Assembly (NCBI GenBank): GCA_964187785.1
Contig: OZ076409.1
Location: 19,966,001 to 20,030,000 of the forward strand
Length of the DNA stretch: 64,000 bases
Reading direction: 5' to 3'
From: Amphiscolops sp. MND2022
Taxonomy: Eukaryota
Positions 1 through 64,000 of this stretch are shown in pieces. The position numbers were made by a program, and so were the translations under genes. Under the pieces are notes generated by a model. It did no database searches and was not told the DNA's origin. It worked only from the letters and a program-made list of their open reading frames with translations. Each line of letters starts with the position of its first letter. Positions within the stretch are counted from its first letter, which is position 1.

Positions 1-40
1 TAATCGGGGCGAAAGGACTGGGGTGAAAGGACCTGCAACC
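1..40. mobile_element. Right end of a repeat-array MITE (truncated by window edge)
   Basis: Tandem GG(C/T)GAAAGGAC units ending in GCAACC, the same architecture as the GG...CC repeat-array MITEs elsewhere in the window. Confidence 0.35.
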
Positions 41-88
41 CGTGTTACATAGACCCGTTAAACCCGTTTCATCGTTGAACTAATCAAA

Positions 89-3485
<3,397 letters not shown>

Positions 3486-6323
3486 AGAAAAGAATATGTT
3501 TGCATGTTTCAATCAACAAGCAACAAAAAATATGGTAGGTAACAGGATTAATGAACACTTTGAATGTAATTCATGATTTCTAATATTCCCAGTAACTGCA
3601 TCTTTTTAGCAGTTTCGATCCGCAAAATGTTTCTGTAAATTTCAGATTACTGTGTGCCTTTAGTACTTGCCTTGAATACTTATAAATCAATCGTTTTTTT
3701 TTCATAATCAGTAATTAAAATCTGACAACTTTAGCCTTGGTTAATTAGGTGCTTATGATTATTAATTATACTTTCACATTGAAATTTTCACATTTTATTC
3801 ATAAAACAGTGCTTACTTTTAGAAACAGTTAATACATCATATAAAAAATTACAAACTCAAAATTTAAAAATGTCAATTATTTATTCTTGTTTGTGCTTCT
3901 ATTTGCAAATGATCTTATATATGAAAGCCTCATTTATATTCTATATTGGCATGGATGATTGTATATAATGTTTAAGACCCATTTCGACACATTGATTTAA
4001 ATGCCTAGTTTCTGTGCCTTCAAGGTCAAGTGCTTACCCATATGATTCAACATTGCTGCTCCGTAGTGTGATGTACATCATTGTGCTAACATTATGAGTC
4101 CTTTCGATGACGTAATACATGAACAGACAGATGATGTAATAAAGAAACACCGTAACAAAGTTTGGAATCCTTCTTATTAGTTGAAAAAATGTTAAGAAAA
4201 GTTTTATCTGTATATTGCCATCAAAGTACTCGCAAAAACAAAATATTTTAAAAATTAAGAGGCAAAAAATTATAGGACGAAAACGTCAATTTTTGCAACG
4301 TTTGCGCTAACTTTTCAAGAAAAAAGTAGGAAAGAAGGAACCATAAACTTTACCTTCCATCAACTGAGAAATCTCAATGGTGACAGTACTCAGGTGTGTT
4401 TTCCATGATATATTTGTGTGAAAACAGATGAAAAGGTACCTTTATAGTGTAATATTTATGTGGGATTTTGTATTTGGTAATTTTATTCTGCATTTGTATA
4501 ATTTGAATTTATAACATCACTTCAGGTAGACCAACCAATATAACCAGGTGCTGATGCAACCCAATTACAAAGTAGCATTTTTTGTACATTTTGTGTTTGT
4601 ATTACACTGATGGACCAATATAATCGTCGCATATTAGAATTTTTTGAACCCTGCTCATGTTACAACAACGTACATAAAACAGCCGACACAGGGAAGCATT
4701 TGCTTTTATAAAATAATAATAATTTTTTTAACACTTGAGCGATGTAAACATCACAATTTTTTCAATATTCTGGGCTTTGCACTGGATCGCTCAGAAGCTG
4801 CAACGCAGAAAAAGAACGACGAAAAACATTCTCGGCTTTGTTTGCTCTGCGGAATCTAAATTGAATCGAGAATGTTGATTCCGACATTTTATAGGTCCGT
4901 CTAACTTTCTCGTTATTCAATGCGAAATACCATAAGAAAAATTTTGAAAATACATCTCGTCTAAGGGTTAATCAAATTTTATGGCAGTGGCCTGAAAATT
5001 GTACTCACAGAAGTATCTAGCAACAGCTATGGTTAAAGGTTGTTTACAAACATCATCATTAGCTACACCTGTGGCCTCTAATTGATGGTGACATGTAAGA
5101 TTTCGATGATTACCAGCCTTGTAGGATTGTTCCACTATCACTCAAGTAAACACGTAGGTACCAATCACGAGACAGGAAATCTGCTGGAGCATCTACATAA
5201 ACTTTATAAACTTCGAAGGCAAAGCAGATCAATTCAATCAAAAGTGGTGGGGGTTAGTGCGACAAGAAATTGTTTCCTATTTGATTTTTAATATATTTAG
5301 CTTCCTTAGGGGTTGTCTCGCTACACTTTAGCTGTTTGAATTTTATAAGCTAAAAGAAAAGAAGTTAATTCACCGGCATCAAATAAATGATACAGTGAAT
5401 ACTTGCTATAACAATGTCGAATCCACGAATAATACAATAAATACACAAATAATATTTGAAAACAATTCGAAGAACAGATATAATCATACTCAGAAAACAA
5501 TAAGCAAGGGTTTCAACAATTTTAGCTTTTCTCCCGAAAGGAGGGTTGAAAGCTAATGTTGCTTTTGAAAATGAAATGAAATAACTCGCTGTAAATCATC
5601 TCTAACGTTTTTGGAGTAAAAACTATTGAATCCTCAACAATGGTCTTGAAGTTTTTTTAATCCTCACGAACAGTTGAAATTCAATCAGGTGTCCTAAAGA
5701 CGATGGTCTTGAACTCTGTGATTTCTCATGTACAATTGAGAGGGTGTGAGAACGACGGCCGTGAACTCCTCGACTTCCAATGCACGATTGTCTCAACGAA
5801 GATGCCAATTTCCGCGACACTTTACTCACGATCAGGACAATAAAATTTCGGTGTTTAAGGCCACTTGCGCCATCCAAACACTTTTTTGAGGAAAGCTCAA
5901 CCAAATTAGCCACAAACTAAAGTCTTGAAGTCCCGGATTTCTCATCAACGATTTAGGAGTAGACGCTCAGGTGAAAGTAATGAAATCCCAGACTTCGCAT
6001 TTCAACCAAGGTTGTACAAGGGAAAACAGTTCTTCTCTAGATTTCAGCTCACATTGTTGCCTCGGCAATTTGTGCAATGCTCGGTCAAAGTTACAAGTTT
6101 GGGACTTTAGTCACTTATTATTTATTTCAATATTCATCATCATTCTTTTTTGGAGCAAAACTTAGTGTTGAGTAGGACCATTTTTCCTACTTTGGTACTG
6201 AAAGTTTGCTAAAAGTACGTTTTCAAGTTCACTCCTGGGTCTGATTATTTTTGTCAATCATGACTAAGCATTCTACTTCGGTTTCATTAGAAAATCAGGG
6301 GAGGTACAAGTGATGACCGAATA

Positions 6324-7143
6324 CCCAGGTTTTCGATCTTTGCGAATCTGTGCAGATCTGCAGGATTTTTGCAGATATGTGCAGATCTGCAGGATTTTTG
6401 TAGATCTTTGCAGATATGTGCAGATTCGAAGAAAAATGACCTTATCAGAAACACACTGAAAACCAAACAGCGATGACAAAAGCAAATAATAAAAATGTTT
6501 AAAACTCGAGAGAAGTCTCATTTATATCAAAATGATGAAACATTTTTCTGCAGGAATCTGTACAGATCTGTAGAGTTTTGCAGATCTTTACAGATCTTTG
6601 CAGATCCAAACAATGACCAGTTAATTACTATAACGTATTCCGAGTTACCAGAAATTATTAAAATTACTCCAACAAACCATGTTCCCGAAATATTACAACA
6701 ACAACACTTTATCAACAAATCTACCAACCCAGAAGGTTGCCACAGGTCAAATTTTATCAGTCAAAACGAAGTCAATGAGGCAAACGAGCTTCTCAAAGTT
6801 CAACAACCACATCTGGAAAGTTCAAGTGAAATGGATAAATTACGGTGTATAACCAATACGGCTCGTTCTCCAGTCACCATAACTACCGTGATGGGGACAT
6901 ATTTTTCTTCTCGAGACGTTTGAGTGATCGAGAGTATCAACTGACTGAGCCTTAGTCAGCTAAAGTAGTTGATGAAGTAGTTAAAGAAGTCCAAAAATGC
7001 AGTCATTGGTTCCTTAGAAGCTACAGAAAAACATATTTCTGCAAAAATCTTTAAAGAAAATCTGCATACTTCTGTAACTTCTGTAAAGATCTTGCAGATC
7101 TGTATGGATCTTCAAGATTCAGTGCAACGATCGAAAACCTAGG
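6324..7143. mobile_element. Non-autonomous DNA transposon (CMC/EnSpm-like or Tc1-like MITE)
   Basis: TIRs CCCAGGTTTTCGATC / GATCGAAAACCTAGG flanked by TA on both sides, with subterminal TGCAGATC repeats. Confidence 0.7.
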
Positions 7144-9066
7144 TACCACATGAGAGCACATAAACAAATGTTGTACTAGATTGAGGCTCTGGGGTTTGGA
7201 TCTTCTCTTACTGCTCTGCTCTTCACCCATCGGAAATACAACTATTTTATTCATGCAATGAGATAGCGTTTTTGAGGATTGTCAGTTCTTCCAATTAGTT
7301 TACGTCAAAAAATTGATATCGTTCTTTAAATGAATAGGAGCAATAGTTCGGTCATTGGACCTTTGTAGATGGCTTTCATTTTAGAGGAGTTTGTTCAGTT
7401 TCCGATTGAATTTTTCAATGGATGAGAATTCGTTTCACACTTTTGGAGATGTCGCACATGTTTGTTACCCGTCGTCCCGTGTCAAGTATGAATTCTTGTT
7501 TGTAGTTCTTTGAGTCGACGTTAACTCCGTTTTAGTTGTTTTCAATCAGTGTGCTTTTTCTAATTTCTCAGGTTTGTTTTCCTTTCCTTCACGTAGTTCT
7601 CTTGCTTATCGCTTTAATTGTTTTTGTTTTAGTTGTTTTCAGTGTGCTTTTCCTGGGTCTTGAGATTTGTTTGTCTTCTTTCAAGCTACTTTTTGTCCAA
7701 TGTACTCCTTTTTTGAAACGTAATCTATGCCAGCGTTTTCACTTTGTTTTCCACCAACTTTTTGCCGCTCCTATTTGTATTGGTTCCGATAGAGTATTGA
7801 GATATATCCTTATTATAACAACAGTTGCATGTGACAATTTCAGCTGGCTATTTTTAGTTCATTTGGTTCGTAAACTTCTATTTGTGGTTGTTTTGTTGGA
7901 TCGTTTGTCCCTGTTTTATTTTTCGTCTTTTGCGAGTGCTTAAGTTTGTCGTATGTCTCGTCTCATCTAACTTCTGTCATCAGTTGTTTTGATACCAAGT
8001 TCTTCTCTCTCATCAGTTCTTTGTTCTGTCCAGTATTCTTCGGAAGTTCGGTGTTTTGTTGTTTTGACAGTCCATTGACGCACACAACATGCAGCGGACG
8101 TTTCATGCCGTTAAATTGGGCACGTCTCCCAGATCGCTTCTGCAGTTAGGGCACTAAGATTCGTGAACATCGCTGACTACGTTTCGGAACAAAAGTGCGG
8201 TTCTGCAATTACAAAGGACCAGTCAAGTCATCATGACCATCTATCATTTCAACATGTAATTTGGTTCGCGATCAATTTATAAAATGCTCCAGAAACAACA
8301 AATGTTCCTGGCCCAAACAACTTCCAAAGACACTATTTTCGAATTCGGATCCTTAAAGTTTAGTGTGGAAACAACACCTTGAAACGTAGGCTTGTTTCTC
8401 AATTATTACGGGCGAAGCAGTCAGTTTGAGTTTCTATGTATTTTAATCAAAGGGTCCCGCTTTTGTTTTTTTTTCACCTTTGAAAACACTTTTTTCAAAC
8501 AATTTTTCTGTGCGATTTTTTCGGGAGGGAATTTTTTCGAAGGTTATCGATTTTAGGTTTTTTGATGTCTTCATTCAAAGAAGAATGTTTTTTTCGAGCT
8601 CGAAGCGAAGGCCCAGTTCCAATGTTTGGCAGTGTGATATCCATCTTTCTCAATTATTACGGGCGAAGCTGTCAGTTAACGATTGTTTGGTGAACACGTG
8701 TTCTCCTTATGGCAATAAAATTGTACCTTTGCTCCTTAAAGACTGTATTGCGAACAAAGTGGTCAATTTTCTCTAGAAAAAAAGCAAACGACTGTTTTAA
8801 TAATTTTTTCCAGATTTCACAGAAATTTTGAAAATTAATGAAAAAAAATCGATGCGTCTTGAGTCCAATAAATGTTTATTTTCAACTTGACGCAATCAGG
8901 AACGTCGGGCCGACTGCCGAAAAACTCCATGTTTGAAACTCAAAACAGGTAACTGCTCCTGTATGTACGAGGCTTCACTTCGAGTCAGCACTTCATGAAT
9001 TTTTTCACTTAAAAAAGTTCCTGTTCATTTTTTTGACAATTTCAGTGAGACAAAAACCTTTCGAAT

Positions 9067-9276
9067 GGTTCTAGGACCATACGCCCAAAAACATTACGTC
9101 CAAAGACATTGCGTCCAAGGACATTACGCCCAGAGCGGACATTACGCTCAATAATTTGAAAGATTGTTGTATGTAATAATTATTGGGCTTAATGTCCGTT
9201 TTGGGCGTAATGTCCGATTTGGGCGTAATGTCCGCTTTGGGCGTAATGTCCGCTTTGGGCATAATGTCCGGACACC
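9067..9276. mobile_element. Foldback/Mutator-like MITE with GACATTACGCCC repeat arrays
   Basis: Inverted arrays of ACATTACG(C/T)CC (left) and GGGCGTAATGTC (right), GG...CC ends, degenerate 9-bp flanks. Confidence 0.65.
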
Positions 9277-9734
9277 CTTTGAAAGACCCAAAAGTATTTT
9301 GGCATTCAAATTTCGCAATTTTAACCTAACAGCTATTAGAATATTTGAAGGTTAGATAAAAAGTTTCTTTAAACTTTTCAAGTTTTTATGGCAGTAAGAT
9401 TTTGGGATTTTAATTTTTTTTAATGACTTCAAGCACTTTCTCAGCGTAAAAAGGTGCATCAAGTTATGCCGTTGCCAGCTTGTTTGCTCCTATGCCAATT
9501 TGATTCATTTTTGAAGCAAAAATAGTCGAATAATTCAATTTTGATTTATAAAATTACATAAAAATCAAAACCGAAGACCTATTGCGGGTACAGCGAAAAA
9601 GCATAGTAAGCACAATAGTACTTCTTCCTGGAGTCCTACAAACATTCGAAATTAAGATTAGATTTAATTTAATTGAAAATTTTCTCACAAATAATGTACA
9701 TGTATTCTGAACCTGAATCGATATTTAAATTACC

Positions 9735-10478
9735 AGAAATTTCTTCGTCGGAAATTTCGTCGTCGGAAATTTCGTCGTCGGAAATTTCGTCGTCAGAAAT
9801 TTCGTCGTCGGTGATTACGTTCTATAAAACATCGCATTTTCTTTTATCTATTAGGAATCATCTTACTATTGAGTCTTAATAAATATCGATAATTGTGCAA
9901 TTATTACTATCATTGACTTCTTTTTGTTATGGTTTTGAGAGAAAAGTAGAGAAAACCCCCAATGTAATGGATAGGGTTATGTCGATATCAATTATTTCAT
10001 TGGACCAAAATTTCAACGCAAACGATGTCGACATTATGGTATTTGAACCTTCTTGTTTTTTATGGTCTTATTTACCCCGAAGCAGTTTGGGGGGGGAGAT
10101 GACATGGTCCAAAATTCCCCCGGAGCAAGCTTGAATTGTATTGTATGTATTGTAAAGCCCCGGTAAGTAGTTCCACCAGTAGGACTGAAATAATACCACT
10201 GCTCAATAAGCGTCTTGATGAGTTGATTGAATGCAACTAACTTTTTGACTCAATTTTGGTGTCAAAATGAAACTTGTTCTTAAGATCTCATTTTAATATT
10301 TATAAAATTGAATAATTCAAATGATATCTTTTGGTGAACGCTCTTATTCTAATCAATACGACGAAATTTCTGACGACGAATTTTCGGACGACGAAATTTC
10401 TGGATTTGCTAATACGACGAAATTTCCTACGACGGAATTTCTGACGACGAAATTCCTGGCGACGAAATTTCCGCCTCC
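9735..10478. mobile_element. Foldback/Mutator-like MITE with GGAAATTTCGTCGTC repeat arrays
   Basis: 15-bp tandem array at 9735-9810 and inverted array at 10358-10470. A solo end of the same family lies at ~28714-28766. Confidence 0.65.
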
Positions 10479-10821
10479 GATAATCAGATGAGACGCTAAC
10501 GAATAAACATTTTTAGAAGACTTCGGCCAGAGAGTTGATCTCAATTGTTTTTGACTGATAGGGCATTGCTGCAGAAGTCTCATTGGTTTATGCGGCTTCA
10601 ATAACTCCTTCCACAATTTTACTAACTATCAAGGATCAACTTTGAGAAATAATCAGGCAGCAAAATCGTTTTCCCTGAATGATGAAATTTTTCTTTTTAG
10701 AAGTAGCTGGAAAAAATTATATTGAAACCAAATGTTTCAGGCTGAAAAATGAAACTGCGTGATTCAGGAGAAAACAAAAATTTTGAAAACAAAAAAGGAC
10801 AATTTTTTAAATGATTTGAAC

Positions 10822-11612
10822 CAGAGGTGTAATAGCGTTAGCGATAGCGCCGCGATTAGCTGCTGAATTTGATTGGTCAACAATAGCGAGCGCTATTAGC
10901 TCATTGAAATTTCATTAGCGGGAGATAGCGTTGGTATAATTAAATTCAGCCAATAAGATCTCAATTCATGGCCTTTGTTCAGTCCCCGGTCACTGACGTG
11001 ACTTTGGATTAACTTAAGTTTTCATCGTTCTCATTTTTAGTCGACGCTTTTCTTTAGAAAAGAGTCGACTATAGTCATGGCTTTTCGTCAGTGTTTTTTT
11101 AAGACCACCTGAACTGACCAAAATAGTTCTACAAAAATTATACAAAATATTATTGCACCAAATTGCACCATTTGGCCTAGCGAACTGAACCAAAAAATTT
11201 TTTCCTGTTTTCCCGCGTAACATACCATACCGGGCGAGACCAAAGGGTCCCCCTTTCAGTTTTTTTCGGCACTGTGAGACTTTTTTTGGAAAATAAAAAT
11301 TTCCCCCCTTCAATTTTTTGATGTTTTGCGACAAAATGGGAGTTGAAAACCCCCAAACGGTCCTCTCTCACTTTTTTCGGCATTGTGAGACTTTTTTTCC
11401 AAAAAAAAATTTCATAAAAGGGTCCCCAACTCACCAATACTTTGACATATTGAAGTCCTTTTGCTATTTTTGAGCCTTAGATATGGCGCCGACTTGGACC
11501 GGTCCCGGCTTGTTAATATTAGCGTTAGCGATCGGAAAAACCATTAGCGGTAGCGATAAGCAAATTAGCGGCAATAGCGTGTAGTGATTTTTAATAGCGA
11601 GTCACACCTCTG
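10822..11612. mobile_element. hAT-type MITE (hosts a HINE-like insertion)
   Basis: TIR CAGAGGTGT/ACACCTCTG, perfect 8-bp TSD ATTTGAAC (10814-10821, 11613-11620), TAGCG subterminal repeats. Confidence 0.85.
11038..11514 (+). mobile_element. HINE/DINE-1-like non-autonomous Helentron
   Basis: 5' subTIR AGTCGACGC with an adjacent inverted repeat, 3' subTIR GGCGCCGACT plus short stem-loop plus CTTGTT, T-run insertion site, no TSD. Confidence 0.7.
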
Positions 11613-11980
11613 ATTTGAACAAACTTCTCTGCTACAAACCTCATTCAAAATGTTAATTTCAACTTCTTCAGAAAGTGGAAAGTTGTCGTTAGAGTTTATT
11701 GAGCTTTAGTTTCTTTGTTCTCACTATTGAAAATAAGTTTCTTTTCAGATTCAACAATAACTTTGTAAAGTTTTCAGTGCAACTTTTTTCGGTTTTCGAG
11801 TTTAGTTATTTCAAGCATAACAATGAGACGTTGACTTTTTCAAGTCCAAAGCAGAGCACCGACTTGGGACGTTTTTTCTCCACACCAGAGCTCACACTGA
11901 AGGAGCCACTTGTTACAAACTTTACATCTAAGCACTAAAGGGTACCTGGAAAACTCCTTTTGAAAATTTATATTTAACTT

Positions 11981-13008
11981 TAAGGGTGTTACCCATAAAA
12001 TTCAACTCACATAAATTTAACTTCGTGCGATTTGTATTTAAGGAGATTTCTGGACTTTTTTAGTTGACCCCAGAATGACCCCAAAACAGGGAAAATTTCC
12101 ATTTTTTTACGATTTAGGGCAGTTTTGTTAATTTCTTGATAGATATCGTGAATTAGAACGTTGAAAATGTTCAACAAGGCACAAACTCGTTGTCCAATAG
12201 TCTTCTATGAAGAGCTAATTGCTGTTTTCCAGAAGAAAAAGATTTCAAATTGACACCGAAAATGAAAAAAAAAAGTTTCCCGAATTTTAACGTTTTCAAA
12301 ATTTTCGAAAGACTTCGTGGATTAGGATGTAGAAAACGCTCAACATGGCGCTACAATGTTGTCCAGTAGGCTTTTCCGAAGTGATAATTGCTTTTTTCCA
12401 GTTGAAAAATAAACTCAAATGACACCGAAAATTTTAAACGATTTTATGAAATTTTTTCCAAATTTTTGACAGTTTGTGGATTGGAACGATGAAAAGGGTC
12501 AAAAGAGAATGTGTTGTCCAGTAGGCTTTTCCGAAGAGTTTCTGGCAGTTTTCCACGTGAAAAGTCTCAAACTGACACCAAAAGTGACAAAAATCCCAAT
12601 ATTTTCCAATTTTCAAAGTTTTCATCATGCATTTTTTGTTAAAGTTTCGACAGACTTCGTGGATTGGAATTTTTAAGGGTCAACAAAGAAATGGTTGGTT
12701 GTCCGGTAGTCTTTTATGAAGAGATGATTGCAATGTTCTGAATGAAAATGTCTCAAATTGACACCGAAAATGACAAAAATCCGAAAATTTTCCAATTTTC
12801 AAAAATTTTATGCATTCTTCCCCAAATGTCGAGAAAATTTGTCAATTGTAACGTTGAAACGGGTCGACAAGGAAAAAATGTGTTGTCCAGTATGCTAAGA
12901 AAAGAGATAAAGGGAGTTTTTCAAACGAAAACTCCGGAATTGACATCGAAAAAGACAAAATTTCGAAATTATCAGTGACTTTGTAGACAAAAATGTTGTA
13001 ACGCCTAA
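11981..13008. repeat. Diverged ~170-190 bp tandem repeat (~5 units), possibly within a TIR element
   Basis: Recurring TGTTGTCCAGTAGGCTTTT...AAATTGACACCGAAAA...GACTTCGTGGATT units, with weak inverted ends AGGGTGTTAC / GTAACGCCT. Confidence 0.6.
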
Positions 13009-13074
13009 AGCATATGCAAATTTGTTGTTTTGGTGAACTTTTGTCACAAGATAAGTTCAATTCAAGCCAAAAAT

Positions 13075-13559
13075 AACAAGACGGGAACGTCCCAAGTCGG
13101 CGCCATATCTTAGGCTCGAAAATATTCAAGGAACAACTATTGGAAATTTATGGAAAATTTTTTTCCAAAAAAAGTATTTGGTAAAAAAGTCGCACAATGC
13201 CGAAAAACCTAAAAAGAGGTCATTTAGGCTCATTCAACGTTTTCTACAAACCGAAAACTTTTATAAAAAATGCAAGGGGGTACCCTTTGATAAAATTCGA
13301 AATTTTTCGAAAAAAGTCGCATAGTGCCGAAAAAAAACCCTTTGGTCTCACCTGTACTTTTGGAAGCATTAAAAATTTATGGTTTAGTGCGAGAATCGAA
13401 CCCACGCTCTCCGGTGGTCGAAGATGAACAAATATGAAAGATGAACAAATTGGAAGAAAAGTGGACCACTCAGAGTGAGATTGTCAACTGAAAAAAAATT
13501 AAGAAAACTACTCACTGTAAGAGTCGGGCTTTTTTCCTTAAGGGAAAAGGCGCCGACTG
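13075..13559 (-). mobile_element. HINE-like element with tRNA-like B-box
   Basis: AACAAGACGGGAACGTCCCAAGTCGGCGCC ... AAGGCGCCGACT ends, same family as 11038-11514. The minus strand has GGTTCGATTC near 13395-13404. Confidence 0.7.
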
Positions 13560-14881
13560 AAAATTAATTTTTAGTTGGAAAATCCTTTAGGCGAAAAAAT
13601 TCCGAGGTCGCTAAAAACTCAAGCCGGTACAAAGGTTTTGCATCGAAACGTTGAACTACTCGATGCAACATGACATTTGCTTTTCAATTGAACAGCGATT
13701 GCACTCATGTAAGATGCAGTTGGTGCTGAATTTGGAGTCATTGAACACCACTTTTGAGCTAGGCTAGCTAGGTCAAGATCAAAGGGGGCTATTAAGGCGA
13801 GTCATTTGACGTCACAAGAAATATCTCAGTCTATGTTTCTGTTGACCATCAGAATAGTTGGTGCATTCTCTTCTCTGCTTTCGCTTAGTACTTTCACATG
13901 CAGACATAATAGTCATAAACAATCTTAACCTTGTTAAGCTTTCTTTATCTGTGCAATAGGTTTGCCCATATTTAACCTAACCCTTGATGACTGAACATTC
14001 AACTAAAACTTTGTCCGTTGGAATTAATGTTCAAAAGTGAAATCCAAATCAAAATTAAGAAGTTCCATACTTGGCATGCGAGAAATCATTGGAAGCATAA
14101 TTTTGGCAAATCACTAAAAATCTACAAAATTGAAAACTGCACCAAATTTGGGTTGGGAACACATAATCAACATGTATGCTCACTATTGCACATAACTTTG
14201 GACAAATTAATGTCAAATCATTTGCAAACCAAAAATGGTCTCAGCTAAGGTGCAAGAAGTCATGCATCTGGTCAGAATAACTAACTAATGACGCAAATAA
14301 AATCGGAGCATAAATTTTTACTCTTCAATTTTACATGTTTTGTGTACCGTTCTCTACGGTTGAAACCTTATTTCCGCGGATTGGAATATGTATTGTGGCT
14401 TGGAATATTCGAGGGTAGTTGTTTCATTTTGACAAGATATTTACCGCTTCTACAAAAAGCGGTTATCCATAAACGCCAGATATAAAACGTTGATTTCAAA
14501 TGACAAAATTCATAATTATGACTTCTTGAATTTCATCAAAGTTTCATTCCAGATTGAATCGTTCAAGATAATTGAAAAACAACAATCGCAAAATTACTAG
14601 AAACGTGCAAAAATGTCAGGTTTGGTATTACAAAGCACGCAAGTACAAAATGAATATAATAAATATAAATTTACAATTTGTATCTAAACGATGACATGGG
14701 GCATTCGCAGAGGTCACGAGTTTGTTGTCTGAGTTGATTCAACAAATGCAGTTGACCGACCTTTGAGTGCTGCTCAGCAACCTAGTTCGGGGCCAACTAA
14801 TATGGTTGAATAGTGACTGTAGTAAGCGGAATAGAAAACATTGGATGTTAGCTAGCATGGTTAACACTGAACTGAACAGCT

Positions 14882-17800
14882 TCACCGTCTTTTGCAGAGA
14901 CAGCAGCAGATTGAGATGCAACACGACAGAAGCAGGATTATGATGAGTCCTAGAAGAATGCTCCCGATGATGTAGCTGAAACAAACATACATTATGACAC
15001 ACAAAGGACACAATGGAGCCTGGACGTTAAAAGTTTAGCTCAATTGATTAAAAATAACTCAATTGTTTAAAATAACCGGTCAATCGGTTAACCGGCATCA
15101 CATTCGTTCACCTGATTTTGAACAAAAAATTGTTGCGAAGAATCATTGAACTGAACTTCAATCGAACTTTCATTACAAAAAGTAGTTTCCGCGAATTTTC
15201 AATTTGACCAAAAATTTGACTGAGTTTTCAAAAGTCTGTCTGAACTAGCCGTGATAGCCTTTTTCTGTTCTTCAGTTCGATTTTTAGACCAATGTACAGT
15301 AGTGATTCTAGAAGAAGCAACATAGCACGCGGAAAGAGCAAATAAACAAATATTATTGGCTAATCAAGGTCTCACGCGCTCATTTCATTGGTCGAGAGCG
15401 ATTTCCAAAACATCATTTTTTAGTTTTTTGAATTTTTGACCCACTTACAATTTTTTGGTTTGAAATTATTTTGACAGAACAATTCTCCCAAACATTTCGA
15501 GTCTGACAAAATAATTTTTTCTCGAGAATATTCTAAATTGCATTAGTACGAGCTTGTTTTAAGTTGTTAAACTTCGAAATCGTATCTTAATACATGTATT
15601 TTCGAAAAAGTCTATTTTTATAGCGTATTTTTTCAACCATTTCAGGATGATTTCTAAATCTAAACATATCAAGAGCTTCAGTTAAATCAGGGGAGTCGAT
15701 TGCACATAAAATTTCTCTAAAATTTCAAGCAAAAGTTGACTAAAAGTGAGAAAAACGTCAATTTTGACCTAAATTTGGTTAAAAATGGCCTATCGTAACT
15801 TCTACAATTTCCATCGCATGACCTTCAAAAAAACATATTTGTAAACTAGATAAAAATCTAAGAAACTTTCACCTTTATCTTTTTTCAAAAATCGCTGCTG
15901 TTTTAGAGATATTCGGTTTTGAGATTTGCCTTTTCTTGCTTTTAGAAATATCACTACTGTAGAGATAATCCGTTCATCAATCGGGCAAGGGTCTAACTGT
16001 CAACTACAATAGTGTAAGAAACAAACTGAACATTTATTTGTAAAAAAAAAGAATTGGACCAAAACAAAACTGTGATTTCTGCTATCGTCCAAGCTATTTG
16101 AAAATCAAACAAACAAACATTCTAATGTTTTCTTGGGCATTTGAAATGTAGTTTTGCAAATAAAGAAGAAACTTCCTAGTTTCATTTTTCATTGATTGTA
16201 TTTACTACTGAATTGTGGGACATCATTTTAGACAATTTTGTAACATTTGGCACCTAATTTGTAATTTTTGTTTATTTGGCAGGTATTTCTTCATTTCCTG
16301 AAGACATTCAACTGTTTTACATCAAAATATTTGGTATTATATAGTTTTTGATAAAGGTTTTTTACTATTTCATTCCATTTACTATCTTAATACGTGAGAG
16401 ACAGCTATTCTTCGCAAAGATTGGGGTATGTTTTCCGTTTCAAATTTTTTACCGATAAAATTCGAATCTGCTAATTAACCCCAATGAACCTAGTGATGCT
16501 TTAAAGCAGCCTACCTTTTTTTCCAAATTCTGATTCCTTTTGCCAGTAGCCCATTTTCTCTAGCACAGTTTTTTTTCAACAAGTAATTGGTACCTAGATT
16601 GATTTGAATGGCACAAGCATTAGAAAAAAGTAATATATCTCCAAAGCTGAGAAAAATGGGTTTTTGCACAAAAAAAAGTTATATTTTCTCAAATTTCAGA
16701 TTTTGACGAAATCCTGTTTTCTCAAAAGTCTTTGATCAATAGAAAAAACCAACCACATACCCTTCCACAACAAGTCCTGGTGCAACAAACCCCTATAATA
16801 TTCTGTTGTTACTACAAGCCCCCGCGCAGCGGGCCGCACAAAGTGCGGAACTGCCGCGAAGCGGCGGTACCGGAAAAAGAGACTAAAATTCTGAAGGAAG
16901 GGGCGCGCGGCGATAGGGGCTCACCTGACCAAAATGAAAGCCCAATATCAGACCTTTCAAACGCGCTATAGTTCATTCCTCTGGTACGCGTAGTTGTGGA
17001 GATATTGAAATTTTTTTGGCAAATTTTTCGAAAATTTTAAAAAACGCCCATGTCGATTGGGGTTAAGGCCATTGTACCTATAATCTTAAACATTCGATTG
17101 GTCTTTCCAGTCCCTTAAATTCATGAGTAAAATAGATAATAATAAAGCAGCAAGTTCAGAACACAGGACAAAATTATTTTCGAAATTAGCTTTTTTCATG
17201 ATTTGTTACCAAATGCCTGTATTTTGCACTGATCGGAGGTGATGAGTTACGCCGACAAGCAATTAGAACGACAAGCCATTAGGCCGACAAGAATGGTTAT
17301 TTTGATTGGTCCCTATTCAGTATTGAAACCAGTGGCTTTGAATGAACACTTTTCAATCAATCAGATAATTCAAGTCTGCTTTTTGACTCGATGTATTTGA
17401 TCGTTGTCGGTTTAATGCAGGGTTGGCAAAAATGAAAAAAAAACATTGAAAACATTCACGAAAAAAAAACATATTTTGAACACATGAAAAAACATGTTTT
17501 TTTGATTTTTCATTCCTAAGTATTTATTTTATAAATGTTTACTGATGCTTGTAAAAAAACCAAGTTTCGCAACAATTTACCGAAATTGATATTGGTGGAA
17601 CTACCCGAGCTCAGTGCAATATGTGTCAGAGGGATGTCGTGTCGGCTGGAAGGGCACTTCTCGACAATGTGCATGAGCTACGGGATGCCGCGATCACGTC
17701 TTGGCGTGGACAAAGCACGAAATTTATAATTTTAAAACTAAATAATGATTTGGAAGAAAAATCGGAAAAAAAACATGTTTTTGGGAAAAAACAATATTTC

Positions 17801-20800
17801 CCCATCCCTGGTTTGATGGTTGTCATCCTAATGCACGTGTTTTGCACTGATCTACTACCGAAGGACTGCAAGAGAAGTGCAAAACATGCAATTAACCAAC
17901 CCTCCGAAGCTTCGGAAGAAGGCCTCTGTGCCTTCAGATACGTAGTCGTTAACTCCACAGCACACGCCTCCCCAGCAGCAGAAGTATTCGTCGTCGTCCG
18001 ATGCCGCGTTGGGGCAGTCTTCGTTTTTGGTGCACACCACCTTGTAGTCATTGTTGCCCAGGAGGTTGTTTACAAAACCTGAAAACACAAATTCACTAAA
18101 AATGTCACCTAATGGACAAACATTGATTCGAATACATACATTAGGGGGATAACGTATCCAATGGTCGGTTTTAATGTCATCGGAGAGTTTATATATAGGG
18201 AGCGTCATCGGAGGATTTATATATAGGGAGCTTCAGTGGAAAAATTGAGAAAAAAAGTCGCATAGTACAGAAAAAACCAAGATGCGACCCTCTGACCTTT
18301 CCTCTACCTCTGCAAGCATTTAACAAACTTGGTTTAGTACGAGACTCGAAGCTGCGAACTCCTGCTTCTCTAGCCCCTTCACCAGGCTTGAAAATCCGCG
18401 TTAACCACTGGACCAAATGGCGAGCCCACTTTTGTTAAAATTTACGACCCAGTCAAATTTTATAAAAGTGGACGCGCTTCAGAGTTACTGAAGAAAAAAC
18501 TGGCCACTGTAAGAGTCGTGCACTTTTTTCAGCGTTAAACAAGACTGCAATTTTGATTCTGTCCAACTTACAAAGGTTTTCAGGAGTCTGGTGGTCCTCT
18601 TTGATAATCGAATCTAGCCTCAAAGTTTATCGATGAGCGGAAGAATCTTCGATACCTCGATCATATTTGTCAAATCTATTTCAACACAGAGGCGAAGCAA
18701 GTAGCGAACTTTTAAAGAGAAATCCGAATAAGCAATATCATATGGTGAACCAAGGGCTAAGGAATCGGTCAATTTTCCTAATACTTTCCAAAAGGACACT
18801 ATTGTTAAAATTTCATCAATTTTCCAGCTCCAACAAATACTTGAAGGGGTACGCTTAAGATTCGAAAATCACTTTTTCCCCAATTGGAAACTGCAAAAAC
18901 CTTTCTCAACCGAAAATCTTTCAAATTTTTTTGATGAAGGTCTCCGGTAAGTCGCACAGTGCCGAAAACCCTAAGGAGTCCTTTATGCTCACAAAACGTT
19001 TCGTTTGTAGTAAAAATTGAGGTAAAATCGGGGGGTGGGGGAGGGGGGCTTCGATGAAAACAAATTAGAAACAAGCCGGAAACGGCCCAAGTCGGTGCCA
19101 CATCTAAGGCTCAAAAATAGCGAAAGGACTTCAAAGTGTCAAGTATTCTCTTCTACAGTACCCGCGTGAGGAAAAAATTTTTTAAAAATCCGAATTTTTT
19201 TTGAAATTTTTTCCAATTTTGTTTTTGGTCTCCGGTAAGTCGCATAGTGCCGAAAAAGGTAAAAGGGGACCCTTTGGGAGTTTATGAACATCCATTGAAT
19301 AAAAGTCCTACAGCCCATCAAATGAAGTAATACGCCAAAGGACCATAATAGCCGCAATGAAGAATTTTTTGAACTGATTTGTATTTCAGTTATTGAATTC
19401 AGTTTCTTGAAACATCTTCTTTTCAGTTAAAGTTACAGTTGTTTTCATGTTTCAGTTACATGCATTTCAGTTACAGTTACAAAATAGAAATAAATGAAGG
19501 GGGACCCTTTGGAGACATTTAAAAAAATTTGCGAAAAAAGTCTCACAAAGCCGAAAAAACCTGCACAAAAAATTTTTTGGTCATGGGCGGGGTTCGAACC
19601 CGTCCTTCTGCTTGGCAGGCCTAAAAAAATCCTCCAAAAAATTAGAAGCAGAAGCTACATTAGTGTGGCAGTTAATGGAAGCCAGCTTATAAAGCTTATA
19701 AAATCTATCACTTTGTGGGCCTTAAAGAAAAAAGAAAAAGCACTACTATAGTCTGCGTTTTTCTACGAAAAGCGCCGACTAAACAGTCACATAGAAAACG
19801 CCTGTCTTGAAAAAACAACAAAATTCGGATATAACGTGCCGGGTAGTGTTAGCAAATGAATTGATTTCTAATTTCAGTTACAGTTGAATAAATAAAGAAT
19901 TAGCGAATCAGTTACAGTCGAATTTTTTTGACAATTCCAGTTAATAATTCAGTTGTGAAATAACATGACGTTTTTCACAATTGAAATTTAGAAAATATTT
20001 CCTAAATTTCAAGGTATACAGACGTAAATATATACAACCTTTGCTTTTCGGGGGAGTAGCGTAGACGTAGAGCGTTTTTTCCGCATCTGCAATTCAGTCT
20101 GAGGGTCGATTTGTATTTCAGTTATTGAATTCAGTTTCTTGAAACATCTTCTTTTCAGTTAAAGTTACACTTGTTTTCATGTTTCAGTTACATGCATTTC
20201 AGTTACAGTTATGATTCAGTTAGAGTTATGATTCAGTTACAGTTGCTAACACTAGTGCCGGGCCTGAGAAAACCTTATATTAAGACAAGAAATATTCATT
20301 TTGAAAAATCTCACAATGCCGAAAACTGTAAAAGGGTGGGCCCTTCGAGATTTATTTTTTAACACCCATTCTGTTGCAAAATATCAAAAAATTGAAGGGG
20401 ACCCTTTGGGGACATTTAAAAATTTTCAAAAAAATCTCACAAAGACGAAAAAATAAGCGCATACAAATTTTAATAAGCTCCAAAAAATCGCAAGGGTTAC
20501 CCTGTGGCCTCGAAAAACGCTTTTCTCCGGCTAAAGTAGTAAAAAACCCGTTGATAAAAAAAGTGGCACAGTGCCGCAAAACCTCGAAGTGGGACCCGCT
20601 ACTTTCTAGTCTTGTAATATGATCCTAGATACATTTACACTTGCTTCACGGCGATATGAAATTACTGACGAAATTGAAAAAGAGGACCATTCAGTGTCAG
20701 GTCTGTGGTCTGACGAAAGAAACTTGCCTCTGTAAGACTCGGGCACCTTTTGTTACGAAAAGCGCTGACCAAAAGAGCACACAATTGATTGCATGATATC

Positions 20801-23800
20801 AATGAGAAGCGCAAGAGAAAATTAGAAAGCAGGCATTTAAATTATGGAACTGCGGAACCAGTCAGACAATTTCGTCCATTTGTCTACTTTCCCATATTTG
20901 CATGAAGAAAGTTAGTCACATTAATAGAGAAAGTTCAAATAAGGAAAGAATGGTTGTGTACGACAAAAGGGCGTGCCTGCTACCTGATAGCACAAACTAA
21001 TGTACAATTCAACACTTTCTCTATTTCTTGCAAGTGATATTTGCGCCACGGGTGAATTGACTTAATAAATTTCAACATGAAAGCGCCGTTTTCGAATAGA
21101 TTAATGGCACTCAGACATGAAATAGTGGTGTTCTAGAACAAAGCATGGTATAAATTTTATTGATCGTTTGTTATCAGGTCTCTCATTGTTTCCACCATGG
21201 GCCAGAACCGAAATTGTGGGCCAAAAATACAATATTTCAATTTTAGGAATTCAAGGAGCTAGCTATTGGAGTGACTGAAGTTCAAGACAGTATGATCATT
21301 TCGGAATTTTCTTCATTTTTGAAAAAGGAAATTTGATTAGCAAGCCTGATATATACTGAGATTACCAATAGAAGTCTAATACCTACCGCTGCATCAATAC
21401 CTCACAGAAATAGAGAGCCAAAATATATAATTAACGGCGGTTTAAACTTAGTGGCTTAGAGAAACGGCAGTGAGTTATTTTTCAAAACGAAATCCTTCGT
21501 CTACGAAAATGCGTTCAAACACTCCAGTCTATATAAAAATTGTCTAAATAGAACATCCATAAAACTATTACCTAACTCGAGCTTTGCTAACTTTTATATT
21601 GTAAACTTTACATGGCGGCATTTCAACTGGAAAAAAATTCAAAGCTTCCAGAGGTTGGACAGTTTTGGAACGATTTGCCTCGTCGCAGATGCTTGTGAAC
21701 GTAATTGACATTTTCCAAGAAAAGTAAATATTTTTCGTCAACATTGTCATTTTCGAAAATCGTCACAAGTATAGAAATCGTCATCAAAAATGGGTTTTGA
21801 GATTTCCTTGCTGCTCCAGTTTGTTTTAAAATCAATAAACAAAATGTGTTGTTCACTGACCGAAATACACAGAAAATCAAAGAATGATCTCAGGAAAGCA
21901 AAATCACTAATCACCACTATAAAGCGTAACCAAACCTGCTTCCTTTAAAGACCATGCATGGATCACCCACGACAGTCGGTGAAGCATGCCTTCAGAGTCT
22001 AATGACTTTGTATTTGCGTTGTTATAAAATGTAGCATGAAATAGCTGATTTTTAAACAGAATTTCTGAAAAATCTTTTAAACAAAAAGCGATATTAACAT
22101 GTTATTAACATTTTAAACATTTCTAACGTTAGAAATCCATCACTGCTTGCAAAGAATATGGCTCAACCATTTTTGGAGAGTCTTTCCTTGAGAAGCAATT
22201 AAAATCCCGTTATCATCATAACGCAGAGAAACATCAAAGTAAAACAAAGCCATGTTCCATTTTTTGCAATCGATTGCACTAGTGTTCCCATTTCGTTTTC
22301 ATCTATTTACATTAAATTCATGCTTCCATATTGCGCAATAAAAGCATGTAACTATCTATAATGGAATTTCGCACATGAAAATGCATTTATGTATGTGCTG
22401 AACGTGGATGGCGTTGTCGAAAGTGAGTAACAAGACGAGCCAACAACTTGTATGGCTGGGCTATTGGTCAGATATGTTTGTATTGGGTGGTGATTGCGCT
22501 ATTGTATTTGCACTCCGAGATACTTGGTCTTGAAATGCTGCGAGGAGCGCATCATGGAAATAAATTTGGGCGTAAGGCCGGCCGGCCGTGGAGAGGTCGT
22601 CAATAATAGACTGCTTAGCAGTTACAGAATATACAGCGGCTATGTATGTCATTTCGATTCTACCCGATACAAAGATACAAAAAGAGGAAGAAACGACTGC
22701 ATATCAGAATGGAACAGAACCCACCCCACCACCTCTGGTCATAGCATCCTACTAGCGCTGCTACAACCATAAATTTACTCCCCGTAGCATTTACAACCTC
22801 CGAGCTCGTTAAATTGGAAGAAGACAATGTACAGGCAAAAGCAGCAGAAATATAAGTGGTATTTTAGGGAATAAAATTAGCAGCAGAGCAGAAGCAGCCA
22901 AAAAAGCAGCAGCCAGCGATTGTGACAAAATTGCTGCTCTTCTCATTTACTGCGCCAACCAACAGCAGCGAAATGAAGGGAACGGAACTGCATGTGTGTG
23001 TAATGTGGTTATGGAATGATTAGAACGCAGAGTAACTCTGAATGGAAGCATGAACAAATAACAGATTGCGTCATTTCGAAGGACACATCTGATTCAACAC
23101 GTGAAATGGGAGAACAAACCATCCCACCGGGGTGCCTATACCATATGCACCAAATCGTACATTGAAAACAGCAAAGATATAAACAATGGGATATTCATTG
23201 AAGTTTGCAGAACAAACTATAGATACCCGCGGGGAAAAGGTGTTTTCATACAGATGAAGAAATAGTTGGACAGAGAACAAAGAGAAGGTTACCTGTTCCA
23301 TATAACTCCAGGTTCAACCTATACGAAAAAAAACTTTTGAAATACGAAATGCGGGTTCCCGGTTCAAATTAGTTCTAAACTGAATTATTTCGAACTAGTT
23401 TCCGTTTCAGTTAGTTTCAAAGCTAATTTCAGTTTTTTACATTCACATTTTTTGGCCTTACAGGCAAGCGTTTGGGCTGAATTTTCCGCTTTCGCCGATA
23501 GCTACATGTTTTTGTGAGTCGGACAGAAATCTAAATTTTCACACGATGGGTCATTCAAGCTTAAGAGCATTTACAACGTCTTCAACAAGTTTCCGTCAAA
23601 CTAAAACTAAGACCGTTTGAAAGTTTTAGTTTCATTTTTTAAAATGAATTTTCCAGTTTCAGTTTTGGTATTTAATTACAGTTTCAGTTTATAATCAAAG
23701 TGTTAATTCATATCAAGGGTTGCTCGGTTGAATAAGCTTGAATTCAAAAGATTTCGCGAAGTTCTGATCACAAGTGAAAACAGAAAATATGACATGTTCC

Positions 23801-24698
23801 AAATCGTGAATAAATTCCATCTAATTCTTCAAGCAGCACTATCAACTGAAGAATAGTTAAACGATTACTCGGTAGAAAATTGTTTTCGGAAAAAAACACT
23901 TTACCTGTCCTGCTGTGTTCTCATCTCTGTACAGCTTCTACAAGAAAAATGATGTGAAAAAAAAACACTTGGACTTACATGATGCATTACAAGACAGACA
24001 AGTTACTGATGCTGGTCAATTACTTCATGTATGAATTGTATTTATTATTTTCAACAGACATCGTTTTCTCCAAAACATTTGAAGCGCTTCAGGTACAAGT
24101 ACAGTACTGTGAGACATCGTCCCCTTATGACATTCTCAGCCAATTAAATTTGTCCATTGGCTCTCACTTTCAATTTTCGTTGGCGCATCAATAGAGATTC
24201 ATGTAAATTGAGGAAATTTTACATTTTGAGCCTGATATTCCAAAAAAGGATCATTTTTGAAATCAAAATACATCCATGGAATAAGTAGATTTGTGGAAGT
24301 TAACTAAGCAGAAAGCTTGCCAAAACTGTGCATAAAACGGTCGAAAATAGGAAAAACGGCAAAAACGTAGCAATTTTGCTCAAAATCAGCAATTTGTAAC
24401 TTTCACATATTTTGACTCAATGTTTTTCAAAATTTTCCAGAGATTTCGAGAAAATCGAGCCTAAAATTGCTCGGGGAATGATTCTTAATCACATTACTGT
24501 ATATGCACGATGGATTAAGGATTCGGCGAAGTAGTATTCAAGCGAATGAATGAAACTTACCGACAACTTTGCCCACACCTCCTCCGCCCTTCTCTATAGG
24601 CGAGCAGCAGTAATCTAGCCCAAGTCCGTTCTGACAGCATTCAGTGTACTCGCTTTTGGATCTATCTTCTTCACACGTCAAACAGAGAAAGTCGATAG
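14882..24698 (-). CDS. Single-pass membrane protein with two tandem Cys-rich C*C*CC*CC modules (Shisa-like/STMC6-type); exons 24698-24561, 18078-17901, 14975-14882; 5' exon not found
   Basis: Three exons with CAG acceptors and GT donors in compatible phases (1-1, 1-2, 2-stop) splice to IDFLCLTCEEDRSKSEYTECCQNGLGLDYCCSPIEKGGGGVGKVVGFVNNLLGNNDYKVVCTKNEDCPNAASDDDEYFCCWGGVCCGVNDYVSEGTEAFFRSFGGYIIGSILLGLIIILLLSCCISICCCLCKRR*, with a clear TM helix and juxtamembrane Cys cluster. Confidence 0.75.
15297..15959. mobile_element. Tc1/mariner-type MITE
   Basis: TA-CAGTAGTGAT ... ATCACTACTG-TA. Confidence 0.75.
17418..17810. mobile_element. hAT-type MITE
   Basis: CAGGGTTGG/CCATCCCTG ends, 8-bp TSD GTTTAATG/GTTTGATG (1 mismatch). 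Confidence 0.75.
18236..18536 (-). mobile_element. Partial HINE-like element with tRNA-like A and B boxes
   Basis: Shares AAAAAGTCGCATAGT and CACTGTAAGAGTCG blocks with the other HINE copies. Minus strand has TGGTCCAGTGG (A box) and GCTTCGAGTC (B-box-like). Confidence 0.55.
19070..19781 (-). mobile_element. HINE-like element (contains a fragment of the 19844-20254 MITE)
   Basis: AACAAGCCGGAAACGGCCCAAGTCGGTGCC ... AAAGCGCCGACT ends, with T-arm-like GGGTTCGAACCC at ~19590-19601. Confidence 0.7.
19844..20254. mobile_element. hAT-type MITE with TTCAGTTA repeats
   Basis: TIR TAGTGTTAGCAA/TTGCTAACACTA, perfect 8-bp TSD GTGCCGGG. Confidence 0.85.
20285..20770 (-). mobile_element. Degenerate HINE-like element
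   Basis: Internal GGGGACCCTTTGG and CACAGTGCCG blocks, terminal GAAAAGCGCTGACC matching the family. Confidence 0.5.
24102..24499. mobile_element. Tc1/mariner-type MITE
   Basis: TA-CAGTACTGTGA ... TCACATTACTG-TA. Confidence 0.65.
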
Positions 24699-27344
24699 CT
24701 GAAACAACAATGGTTTTTAATGCTATGACAAAAGAACATTCGTTGAAAAAATGACTGATTATTCGTTATACTTACTCTATTTCCTTACTAGTCGTTTGAG
24801 AACTTTAAAATGTCACAAATGCGAACCTCTCAAAAAGCTGGAATTTTCAATATTGGGTTTCGACATGAGATTGGTTGGTTATGCTTAGGTAGTATAATCG
24901 TGAGCGTAAACTCAAAGTGATCCAAGCGATCTCAGAAACACGTTCAAAATGTTTTTGGGCCATCGATTGGGTTAAATATGTATAATCGTTATTATAATAA
25001 TAAAATCTATGGCTTTCCCCACACGTGGTGACCTCTTCCAGCCAATTCAATCTCTTCTCTTTTCTCTATACTTTTCTTCTTTCTCTTTCTTCCAGGTAAT
25101 TCAATTGGTGTTCAAACAGAGAATGTTATATATGTAATGTTGAATGGTTTTTATTACCACAAACGTGACAACATTATTCGATTTACAGTTATAAAATGTG
25201 CCAAATTATTCCCGTAGAACTAAACTTTTCATGCCACCAACATCTTTCTTGAAATTCACATGCGTATTTGACAACGCTTGAACATATATTTGTCGATCTT
25301 GTATGATGGATCAGAGATGTTACTTTAGTGCGGGGATTTTCACTGAATTATGCGATGCGGAATTTTAATTGAAATTATGCGCTAAAAATGGTACAAAAAT
25401 GTGAAATTTGCGCTAATCAGAGGAATTATGCGGGGAAAAATAAGTTCGTCAAAACTGAATTTCAACTCAATCTCCAGATAATAGGATCTTTCGGCAACAA
25501 AGTCAGTTTTGGAACATTTTTGCGCGTGTTCGGACATCCACAGATGAAGAATGATCTCTTTCGTTTCTTTGTTTTCTCCAGTAAAAGAAACGACCGATCA
25601 TAACCTCTTACAGTGCTGGGCATAATTAATTCCAAATAAAAATTATCAGAATCATTCATTTTTTCATTCTTGAATAATAGCTTATATTTTGTTCTGATGG
25701 ATATTATGCTCATTGATGGATATTATCGTGATGCATTCCCACGTATCTACTATATGAACTGAAATTAAAACTCACTGACAGAGGCAACATTTTGCTTTTA
25801 TTAAAACTCCCGATAAAACAGGATGATCACAAGGTGAATGGATGTCCTGGTTATAACAATCTATAGAAGCTTTTTGATATGCGTACATCAAACTGTGAAA
25901 AATTTGAAGTTGCAGTTGTCTCACACTCCAAAAAATTCAAGAACTTGAATCTCGTAAGTACAGAATAGCTTGAATTACATATATGGAACGAACTTTTTTC
26001 AAACACAACAGCGAAAAGAGTTATACCGTGCTAACACGAAAAATAAAAGGTATATCTTCCATGGTGTATCAACGAAGAATGTTCTACAAGAAGATGGAGT
26101 GCATTTGAATCAAAGAGATCTGTTCAATTTTAAGTCTGTGGTCAAAACCAAAATCAGTATTGCTGCTTGTTCATTGTTTAATTGTTTCCATTCAATTGCT
26201 CTTGGGTTAAAGCTGACACCCATTATATACTCATTACTGAAATCATAAAAACCTAAAAGTTCATTTATAATCAGATAAATGTCGGACATGGCAACCACTT
26301 GCGCACAAAGTGCACAGAAATTTGTTGCCGAGGTCCTTATGCTGTATTTTTAGGGAGGCACTCAGCTCGTGAGATATATAGTATCGCGCTTGACGATACC
26401 CACGACAAGAACGTGGCCTCCCTCGGGTCTCAAAAAAAGTGAAGCACAAAGATACTCTCTTGGGTTTTTGACACGAACTGTTTTTGAAAACTTTTGTTTT
26501 AGTAAAACGTATCTTTGGATTTTTTTCATTTCGGGTTTTGAGTTTTTACAAAAATGTTTTTTAAAATTTATGAGTTCTTTATGGCATATGGAAGTTTTTT
26601 CAAAAAAACCCAAATAACGACAATGTTAAATGTTTTTCGTTAGCGGAAAACAATTTCAACCCTGAACGGTTTATGCTCGAACTGTTTCAAAACTGAATCA
26701 TAACAAACTTACACTTAAACTAACCTTATCCGATCATTATGAAAATACTTACAACCACCTTTTAAAACACTGAATGCTGAAACGTTTGACCAGTATTTCA
26801 GCGGGTTCGAAAAATAGTGGCAAAAAATTTCAACTAACGAAGCCTGGATGAATTCAGCGAATTCAACAGACAATGGTCCTAGCATACACAAATGAGCACG
26901 AAAAAACAGAAGATTTCAGGAATACCTGAAACGGAAGCAAAGCACTGGTCATCATCACTCGAAAACCGGTTTTATCATGGCCGAAAAACTTTTTAAACTG
27001 CAGGTCATAAGTATATATTTTGAGAACTTCTCGAAACGAGTACTCCCATCATGCTGCAAATGGTCTTACCTGAGCCTCTATACCATACTATTCGAAGAAA
27101 AACGTTTCTCCTTCTTTTCAAAAGTCCCATGTCTCGAATTATACAATGAAAATACAGAGAAATACAGAAAATACAAAGATGTGCATGGAGGCAAACATTC
27201 CGTTGGAAAAAGCGCCCAAAATGACTGCATTTTTTTAAAAAATGGTCTCGCCAAGGTGGAACAATACCGCCTCCTTCCCAGTTACGGAACGCTTACGAGC
27301 CTATGGTTGCTGCCGACGTTCGAACAGTTGTCACAAAAAAGATG

Positions 27345-28125
27345 AAAGACGCAATTGAAAAAGTTTCTGGTTCAGTTTAACTATCGATGAAACAACCGAT
27401 GATCGCGAAAAAACTTTGCTAAATATTATTGTGAGGTTCAGAGATACGCTCTCACTATTAGACACATTCATTTTAAATGAATCTCTTAATTATCAAAACA
27501 TTGCTGATTTGGCAATTGATGTTATCATAAAGAATAATTTGAAGCCTTTACTGTTATTTTATGTGACGGATAATGTTTCTTATGCCCATAAACCTTACAA
27601 CGACATTATTTCAAAAGTCTGTCCGGATACATTTCATCTTGGACGTTGGGCCCATATTATCGACTTGGTTGGCGAAACATGGCGAGAGCATTTTACATTT
27701 GCTCAGAAATTCATGAGCATTACTTCCATTTACTTCAAACGGAAAGTAGGCACTGGCCGAAAAAGACGTTTCCATTTATTTCAAAGGCAACATGGAATGG
27801 CCTCGGCAACTTTTTTGCCTGCTGTATCCACAACTCGAAGGTCCTCTTGGCTACGTGGTTGTTCGTATTACAAGGAAAAATTAAACATTCTTCCTGCATT
27901 TCTCCTGTCAGAAAAAAACATTACCGGAGGAGCTCAAACATTCATTGATTTTGTATCCGAAAATTATTTTAAAAAATTAAACTTGAACAATGTTTCATTA
28001 GCCAACACTCACTTATCTTGAATGAAACGATCGACTTCTTGCAAACTCAGAAAAAACCTATTGCGCATAAATCTTACGACTCTCTGACAACGCTGAAACA
28101 TACTCTTGATTCGGGTAGAACAAAG
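27345..28125 (+). pseudogene. Degenerate hAT (DUF659-type) transposase
   Basis: TIDETTDDR..LLNIIV, FYVTDNVSY, HLGRWAHIIDLVGE (CxxH decayed) and TTRRSSW are hAT catalytic-core motifs. The frame is disrupted. Confidence 0.7.
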
Positions 28126-28629
28126 CAGTGATGTACATTTGAACCATTTGTTTAACCATGGTTTAACAAATTGGTTTGTTAAACGTTTTTAACCAATAAC
28201 CAATCTGTTAAACAGATTCGGTTAAAAAACACTTTTTAAACAATTTTGAAAATATAAATTTTTTCGTAGTTTCTGTTCCTTTCGTGTTGTTTGACCAGAC
28301 CAAGTACTGAGTACATGTAACAGCGGATAGATAGACATAGTTATCGACCAATCAGAGTGACCACAAAATTCAGAAATGGTTTAGGAGTTCAAGTAAGGCC
28401 AGGCAGTCATGCCTAGTTTCCGCACTGAACTCCCAACCACTCATCCGATTGTGCTTTCAAGAACTTTGAGGAAATGGCCACAAACGTAAATCCTAATGCA
28501 CAAAAATTTGTTTAAAAATTGGTTAAATTCAGATTCATGGCCAAAATTGGTTTAATAGATTCGGTTAAAAAAACTTTCAATTGGTTATTGTTAAAAAATC
28601 TCTTTAAAAAATTTAACACAACATCACTG
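28126..28629. mobile_element. hAT-type MITE inserted in the transposase remnant
   Basis: TIR CAGTGATGT/ACATCACTG, perfect 8-bp TSD GAACAAAG. Confidence 0.85.
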
Positions 28630-28771
28630 GAACAAAGGTGCACTTTTTCCCCGATAAATGGATCAATGCCCTCACTGATTCGCAACTTCCTTATTGGATT
28701 GAACATTTCCACGGGAGGAGTAAATTTCGTCGCCGGAAATTTCGTCGTAGGAAATTTCGTCGTATTAACGA

Positions 28772-29052
28772 GTGGTCGTATTAACAGTGGCGATTGAAAG
28801 GAAATTGGAAAGCAATCCGCAATGCCTGGTTTTATGTCTGAAGAGTTTTAACTGGGATCGAGCAACGCAATCATTGAGTGTTGATAGAACATCTGTCACA
28901 TATAGTCAAATGTTAGACATTGGGAACGGCCATTACTGGGCTGAGGTTTTTCAGGAAAAGACGTGATAGAGCTGAATGACGCCAAGGTAAAGAACGTTGC
29001 TCCGCGATACTCAAAATATCGGCCTATATTCTGTTTTACACAAAAGGCTTAA
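28772..29052 (+). pseudogene. Ubiquitin-specific protease (C19/USP) C-terminal remnant
   Basis: PQCLVLCLKSF...GNGHYWAEV...LNDAKV...AYILFY follows the USP His-box / Asp / AYxLFY pattern, with stops and a frameshift. Confidence 0.6.
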
Positions 29053-29979
29053 GGACAACTGTGCATTACGTAAACTACACAACTCAAGCAACTCCCTCAA
29101 ACCGGTCGTCTGAAAACCCGGCCTCCATTTCTGCCCGTGATTTCTGGTATAGGATTGAATCAAAGACAAATTTTTTGAAAACGTCGATCTGATAACGTTT
29201 TCAAAAACCTATTGAGATTTCTCAGTTACCATTTCAACTTTATGTGTATCGGAAATGAAACGCCCTGATAGGGTCAATAAAACAGACTTGAAGAACGCGA
29301 GCTACAACAGCGAAACCTTGCACTACTCAGTTGAGAGGATCAGTCAAACTCAGGAACGCGTGCTTTTGTCCGTTGCTGGCTTCAATTTTGACATTTCGAT
29401 GAACGAAGTTCTTGATTCTTTCATCAATCTTACAAAAGACTTCAAAGAAATTCCGTACTCATCCGTCAGGCTTTTAGTTTATGACAAGCAGCTTCTTTTT
29501 TTCAACATTTCAAACTCAGTCAACTTTCATGATTGCAGCAACAACAAAACGTACCTTCAACCGTTTTACATCGACTACCTACTTCAGCTAAGATTGCGAC
29601 AAATTGAGGCGCTCATTGGACAACCGTTAAAAGCCGCACAGTACCAGATAAAGGTCTGGGACGTTTGCATAACCAAAAACCCAGCTGAAAACCCGGCAAC
29701 TGTACAGCAATTCTTCAAGATGTTCAAAACGTACGATACGAAGCGTTTCGAGCTGAAGACTCGCAATAACGAACAGCGAAAACAATACTACGCAAATCAT
29801 TCTTCGAACGATTGGAATACCAAAAAAAAACGATAAGATGTTCAGAGACAATCTCTCAACGATTACAGCGAAAACGCTTTCAGCAAAAAAATTGTATCAT
29901 TGTCAGTGTATCAAAGACTACAGGATAAAAAAGCGAGAAATAACAATGTGATCGGAGGATGTTTCCAGAGTCTTCCAGA

Positions 29980-31140
29980 ACGCTGTATGCGAAGGTCCCG
30001 AATGTTTGTGTCTGTTGCGAAAGAGCTCTATTCAAGCACACTTTGCTGACTCTTTGCTGATAAAATTGAGGTTCCACATTCTATGTCATATGTTCTTCGG
30101 AATGTATTTTCTAGTGATGGTAAAAGAAATTTGTGTAGAACTTGTTGGACTTTTATTCTCAAAGAAGAACTTCCGCCTTTAGCCGTGATGAATGATTTGT
30201 TCGTAGATCCGCTACCAGTCGAATTGCAAAACTTGAATGCGCTCGAAACCCTTTCTACGAAAATCTCGAGCGCTCTCACTTTGAAATCGTTTCCCCACAT
30301 TAAAGGTATGCCTCCACAGGAAACCTATACAACTTCGAAAGATAACGTGTCACTTTTTCAGCAGAAAACGTGGAAATTACGGCAAACACGGTGACTGCAA
30401 CAGTTGTCGACGTCTACAACCCAATTCAAGAAATTTCGCACTTCGACGAGAACGCATTCTCTCCGTCGTCCCTGGTCAAAATCAGCAACCAAGACCAATT
30501 TACGAAAAAAAGTCGAATACCAAGCTTTCCCGAAATTGTTACCTACAGGTCGTTCTGGTTGGCATGCAGATAGGCGTAAAAAGCTGTCTGCTTCTCAATA
30601 TTTCTCTTCTCGGTTACTCCATTACTCAACTCGGGAGCGGGACAAAACAGCCGATTTTAAACGGGACAAAACAGCCGATTTTCAAAATAGGACAAAACAG
30701 CCGATTTTAAAACAGTACAAAATCGCCGATTGGTAAATATAAAAATCGCCGATTTTGTCAATGCTTAAGATTAGCAGTCAATAAAATATTATTATAACGT
30801 AGTCAGCTATGTTCACATACTCCTAGTGCCCTAAATGCAGGAGCGAAGCGAAGCGGAGCGACGTGCCATATGGCCATGCCTCAATGTTGCTACTTGGCGA
30901 AGGGAGCGAAGCGACCGAGCCATACAACAAATTGAACCTCTTCAAATAAACCAAGTTCCATGCATATCGGCTGTAACAGCACTCACTTTGTTCCGTTTTG
31001 AAAATCGGCTGTTTTGTCCCGTTTTGAAAATCGGCTGTTTTGTCCCGTTTTGAAAATCGGCTGTTTTGTCTCGTTTTAAAATCGGCTGTTTTGTCCCGCA
31101 TCCCTCAACTCGTTTCGCAAGGTTCACAGATTACGTTACA
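29980..31140 (+). pseudogene. Helitron/Helentron Rep N-terminal remnant, interrupted by a MITE
   Basis: PNVCVCCERALF, LCRTC..PPLAVMNDL..PLPVELQNLNALE and AFPKLLPTGRSGW..RRKKLSASQYFSSRLLHYSTR|FAR (frame rejoins after removing 30634-31103). These are typical of Helitron RepHel N-terminal regions. Confidence 0.7.
30634..31103. mobile_element. Mutator-like MITE with GGGACAAAACAGCCGATTTT arrays; carries core-1
   Basis: Inverted repeat arrays, GG...CC ends, perfect 9-bp TSD CTCAACTCG (30625-30633, 31104-31112). Confidence 0.85.
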
Positions 31141-32279
31141 GAAGCTCCAAATCTCAATGTATCCATACACAGGACTACCAGCCTGAGCAATGTATAGATG
31201 AGCTTGAGGTCGAAACTGCATTTACCAAACATTCCCAACTTCGTTCACTTTTTCACAATTCCCTTAATACTCTCTCTCTTCAACAGGTATCGACAGTGAG
31301 CATAATCTGACATCATCGAACTCAAAATTCATAAAATACGTCACTATCGAAGTGTTTGCCATGTGTTTATAAGCTTCATATTTGTTTCCAAACTATCGTG
31401 TGACCTAGTGGAAACCATGCGCGATGTTAACAATTACTGTGCAAGTGTCTGAGGTGGTTACCAAAACGATATCTTAAGGTGGGGTGGATATATTTTCACC
31501 TATAATAAACTGATTAATCGTAGAGTAGTTACCAATTGCATCTGTTATAACCAATAATTCTTTTCTAAATAAGCTGTTATAAAGCATTACTGTTTTCTAA
31601 GTTAGGATCATTCGTTTGCATTGAATTATTTATTGATTGACACGCCGGAGAATAATTAACAAGGGATCCTAAACCTTGTCGATTACCCGAGTCGATGCTC
31701 GGTCTTCCTCAGAGCAGTCTTTACAGTTAAAATGTTGACTTTGATCCTTCCGTTCAATCAGGTTACCGTGTTGTATTCGAGATTGACTAAAGTTGATTTA
31801 AATCAACTTCTGCGAATGCTTCAACATTGTGCGACTTTTGTTGGTGTTGTCTTTGTTTGACAGAAAGTGCAGACCATTATCTGTTCAATTTGAGAACTGT
31901 CATTCTAACTATCGATTATGTGTGACGCCAGCTTGGATGTAACAGGTCAATCCGTATCTCTTTGCGATTTGGTGATTATTTTTGAAAAACAAATAGAAGT
32001 TCGCTTCGTCTGCTCTCATTTGCACATTCCCAGTTTTCGCACAAAGATTTGAAGGTAATGGGGAACATTTTCACAGGTTGCTTCCTCTAGAATTTCGTGA
32101 GTTGAAGTCTAGTTGGAGAAACCAAAAAATTTGAAGTCGGCGATTTAAATAATTATTCTAATAACTAATAATTAACAAACTCAAACTAACGAAAACATGT
32201 TGAAGTCACGAAAATTGTGTAAGACGATCAACAAAGACATTATCTTGCCATTTTCTGCTTTTTCGGTTATTAATTAGCT

Positions 32280-34949
32280 TTTAAAAAACTGGTATGAAAT
32301 TTTTAACAATGTCTAAAGCAAATAAATTTTAGTTCTTCTTGGCATTTTCTCTTTTCCAGAGAGAACCGTTGATAATTTTCTGTCGTTGCAACTTGTGGAG
32401 GTCATCATTTTCGAAAACACTAGGAAACAGTAATGAAATGCCACTAACTGTCAAAAATTGAGCTTTTTCAGTTAGTTTGAGGACATTTAGACAATTTTTC
32501 AACAGAAAAACATCAGTTTCTCATCCGAGTGTTTTGAACATTTTTGCTTGGAAGCATTCAAAAGCTATGAAAATTGGGAATGTTTCAGCTATTTCGTGCG
32601 ATAGCCCATGCTTTTGAGGCCTTCCTTAGCTAAATCTAAGAAAACAAGTCTTAAATAGCTTGCCTGACGGAAACGAAACGAAATCACGGAAAAAGTCGGA
32701 ATATAAAAACTACCAATGCTTCCAGAGCCGAGAAACAGAACAGACAACCCATCAAAGAGGGGCTAAGTTGGTTATACACATAAACCTCGGCCCCACAGAA
32801 GATATAACCATGCGAAGCAGCTGTACAGACAGCGTATGGGTTGACTGCAAAATAGAAAATGATTTCATCCTAGTGGGTGCATTCTTTTGCAAACCCATAG
32901 ACTGACTCATTTCATGAATCACGGGACAAAATAACCCCACGATTAGAGCTAGCCACAAAAATCGGAATATAAATTGTTATACTGGGAGATTTGAACGAGA
33001 GACATCACGTAGGATGATAACAAAATGGTACAAAGCTAGAATATATGAGAACGAATAATCTGAACATCCTTAACAGCGAGCAGCCTATTATTCTGTGCAT
33101 TGGAGGTTCCAGTAAAATCGACCTGGTAATAGAGCGACACCACAGTAGACGATGAGATCGGACTCTTCACTGCGGCTCCAAACCGAGGACACCTTCCAGT
33201 GATCACAACCTTCAATTTCCAACAACAAAAATGTCAGAGATAAATAGGATAAAGACTTACTGGAATTTAATCTAGGAAGAACACGTCATCGGCCGAATCC
33301 GGATACACTAAGGCAAACAGTTTAGACATGATGAACAGAGCTAAAGACGAAGTAAATTCAAGGAAAACGATCTCAATTCACAGCAAAGGTTATTTTACAG
33401 AAACATTATCGCAAATGTCCGAAGAGCTCAGAGAAAAGTTGAAAAAAAGGTCAGACCCATTCAACAGCTTACAGTACGAAATCTTTGAAAATCGATTCAA
33501 AAGAAAACTATTAGTCATTTAAAGCTGCTATCCACAAAGAAACGGCCGAACAACTGAACTATGACAGGGATCTTTTCTGGAATTTGGAAACAAAGAACTC
33601 AACCGGTCAGCCTGTTTAAAAAACTGGTATGAAATTTTTAACAATGTCTAAAGCAAATAAATTTTAGTTCTTCTTGGCATTTTCTCTTTTCCAGAGAGAA
33701 CCGTTGATAATTTTCTGTCGTTGCAACTTGTGGAGGTCATCATTTTCGAAAACACTAGGAAACAGTAATGAAATGCCACTAACTGTCAAAAATTGAGCTT
33801 TTTCAGTTAGTTTGAGGACATTTAGACAATTTTTCAACAGAAAAACATCAGTTTCTCATCCGAGTGTTTTGAACATTTTTGCTTGGAAGCATTCAAAAGC
33901 TATGAAAATTGGGAATGTTTCAGCTATTTCGTGCGATAGCCCATGCTTTTGAGGCCTTCCTTAGCTAAATCTAAGAAAACAAGTCTTAAATAGCTTGCCT
34001 GACGGAAACGAAACGAAATCACGGAAAAAGTCGGAATATAAAAACTACCAATGCTTCCAGAGCCGAGAAACAGAACAGACAACCCATCAAAGAGGGGCTA
34101 AGTTGGTTATACACATAAACCTCGGCCCCACAGAAGATATAACCATGCGAAGCAGCTGTACAGACAGCGTATGGGTTGACTGCAAAATAGAAAATGATTT
34201 CATCCTAGTGGGTGCATTCTTTTGCAAACCCATAGACTGACTCATTTCATGAATCACGGGACAAAATAACCCCACGATTAGAGCTAGCCACAAAAATCGG
34301 AATATAAATTGTTATACTGGGAGATTTGAACGAGAGACATCACGTAGGATGATAACAAAATGGTACAAAGCTAGAATATATGAGAACGAATAATCTGAAC
34401 ATCCTTAACAGCGAGCAGCCTATTATTCTGTGCATTGGAGGTTCCAGTAAAATCGACCTGGTAATAGAGCGACACCACAGTAGACGATGAGATCGGACTC
34501 TTCAATGCGGCTCCAAACCGAGGACACCTTCCAGTGATCACAACCTTCAATTTCCAACAACAAAAATGTCAGAGATAAATAGGATAAAGACTTACTGGAA
34601 TTTAATCTAGGAAGAACACGTCATCGGCCGAATCCGGATACACTAAGGCAAACAGTTTAGACATGATGAACAGAGCTAAAGACGAAGTAAATTCAAGGAA
34701 AACGATCTCAATTCACAGCAAAGGTTATTTTACAGAAACATTATCGCAAATGTCCGAAGAGCTCAGAGAAAAGTTGAAAAAAAGGTCAGACCCATTCAAC
34801 AGCTTACAGTACGAAATCTTTGAAAATCGATTCAAAAGAAAACTATTAGTCATTTAAAGCTGCTATCCACAAAGAAACGGCCGAACAACTGAACTATGAC
34901 AGGGATCTTTTCTGGAATTTGGAAACAAAGAACTCAACCGGTCAGCCTG
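32280..34949. repeat. Near-perfect 1335-bp tandem duplication
   Basis: 32280-33614 repeats at 33615-34949 (identical ORFs at 32660/33995 and 33328/34663). One substitution seen (33170 vs 34505). Confidence 0.95.
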
Positions 34950-36000
34950 TTCCTATGGGTTGTCTAATAGACAGCGAAAAAGATCTAAACGCAACGGAAG
35001 AAATATTCAACTACCTCCATGAAGTATTTTTCAGGAAATCACATTGCTGAAACGAACTCCAATGAAAACTGGAAGATGCCCGTGTTCGTGCGATCGCCCA
35101 GAATACGAAAGCGACGCTCTCAACTACCTCATTCAAGAGAATAAAGTTTTTTTGGGTCAAGGAAACGTCAAATGGTCTGGTGAAGCATTGGATCGAGACG
35201 GAACACACCCTCTTACGTTGAAAAACAGTTCCCAACTTCAGATCTTCATTGACAATTCTGTTCAATCTCTGCGTAGAGAAAGGTAAATACATCTAGAATG
35301 AAGGTGAAGTAGTTTTCCTACGGAAAGAAAGTAAACATTACTATGAAATGTCCAGCAGCTATAGACAGATCAGCATTACATCGTAAGTTGGCAAACTGTT
35401 CAAAAGAGTCCCACAGAACAGACTACGAAAACATTCGAAAGCAGAAATGCTGCTCGATGATCAAAGTTTTAGGAGAAAAGGAGCACGTGTCGTTACATTT
35501 ACAGACTTATCAACTTGAAGTCGGAGACAGATAAAAAAAATTGAGCACAATCGCACTGTTCAAGGATTTGGAGAAACCTTACGATTCGGTATGGCTAGAG
35601 GGATTGTTGTATAAATTAATGATCTCCAGCACGTCAGGGAGATTCTTTGAAACTTCAAGAAAGCCGCAAGACAGTGTACGGTCACCGCTGTTATTCATCT
35701 TTTTCTGCGGAGACATGTTCAACGGCTGTGTCGTTAAACCCTTTGAATAAACGCAGATTACGCTACACTCGGAACAGCAGCCGAGACAACGGAAGAAGCA
35801 AATCTGACAGGAACGAAGAAGATCGGAACCAAAAGTGACGAAAGACTGAGAAAATGACGTATCAAAATCTCCAGCAGCAAAACGGAGTTTCTGTTCCCTG
35901 GACCGCGAAAAAGTGACATTGTGAAACGCCTGAAAAACTCTAGATGAAATTAGACGATCGAAATCTTCAAAAACCCTTGGCATAAACGTTGACGAGATGC
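32640..36000 (+). pseudogene. Highly degenerate LINE ORF2 (APE/RT) remnant
   Basis: ILGD, SKIDLVI, HLPVIT-like APE fragments, then LFKDLEKPYDSVW and PQDSVRSPLLFIFF RT motifs, with many stops. Confidence 0.65.
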
Positions 36001-38498
36001 TACGTTAGAGCATTTGCCATGTACTAGGGCTGTATTAGGTTCAAATCCATCTCAACTCACCATTGTTGGGCCTTGAGCAATTCCTTCATTCCTAGCTCAG
36101 TGGTATGGTCAGAGAAAAAGAAACCACGCACAGAGAAAAACAAAATAAAAAAGAGCAACGGTGAGCATCAGACCTGTGACCTTAAGCAAGTCACTTTAAA
36201 ACCACAGTCTTTAGCCATTGTTTTACCACTTGGTTGCAAATATGGTACCATAGCTAGCTATGGGCGGATAGTATCCGAAAGGGCGCCGACTTAGAAAAAC
36301 TGAACTGCTCATTCGGCGTGCCGAACAAAATATTAAAACAATGCTTGTGGACAAGGTGAATCAGCTTCTATTAATTTGGAAGATTTCAGAGGGTCAAGTT
36401 GAACGGTGTTTTGGTGTAATCCCTACTAGTAACCACTAGAACTAACTTCTTTGTCGGGTAACTTTTTAAACCTTATTTGCTCTGCAAATCACACAACTCT
36501 AAGATATGGTCACCAAGTTTTCAAAGAGTGAACAATACGGTTATATTTCAAAAACGAGCACAACGGTGGATTATCAGTATTGACGATTATCATTAACGTC
36601 TCATTGCACTCAAGCTATTCATTACATCGTATCAACATCCGATGGAAGATTTGATTTTTCTGAATCAGCTTGTGAACGATCTTTTCAATAAGAACACTTC
36701 CAGTGTTACCAACTTGAAGCCGCCTTCTAGCTATTATCTCGGACGAATGATTTGAAAATCACATTAGACCCATACGAGCTTGAAAAAGCCGGAAAAACGT
36801 TTGGCATTCGAGCGGACATCCCAAGAAACCATCATCATTTCCTCCGTTGTCGACTGGGGTTGGCGGGGCACCCCTGAATTAACAAGCGCCTCTCCTAAGA
36901 AATCGATTAGAAAAATTACTCCTAGGAAATCGATTAGAAAAATTATGATATTTCAGTGTTTGAATCTGCAACAATTTTCGAATCGAAATTCGAATTCTTA
37001 GCAGCCGATATCTTCAGTTCATACAATGCTCTGGATCGATGCAGTCAATTTTTAATAACCTACGGCCTTCGAAACACTTTCAACTCAAACTGTAGCAAAG
37101 GGATACTTAAACTTTGTCCTTGTAGCGGAACAAAAAGAATGATAGGAACTAACTGTCTTTTTCTGAATAAACAGAGTTCAGGACTGTCACCAGACATAAA
37201 ACCACAGCAAGTGTGTAACTTCCCATATTTGTCTAAACAAATCTGTTGTCCAGAAGTATGTGGTTGTTGTTTCGGGGATTCGCAGATGAACAGGAAGGGA
37301 TACAAATTCTCTGAAATGGAATTTAATCATTAGTGTTTCACAGCTTCGAATTCAAAATCGTGTGCCATGCTTTCGCAAATGTATACGATTAAATAAAACT
37401 CGTATTACATTAAATAATCCCAATATCAGACACATGTATTGGTTGTGGTTATAAGACTCGGTCATCTCCTTTTGTGACCCCTCCAAATCAACCTACGTTA
37501 AAACGAGTGGTTGGATCACTTCATTGCTGAATTTAAGGCAATAGGGAAAGGCGAAAACACTTTCAACTGACTGATATCGAATGTAAGCCAGATCAAAAAT
37601 CAGAAAATTTGAATTAATTTACGGAACTATGGCACTAGATTTGTTTTCCGAGCTACCGTAAGTCACCAACCATCGCTGTAATATGAGCATCGATTTGACT
37701 TCGAGTTAATAGAAACCTATTTGTCGAAACAGTATCATATAAAACATTTCATACAATGATCCTCGGATATTCTTGCTCGTGATAGAGAACTTTGTGGAAA
37801 CTTGTTATTCAGACTTAATCGCCTGCTGTATGCATGTTAATCATGAATTTAGGAAGTTAATTATTGCGACAGCATCGACTTCTGATAAAACGTACCAGAA
37901 AGTGCCTGGTTTTACCAGATTGCGGTAACTACTGATGATGACAAATGTCGACTCTTTCTTGTTCGTCAATCGCTAATGTTGTCCAGAAAAATAACTCCAC
38001 TCTTTCGAACAATGTGTTATATAATGACTTTGACCACTATCTGTTGATTACTAACTTATTAACCGTGACTAACTCTTAACTAACTGTACTCATTTTCAGA
38101 CTATGTTGAATAAAAGCTTCACCCTAAAAGCCTGTTTTCTATACAACCATTTTATTCAACCAAAAAAAATTATTCAACGTAATCAGATGCGATTTCGCAC
38201 ATTGAAGCCGTACACAGCAGCCAACCAACTAATCACTGACTCTGACTTCGCAGTTTTCCTTCCCGAATTTCAATATCCTTACGACACCTGGGGGGAAAAC
38301 TTGGCACGTCATTGATTTTCTGCCCACCACAGGTCAATTCAAGGTAGTGGTTTTATTCATTGGTGCCAATTGCTTGTTCGACAAAAACGGAAACAGCGTT
38401 TCATCGCCGATTGACGTTGCAGAAGTTTTCAAAGCTCGCAGACCGTTTGGTGGCATTAGCAGACAAAATGGTTATCAAACACAAAAAGGTTTCTCAAT

Positions 38499-38538
38499 GT
38501 TAAAACGTTTTCAATTCCAAGGAGTCATCATCAGTAAC
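38499..38538 (-). ncRNA. Type I hammerhead ribozyme motif in Penelope pLTR
   Basis: gtta-CTGATGA-T-gactccttggaatt-GAAA-ACGT-T-T-taac: intact core, stems I and II, and palindromic AACGTT stem III. Confidence 0.65.
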
Positions 38539-38539
38539 T

Positions 38540-38897
38540 AACAAGACGAGAACGTCCAAAGTCGGCGCCATATCTAAGGTTCAAAAAGCGCAAAAAAATT
38601 TTTTGGAAAAAAACATGAATTTTTGAAAAAAAAATTTCTTTCAAAAAAAGTCGCATAGTGCCGAAAAAAATCCAAAGGGGGACCCTTTGGGCACGTCCGG
38701 TTGTGTATGTTTCCTTGAAAAAGTAAAAACTGAAAGGGGGACCCTTTGGAGTAAAGTTTGCCTTCTGCGCAGAATTGCAGAATTGTAAGAAAAGTGGACC
38801 ACTCAGAGTGAGATTGTCAACTGAAAAAAACAAAAAAAAAAAAAACTACTCACTGTAAGAGTCGGGCTTTTTTCCTTAAGGGAAAAGGCGCCGACTA
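38540..38897 (-). mobile_element. HINE-like element inserted in the Penelope pLTR
   Basis: Family termini. The empty site at 50341-50357 shows insertion into an A/T run without a real TSD. Confidence 0.8.
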
Positions 38898-40217
38898 AAA
38901 ATACACAGTAGTAGTAGTAGTAAAAGGCTTAAATTACACATTGTGTACTAAATATATTACATGCATCAGAAATTAAAATAAGATAAACAATTTTTGGTTT
39001 TAGCAAAATGCGCAACAAAAAACTTTTTTAGATTGGGTCTGAATATATTAGGGTCTGTCATGATATCGAGAGTCGTATGCCTCTGAATGAAGTTTGCATA
39101 TTTAGTTGCTCTGTTGAAAAAGTTTGATTGGCATAGTTTTGTTCTGTAATATCTTGGTTTGAACGTAACTTTCGCGTCTCGCCTCAAACTGTATATGGTG
39201 GCACTCTCGATATAAATATGATCCCAAACTGGAAAATCCATAATGCCATTGACCATTTTATTGAATAGCAATATATCTTTAAGCTATAGAGCCATTTTGA
39301 TCGGAAGTAGCTCTGTTTTCAACAGCCTTGATGGATAGTCTCTTTCTGTTACAATCCATTTGCTGACATGATTTTGGAATCTCTCCATCCTCGATATATC
39401 ATTTGAAGAGGGAAACCATGCTTCAGATGCATAGAAGAGCACTGGCATCAAAAATTGTTTGTAGACCCTGAGTTTGGTCCTCATGTCCAGTTTATCAGGC
39501 AGCTGTCTCTTCAAATCCTGAAACAATCCATAGCAAGTGGAAAGTTTTTTGGAAATATGTTGCGACCATTTTAATTTCTCGTTAAAATAGACACCAAGAT
39601 CTTTAACTAGTTCTGATGGAATAATTGTATCATGGGCACATTTGATAAACAACGTTGAAGAATTTGTTCCAAAGTCCAGAAAATTCGTTTTGATAGAGTT
39701 AAATTTCATAGCGTTGTTATCGCCCCATATCAGACAGTTGTTCAAATCCAATTGAAAATCAGTTAAGGAAATATTATTTTTCAGCTTGCTATCGTCAGCG
39801 TATAAGTATAATATTGAATTAATACAAGACTGAGGTAAGTCATTTATAAAAATGACAAATAAAAGGGGACCCAAAATAGAACCCTGTGGCACCCCACTGG
39901 TTACAGATTGATAATCGGATTCCGTACGTTTCGGCACAAGACGTTTCGGCAACAAGATGGCGGAAGACGTTTCGGCAACTTTTTGTTGCCGAAACGTCTT
40001 TGGTGCCGAAACGTCTTTTTCTAAAGTCAAATTTTGGAAAAATGAAATGAAAAGAATTATGTACCGAAAACATTGATTCAATTGATGAATATATGAACAA
40101 CAATAAATGAATTGAGAAAAAAATAACAAGAACAGAAAGTTGAGTTGTTATTATGAACTGAAATGTTGAGAGCTGTTATTATGAAATGAATCAGTAAACA
40201 AGTGAATGTTTCAGAAG

Positions 40218-41119
40218 GGTTACCAGTCACTTGGCTTAATACCACTTGGCTTAATTTTTTCGTCGAGTCATTTGGCTTAAAAATTTTAAGCCAACTGACC
40301 ACAAAATTAAGCCAACTCCATTCCAACTCAAGGAATAAATATGTCAACTCCCGGAAATATCATAATGTGGGGCATATGGGGTGGGCGGAAATAGGTCGAA
40401 GGAACGGGATCGAAAATCAGAGTTAGTCCTCAGGTCGACATACCAAATTTTTTGAATGGGATCGAAACAACTCGGATCGAAATTTTTAAAACGTAGTCAG
40501 ATATGTTCACATACCCCTAGTGCCCTAAATGCAGGAGCGAAGCGAAGCGGAGCGACGTGCCATTATGGCCATGCCTCAATGTTGCTACTTGGCGAAGGGA
40601 GCGAAGCGACCGAGCCATACAACAAATACGATAAAATTCGACCGCATTCCATTCGATCCCAGCAATTCGATCAAAAGGTTCGACCTCTGTCCTTTCGACC
40701 AGAAAAATTCGACCTGTTTACAGCCACCCGGGCATATGCGGTGTATGCACGCTCGCCCTCACCGGCGCAAAGACCAGCTCCCACTACGATCGCTTCGCGA
40801 TCTTCGTTCCCGCTAGGTCTTTGCTCCTGTTCGACCTCGCTTAGCAAGATGGGAATATAAGCGGCCCCAAGGGGCCGCAGGGCACTAGAGGAAATGGGGA
40901 CATATCCGAGGTGTACTTGATATGACATGTTATAATAATACGCTGACTACGTTATAAAGATAAATTTGTGTTTTCAACTAAGTGGTTTCAAGTCAAATGA
41001 CTTTAAGCCAAATGACCAATACCCGAGACACTTGGCTTAAAAAAATTAAGCCAAGTGACCAATTGTATTGAGCCAAATGACTTTAAGCCAAATGGCATTA
41101 AGCCAAGTGACCATTTACC
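40218..41119. mobile_element. MITE family A (TTAAGCCAAGTGAC arrays, core-2)
   Basis: GGTTACCAGTCACTTGGC / GCCAAGTGACCATTTACC ends, 8-bp TSD TTCAGAAG. Confidence 0.85.
40379..40729. mobile_element. MITE family B (TCGAA arrays, core-1) nested in MITE A
   Basis: GGGTGG..GGTCGAA / TTCGACC..CCACCC ends, 9-bp TSD GGGCATATG. The empty site is seen in the 46873 copy. Confidence 0.9.
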
Positions 41120-41144
41120 TTCAGAAGTTTGGAATTGTTTCGAG

Positions 41145-42658
41145 TCAATGGAATTGGTGCACGCAAAATGAAATATCCTTCAGCAGCTGGGTGGCGTCGA
41201 TCGTGCCTTCCTTGTACGTTTTCCATAATTTAATTATACCAGATTGAGTAGTTTGAGACTCCTTGCGCTGATACCGGTAAACTTGTCCTTTGCTCAACAA
41301 CTCAGTAGTGATAATAACCAGTTTGGATTCATCCTGCAACAGGCGAACGAGTACGTAAAATTGTAAGGAATTACGACCAGCTTTGCTATTTAAGCGGCGA
41401 TGATAACCTTCAGCGTCATTGTTGGTGCGAATAGGACGATCGTATACATTGACATCATTAATACTTCAAATTGAATGCGATAACCAGGTTTTAGCGTAAT
41501 AATCGAATAAGGCAGTAAGGGCTGGATTGGTAGCAAACGAATTAGCAAGCACTTCATACTGCTCCATGACACACACACAGATGGTAGGAAAATAAGTCCC
41601 ATCAGCTTTCGACACACCAATTTAGTTCCTGTGTCGTTTTGATAACGAACACCTAATCCAAGCTCAGCAACTTTTCCATAAATTGCCTGACAGTGATGAA
41701 ACGCACATCCTTTCATTCTGACATTGGGATACACTGAACGGCACGCAGTCCATACTGATGCCTCAAAATCTGCAACAATCTCCAATGGCGAAACACCGGC
41801 TAATTCGTTAAGCTTCTGGAGAACTACAGCATAATCAGACTTCCGACGACCGGAGATCAAAACATAAAGTAAAGGAACTTGCTTATACTTGCTACCGCTG
41901 GAAATAAAGGCATGAATTATCCAAAGCTGTCTGAAGGGTTGCTTAACTACCTTGAAGGTGGCATCCACATACCAGTAGTCAGCTCTTCCTAAAATATGAA
42001 GCTGCTCCGGTGTGGCGAATACCAAGTGTCGGCGGTCCTTAAACTTGATATCGGCTTGAAGAAACCCAGCCACTTTCGACTGATCAATGTCAAAAAAGAG
42101 TGAAAAAGGTTCCCCAGGACGATCACGTTGTCTTGATCGGTTAATAGCTCGTGCAAGGGCCGACGTGGCAACCGGTAAATTTTCTTTTGCAATTGTTGAC
42201 TCAGCAATTGTTCCAGCTGATTCGAAGACGTTTTTTCTTCCCCTGGCCTGACCCGAGCGATAAACGATTGTTTTCGATATCTTTGAGAGATCAGGAGGAT
42301 GGTTGTGATGGCTTGATCCATGCTTGATTTCATCTCCCGTCTGGGCGACTGTTGCATTACAATAGGATTTCGAGCTCCGCTCCGTACAACGCCAGTATGT
42401 CGTACTACCGGACTTATTTTTCCTTAAGACCGTATAGGAAAAACCTTGATTTGAGACCAACATATCATTTCCTCTTTCCGTTCCGGATTTTAATATTTCA
42501 TAATCGATTATATCTGGGAGCACCACTTCACGTGGCGGTGGATCTTGCAACTGACCAAATACGTTGGATCGTCGAAGCTCCGAAATAACTATGCTCTCTG
42601 TTGCGTCCTCCTCATCACTACTGGGAAAATACTCCTCAAAGATGATCATATCATCCAT
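41145..42658 (-). pseudogene. FLYWCH + MULE DDE transposase with one frameshift at an (AC)n tract near 41570
   Basis: GFSY..YWRC..C..HNH (FLYWCH), YVDATFK, ADFE and GCAFHHCQA. RTNNDAEGYHRRLN continues in the shifted frame to the stop at 41145. Confidence 0.9.
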
Positions 42659-45289
42659 TTTTATCTAAAACAGACCAATAGTAAACAACTTGAGACAAAT
42701 CAGGAAACGTTTCGAGACGTTTCGGCATAACTTCAGAATCACAGGGGGTGGAAGACGTTTCGGCAACTTTTTGTTGCCGAAACGTCCGCCGCCATCTTGT
42801 TGCCGAAACGTCTTGTGCCGAAACGTCTTTAAGCTATAGAGCCATTTGGATCGGAAGTAGCTCTGTTTTCAACAGCCTTGATGGATAGTCTCTTTCTGTT
42901 ACAATCCATTTGCTGACATGATTTTGGAATCTCTCCATCCTCGATATATCATTTGAAGAGGGAAACCATGCTTCAGATGCATAGAAGAGCACTGGCATCA
43001 AAAATTGTTTGTAGACCCTGAGTTTGGTCCTCATGTCCAGTTTATCAGGCAGCTGTCTCTTCAAATCCTGAAACAATCCATAGCAAGTGGAAAGTTTTTT
43101 GGAAAAATGTTGCGACCATTTTAATTTCTCGTTAAAATAGACACCAAGATCTTTAACTAGTTCTGATGGAATAATTGTATCATGGGCACATTTGATAAAC
43201 AACGTTGAAGAATTTGTTCCAAAGTCCAGAAAATTCGTTTTGATAGAGTTAAATTTCATAGCGTTGTTATCGCCCCATATCAGACAGTTGTTCAAATCCA
43301 ATTGAAAATCAGTTAGGGAAATATTATTTTTCAGCTTGCTATCGTCAGCGTATAAGTATAATATTGAATTAATACAAGACTGAGGTAAGTCATTTATAAA
43401 AATGACAAATAAAAGGGGACCCAAAATAGAACCCTGTGGCACCCCACTGGTTACAGATTGATAATCACTAAACGTGTTGCAAAATTTAACACATTGATAT
43501 CTCCCAGATAGGTATGAAGCTATTAGTTTCAAAAGCGTTCCTCCAATCCCAATTTTACGTAATTTTGCGAGCAATAAGTTATGCTGCACCTTGTCAAACG
43601 CTTTACTGAAGTCTAGATACGCACAGTATGCAGTGCGGTTGTTGTCAATGTCTTGATAAATGTCGTCTAAGAATATAATAAGTTGCAGAACAGTAGTTTC
43701 TTTCTAACAAACCCATACTGATGTTTGTAGATCTTATCACGGATTTTTTGGTAGAGATAATTAAAAAGGATTCGTTCAAAGGATAGTGATAGCTTCGAAA
43801 GGTTAGATATGGGTCGATAGGAAGTCACATCTGTTTTCTTGCCCTTTATGAAGGTCGGTTTTATGAAGGAACATTTCCAAGAATTAGGGTATATACCGGT
43901 ATTGGCAAAAGCTGAGAATAATTTGAAGATATGAAATGTAAGCTGTGTGGAATATTGAGACAGGAAGCTTCCTGGTATTCCATCTAACCCTGAACCAGGA
44001 GTACACTTTTTCAAAGCTTCGTTGACATCATCGAATGTAATGATTAGTGTATTGTGATCATTTGGAGAAAAATCTCCAAATGGTGACATTGAAGGTTCAT
44101 AATAAGTAGCAAAATAGTTATTGAAAGTATTGGCGATTTTGCAAGCATCACTTATCCACGTTTGATCATTTTCATCAAAAAATGCTTGAGGTAGGTTATT
44201 GTCAGTTGAGAGGCTATTTAATAATTTGTAACAGCCGAAAATTCCACTATTTTGACGGCAGAACTGTTCCAAAAATACGGTCGTATCCAGAATAATTGAT
44301 TCTTCACATGATGAATCCAATTCCTGATGATTGCATGGTATATTTTGCTTCATATGTTTTCGGCAAGCCGTATTTCGTTTATTGAGGAGATGCATGGTGT
44401 GTGAAGAGTAAAAGTATGGTACTTGCTGTCTCTTTTTACGTTTAGTAGTTTGAAAAGCATGTAAGTAGCTTTGGAAAGTTTTGAGCCAATTTTCAGCATA
44501 ATATGCAATATTTTGCTGGATGATTGAAAAGAGTGATTCCGATAGATAGTCTGCAAGAGCAGCAAAATTCTTTGATGAAAGTTGAGGTAGGGGATTTTCG
44601 TTTCGGTTTACCATTTGCGAGACGATAGTGAATATAATGGCTTTGTGGTCAGAAAATGCGACATTTTTGGCTTCAAATTCATTTGCAAATGGATCGGAAA
44701 AATTTTTCCAGACCAAGTCCAGGGTATTTAACGACTTATGAGTAGGCACGTTCACAAATTGTTGGAAATTGTTTTCAAGTAAATACTCAATAATCTCATT
44801 AAATGCGAGATCTCGAGATGTATATGATGACCAATCTGTTTCTGGCTGGTTAAAGTCTCCAAGAATAAGAGTTTTATGTGTTTCGAACTTTCCGGAAAGA
44901 CTTTTTAGCAGTAGCAGAATATTTTTGGGCTCGATTCGGTAGCAACTATTCTTCGGGGGGTTGTAGATACAAATAATAAGTAACGGAGATCCTATTTGCA
45001 AAACTGCAGCACAACAAAAATCATGTTTCACTTTTATTGGTGTAATTGGGATAGAATTTCGATTAATTATGGCAGTGCCTCCATGTATCCCACTTTTTCT
45101 ATCTTTCCGGCATTTCATAGTATATTCGTTAGTAGCAAATAGGTTTGAAGTGCATGATGAATCCAACCAGGTTTCGGTTAAACATAAAATATCTAGCTGT
45201 TGACTGTAGGCCAAGTTCATTAATGATAAACGTTTTGAGAAACTAACTATGCTGCGGCAGTTTAGGAGCGATATTCGTAGTAGATTCAG

Positions 45290-46069
45290 TCATTCTACAG
45301 TAACTTCAATTCCATCACAAAATAGTTTGAGATTCCGAATTCGTATTCTACTTTTATCTGTCCCTTCATTTATCAGCTGGTATCTTTTTGCCAAAAGTTT
45401 CTTCTCGATAGTTCTTTCTTCCGGTGACAGCTCTGGTACAATCAAAATTTTGTCGGTTTGAAATAATTTATTCTGGATGGCAAGTGCCAAGCATTTTCTT
45501 TTATCCCAAATTGACTTGAATGATACGAGTAATGGACGCTTCTTTTGGGTATCAAAACGACCAAGTCTTCTGCAATCAGCAATATCAGGATTTCCACCTA
45601 ATTTGGAAATAACTGCTTCAGCATCTAATTTTTCTTTTAAATGTCTTTCGTTTGCAAATTTGATATCATTTTCAGGCAGCCCAATGAATTTCAGCTGGCA
45701 TTGATAATCATCAATTTTTCGGATGGGCGTAGCAACTGTCTGCGGAATTGCTTTTCCGGATTTGGGCAAATCTTCATTTACCTTTTCAACTTTTTCCACT
45801 AATTTCTCATTTTCGCGTTTCAAATCCTCTATTTTTTCAGAAATAAAAGAAATATTGGAAAGATTCAACTTAGCTTCTCTCAAGTGGCCGATGGAATCTT
45901 TGAGGAGGCATAAGATCGAGTCCTTGGTCAATTTGTCTGTCAAATGCTTGAAACCATCATTTGATGAATTGACCAGTTCGTCAATTGTTGGGTAGTAGTC
46001 TCTTCCCCCAGGTTGTCCATTTTTAGCCACATCAACATGTTTCTTCCCACCATTACCTCGCGGGCTCAT
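45290..46069 (-). CDS. LINE ORF1 (coiled coil + RRM-like)
   Basis: 259-aa intact ORF directly upstream of the APE ORF, with GLPE, RLGRF...RPLLVSF and ELSPEER motifs typical of CR1/L2 ORF1. Confidence 0.8.
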   Translation of the reverse strand: MSPRGNGGKKHVDVAKNGQPGGRDYYPTIDELVNSSNDGFKHLTDKLTKDSILCLLKDSIGHLREAKLNLSNISFISEKIEDLKRENEKLVEKVEKVNEDLPKSGKAIPQTVATPIRKIDDYQCQLKFIGLPENDIKFANERHLKEKLDAEAVISKLGGNPDIADCRRLGRFDTQKKRPLLVSFKSIWDKRKCLALAIQNKLFQTDKILIVPELSPEERTIEKKLLAKRYQLINEGTDKSRIRIRNLKLFCDGIEVTVE

Positions 46070-46872
46070 CCCTGGAACTATTTAATAAGTTTATCACAAC
46101 AATCATTATAAAATACCCAAGGTATAAAGCTAAAAACATCACGCAATGGAGTAATTCATGTACAATAAAAATGAGATAGAAAATATATCATAGAGAGAAA
46201 TATAAAATTTCCAACAACTATAATTTTAACGTTAGGTCCCTCGAGCGGTATTCTGCATCTATTTGCTCACAAGCTTCCCCGTTCAACACGGACTACATAT
46301 ACATTGATTATCATATTGAGACTTCATTTAATCTAGTCACCAGAAACGTCCAAAACAACGCTTATGGTAAACTCCTGATAACTAGGTAATTTTTGAATAT
46401 GTGGACACAATCTGAACTCTAAGTAGCTCCATTCAATCAAGTTGAAACTCTTCAAGTAAGTGGTTCCGAAAAACACCAATGGACCCGAAAACTTATGTCG
46501 TATAAAAAATACAAAAAAATGAGATAGAAAATATATCATAGAGGGAAATACAAAAATTCCAACAACTATAATTTTAACGTTAGGTCCCTGGAGCGGTATT
46601 CCTCTCGTTGGTTCAATATCAATTCTTCCAATTAGTTTTATGTACCTGAAGCACGAACGCAAGTTAGCCGACAATCACTAAAATATCGTGGAACTGTCTT
46701 ACTGAATCATCTACTAAAAACGAAGCTATTACCTCGCAATTATGAATCTATCGGTGAAAATGAGACTAAAAGATTGATATTAAAAATTAAAAACAAAATA
46801 GGTAGCGAACGTCTGGCAGACATAGTTTTTTGTTGATGCCCTTGTGTTTGGAGGGTCCTCCCCCGTTTAGGA

Positions 46873-47426
46873 GGTTACCAGTCACTTGGCTTAATACCAT
46901 TTGGCTTAATTTTTTCGTCGAATCATTTGGCTTAAAAATTTTAAGCCAAGTGACCACAAAATTAAGCCAACTCCATTCCAACTCAAGGAATAAATATGTC
47001 AACTCCCGGAAATATCATAATGTGGGGCATATGCGGTGTATGCACTCTCGCCCTCACCGTCGCAAAGACCAGCTCCCACTACGATCGCTTCGCGATCTTC
47101 GTTCCCGCTAGGTCTTTGCTCCTGTTCGACCTCGCTTAGCAAGATGGGAATAAAAGCGGCCCCAAGGGGCCGCAGGGCACTAGAGGAAATGGGGATATAT
47201 CCGAGCATTCCTTAATGACATGTTATAATAATACGCTGACTACGTTATAAAGATAAATTCGACAAAATCTGCCACGTGTTTTCAACTAAGTGGTTTTAAG
47301 TCAAATGACTTTGAGCCAAGTGACCAATACCCGAGACACTTATCTTAAAAAATTAAGCCAAGTGACCAATTGTATTGAGCCAAATGACTTTAAGCCAAAT
47401 GGCATTAAGCCAAGTGACCATTTACC
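46873..47426. mobile_element. MITE family A copy
   Basis: Same termini and core, 8-bp TSD GTTTAGGA/GTTTAGAA. Confidence 0.85.
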
Positions 47427-47852
47427 GTTTAGAATTAATAACATTTGGAGGGTCCCCTCTGGTGCTATATTTTATTTAAACTGACTGCATTGTACTTAAC
47501 TTCTGTACTGGTACCATTGTTCAATTTTTTAAACATAACGTCAGAGAAAATTTAATTCTTTCTTCTTCTTTCTTCTTCTTCTTCGGCCTAGTCCTCGCCA
47601 CGTACAGAGCTTCCATTGTCAGTGATTTGTTGACGTTCGTGCATCGGTCCAGTACTGTCGCCGTCACTTCGCCTGTTTTAACTGCGCATTCACCAAAATG
47701 CCTTCCCAGTGGCAATGACTTCCTTCTGTGTTCTCCCAGTCTAGTGATCACATGTCTGGCCGTTTGGCCGACATAGCGGGAGTGGCATCCCGGACATTCA
47801 ATTTGGTAGATCACTTTACTCGAGAGTTCTTCAGGTATTGGCTCCTTCATTA

Positions 47853-48056
47853 GAGTGCATAGGCAAGCTTAATTTGCTCAAAGCGCACTTTGTGCTTTGA
47901 ATGCCTCGGATTCCACGACCAAACCTTTAACCGTGCAAAATTGACAAATTACGTCATAAGTCCCGGATTCCACAAACAAGCATTCCACGGACAAGCAGCG
48001 GAATTTTCGTGTCCCGGATTCCACGACAAGCAGCAAAATAGTTTGCCTATGCACTG
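47853..48056. mobile_element. Tc1/mariner-type MITE within the Penelope ORF
   Basis: TA-GAGTGCATAGGCAA ... TTGCCTATGCACTG-TA, with internal GGATTCCAC repeats. Confidence 0.8.
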
Positions 48057-50305
48057 TAATGTTTAGGCTTGGTAGGCAGCTTTTGAGTTTCCTGGTGGTG
48101 AAAATAGTCGACACTCCATGGGTTCGCAGTCTGCGTGCGAATCTATCGCTTTCCTGGTCCCTAAACTGTAACATCAAAAGGGGCGCCGTTCCTTGCTCTT
48201 TTCCACAGCTTTCCCCTCACCTGTGTCCTGTCGGTTGATTGGACTTGCGACATTCCGAATCTGTTGATAGTGTCCCGAACAAAATTTCCATAAAATTGAG
48301 GAGGATATCCATTTTGCTCAAACGTCAGTTGTGCCTTGGCTACGCCATCATGGAAGGCAATCCAGTCTGTCGTTGTATGGTTTATTCGGTGAATGGTTCC
48401 CTCTACAACGTTCCTGTTATATTGGGTAGGCGCCAAGCTCTGAAAGTTTAGCATCAAACCGGTGTCAGTCGAATTGGTGAACCACTTCATTTAAGGCTAT
48501 CTTGGTGTCGGACGATCTTCATGTCCAAAAAAGACAACGCTCCTTCACTTTCCAATTCCATTGTGGTTCAAGGTTTCTATGGAGGCTATTCGCCATCTTA
48601 AGGAGAGTGTCAACATCCGTCTTCTTCACTGCTCTTATGATGTCGTCGACATAACGAGCGAAGATCTTAGCTCTTTTGGGGATCTCCGTCGTGCATCCAC
48701 AGAACCAGTATTAGTTGTCGGTCTTCAAGTTTATGTCGTCTTCCACACATCGTTGGTGGAACCACAGACAGCATCCATCACATAATACCGCCTTCTCGTT
48801 GTCTTCCACGTTCTCACCACAACCGCCACATGGGAAGAAGTTGTCCATTGGATTGTTCCGTACCGATATCGGTTCAACTCTAGCCAGGGTGTCCTCAAAA
48901 GTGTTCATCCAAATGTTGGCCAGCACCACGGAAAGAGATGACCCCATGGCCAAACCTTCGGTTTGAAGATACACAACATTTAAACAAAACATTGGTAAGA
49001 GCTAGATGTAAGAGCTTCTGAAAAACTGCCCTCGAAGGGAGGGGGCTCCAGCCCATCATATGCCAATTTAGTCGCTAACTCGATAGCTTCATCTACTGGT
49101 ACGTTCGTGTAAAGACTTTTCACGTCCAGTGATATAAGGCACTCGTCATCTTCTAAGGTAGTTCCCATCAGCTCCTCCTTTAGTTTTTGAGAGGAGGTTT
49201 GAATCCGTCCTTCATCAATGTCTTTGCAATACGAAAACAGAACGCGCGTCAAACTCTGATAACAACTTCCTTCTAGAGATAGGACTGGTCTGAGTGGTGT
49301 TCCGTCCTTATGAACCTTCGCGAGACCATAGAGTCTCGCCGGCTGAGCTCCAACCGAGTGCATTGATTCGTTTAGTTCTTTGGAGATCTTCTCTTTATAC
49401 AGAGTCATCAATTTGGCGTTGGGGGACTTTTCCGATTTTTTAAGGTTCCTCTTTTTGACGCGGGAGCTCCAGAAATTGTGGGCCTCTGAGTATATCCGTG
49501 AGCCTCTCCCCGTACTGCTCTGATGTTTGCAAGCAAAAACCCGCCCTTTTGTCAAACGGAACGGCTTTCACAATTTCTTTCTTCAAATACCAGTTAACCT
49601 TAACAACCGATTTATCGGGTTTTTGTTTCAGCATGCGATTGGATTGTTGTCCTGCACGGTTAACGCGTTGATCTCATTTTTTTCTCTCCGAGTCCTCAGC
49701 TGGTATTTGTGCCAGTATCTGGTCCATGTCTGCCAAGAAGTGCATTTCACGACACTGTGCCAATATCTCGTAGACATAACGCGGTATATGCAGTCCTGAT
49801 AGATTCACCACCGTGCCTTCAGATCGTGAAATAGGTTTTTCCTGACGCTCAGAGAGTGATTGTAATTTTGTTTGATGTCTGATTCGGATACCATTTCTAT
49901 GTGCTTGAACTTGCCTCCTGGAGTGAACAGTGACCGATAGTCGAAGGTGGTCGGGTAATAAACTTTTCAGTTTCGATCGGGTTTCGTCAACCCCCTCCAA
50001 CCTCACTGCTAGAATGTTCAGTGCCGATGACAGTTCTTTTCTCAGCAGGCGCTTTTGAAAACAATGAACGGAGTTGTCATCAAAACAATTTTTGTCTGGA
50101 ATTCTGAACCGTAGAAAGGACGGGATGATATCATTGTCTTTGCATTTCCGAAGAAAGGCACAACGCTCGGCCCCGTGCACCCATTTTCTTCTGGCTTCAG
50201 CATAATTGCAATATTGTTTCCAGATGTTGCGTTTCTGTAATATCTTCTTCAAAAGTGACCTTGGATAAAACATTGGACGTAATAAATACAAAAAGGTTTC
50301 TCAAT

Positions 50306-50345
50306 GTTAAAACGTTTTCAATTCCAAGGAATCATCATCAATAAC
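50306..50345 (-). ncRNA. Hammerhead motif, second pLTR copy (C3>U core mutation)
   Basis: gtta-TTGATGA-T-gattccttggaatt-GAAAACGTTT-taac. Confidence 0.55.
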
Positions 50346-50858
50346 TAAAAATACACAATCATTATAAAATACCCAAGGTATAAAGCTAAAAAAAATCACG
50401 CAATGGAGTAAGTCATGTACAATAAAATGAGATAGAAAATATATCATAGAGGGAAATATAACATTTCAAACAACTATAATTTTAAAATGAATATCATTGG
50501 TTAAACTTACATCTGGCAAAATATGATCCAATTCAATGGCTCCGATCTACATGCAACGAACTCGGAAATGAACTACTAAGTCTATTACCAACGTTCTCGA
50601 CATGAAAGTAGATGAACTAAAGCGCTGTAATAAAAGGTGTACCGAATGACATAGAAGAAGTCCAAATCAGGGCAATACTTCAGGAGAACTATCAAGGGAT
50701 TTATGTGAAACGTTTCGTTAATGCGGAGGGCAAGATTCTACAGGCAGTGAAGCTGACCTTTCTGGCCGAGTTACAATACAATACTGCAACATCGGATAAA
50801 TTTTTATCGACTCCCTCTACAACCAACAATATGAATTTGTCCAGAGGGGCATCAGAAT

Positions 50859-51363
50859 GGCTACGTGGAATCAGGTCAAATGAAATAGATCTAAGAGAGG
50901 GGGCAAAATTGAGATCTAAATAAATTGATCTAAATAATCAGGTCTAAAATTCTCTTCTAATTTGATCTAATTTGAGAAAAAAAGTAAGTCATTTAGGATC
51001 TAAAACTAAAAATTGATATAAAGTATAAAACGTGCCTCGGATATGTCCCTATTTCCTCTAGTGCCCCGGGGCCCTTGGGGCCGCTTATATTCCCATCTTG
51101 CTAAGCGAGGTTAAACAGGGGCAAAGACCTAGCGGGAACGGAGATCGCGAATCGATGGTAGTGGGAGCTGGTCTTTGCGATGGTGAGGGCGAGCGTGCAT
51201 ACATCGCTAATGCCCCAAATTATATTTTCGCTTTCAGAACACATATTACATCATAATGGGGTTAGACCTAAGTATTTTAGATAAAATTAGATCTGAAAGT
51301 TAGACCTAACAGTTAGATCTAATTCCATTAGACCCAAGCATTTAGATCAAAGGCGTACACTCC
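50859..51363. mobile_element. MITE family C (GATCTAA arrays, core-2 in reverse)
   Basis: Inverted GATCTAA/TTAGATC arrays. The 9-bp TSD CATCAGAAT sits at 50850-50858 and, beyond the LTR insertion, at 57457-57465. Confidence 0.75.
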
Positions 51364-51364
51364 C

Positions 51365-54300
51365 TGTTGGCGCCAGTCATCAGAAGGCAGAGAAACTCAA
51401 TTCAGAACTTGCTGGTTGAGAAACAAAACTTAAACTCCAAAAAACTTAGATGAAAATTTGAAGAAAATCCTCACATTGCAAAAGGGGAAAACCCCCCCCC
51501 CAAATGGGTTTTCTCAAAGTCTCTTAGTCATAGAGCCATGAAACTTGGCACACATACGCAGGTACATAACCCAAACACACCGGCCAAGTTTCAAGGTCAT
51601 CCACCCATTATAACCCCTTTTACCCCCCACATGTGTGTTGTTCAAGGTCATTGAACCAAAAATGTAAACATTGCTATTTACCTATATGACCACATTAGAA
51701 TGTAACTCTGTTGAAATTACTGATATTTACTTTGTGTAAACATGCTTTAAAGCCCACCTAACCAACATGCTAAACCCACACTATGGTTTGTTTACATAGC
51801 CAATAACTTTAATAATTCACTTAAATATCATTTATTTATACTTCATATTTCAACTCATATTTATCGAATAATTGTAAACGATATGTATACCATTGTTAGA
51901 TAGGCACAAATTGATTGGAACGCTGTATTCAAGTTGGGTCTTAGGACCATTTCAATTCTCAATTCATTTCTTCACCTCTTTTCGACTTTTCGCCAAAGAC
52001 TTAGGGCGACTAAGTTAGTTACTCTCAACTTGTGGAGAGTTGGACGCGTTAAGAGACAAGGAAGAAGTGCAATTCGGGATCATTGGATCCTACTAAGTCA
52101 AGATACAGTCCTTTTAATCTAAGAAGCAAGCAGTGTTCGGTAACGATCCGCAGTGCCGAGCACCGAATTCAGGGCGGCGTAAAGTTTGGTCAATTGAAGG
52201 GATCAAGCAGCCGTTACATTTGGTCCGCCGACCCGGACGTCATCATTGGGCGGACATCACATTGGGCGGACATCATCATTGGGCGGACATCAACAGTTGG
52301 AGTGGACATCAATCTGGGTGGACACTACAAGAGGAACGTCGTCTTCATTGTGTGTGGATAGCATTCGCGGTGGAAGACACGTGAGCAGTTAGAGTCATCA
52401 AACGGGTGACACAGCATCTATCTGTTCAAGTAACACGAAGCTTGGAAAAAGCTTCCGTGCTGGTTTCATTGGCAAACCAGAGAGCTGGGAGGACAAGCCT
52501 ATTCGTAGGGACCTTCCAAACCTAGAAGTGGCAGCAGGTGATCCTGTTCGCACAGCAATCGAAAAGTATTGCAAGAGTCGTCGCATTCGAACGGAATCGC
52601 GACAAGTAGCTGAGACGACTATTCACGACGAACGAGAACTGTGGAGACTGGGTCTACAGTTGGTGACTGGAACTCTGGGAAAGTGTACACTGGGGCTTTG
52701 ATATTGGACTATTGGGCGATTTGGAACTGGATTGGTTGTGTACTCTGGGAGTTGGGCTTTAGCAGCACTCTGGAGGCAAGTGTGCTTCAATTCCAGTTTG
52801 GGACGAGTTGTATCCTTGGGAAACGTATTCCTAATTGAAAGCAAAGGTTTGAACTAAGACGTCGCTGCAAGCATATCCACCAAGTAAAGCAAAAGGATCG
52901 AGTCATTGGGCGAGGTCCACCGAAACAATCAAATCCGTCAAAGAAGGCAAGCATAATTGACATTTTGGGTTGATTCTTCAAGAATTGGCGATTGATTACT
53001 GGGTTGAGCAGTTGACATTTCAGATCTAACAAATTGCTGAGTTTGGGAAAAGTGACAAAGTCGACAAGAAACTATCGTGTAGTCAGAAAGCCCTCAGTTA
53101 AACACAAAGAGCAATCTGAACAAATGAAAGCCAGAAAGAAAGAAATGCTCGAGGTGCAGCATCCTCGAATGACAAATGTATTTGATCAAAGAAACACAAA
53201 TCAGAGTCAAGAACTGATGGACCTCAGATCAAGAGATTTGGAAAATGATTCCGACTGGTACGTGTGGCGCTTTTATGTGGACGCTGTGGCCACCCAAGTT
53301 GGAAGACTACGGACTCTGATTAAAGAGTTGGATGACAAGCTGGACGAGCAAGGCGCTATTCTTCGCAAAGGAGAATTGAACGATTGGGTTTTCGAATATC
53401 GCGAGAATAAACAAGCATTGTTGTATAACGTAGATCTCATGTTGGACCTAACAAATAAAGAAAAGCAAAGACAGCTCAATCGAAGTGTGACTGAATGGGA
53501 AGAATTCTTTGCTGAGTTAGAAGCCAGCTGGGGATATTGGTTCCCAGATGTAAAGACATTGATGAAGGGTCCAAAAGATGAGACAGACAAAACGAAACTT
53601 CGCCAAGAGGCAAGTGGAACCTCCACAAATGCGGCAATGAGATGCACTCAAACGACGAAGCTCAAGCAAAGTAGCTTCAACCCGACAAAACGCAATTGTT
53701 CATTGGAAGTAGCTAGTGAAATGAAATCACTGGCACAATCAAGCAGGGTAACTGATGAAGAATGCCGGGTTGTTGGAGCATCCAACCCCTCTGATGTGAT
53801 TAAATCAATCAGTGATGTGAAAGTGTTACCCGAAGAAAGCAACAAAGGGTCAGTCAAAGCAACCTCAAGGAGCAACCAAACAACAGCTAGTTCTAAGTCA
53901 TCAAATGCAAAACGAATACTTCTTCTAGAATTGGAAGCAATGAAGAAACAAGATGAAATTGATGAACAGCTAGCTGCAGCAAGACGTAAAGCTGAAATTC
54001 GAAGGAAGCAACATGAAATTGATACCCTCACAGAAACACTCGAAATTGCTAAACTCGAAGAAAGCGCGAGGACTAAACAAATTGCCAACCGAGAAATTGA
54101 GTTAGCGCGAAATGAAACGCAGCTAAAACTGACACAATCACAGAAAGTGACAAAGCAGTTGCAACCATGCAAAGTTCCGCAGGAATGTTATCGGACTTTC
54201 AAGGCAATCTCGAACTCAACAAAGCCTCTTACAGGAGCGGAACTGCGTGGGCAAAACCCTCACTCTCGGAACAACATGAATGAAGTGGCGAACAAAGAGT

Positions 54301-57300
54301 CACACCTGAGAAACAACAAAGAAGCCTGTTTTGGGCGAACTGATTCAAAGAGTATTGTTGGATCACATTGGCGCTCGAACCATAAAAGCGTTGAAAGTAG
54401 TTCAATGATGAGAACTGTGAAGCAAACTCAAACAGAGCGAACTTCGAGCAAAGAAAGCTCAAGGTATCGGAATGAATCGCTGAAAAGAAAAGACGAACGT
54501 ATGTGCAAGCAAGAAGAAATGGCTTTGCTCAAAGCTCTTGACTGTACAACAAAAGGAAAGTGTACAGTGAAAAAATGGAAACCTGAGCAGATGAAGTGTT
54601 CAGACAAGTGTTCAAACCATGGAAAGTTGCAAGAAAAAACTATCAAACGTGAAGCGCTTGAAGACTCAAATATGACAAATGCTGAAAGTGATGTAAACAA
54701 AGAAACCTCGAAGCGTCTCACAGCAGAATGGATGAGGAACTGGCCAGAAATATTCGTTGTGGACGATGGCTGGCAAGACTTTCATTCAAAAACCCTCCTC
54801 GTGGATACAGAACAAGTTTTGGAAGAAGAGATTCACTTGGTCATGAGTGAGCACTTGGTAGTGCAAACAGAAGAGACCTTGGAATACACAATGACTGAAA
54901 CTATGAAAGAACATCGAAGCTTAGCCTTCGCATCAAACAATGAAACTTCGGAAGAAATGAGTGTGCAATTGGAACTGCTGCAAGTGATGGTAGAAGTTTC
55001 CACCGTACTACAGGACGTGCGACAGGGGAAACTATTCCAAGTGACAGTGTTCTATGACATTACTCTACTCCTTGAAGAAGGAAACAAATGTTATGAATTT
55101 GTCAAAAGTTATGACTTTGTGAATGAGCAACGATATACACTGCCAGAAGACTTGAATGAAATCGTCATGTATCAAAAGCTATGCCACGTTGCAATGAAAC
55201 ATGAAAAACCCGCGAAAAGCAATGCTAAAACGGAAACACAAGTCGTGAATGCAACCTTTGGAAAGAAAACGGATTTCGACTTCAAGGAAAGTCTTTTAGA
55301 AGAAACTATCCCGAGTCATAGTAGTATATGGAACCCTTGGAATGGTAATGGAAACTCAGGGATGGACGCAGTGGCACAAGCTAACGTCATTGACAAAACA
55401 CAATTGAGCAAAGGCCACCGCAAGCAACTGAAGAAAAGATCTTGGAAGATTGAACATAACTGGAACCTGATACAGGAAATGGAGGAAGGAGCTCAGTTGA
55501 ACATGAATGGAACACCACAAGATGACACACTTTGGCTACGTGAGTTCAGAGACAACTCATCAGTGTCAAGAACGGAAATGTGTTCTTTGAAAGTACCAAC
55601 CACAGCAAGTTGGAGCGACGGGTCTTGCAATGGGCCGGCTGCACTTTTCAAGACAATGTGGACTCGGCATGGGTCTTTTGGTAAATTGGAAGTTTTTGCT
55701 GATCTATCGGAGCCGGTTAGAAACCTAGATGAAAAGAAATTGAAGTTTTGTGGTGAGAGAAGCACAGTGAATCTCTACAAACAGAAGCGGAAGCAAAACT
55801 CCACGGCATTGCAGTTGTTTGGAGAAAACTCGGATGTAGCTACGAAAAACGACGTGTCTGTAAGCAAAGAGCAAAATGCAGCGCTGCGACTGAGTTCACA
55901 ACACAAATCCCCTCCTATTGGATGCAAAGAGAGCCTTGAACACAAAAGAAAAAACTCCAGTCGCCGTAATGTTGGAAACTCTCTTTATCTATTGGTGATG
56001 ATGATGGATGATTCAATAATCTCTTCCGAACGCCAAATTGAAAGCTTGAGTATGGAACGATTAGAAAACGAACACTCTTTGACATATCTCCCCCGCGGAC
56101 AGTCAACTTTGATGAGGAAATATGTAGCAGAGCAAAACTTGGGAAGCTGTCTGGAGACATTTTCGACTCATCTGGAAATCTTTTCTTTGGATGTTGAAGT
56201 AATTATGGAAGTCGAGTTAAATGTACTGAAGCAATTTTGTATCATACCTGTTAAAGGTTCAAGAGAAAAGGAATTGGTTGAACACAATAAATGTCGGACG
56301 TCGACGATCAAGTTTGGGATAATTGGGAAAACTATCACTTCAAATGAGACAACAGTTTTTTGGAATATTTTGTTTTATGTCAACTTGTCGAAAACAACTG
56401 TATGGTCAGTGAAATGGATTATGAGCTGGAGAAGCATTGCAGTAGAGAAAGAACACAGCAAACAACTGGCAAACAAGACTACGGTACAGAATTTCTCAGA
56501 AAGACAACGATGACTGATGACAATCTCAGACCACCAGTAGTGAGACTGGCACCCATGTTCTATGAAAGTGTTTTTCCGGAGAAAAACAGGGCCGGCAATG
56601 TTGGCGCCAGTCATCAGAAGGCAGAGAAACTCAATTCAGAACTTGCTGGTTGAGAAACAAAACTTAAACTCCAAAAAACTTAGATGAAAATTTGAAGAAA
56701 ATCCTCACATTGCAAATGGGGAAACCCCCCCCCCCAAATGGGTTTTCTCAACGTCTCTTAGTCATAGAGCCATGAAACTTGGCACACATACGCAGGTACA
56801 TAACCCGAACACACCGGCCAAGTTTCAAGGTCATCCACCCATTATAACCCCTTTTACCCCCCACATGTGTGTTGTTCAAGGTCATTGAACCAAAAATGTA
56901 AACATTGCTATTTACCTATATGACCACATTAGAATGTAACTCTGTTGAAATTACTGATATTTACTTTGTGTAAACATGCTTTAAAGCCCACCTAACCAAC
57001 ATGCTATACCCACACTATGGTTTGTTTACATAGCCAATAACTTTAATAATTCACTTAAATATCATTTATTTATACTTCATATTTCAACTCATATTTATCG
57101 AATAATTGTAAACGATGTGTATACCATTGTTAGATAGGCACAAATTGATTGGAACGCTGTATTCAAGTTGGGTCTTAGGACCATTTCAATTCTCAATTCA
57201 TTTCTTCACCTCTTTTCGACTTTTCGCCAAAGACTTAGGGCGACTAAGTTAGTTACTCTCAACTTGTGGAGAGTTGGACGCGTTAAGAGACAAGGAAGAA

Positions 57301-57452
57301 GTGCAATTCGGGATCATTGGATCCTACTAAGTCAAGATACAGTCCTTTTAATCTAAGAAGCAAGCAGTGTTCGGTAACGATCCGCAGTGCCGAGCACCGA
57401 ATTCAGGGCGGCGTAAAGTTTGGTCAATTGAAGGGATCAAGCAGCCGTTACA
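51365..57452 (+). mobile_element. BEL/Pao-derived LTR retrotransposon; LTRs 51365-52218 and 56599-57452 (854 bp)
   Basis: TG...CA LTRs with ~6 differences, 5-bp TSD CTCCC, PBS TGGTCCGCCGACCCGG at 52221, purine-rich tract before the 3' LTR, and C-terminal RPPVVRLAP motif. Confidence 0.92.
53034..56513 (+). CDS. 1159-aa ORF of the LTR element (first ATG 53124); Gag-like coiled coil, no intact protease/RT/IN motifs
   Basis: Long uninterrupted ORF with a Ser-rich plus coiled-coil segment like BEL/Pao Gag. Only vestigial FVVDD and LEVFADLSE. Confidence 0.7.
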   Translation: MLSLGKVTKSTRNYRVVRKPSVKHKEQSEQMKARKKEMLEVQHPRMTNVFDQRNTNQSQELMDLRSRDLENDSDWYVWRFYVDAVATQVGRLRTLIKELDDKLDEQGAILRKGELNDWVFEYRENKQALLYNVDLMLDLTNKEKQRQLNRSVTEWEEFFAELEASWGYWFPDVKTLMKGPKDETDKTKLRQEASGTSTNAAMRCTQTTKLKQSSFNPTKRNCSLEVASEMKSLAQSSRVTDEECRVVGASNPSDVIKSISDVKVLPEESNKGSVKATSRSNQTTASSKSSNAKRILLLELEAMKKQDEIDEQLAAARRKAEIRRKQHEIDTLTETLEIAKLEESARTKQIANREIELARNETQLKLTQSQKVTKQLQPCKVPQECYRTFKAISNSTKPLTGAELRGQNPHSRNNMNEVANKESHLRNNKEACFGRTDSKSIVGSHWRSNHKSVESSSMMRTVKQTQTERTSSKESSRYRNESLKRKDERMCKQEEMALLKALDCTTKGKCTVKKWKPEQMKCSDKCSNHGKLQEKTIKREALEDSNMTNAESDVNKETSKRLTAEWMRNWPEIFVVDDGWQDFHSKTLLVDTEQVLEEEIHLVMSEHLVVQTEETLEYTMTETMKEHRSLAFASNNETSEEMSVQLELLQVMVEVSTVLQDVRQGKLFQVTVFYDITLLLEEGNKCYEFVKSYDFVNEQRYTLPEDLNEIVMYQKLCHVAMKHEKPAKSNAKTETQVVNATFGKKTDFDFKESLLEETIPSHSSIWNPWNGNGNSGMDAVAQANVIDKTQLSKGHRKQLKKRSWKIEHNWNLIQEMEEGAQLNMNGTPQDDTLWLREFRDNSSVSRTEMCSLKVPTTASWSDGSCNGPAALFKTMWTRHGSFGKLEVFADLSEPVRNLDEKKLKFCGERSTVNLYKQKRKQNSTALQLFGENSDVATKNDVSVSKEQNAALRLSSQHKSPPIGCKESLEHKRKNSSRRNVGNSLYLLVMMMDDSIISSERQIESLSMERLENEHSLTYLPRGQSTLMRKYVAEQNLGSCLETFSTHLEIFSLDVEVIMEVELNVLKQFCIIPVKGSREKELVEHNKCRTSTIKFGIIGKTITSNETTVFWNILFYVNLSKTTVWSVKWIMSWRSIAVEKEHSKQLANKTTVQNFSERQR

Positions 57453-57952
57453 CTCCCATCAGAATCATTCGTTGCTTCAACTGTCAAAAGTTTGGACACC
57501 TTAGTGGAATCTGCAATTTTAAAACAGCCTGTAAGCATTGTAGCGAAGAATATAAATTGACAACTGCAAAAACAAAGGATCAGAAAGTAAGTTCTTAAAC
57601 TGTAAATGTACAAATGACACTGATCCACCTAACTGTCCGATTTGCATCAAACGAAAGCAAGTGGTTTATGACGCTCGAAGGCTTACAGTGGGAAACCTGA
57701 ACGATTGCCACGATGGATTCTGAAAGAAGAATATCATTCTTACAGATCAGTATTTGCGGCTTAAGCCACCATTGCAAACTTGCAATAGATGCGTATCTAG
57801 AGAAACATTAACCAGACGTGATTTTCTTGAATGAAACCAAAAAAAGTACCTGAAAATGCTTTTACAAACTATACAGCCCTAAGTAGTACTTCAAACGAGA
57901 TGGCCGGTGAAGTTGCTTTATTATTCCGATACAATGTGGCGCTCGCCCAAAT

Positions 57953-58482
57953 GGTCACAATTCATTTGGCTTAAATTCATTTGGCCTTATTTTTTCGTCG
58001 AGTCATTTGGCTTGAAACTTTTAAGCGAAAAGACCGCAAAATTACGCCAACTCCATTCCAACTCTTGGAATAAATAAGTCAACTCACGGAAATATCAATG
58101 TGGGCATATGCGGTGTATGCAGGCTCGCCCTCACCGTCGCAAAGACCAGCTCCCACTACGATCGCTTCGCGATCTCCGTTCCCGTTGGGTCTTTGCTCCT
58201 GTTCGACCTCGCCTAGCAAGATGGAACATAAGCGGCCCCAAGGGGCCGCGGGGCACTAGATGAAATGGGGACATATCCGAAGAGTGCTTGAAATGACATG
58301 TTATGATAATACGCTGACTACGTTATATTAAAAAACTCGACAAAATCTGCCACGTAAATTCAACTAAGTGAGTTTAAGCCAAAACCCGAGACACTTGGCT
58401 TGAAAAAATTAAGCCAAGTGACCAATTGTGTTAAGCCAAATGACTTTAAGCCAAATGGCATTAAGCCAAGTGACCCTTTACC
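57953..58482. mobile_element. MITE family A copy
   Basis: Perfect 8-bp TSD GCCCAAAT, TTAAGCCAA arrays and core-2. Confidence 0.85.
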
Positions 58483-61434
58483 GCCCAAATATAGGAATTG
58501 GATTTTGTGGCCGCAGCTAATATTCGTGGTCTGAAAATACTAACTACAACTGTCTATATAAAACCTGAGGATAGAGGTGGTCTAATTGAACTCATAAAAG
58601 AGCTTTATGTAAAAAGTCTTGAAGCATGTAAATCTTACGCAGATAAAAATCACATGGAGTGTGTTCTTTTCTTCGGAGACTGCAATGCCAGCCTCTATTA
58701 TTGGGGCGACCGGAAATGCAACGAACTCGGAAATGAACTACTAAGACTATTACCCACGTTCTCTATTCTAAACGATGGTGAACCTACCTTTGTCTCAGTC
58801 AATGGGCAAAGTGTAATTGATATGTGCATGTGCTACGGAAATTTCATTAACCAACACAATTACTCGCTTACCACTGACGTTGATACCTAACTCTTCACAG
58901 GAGCCCCTTCCAGAGGAAACTTGCCAGTGAAAGTTACACTTGTTAAATCGACAAATGTTTATTCTAAGGAGAAGCCATGGATTGAAAAAGCAATGTGGGA
59001 TGAATGGAGCGTGCATCTAGAAACGGAAATGCTCACTGGGAAGACTTCGGAAGATGCTTTAGAAATGTGGGAATCTTTCAAAAATTCATTAAGAGATGCC
59101 ACTCAATTTTTGATTCCTTAAAAAAAATTACGCAACACAGTAAACAATTCTGGTGCCCTGAGTTAACTATAGCCAGTAAGGAGCTTAGGCAGACCAGGCG
59201 GAAGTTTCGATATAAATCAAAACATGCCAATCTGAAAAATCTAGTGGAGGCGAAAGAAATTTTCAAACGATTTATCAGTGAAAAAGCGTCAGATTGGATG
59301 AAACGCTATTTGAAGGCCTTGGGGCACAAACGAGGCAAAGACTTTTGGGTATCCTACAAAAAGCTTTTCTCTGAAAGCAGTCCCCAAGTGGGCCTCATCA
59401 AGAATAAACAAGTGGAATTGCTGCCCTCAAAAAACGATATAGCAAAAGAATTCCAAGCGATTTTTTTCAGGGAAAACATTTGAAAACGGACAACTTCGAT
59501 GAATCCATGGCAAAAAGAGTCTCATGTTATCTGGACTCGATCAATGATACGTCTTAGAAAAATTCAGTGATCCTTTTACATAAGATGAACTAAAGGTATC
59601 AATAAAACAATCTTCAAACACCAATTTTTTCGACCCCGACGGTTTCCATGTCAGAATGATCAAAAATCTAGGACCCAACAGAGAAACATTCCCGCTGGAT
59701 ATTTACAATAGGTGTCGGGACCATGCAGTTTAGCCCTGGTCTCTGTCACGACTAGTGTTTATCAGGAAACCCAACAAAGACAGGTATGACGACTGCTCCA
59801 TCTACAGACCGTTATCCATTGCTAGTCATTTTGGCAAGCTGTTTGAGCGTATGCTGTGCAATAGACTAAACCATTTTCTAGAAAATAACATTGTGGTGGC
59901 TGACGAACAAGAAGGTTTTAGAAGAAATCGAAACACTGTCAGATCCTTATACAGGCTACATCTCAAACTAGAACAAGCAAGAATTACGAAAACACCGACT
60001 GCGCTACTCAGCATTGACCAAGAAAAGGCCTTTGACGGTGTGTGGATTGATGGCTTCCTGTATAAACTCAGACATAATCTTGTGAATGGCAAAATGTTCC
60101 GCATCATACGAACCTTTCTGAAGAACCGAGAGGCGATTATTTAGTTAGCAGACTATCTTTCGCCTGCCTTTAAAATAGACATTGGAGTCCCTCAGGGTAG
60201 CGTCTTGTCACCACTACTCTTTGTAATATTTCTGAACGACTTTTTAAATGACGACCCTTGTCACTACACATTCGCCGACGACAGTGCTATTATGATTCAA
60301 GGCATAAATGAAAGCGACATCTCTGAAAAACTTGAAGTATCTTGCAGGGAAATCGAAACTTGGTGCAACAAATGGTGAATGGGTGTGAATGGCTCCAAGA
60401 CAGAACTAATCATATTGAACTTCGAAAAACATCTCTGTTCCTATCCTAAACAATGAAGAATGTGCAATCACAAGAGTCACAAAATCACTCGGTCGGCTGA
60501 TTGATGATAAGCTGAGTTATATGGATCACGCCGAAAGAGTATGTAACAAAGCTAAACGTAGCTGGGACAATGCCTCGAGTGTCTTGGGATGTAAATGGAG
60601 CCTGGCAAATTCTGCTCTGGTTCTTCTCTACAAGACTATTATCGTCCCACAGCTTCTATATGCTGCTGCAATAGGGTTTGCGAAAAATAGGAATACTGTG
60701 CTAAGAGTTCAAAATCATTGCATCAGAACAATTTTTAGACATAGCTTCTCTCCTACCATCAGCACTTATGAAACTTTGTTGGGAATATCCCCAATTGACC
60801 TTTACAATGATGCCATCAAAGTTATATTTGTTATCAAGGTCATGAAAACCAAAGACTTGGTGAGTAATACCCACTCACTCTTCAGACACAATAGCAGAAG
60901 TAAATCTGCAGCATTGGCAGGCAAAATTTTTAAATTCAGAAAGTTCCTCGACGACGAAACTCTGACTGAATACAGCAAACGAGAAATAGACCAATTCATC
61001 GAACATAATTGGATTAGAAGATGGAGCAGCTTACAGAACAAAGGGCTCATGCAGCATCTACCCAACACACAGCCACAGGTGAACACCTGTTGCCCGTTGA
61101 TAACTGGAGACCCTTACATTGCAAGCAAAATCTGCGAGTTAGTTATTGGGAACTCCTTTGCTTTTTCCGAATATGCCTGGGAAATGTGGAAATGCGAGTC
61201 ACCATTGTGAATGTGTGGAAAGTCTGAAGACAATCTAAATCACCTTTCCTTCTGTTGCCCACTTTACAACGAGTTACGCCCAGATGTAACGACACTACAT
61301 CTAATGACGGAGACTGATTGTGAACAACTCAGAAACTACATTTTGAACGCAAATAAAATGAACATATAGACTAATGAACTGCTATTATTAACATCCTCCC
61401 GCAAACATGAAACATGGCTTTTTCATACAGAAAT

Positions 61435-61634
61435 NNNNNNNNNNNNNNNNNNNNNNNNNNNNNNNNNNNNNNNNNNNNNNNNNNNNNNNNNNNNNNNNNN
61501 NNNNNNNNNNNNNNNNNNNNNNNNNNNNNNNNNNNNNNNNNNNNNNNNNNNNNNNNNNNNNNNNNNNNNNNNNNNNNNNNNNNNNNNNNNNNNNNNNNNN
61601 NNNNNNNNNNNNNNNNNNNNNNNNNNNNNNNNNN
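61435..61634. other. Assembly gap (200 N)
   Basis: Run of N. Confidence 1.
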
Positions 61635-61719
61635 ATCTGGTTTTCTACTGTAGAATACCAGGTTGTAGAATTCTGGAATTGAAAAAAAAAAACAAAAAAA
61701 CAATAATGGAAGAATGATG

Positions 61720-61968
61720 CAAAATATAAAACGTGCCTCGGATATGCCCCATAGCCTCTAGGGTCCCGCGGCCCCTTGGGGCCGCTTATGTTCTCATCTT
61801 GCTAAACGAGGTCGAACAGGAGCAAAGACCCAGCGGGAACGGAGATTGTGAAGTGATCGTAGTGGGAGCTGGACTTCGCGACGGTAAAGGCGAACGTGCA
61901 TACACCGGATATGCGTCACATTTCAGATTTAGATCTTATTCCTTTAGATCTTAGGCGGTGGATGATCC
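61720..61968. mobile_element. Partial MITE family C copy (core-2 + TTAGATC repeats)
   Basis: Matches 51029-51220 followed by TTAGATCT repeats. The left part is missing. Confidence 0.7.
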
Positions 61969-62029
61969 AGTTTGCAAAAAAAACAATTCTACAAACTGGA
62001 CCACCTGGGTCCAGTTTGTAGAATTCAAC

Positions 62030-64000
62030 AAACTTGTATTCCACAAACTGGACCTAATTCAGAAGAACAAACACTCGAGCATGAACTCATCAAAACTCGT
62101 GAGATGATCAACGCAGGTGAATCACCAAAGAACATCAAGATAAGAGATCTAAAACTGAATGTCGAGAGCAAGCAACTTTTCCCTACAACCAACGAGGAAA
62201 AAAGAAATGACTACTTTTGAAAATCTTGCTCTTCAACCTCCGAAGCATCAAAACTCACCTGAGAAGGCTGACATTTTCTCAACATATTCTGGTCTCTAAC
62301 TTCAAATAGTTGTGTCTAACTGAAACTTGGCTTACACCGGACATGAAAAATGTGCTGAAATATTCCTGCCAAGTTATTCAATATTCCGAGGCGACCGGCA
62401 ATCTACAAATTCTTCAATTGAGCATGGAGATGCCTTGCTTGGAATCAAGACCAACATTTCCCACTTGCCCCTCTCCATGTTAACTACAAATCTACAACAA
62501 ACATGCTCAGCTGCGATATTTAGTCGTGGTTCATCATCTTTTTGCTGTTGTATATTCTACAATCCTCCTGAAAACAGTCCCTATAGACTGACCAAAAACG
62601 ACTTCGAAATTGCCATGAAGTTTTTAGGCGAACAGCGATATGATTGTTGGACAAATATGGATGATCTGAATATGTATAAAACAAATTGGTATAGTCAAAC
62701 ATCCGAGGACACTTTTCAGTCCGCAAATTTGGAAACAATTGACAGCAACAACCTCGCTCAAGCTGTGCATTTCAACACGACGAACTCTAGTCCTTTAGAC
62801 ATCGTATTGACCACTGCTACTGACCAAATCGGAAACATTCAAATAGACCAAGACTTCGAAACATCAACAGTTAAACCCAATAACAGACAATAAGACTCTA
62901 TTGATAACAATTTCGTTTGATGTAGACCTTCCCTAGCGTAACAACACAAAATTCTACAGCTTCTGTCGATGCAATTTCATATCATTGCATCATTAACGAT
63001 CCTCTTTAACGGATCATTAACGGATCTGACGTCATTAACGATCCTTTTTTACATAAATTGTATTCGAATATCGATGAAACGTTGTACGAATTGTATGACA
63101 GGGTCAACAAAACATTGCCCCAAACGCACCCAACACCGTTATTCGCTTCCACCTTGGGTAAGTTAGGAATCTTCAAACCTCATGAAGAATCTGCACACCG
63201 CAGAGAAGCTTCTGGAGAAATATACTTGCAATGAAGCTCGGAAACGAAAATTTGAGCTGATCAGGACCAAACTAAACGTGCGCTTTTCCGAAGACAAAAC
63301 TTGGTACGAGAACAAAATATTTCTCAATCGAGACACTGAAGAACTGTTCGGATATTTGAAAATACTTGGTAAAGAAATAACCACGAGTGAAATACACTGG
63401 AAATCAAATTAAGCAAGAACGTTAATCGACAAAGTCAACCTTTCCAACTAAAATTCCAGGTCCTTTTGGCCTTCGTTTTCCACTGAAACAGATGTTTGTT
63501 TTGTTCTGGTGTAGTGTACGCATTCAATTCGATAACGAAGCCATTCACAAACACCTCAGTGCTCTAAAGCTCCGCAAGAGTAAAGAGAGTGATTATTTTT
63601 TCCCCGCAAATTAACAAGAACTCTCTTCCAGAAATTATACCTTCACTACTAAATTTGTACAACAATTTTGTCCGGACCAAGACTTTCCCTACAATATGGA
63701 AACATGCGGGTGTTATTCCTGTCTTAAAAAAGATATCAGACTTCTAAACATTGAATTCAAACTTCTGGAGAAGATTATGCATGATACAATATTCCGATGC
63801 TTCATTGAATTCTGTAGCGACCGCCAATTTTGAATTCGACCTGGACGGTCTCCAGTTTTACGGATCCTCCAAACATTATTAACATTTCATGATTCATGGT
63901 CTCATGAAAATATATCCCTCATCCTTTTTGACTTCCAACAGGCGTTCGATAGTTTAGACCATGAAATCTCTTTTAAAAAAGCTTGTTCAAAATGAACTCC
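62030..64000 (+). pseudogene. Degenerate CR1/L2-like LINE (ORF1 end + APE/RT)
   Basis: EEQTLEHELIKTREMINAG..IKIRDLKL resembles the end of the 45290 ORF1. CLTETWL, YNPP and FDFQQAFD motifs are present with stops. Confidence 0.75.

Follow-up and report, generated by a model that had tools for sequence, protein, structure and literature searches.

Foldback MITEs of Phantom/Muta MULEs, such as those of Muta1 in Aedes aegypti (PMC5225508) and of the Phantom group (PMC6446971), have tandem subterminal arrays, TSDs of 8 or 9 bp and a FLYWCH+MULE gene; the elements described here have such arrays and TSDs, and a FLYWCH+MULE transposase gene is present in the window. Muta1 derivatives have common TIRs and differing interiors (PMC5225508), whereas the arrangement found here is the reverse, a common interior under differing TIRs. 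The Phantom-like, non-autonomous foldback element Tm1-HH of Meloidogyne also has a conserved hairpin-bearing interior, but it belongs to one TIR family and its motif is the host histone hairpin (PMC3169594), whereas the core family reported here occurs under four or more TIR families and has no Rfam match. Among rolling-circle elements, the Helentron target has been stated as T^TT (PMC4067079), insertion at 'TNAT'^'T' is reported for fungal Helitron2-like elements, and multiple termini, at the 5' end, for Helitron2-like elements (PMC5148889). In the literature searched, no animal was described in which unrelated MULE TIRs enclose the same core, although such a description may exist in Repbase reports, supplements or subscription papers. 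MITEs are grouped into families according to their ends, and what lies between is generally regarded as inert.

In the window (the whole 64,000-nucleotide stretch of DNA analysed), the MITEs around the cores belong to the Mutator/Phantom-type foldback, cut-and-paste (MULE) class. Their termini are GG..CC, their long TIRs are built from tandem subterminal repeats, as in MULE/Phantom foldback MITEs, and TSDs of 8–9 bp (8–11 bp expected for the class) flank all six elements of families A–D, one of them with a mismatch. Host C (30634–31103) has 26-bp GGGACAAAACAGCCGATT arrays, GG..CC ends and a 9-bp TSD (CTCAACTCG). Host A1 (40218–41119; TTAAGCCAAGTGAC arrays, 8-bp TSD TTCAGAAG) lies within the 3' part of a transposase-bearing MULE, and host D (40379–40729; TCGA arrays, 9-bp TSD GGGCATATG) is nested in A1, at the tip of its core. 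The other members of family A are A2 (46873–47426; 8-bp TSD with one mismatch, GTTTAGGA/GTTTAGAA) and A3 (57953–58482; 8-bp TSD GCCCAAAT), the latter inserted in a decayed LINE with endonuclease/RT matches at 58498 and 59755. Host B (50859–57456; TAGATCTAA arrays, 9-bp TSD CATCAGAAT) is split by an LTR-type element (51365–57452, direct repeats of 854 bp) and consists of 50859–51364 and the last bases, 57453–57456. The transposase-bearing MULE (39926–42828, minus strand, GTTGCCGAAACG arrays) encodes a FLYWCH + MULE protein (ORF 42658–41390; Pfam PF10551 and PF04500), for which a homologue search returned seven unnamed proteins. This element shows to which superfamily the hosts belong. Its arrays are unlike those of hosts A–E, its TSD was sought and not found, and, nested MITEs apart, it holds no core of its own.

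A first core, core-1, is found on the minus strand in host C (30796–30932, ending CTACG|TT) and in host D (40490–40627), where, on visual inspection, it breaks up the loop separating the innermost inverted array units. The two copies agree at 135 of the 137 aligned bases (98.5%), with one 1-base indel, and their ends match to the base on both sides, whereas the arms of C and D aligned no better than shuffles. The sequence-only reading, which had placed core-1 in two MITEs with unrelated arms, is confirmed on this point. Such identity across unalignable arms with different terminal motifs requires recent lateral movement, and near-identity under unrelated arms is evidence against a module kept by descent.

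A second core, core-2, is present in five copies, two of them reversed, as had been claimed, with pairwise identities of 83–97%. Three A-type copies lie on the plus strand in A1 (40730–40953), A2 (47019–47246) and A3 (58097–58324), and two copies of a short type lie on the minus strand in B (51029–51220, ending GCACG|TT) and in a host E (61730–61921, the most decayed copy). The A-type has an extra outer end (GCTGACTACG|TT), and the first bases of the A1 copy are found at approximately 40363–40378, to the left of D. The assignment of core-2 to two families holds for A and B; the family of host E is uncertain, since it has TACAAACTGG-type units on both sides, only two TTTAGATCT (GATCT) units, both on the right, and an N gap on the left. 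The cores of families A and B are about 92% identical, whereas their arms are unrelated, with an alignment no better than shuffles. For the part shared by all copies, two sites group A3 with E and none groups B with E, and the core-2 tree did not reject a single origin in family A (p-AU 0.16), which counts against repeated entry of the core.

It had been proposed that a conserved cis-acting core was kept by one ancestral MITE lineage while its transposase-binding arrays were replaced. The four arrays had been considered unrelated, and this is the case for C with D and A with B, but the right arms of D (TCGAA) and B (GATCTAA) are partly related, with 25 matches in 30 aligned bases, more than in any of 200 shuffles. 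B and D combine distantly related right arms with distantly related cores that are homologous at both ends and in the same orientation; descent explains this equally well, which counts against lateral entry of the core, and array turnover on a conserved module may hold for this pair. The core of family A is also better kept than its arms between A1 and A3 (differences at 10/181 core and 46/304 arm positions, p=0.001), less clearly so between A2 and A3 (13/181 and 37/304, p=0.09). However, the C and D cores differ at two bases under unrelated arms, unit lengths and terminal motifs, the A and B cores have remained similar despite unrelated arms, and the core substitutions look neutral. Descent is improbable as a general account, and as the sole explanation it is refuted, unless array replacement outpaces 2% sequence divergence.

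The cores, of about 135–230 bp, have in common an end of about 45 bp consisting of GGGCACTAG, a small stem-loop (7–9 nt region) and then ACG|TT, and the GGGCACTAG..CTGACTACGTT motif is present in both core-1 and the family A copies of core-2, as previously noted. On these sequences, core-1 and core-2 appear to be two subfamilies of one family. The diverged copy suspected near 8148–8183 was recovered as a relative of core-1 (8118–8183, plus strand) with the same terminal base, CTACG|TT, outside any recognisable foldback MITE; a profile made from the two core-1 copies only matched 8134–8183 with E=1.9e-9, the best value in the reversed-window control being 0.72. This relative is referred to as X. 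A borderline match at 37516–37558 (plus strand, E=0.056) may be a free copy of the end module that has decayed. The terminal base is identical in C, D, X and A1–A3, and B and E have the homologous base. CTAG does not mark the core end, as similarity among the cores continues for 25–35 bases past it. A canonical Helitron (5' TC, 3' CTRR, insertion between A and T) was rejected for the same reason, and because CTAG is not followed by T in any copy. Among outside contigs, one from another study breaks at exactly 40490; of the five left-side loose ends listed for the core-1 module, however, only one coincides with the terminus, the others lying 7–21 bases inside it.

Judged from the flanks, every full core is preceded by T at its 5' end and followed by TT at its 3' end (T^TT), and the cores sit near the host centre. 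None of the six cores tested has a target duplication longer than 4–5 AT-only bases, and neither an empty host site nor an autonomous partner bearing the core ends was found within the window. The cores resemble the non-autonomous HINE, DINE-1 and Helitron2 elements (PMC4067079, PMC5148889) in lacking a TSD, in their T^TT flanks, in having a conserved motif and a short, imperfect stem-loop before G|TT, and in their stacked termini: a second terminus is stacked on the first in family A, whereas the multiple termini of Helitron2-like elements are at the 5' end (PMC5148889). The spacing of motif, stem-loop and G|TT also parallels that of a control family in the window with the full HINE architecture, including a 10-bp inverted-repeat pair. 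In contrast to those elements, the cores have no subterminal inverted-repeat pair (the reverse complement of the conserved 10-mer matches at most 6–7 of 10 in the first 60 bases), the window copies have no microsatellite, and the cores are concentrated in MITE centres. The longest perfect end-to-end inverted repeats are of 4–7 bp in all six cores examined, where a pair of 11–15 bp is expected of a HINE. The HINE label was withheld because the subterminal pair, one hallmark, is missing.

We tentatively favour, as plausible but short of probable, an explanation in which the cores are a non-autonomous HINE/Helitron2-like passenger that repeatedly entered foldback centres and was multiplied by MULE transposase. 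Such a passenger would be short, with fixed ends and two subfamilies, and would move by a single-strand rolling-circle route with a Helentron/Helitron2-type RepHel acting in trans. Several founders of foldback MITEs may have received it in their AT-rich centre, perhaps through single-stranded DNA exposed in the loop of an extruded foldback; MULE transposase would then copy host and passenger jointly, and most copies would afterwards decay neutrally. The sequence-only reading had offered a parasite hitchhiking in MITE centres as its second possibility, which is consistent with the T^TT flanks, the sharp common ends, the copy outside a MITE and the absence of a target duplication; its ssDNA/rolling-circle nature is inferred only, the cores having no covariation and no linked partner enzyme and core-1 being unstructured. 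In favour of the passenger, GCGAAGC/GCGGAGC motifs and a C-TT-G loop, which are stable as DNA mini-hairpins, all lie on one strand of the cores. The window also contains a decayed ORF with DUF6570, a domain presumably tied to Helentron RepHel, but this ORF has no link to the cores. A binomial enrichment (p about 1e-4) does not amount to evidence of targeting, since the sample is weighted by amplification of the hosts.

Of the eight clear core copies, seven are situated within array elements or next to them, which favours a rival reading in which the core is immobile: MITE interior would move from one MULE MITE to another through Pack-MULE-like capture or gap-repair template switching, and would be kept since a GC-rich spacer stabilises the long foldback or raises excision. 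The better preservation of the family A core relative to its arms, significant for one of the two comparisons above, agrees with this, as do the heterogeneous captured interiors of Muta1 derivatives (PMC5225508). The interior of the Stowaway element Ost35 contains an enhancer and can boost transposition under foreign TIRs (Ost35/14T32, PMC3660474), a likeness limited by the fact that this swap was engineered, whereas the cores are known from sequence alone. MITEs also insert into cores, D into core-2 and, in an outside contig, an A element whose end is joined to the core-1 module. However, capture should cut at varying points, whereas the C and D copies match to the base at both ends, the ACG|TT end is common to X, A and one outside contig, and X lies outside a recognisable MITE. 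We consider passage of an immobile interior the main rival, a genuine possibility though on balance an unlikely one.

The cores could also be a passenger of another chemistry. Candidates are a Crypton without its own tyrosine recombinase, a HUH element of Replitron-like type, or a class still to be described that shows some preference for its sites. Terminal repeats are absent from animal Cryptons, for which non-autonomous derivatives are known (PMC3212892). Both ends of core-2 bear the near-direct repeat CATAT[CG]CG, which in E is perfect over 9 bp and in family A is followed directly by a hypervariable patch of 5–6 nt (after CATATCCGA), features that recall the direct repeats and fuzzy right ends reported for Replitrons (bioRxiv 10.1101/2022.12.15.520654). 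Against this, the 5' copy of the repeat is absent from core-1, the Replitron abstract names plants, algae and protists (bioRxiv 10.1101/2022.12.15.520654), and neither a tyrosine recombinase nor a Rep domain was found among the 92 ORF translations scanned, so we regard such a chemistry as rather unlikely. The ATons of Aedes aegypti are likewise short, non-autonomous and AT-flanked, with an unknown partner, but they have TIRs of 15–17 bp and insert at AT (PMC3422177); the cores have neither such TIRs nor AT-specific insertion, and this identity was rejected. No match to either core was obtained by BLAST against phages and plasmids. Pattern scans returned 0, 1 and 0 loci in viral contigs, two in metagenomes and one in prokaryote genomes, and all four were put down to chance, since visual inspection revealed no similarity in their flanks.

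A structured RNA or a tRNA-derived SINE is extremely improbable. Core-2 contains a GTTCGA word, which we take to be B-box-like, and shows moderate folding as RNA (z between −0.9 and −2.4 for most copies), but there is no Rfam match, tRNA, covariation, TSD or constant tail. Rfam gave no match at gathering score in the whole window, only two chance-level matches outside the cores (E up to 5), and ARAGORN no tRNA; both a tRNA-SINE or structured ncRNA and, by eye and Rfam, a ribozyme were rejected. Core-1, described earlier as structured, did not prove to be so (z +0.8 and +1.2 against shuffles). Folded as DNA, the minus strand of core-2 gave z values of −3.3 to +0.4 for the five copies (best copy, −3.2). 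Only in family A are its three proposed hairpins all intact; of the other copies, that at 51029 retains the long stem and that at 61730 the GC hairpin. No covariation was seen, with a compensatory change in none of 52 predicted pairs across the five copies; stems are not depleted in changes (13/44, p=0.53 against an expected 35%), whereas CpG transitions are overrepresented (8/44, p=0.006), as in CpG decay. The imperfect short stem-loops TATGT-GA-ACATA and GGAAATG-GGGA-CATATCC, located about 8–10 bases from the core end, where a HINE/Helentron would have a 3' palindrome at 8–35 bp, also lack covariation. Two sequencing runs contained small shares of the sequence, with no RNA run among those listed, and the uncovered parts were uninformative.

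Insertion of one element into another is known for Tx1 in Tx1d DNA transposons and Tourist into Tourist, which target one family by sequence (PMC6719617); here the hosts have no common sequence, and targeting is putative. We consider it quite unlikely that a tiny single-strand-mobilised element recognises structure, homing into foldback MULE MITE loops of any array type and amplified by their transposases as a parasite of parasites, while also serving as a spacer that lets MITEs persist. Recurrence of a single core family under unrelated ends would mean either that structure guides a small element to foldback centres or that MITEs gain from the interior. In repeat libraries for such genomes, families would then be wrongly merged or split. 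In either case the question of why some MITEs amplify would become testable through simple swaps in the existing yeast MULE assay.

Core-1, the inner segment of the foldback MITEs C (30634-31103) and D (40379-40729), differed between these two hosts at 2 of 137 bases and by one indel, confirming the sequence-only reading that the same core lies inside two MITEs with unrelated arms. Copies of core-2, the segment found in hosts A1 (40218-41119), A2 (46873-47426), A3 (57953-58482), B (50859-57456) and the uncertain host E, were 83-97% identical to one another. The arms were compared in 24 between-family pairs, each against 200 shuffles permuting 2-base blocks. A single pair exceeded all 200 shuffles, the right arm of D with that of B, and it stood out again (z 6.0; the remaining 39 pairs, z <=2.7) when the scoring was relaxed and the E flanks were included. 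The proposal of unrelated arrays therefore stands for C versus D and A versus B, which did not exceed the shuffles, but not for B and D, whose arms, judged by their alignment, are diverged relatives. The shared core under different arms is a real observation. Since near-identical cores lie under unrelated arms in C/D and A/B, plain descent is ruled out there, and descent alone is an improbable general explanation.

Hosts A1-A3, B, C and D are the six elements in the window with GG..CC ends, inverted arms composed of tandem units, and target duplications of 8-9 bp. B is interrupted by an LTR-type element (51365-57452) with 854-bp repeats, a 5-bp TSD (CTCCC) and a 1159-aa ORF without a Pfam match. 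A FLYWCH+MULE ORF (42658-41390), accompanied by arrays of its own, belongs to a transposase-bearing MULE (39926-42828) for which a search found no TSD. This element sits within a LINE, and the LINE stretch 39276-39916 recurs at 42826-43466 (99.5%). These ends, arms, target duplications and ORF match the Phantom/Muta type as known from the parts consulted of PMC5225508 (Muta1), PMC3169594 (Tm1) and PMC6446971, and the hosts are therefore additional Phantom/Muta-type elements.

Core-1 and core-2 shared homology at each end, and this was clearest over a module of about 45 bases. A profile of this module recovered its 8 source places and nothing else below E=1.8 in the window. With a profile from the C and D copies alone, the diverged copy anticipated near 8148-8183 was found (X; E=1.9e-9), together with a borderline additional copy at 37516-37558. 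The end of X reads ACGTTTCGGAAC (8178-8190), which lacks one base of the unit making up the arrays of the transposase-bearing MULE. With the module written last, all full cores are preceded by T and end in ACG, then TT; no flanking duplication longer than 4-5 AT-only bases was found (0/6 cores tested). Family A has a second, outer end, and its otherwise similar copies have a hypervariable patch of 5-6 nt directly after CATATCCGA (approximately 40912-40917, 47207-47211 and 58283-58288), different in all three copies and located where B/E-type cores stop.

The ends are sharp, common to the cores and not accompanied by a TSD, which suggests that the core is a unit with termini of its own, possibly, though we propose this tentatively, a rolling-circle-type passenger. 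In their T^TT flanks, their stacked termini and an end of the form motif-stem-loop-G|TT, the cores are similar to HINE/Helitron2 elements in the portions used of PMC4067079 and PMC5148889, but they have no subterminal inverted-repeat pair, and are therefore at best HINE-like in their working and not classed as HINE/Helitron2. The control for these ends was a separate HINE/DINE-1 family with full architecture (13071-13560, 38536-38900, also 11199-11523 and 18246-20750), bearing a 10-bp subterminal inverted pair (AGTCGGCGCC/GGCGCCGACT), a 5' hairpin, a 3' stem-loop, a TTG|TT end and internal tandem units. A passenger of other chemistry, for which sections of a Crypton source (PMC3212892) and a Replitron preprint are cited, is unlikely. 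ATon was rejected on comparison with the part of PMC3422177 consulted.

Among ten array families delimited by eye in the window, a core was present in five (A-E, E being uncertain). It was absent from the transposase-bearing element, from 47955-48040 and from three further foldback array elements (9068-9275, 9722-10478 and 6299-7140), at which no TSD with GG..CC ends was found. Free core copies numbered one or two per 64 kb, and small array elements held 152 (9.3%) of the 1638 ATTT/AAAT sites outside cores in the window. Host amplification raises copy counts but does not by itself explain cores in half of the founders; we infer from this share and the few free copies that targeting of MITEs or an advantage is required. 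Nested and TE-targeting elements are already known (PMC6719617, in the part consulted). X may, from the sequence of its end, adjoin a remnant of the transposase-bearing MULE's family.

Cores lay near the host midpoint (distances to the ends 162/171, 111/102, 145/180, 143/158 and about 171/144 bases). All counts come from the 64-kb window and 23 short contigs of two low-cover runs from two studies (10 and 13), the contig figures being drawn from listings that give 16 pieces and leave off 8 more, together with 13 loose ends. The stretch 40502-40565 was matched most, by 7 of the 16 pieces, with several different flanks. One contig held a nearly complete core-1 breaking exactly at 40490, and four further breaks among those listed fell 7-21 bases inside the module end. 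Two contig flanks resembled MITE array units by eye, and in one contig the core-1 module was joined to an A end. Among the joints listed, none bypassed a core, at a cover too low for absence to count. Swapping of interiors between MITEs, with selection, for which passages of PMC3660474 and PMC3310237 are cited, is a less likely source of the shared cores than the passenger, though a possible one.

The cores had been described as structured, which held for the best core-2 copy, the only one clearly beyond shuffles (best fold, minus strand as DNA; z -3.2 versus -1.6), but not for the other core-2 copies, core-1 or X. Two-sided changes were absent from predicted core-2 pairs (0/52, five close copies); 13 of 44 substitutions fell in stems, which make up 35% of columns, and CpG transitions were enriched. 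The core-2 copies are undergoing neutral decay, and five close copies tell little of the master sequence. That the core is an RNA is very hard to credit. Hairpin-bearing interiors of Phantom-like MITEs are already known; the literature covered, with Repbase, Dfam and some supplements outside its scope, yielded no account of a single core family shared by four or more TIR families. Searches of prokaryote collections gave no true match to the cores.

The window is AT-rich (GC about 37%) and transposon-dense, with an N gap, and has the look of animal DNA. A decayed, frameshifted ORF at 29216-30633 contains a region that matches DUF6570 below the cut-off (Pfam E=0.004; high Atlas confidence). We take DUF6570 to be tied to the Helentron type, and the ORF is probably a Helentron-type remnant. 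MITE C is located at its broken end. A stretch of about 1335 bp is duplicated exactly and in tandem at 32280-34951 (99.9%), which is possibly an assembly artefact. At 36938-37333, 47521-47868 and 48711-49001, thymidine kinase and GIY-YIG matches were weak and below cut-off, and a PHD finger was above it.

Follow-up and report, generated by a model that had tools for sequence, protein, structure and literature searches.

The window, i.e. the whole 64,000-nucleotide stretch of Amphiscolops sp. MND2022 DNA that was analysed, carries on its minus strand a dead copy of a Penelope-like element (PLE), with several frameshifts, an open reading frame (ORF) distributed over several frames and two later insertions. 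Its parts, listed from the 5' to the 3' end of the element, are the following.

50283..50485, minus strand: upstream pseudo-LTR, which duplicates the element's 3' end and matches the 3' ends of family copies
about 50311-50345, minus strand: hammerhead-like core in the upstream pseudo-LTR; the first base of CTGATGA is T here
47583..50273, minus strand: broken single PLE ORF (N-terminal domain, RT, thumb, GIY-YIG endonuclease), delimited by tblastn with intact relatives and six-frame translation
48906..48956, minus strand: RT motif B' (GLAMGSSLSVVLANIWM), lacking the two prolines that PHD-less relatives have
48831..48890 (bounds approximate), minus strand: linker 1, differing among families in both length and sequence; pLDDT below 50 in a relative's model
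48693..48830, minus strand: PHD finger, C4-H-C3, with a W-x-C-x-C end and a private TAA at 48713-48711
48666..48692 (bounds approximate), minus strand: linker 2
48642..48653, minus strand: RT motif C, YVDD
47848..48061, no strand assigned: later 214-base insertion with inverted ends, missing from other family copies
47583..47847, minus strand: GIY-YIG endonuclease part (VIYQIECPGC...YVGQT...EH...H), recognised through PF01541 on relatives
46626..47582, no strand assigned: later repeat insertion splitting the element's 3' end, part of which matches 60 fetched loci
46099..46625, minus strand: ORF end together with two incomplete copies of the downstream pseudo-LTR (46505-46625 and 46099-46253)

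A sequence-only reading of this DNA had proposed that one minus-strand frame leads from RT motif B' through a PHD finger to motif C, and translation confirmed it. Between 48977 and 48558, a single frame contains GLAMGSSLSVVLANIWM (motif B', with its A at 48950), followed by FPCGGCGENVEDNEKAVLCDGCCLWFHQRC, *YWFCGC and KIFARYVDD, the latter ending at 48642. The finger had been placed at 48693-48830 and these coordinates are exact, its first Cys starting at 48830 and its last Cys ending at 48693. The C4HC3/W pattern described for it also holds, whereas the stop codon that was thought to come later actually lies inside the finger (TAA 48713-48711, after the sixth ligand and before the Trp), and the finger ends in a C-x-C rather than a C-x-x-C ligand pair. 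With X in place of the stop, the finger scores 26.1 bits (E 8.6e-6) against the PHD profile PF00628, above its cut-off of 24 bits.

Two neighbouring features complete the locus. The 214-base insertion has inverted ends of ~19 bases and resembles a small DNA transposon, of which no second copy was found among the fetched loci. At about 45000-46100, also on the minus strand, lies a LINE remnant consisting of a coiled-coil/RRM-like ORF1 and the start of an APE endonuclease.

The finger in the window family

A DNA search of the 1.07 Gb source assembly with the segment from B' to C retrieved 14 places, 12 of them with the full-length segment (one with an internal deletion), one part-deleted and one 5'-truncated. 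An upstream RT probe devoid of the finger detected the window and 11 other copies, all within these 14 places, and therefore no insert-less copy of the family, as the sequence-only reading had considered, was seen among the 14 with either the DNA or the PHD-free RT probe, the copy counts being lower bounds. The codon at the site of the window's stop encodes Glu in all 12 readable copies of the 13 that were fetched, which, together with the invariant ligands and Trp, argues that the finger is not a chance pattern. No full ORF is present among these 13 copies, the longest frames reaching 496-521 aa.

Individual copies have their own histories. One of them received a copia-like frame of 1,014 aa (L037:109-3150, minus strand). 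A brief look at the 3' junctions of 11 copies found them AT-rich, and the 3' ends of two copies (L036 and L041) lie at almost identical positions of one repeat, reflecting either target preference or duplication.

A PHD-bearing lineage of PLEs

At least 11 divergent PLE families of the source genome carry a PHD finger at the same site, those other than the window family being 36-47% identical to P0002. The expectation of a fixed and stop-free finger in intact copies is borne out at the level of the lineage, since the intact ORFs P0002-P0004 (851, 875 and 905 aa) combine RT, PHD finger and C-terminal GIY-YIG endonuclease. RVT_1 matches are found in PHD-bearing ORFs, and PF01541 (GIY-YIG) exceeds its cut-off in P0004 and in locus L065, the window family remaining just under it (21.2 vs 22.6). 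The alignment of PHD-bearing PLEs also contains the C-x-x-C...H...H (CCHH) signature and a DKG/DKS motif. Pseudo-LTRs or partial tandems are present, and a pattern search located a hammerhead-like CTGATGA-stem-GAAA core after 7 of 9 PHD-bearing ORFs; on five related loci, Rfam gave no hammerhead match and only below-threshold hairpin matches. A head-to-tail array of PHD-bearing PLEs was noticed on contig C1820 of the source assembly (L044, L027, L029 and L030), where about 14 near-identical units, several with full ORFs, follow each other with a period of about 2,743 bases on 39 kb; C3:18.94 Mb (L056) is a further such place. One of the three intact ORFs mentioned above belongs to such an array.

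Protein searches additionally revealed high-copy PHD-bearing families from further genomes. By profile coverage, 68 of the best 150 matches span the finger plus B' or C, including two low-scoring rows (P0128 and P0152) that are unconvincing as PLEs. P0193, P0014 and P0030 are assigned to other genomes because their best matches in the source assembly reach only about 50-66% (about 50-56%, 62-66% and 51-55%, respectively, with only the best candidates scored). The clusters of P0193 (220 members) and P0300 (54 members) each include a RefSeq protein that bears the name of the acoel Symsagittifera roscoffensis, the sole named host among the PHD-bearing matches that were looked up; XP_063725604.1 extends from motif B' to a point in the finger's first half, and XP_063722202.1 ends before it. 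A 'PHD/RT' cluster of the ESM Atlas (score 0.76) is a lead only, its Cnidaria label coming from one record.

The spacing between B' and C, taken from the G of GxxMG to the Y of YxDD, could be read in 190 PLE sequences, near-copies included (five more had no readable motif). It amounts to 33 residues in 113 sequences and to 95-126 residues in 76, all of which are PHD-bearing (69 by the strict pattern, seven degenerate), and to 71 residues in a single sequence with a Cys-free insert. RT trees were computed on the core without the insert, clustered at 85%, midpoint-rooted and free of named reference PLEs, with 120 rows for FastTree (26 PHD-bearing and 94 PHD-less) and 63 for a quick IQ-TREE run (26 and 37, in which 28 outside PHD-less rows were kept). 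In both trees, the 26 PHD-bearing representatives make up one side of a single branch with a support of 99, which corresponds to one change and agrees with the proposal that a PLE lineage carries a PHD finger inside its RT. The sister group consists of PHD-less PLEs from the source genome, and the Clytia protein P0262 falls in the PHD-less outgroup. P0250, a PHD-less PLE outside the branch, carries 38 extra, unrelated residues, rich in T/E, at this B'-C site.

No loss of the finger was detected among the 26 representatives, which are about 50% identical in the RT, and a screen of 37 further PHD-less or broken loci of the source assembly disclosed no PHD-less member of the branch: 33 are nearer to PHD-less families and four are ambiguous with a short spacer, three of the latter being placed outside the PHD branch. 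Three gapped matches proved to be copies with frameshifts that still show remnants of the finger. None of the 26 PHD rows has either of the two motif B' prolines, at least one of which is kept in 91 of the 94 PHD-less rows; as proline loss and finger gain fall on the same branch, they are one event and not independent evidence. The PHD finger is thus a lineage trait of a PLE branch and not a one-off capture, and we infer a single gain.

Selection, splicing and predicted structure

Across 12 families of the source genome, pN and pS are 0.38 and 0.85 for the finger, 0.33/0.85 and 0.34/0.88 for the RT, and 0.65/0.77 and 0.64/0.78 for the linkers, ratios that are qualitative only because pS is saturated. 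Judged by these substitution patterns, the finger is under purifying selection as the RT is, in line with the dN/dS check that had been suggested, and the linkers are not. In 12/12 families, the residues at eight ligand, two Trp and one Val positions never change, while their codons do. Among 24 representatives, identities of finger and RT are correlated (Spearman 0.49, permutation p 0.0002), a value inflated by kinship. Removal of the segment by splicing had also been envisaged; a GT..AG pair restoring the 33-residue spacing was found in 0 of the 12 families.

PF00628 is above its cut-off in 7 of 12 PHD-bearing ORFs and weaker in the other five, and 20 of 29 fingers have C-x-C as last pair (script count). 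An AlphaFold2 model of an intact ORF of 859 aa (mean pLDDT 89.8) has a well-formed B' helix and motif C strands, a finger with values of 80-90 and two linkers below 50, and its best matches are telomerase RTs (Z 15.7, rmsd 4.1, 397 aligned). The finger of the window family, modelled alone (pLDDT 79), matches the fold of PHDs, Pygopus and Alfin being the best (TM about 0.72, best E 1.1e-3), and Pygopus also comes first in sequence searches of the PDB with the finger. The structural check thus returned a TERT-like RT with a separate Pygopus-like PHD: the finger is predicted to fold independently, attached by two loose linkers, and to leave the palm intact. In RT structures, the B'-C link is located on the outer side of the palm.

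Origin of the finger

Scoring 91 non-PLE fingers with the PLE-finger profile, from which two ORF1-like LINE fingers of the source genome missed by the pattern were left out, placed at the top three fingers ending in W-x-H-C-x-C, the best one being that of P0155, a 2A-PHD-APE-RT LINE. The 2A-PHD LINEs L163 and L166 of the source genome (W-x-H-C-G-C ends) rank 18 and 23. The likeness of outside PHDs is inflated in this comparison because they were picked by a PLE-PHD profile. A host gene as donor was rejected on this ranking, the 19 host PHDs occupying places 69-91 of 91. In a 55-column PHD tree, a branch with a support of 96 unites seven C-x-C fingers of LINE type with 15 PLE fingers. The PLE fingers do not form one group in this tree (six changes), and a tree constrained to keep them as one comes close to rejection (AU p 0.054). 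The finger of the window family is outside the branch with the LINE fingers; the latter nest among PLE fingers, and finger replacement or PLE-to-LINE transfer is therefore possible.

Taken as an inference on both donor and direction, the finger was likely gained once from a 2A-PHD-APE LINE, which would amount to the passage of a domain from one class of retrotransposon to another. The 2A-PHD-APE layout is known and widespread, so that a LINE donor is the most parsimonious interpretation: for Crack and CR1 elements, the available text of Odon et al. 2013 (PMC3708506) describes a PHD that follows 2A and precedes APE. These LINEs share the finger type, the C-x-C fingers of P0155 and L163/L166 being the closest look-alikes; their finger is N-terminal, ahead of the endonuclease, whereas that of the PLEs is within the RT. 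In the source genome, L163-L166 (C4:34.99 Mb, C10:61.16 Mb, C5:53.73 Mb and C4:33.90 Mb) are single-ORF LINEs with frames of up to 1,387 aa that combine APE and RT with a 2A-like motif (GDVESNPGP) and a PHD ending in C-x-C.

Discussion

The sequence-only reading regarded the architecture as undescribed, which applies to a part of it. A PHD finger in the RT of PLEs has been published for Chlamys elements: in its available text, Craig et al. 2021 (PMC8557442) reports PHD insertions in five Chlamydomonas Chlamys families, which lie either in the endonuclease or between RT2a and RT3 and are inside the RT in three of the five, and the five true PHD notes among 12 text matches in its supplement all concern Chlamys. 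Chlamys elements have an N-terminal endonuclease, an IFD and a CxC motif and belong to green algae, whereas the PHD-bearing PLEs found here have a C-terminal endonuclease, occur in animals and keep their finger branch-wide between B' and C. In the open literature (outside Repbase, Dfam and subscription journals), we found neither a finger described between B' and C nor any PHD described for canonical animal PLEs, and the B'-C site and the animal branch appear to be new.

Judged from domain features, with trees free of named references, these PLEs seem to be Penelope/Poseidon-like. As in Penelope/Poseidon-type EN+ elements, a single ORF contains the RT followed by a GIY-YIG endonuclease with CCHH and a DKG-type motif, and the linker zinc finger is likewise absent, with pseudo-LTRs and a possible hammerhead-like core. 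They differ by 62-93 extra palm residues with the PHD, by the disappearance of both B' prolines and by GPKH instead of GxKF/Y. According to the definition in the available text of PMC8557442, the CX2-5CxxC zinc finger of the RT-EN linker marks Neptune and Nematis; it is absent from our alignment, as in Penelope/Poseidon. The Hydra clade (DKT, no CCHH, CxCX5C linker) does not match the DKG/DKS motif and CCHH observed here, nor do Naiad and Chlamys (N-terminal endonuclease, IFD, CxC domain) match the C-terminal position of the endonuclease.

What the finger does may be approached through Pygopus, whose PHD is its best solved match in both sequence and fold. In the available text of Fiedler et al. 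2008 (PMC2726290), the H3K4me2 pocket of Pygopus is made of Y341, V350, D352, A356 and W366, with E360 holding the tail, and mutants of V350, A356 and W366 lose H3K4me binding. The equivalents of these three residues are kept in all 29 fingers, as V, S/A/G and W, respectively, although folding may be what maintains them. The window family has F, V, D, A, D and W at the positions of Y341, V350, D352, A356, E360 and W366, and a net charge of -7. The PLE finger is nevertheless not a Pygopus gene: compared with the described Pygopus PHD, its loop 2 is shorter, it has a C-x-C end, and the acids are missing in most families (D at the D352 position in 2/29 and D/E at the E360 position in 12/29, the Y341 position being aromatic in 7/29). 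Since 17 of the 29 fingers have a net charge of +4 to +11, those that are basic and devoid of the acids should fit poorly to a basic histone tail. A complex prediction between the window-family finger and unmodified H3 1-35 from the source genome yielded a score of 0.08, uninformative either way.

The reading that we favour, with a probability of roughly 0.45, is that the finger tethers the PLE protein-RNA complex to nucleosomes through the H3 tail during insertion. The Pygopus-type pocket of the finger would bind the K4-methylated H3 tail, and the finger would hold the complex on chromatin while the element inserts; an effect on target choice would be a further step. A more far-reaching version, which we hold only tentatively, is that this animal PLE lineage took a histone-reader finger from a co-resident LINE into its palm, remodelled motif B' on the same branch and selects H3K4-marked chromatin for its insertions, families later retuning histone versus DNA binding.

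The charge distribution raises the main competing idea, i.e. that the finger is a nucleic-acid clamp whose basic surface grips target DNA (or element RNA) and aids target-primed reverse transcription, and that it does not read histones in most families. The basic fingers, the R/K/Y/F residues at the Pygopus acid positions and the predicted location of the finger on flexible linkers of a polymerase are all in its favour, as is the absence from PHD-bearing PLEs of the linker zinc finger that the available text of PMC8557442 gives for Neptune and Nematis. We consider it less likely than tethering to the H3 tail, because the window family is acidic with a full Pygopus pocket pattern and because charge ranges from -7 to +11 whereas V, the small residue and W stay constant. 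Rapid shifts of surface charge between families could also point to a non-histone protein, from the host or the element itself, bound for instance for nuclear or germ-line entry or for escape from silencing, all the more so as some of the solved PHDs with a matching fold have peptides other than H3, or partner domains, as their ligands (PHF2-VRK1, Pygo-BCL9). No partner is indicated and the conserved positions are those of the H3 pocket, which makes such a role rather improbable.

Other readings give the finger no function. The loop evidently accepts inserts, as the one of P0250 illustrates, and its linkers evolve freely, so the finger could be a passenger, a LINE fragment kept because its unfolding would harm the RT. 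However, linker indels are frequent (spacing 95-126) and yet none of the 26 representatives has lost the finger, and V and W are invariant at non-ligand positions, so that this scenario has little probability. As for a one-off capture, an intron or an assembly artefact, the dead window copy with a stop in its finger might suggest them, but the finger occurs in every family copy reaching the site, in other families and in other genomes, and the splice-site search and codon-level constraint agree in making them extremely improbable.

Binding to the H3 tail, our preferred reading, would bear on a question shared by several element classes. PHD fingers are found in LINE ORF1/ORF2, DNA transposons and algal PLEs, where the studies consulted do no more than suggest a role in chromatin. 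Here, the finger occupies a short and otherwise fixed stretch of 33 residues between two catalytic motifs, and a palm loop of a telomerase-related RT accepts a whole domain. The PHD-less sister families of the same genome provide a natural controlled pair for the question of PHD-steered insertion. If H3K4-marked chromatin is indeed chosen, chromatin-mark targeting would be built into the polymerase of a target-primed retrotransposon, and the long-open role of transposon PHD fingers would become testable. In chromoviruses, a retroelement enzyme, the integrase, is likewise joined to a histone-reader fold, the chromodomain, which may guide insertion; chromoviruses are LTR elements and carry the reader at the integrase end, whereas the PLE finger is in the polymerase palm.

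Finally, other PHD-bearing sequences were encountered. P0154 and P0039 are 2A-PHD modules with other cargo, an integrase core (below cut-off) and DUF6570, respectively, and the 2A-PHD module therefore seems mobile between element classes. At loci L087-L100, ORF1-like frames of about 300 aa with a PHD occur in high copy number and are almost identical. At C8:16.17 Mb of the source assembly (L073), a multi-PHD host gene occupies a single open frame of 3,433 aa, from which the genome seems intron-poor at this gene.
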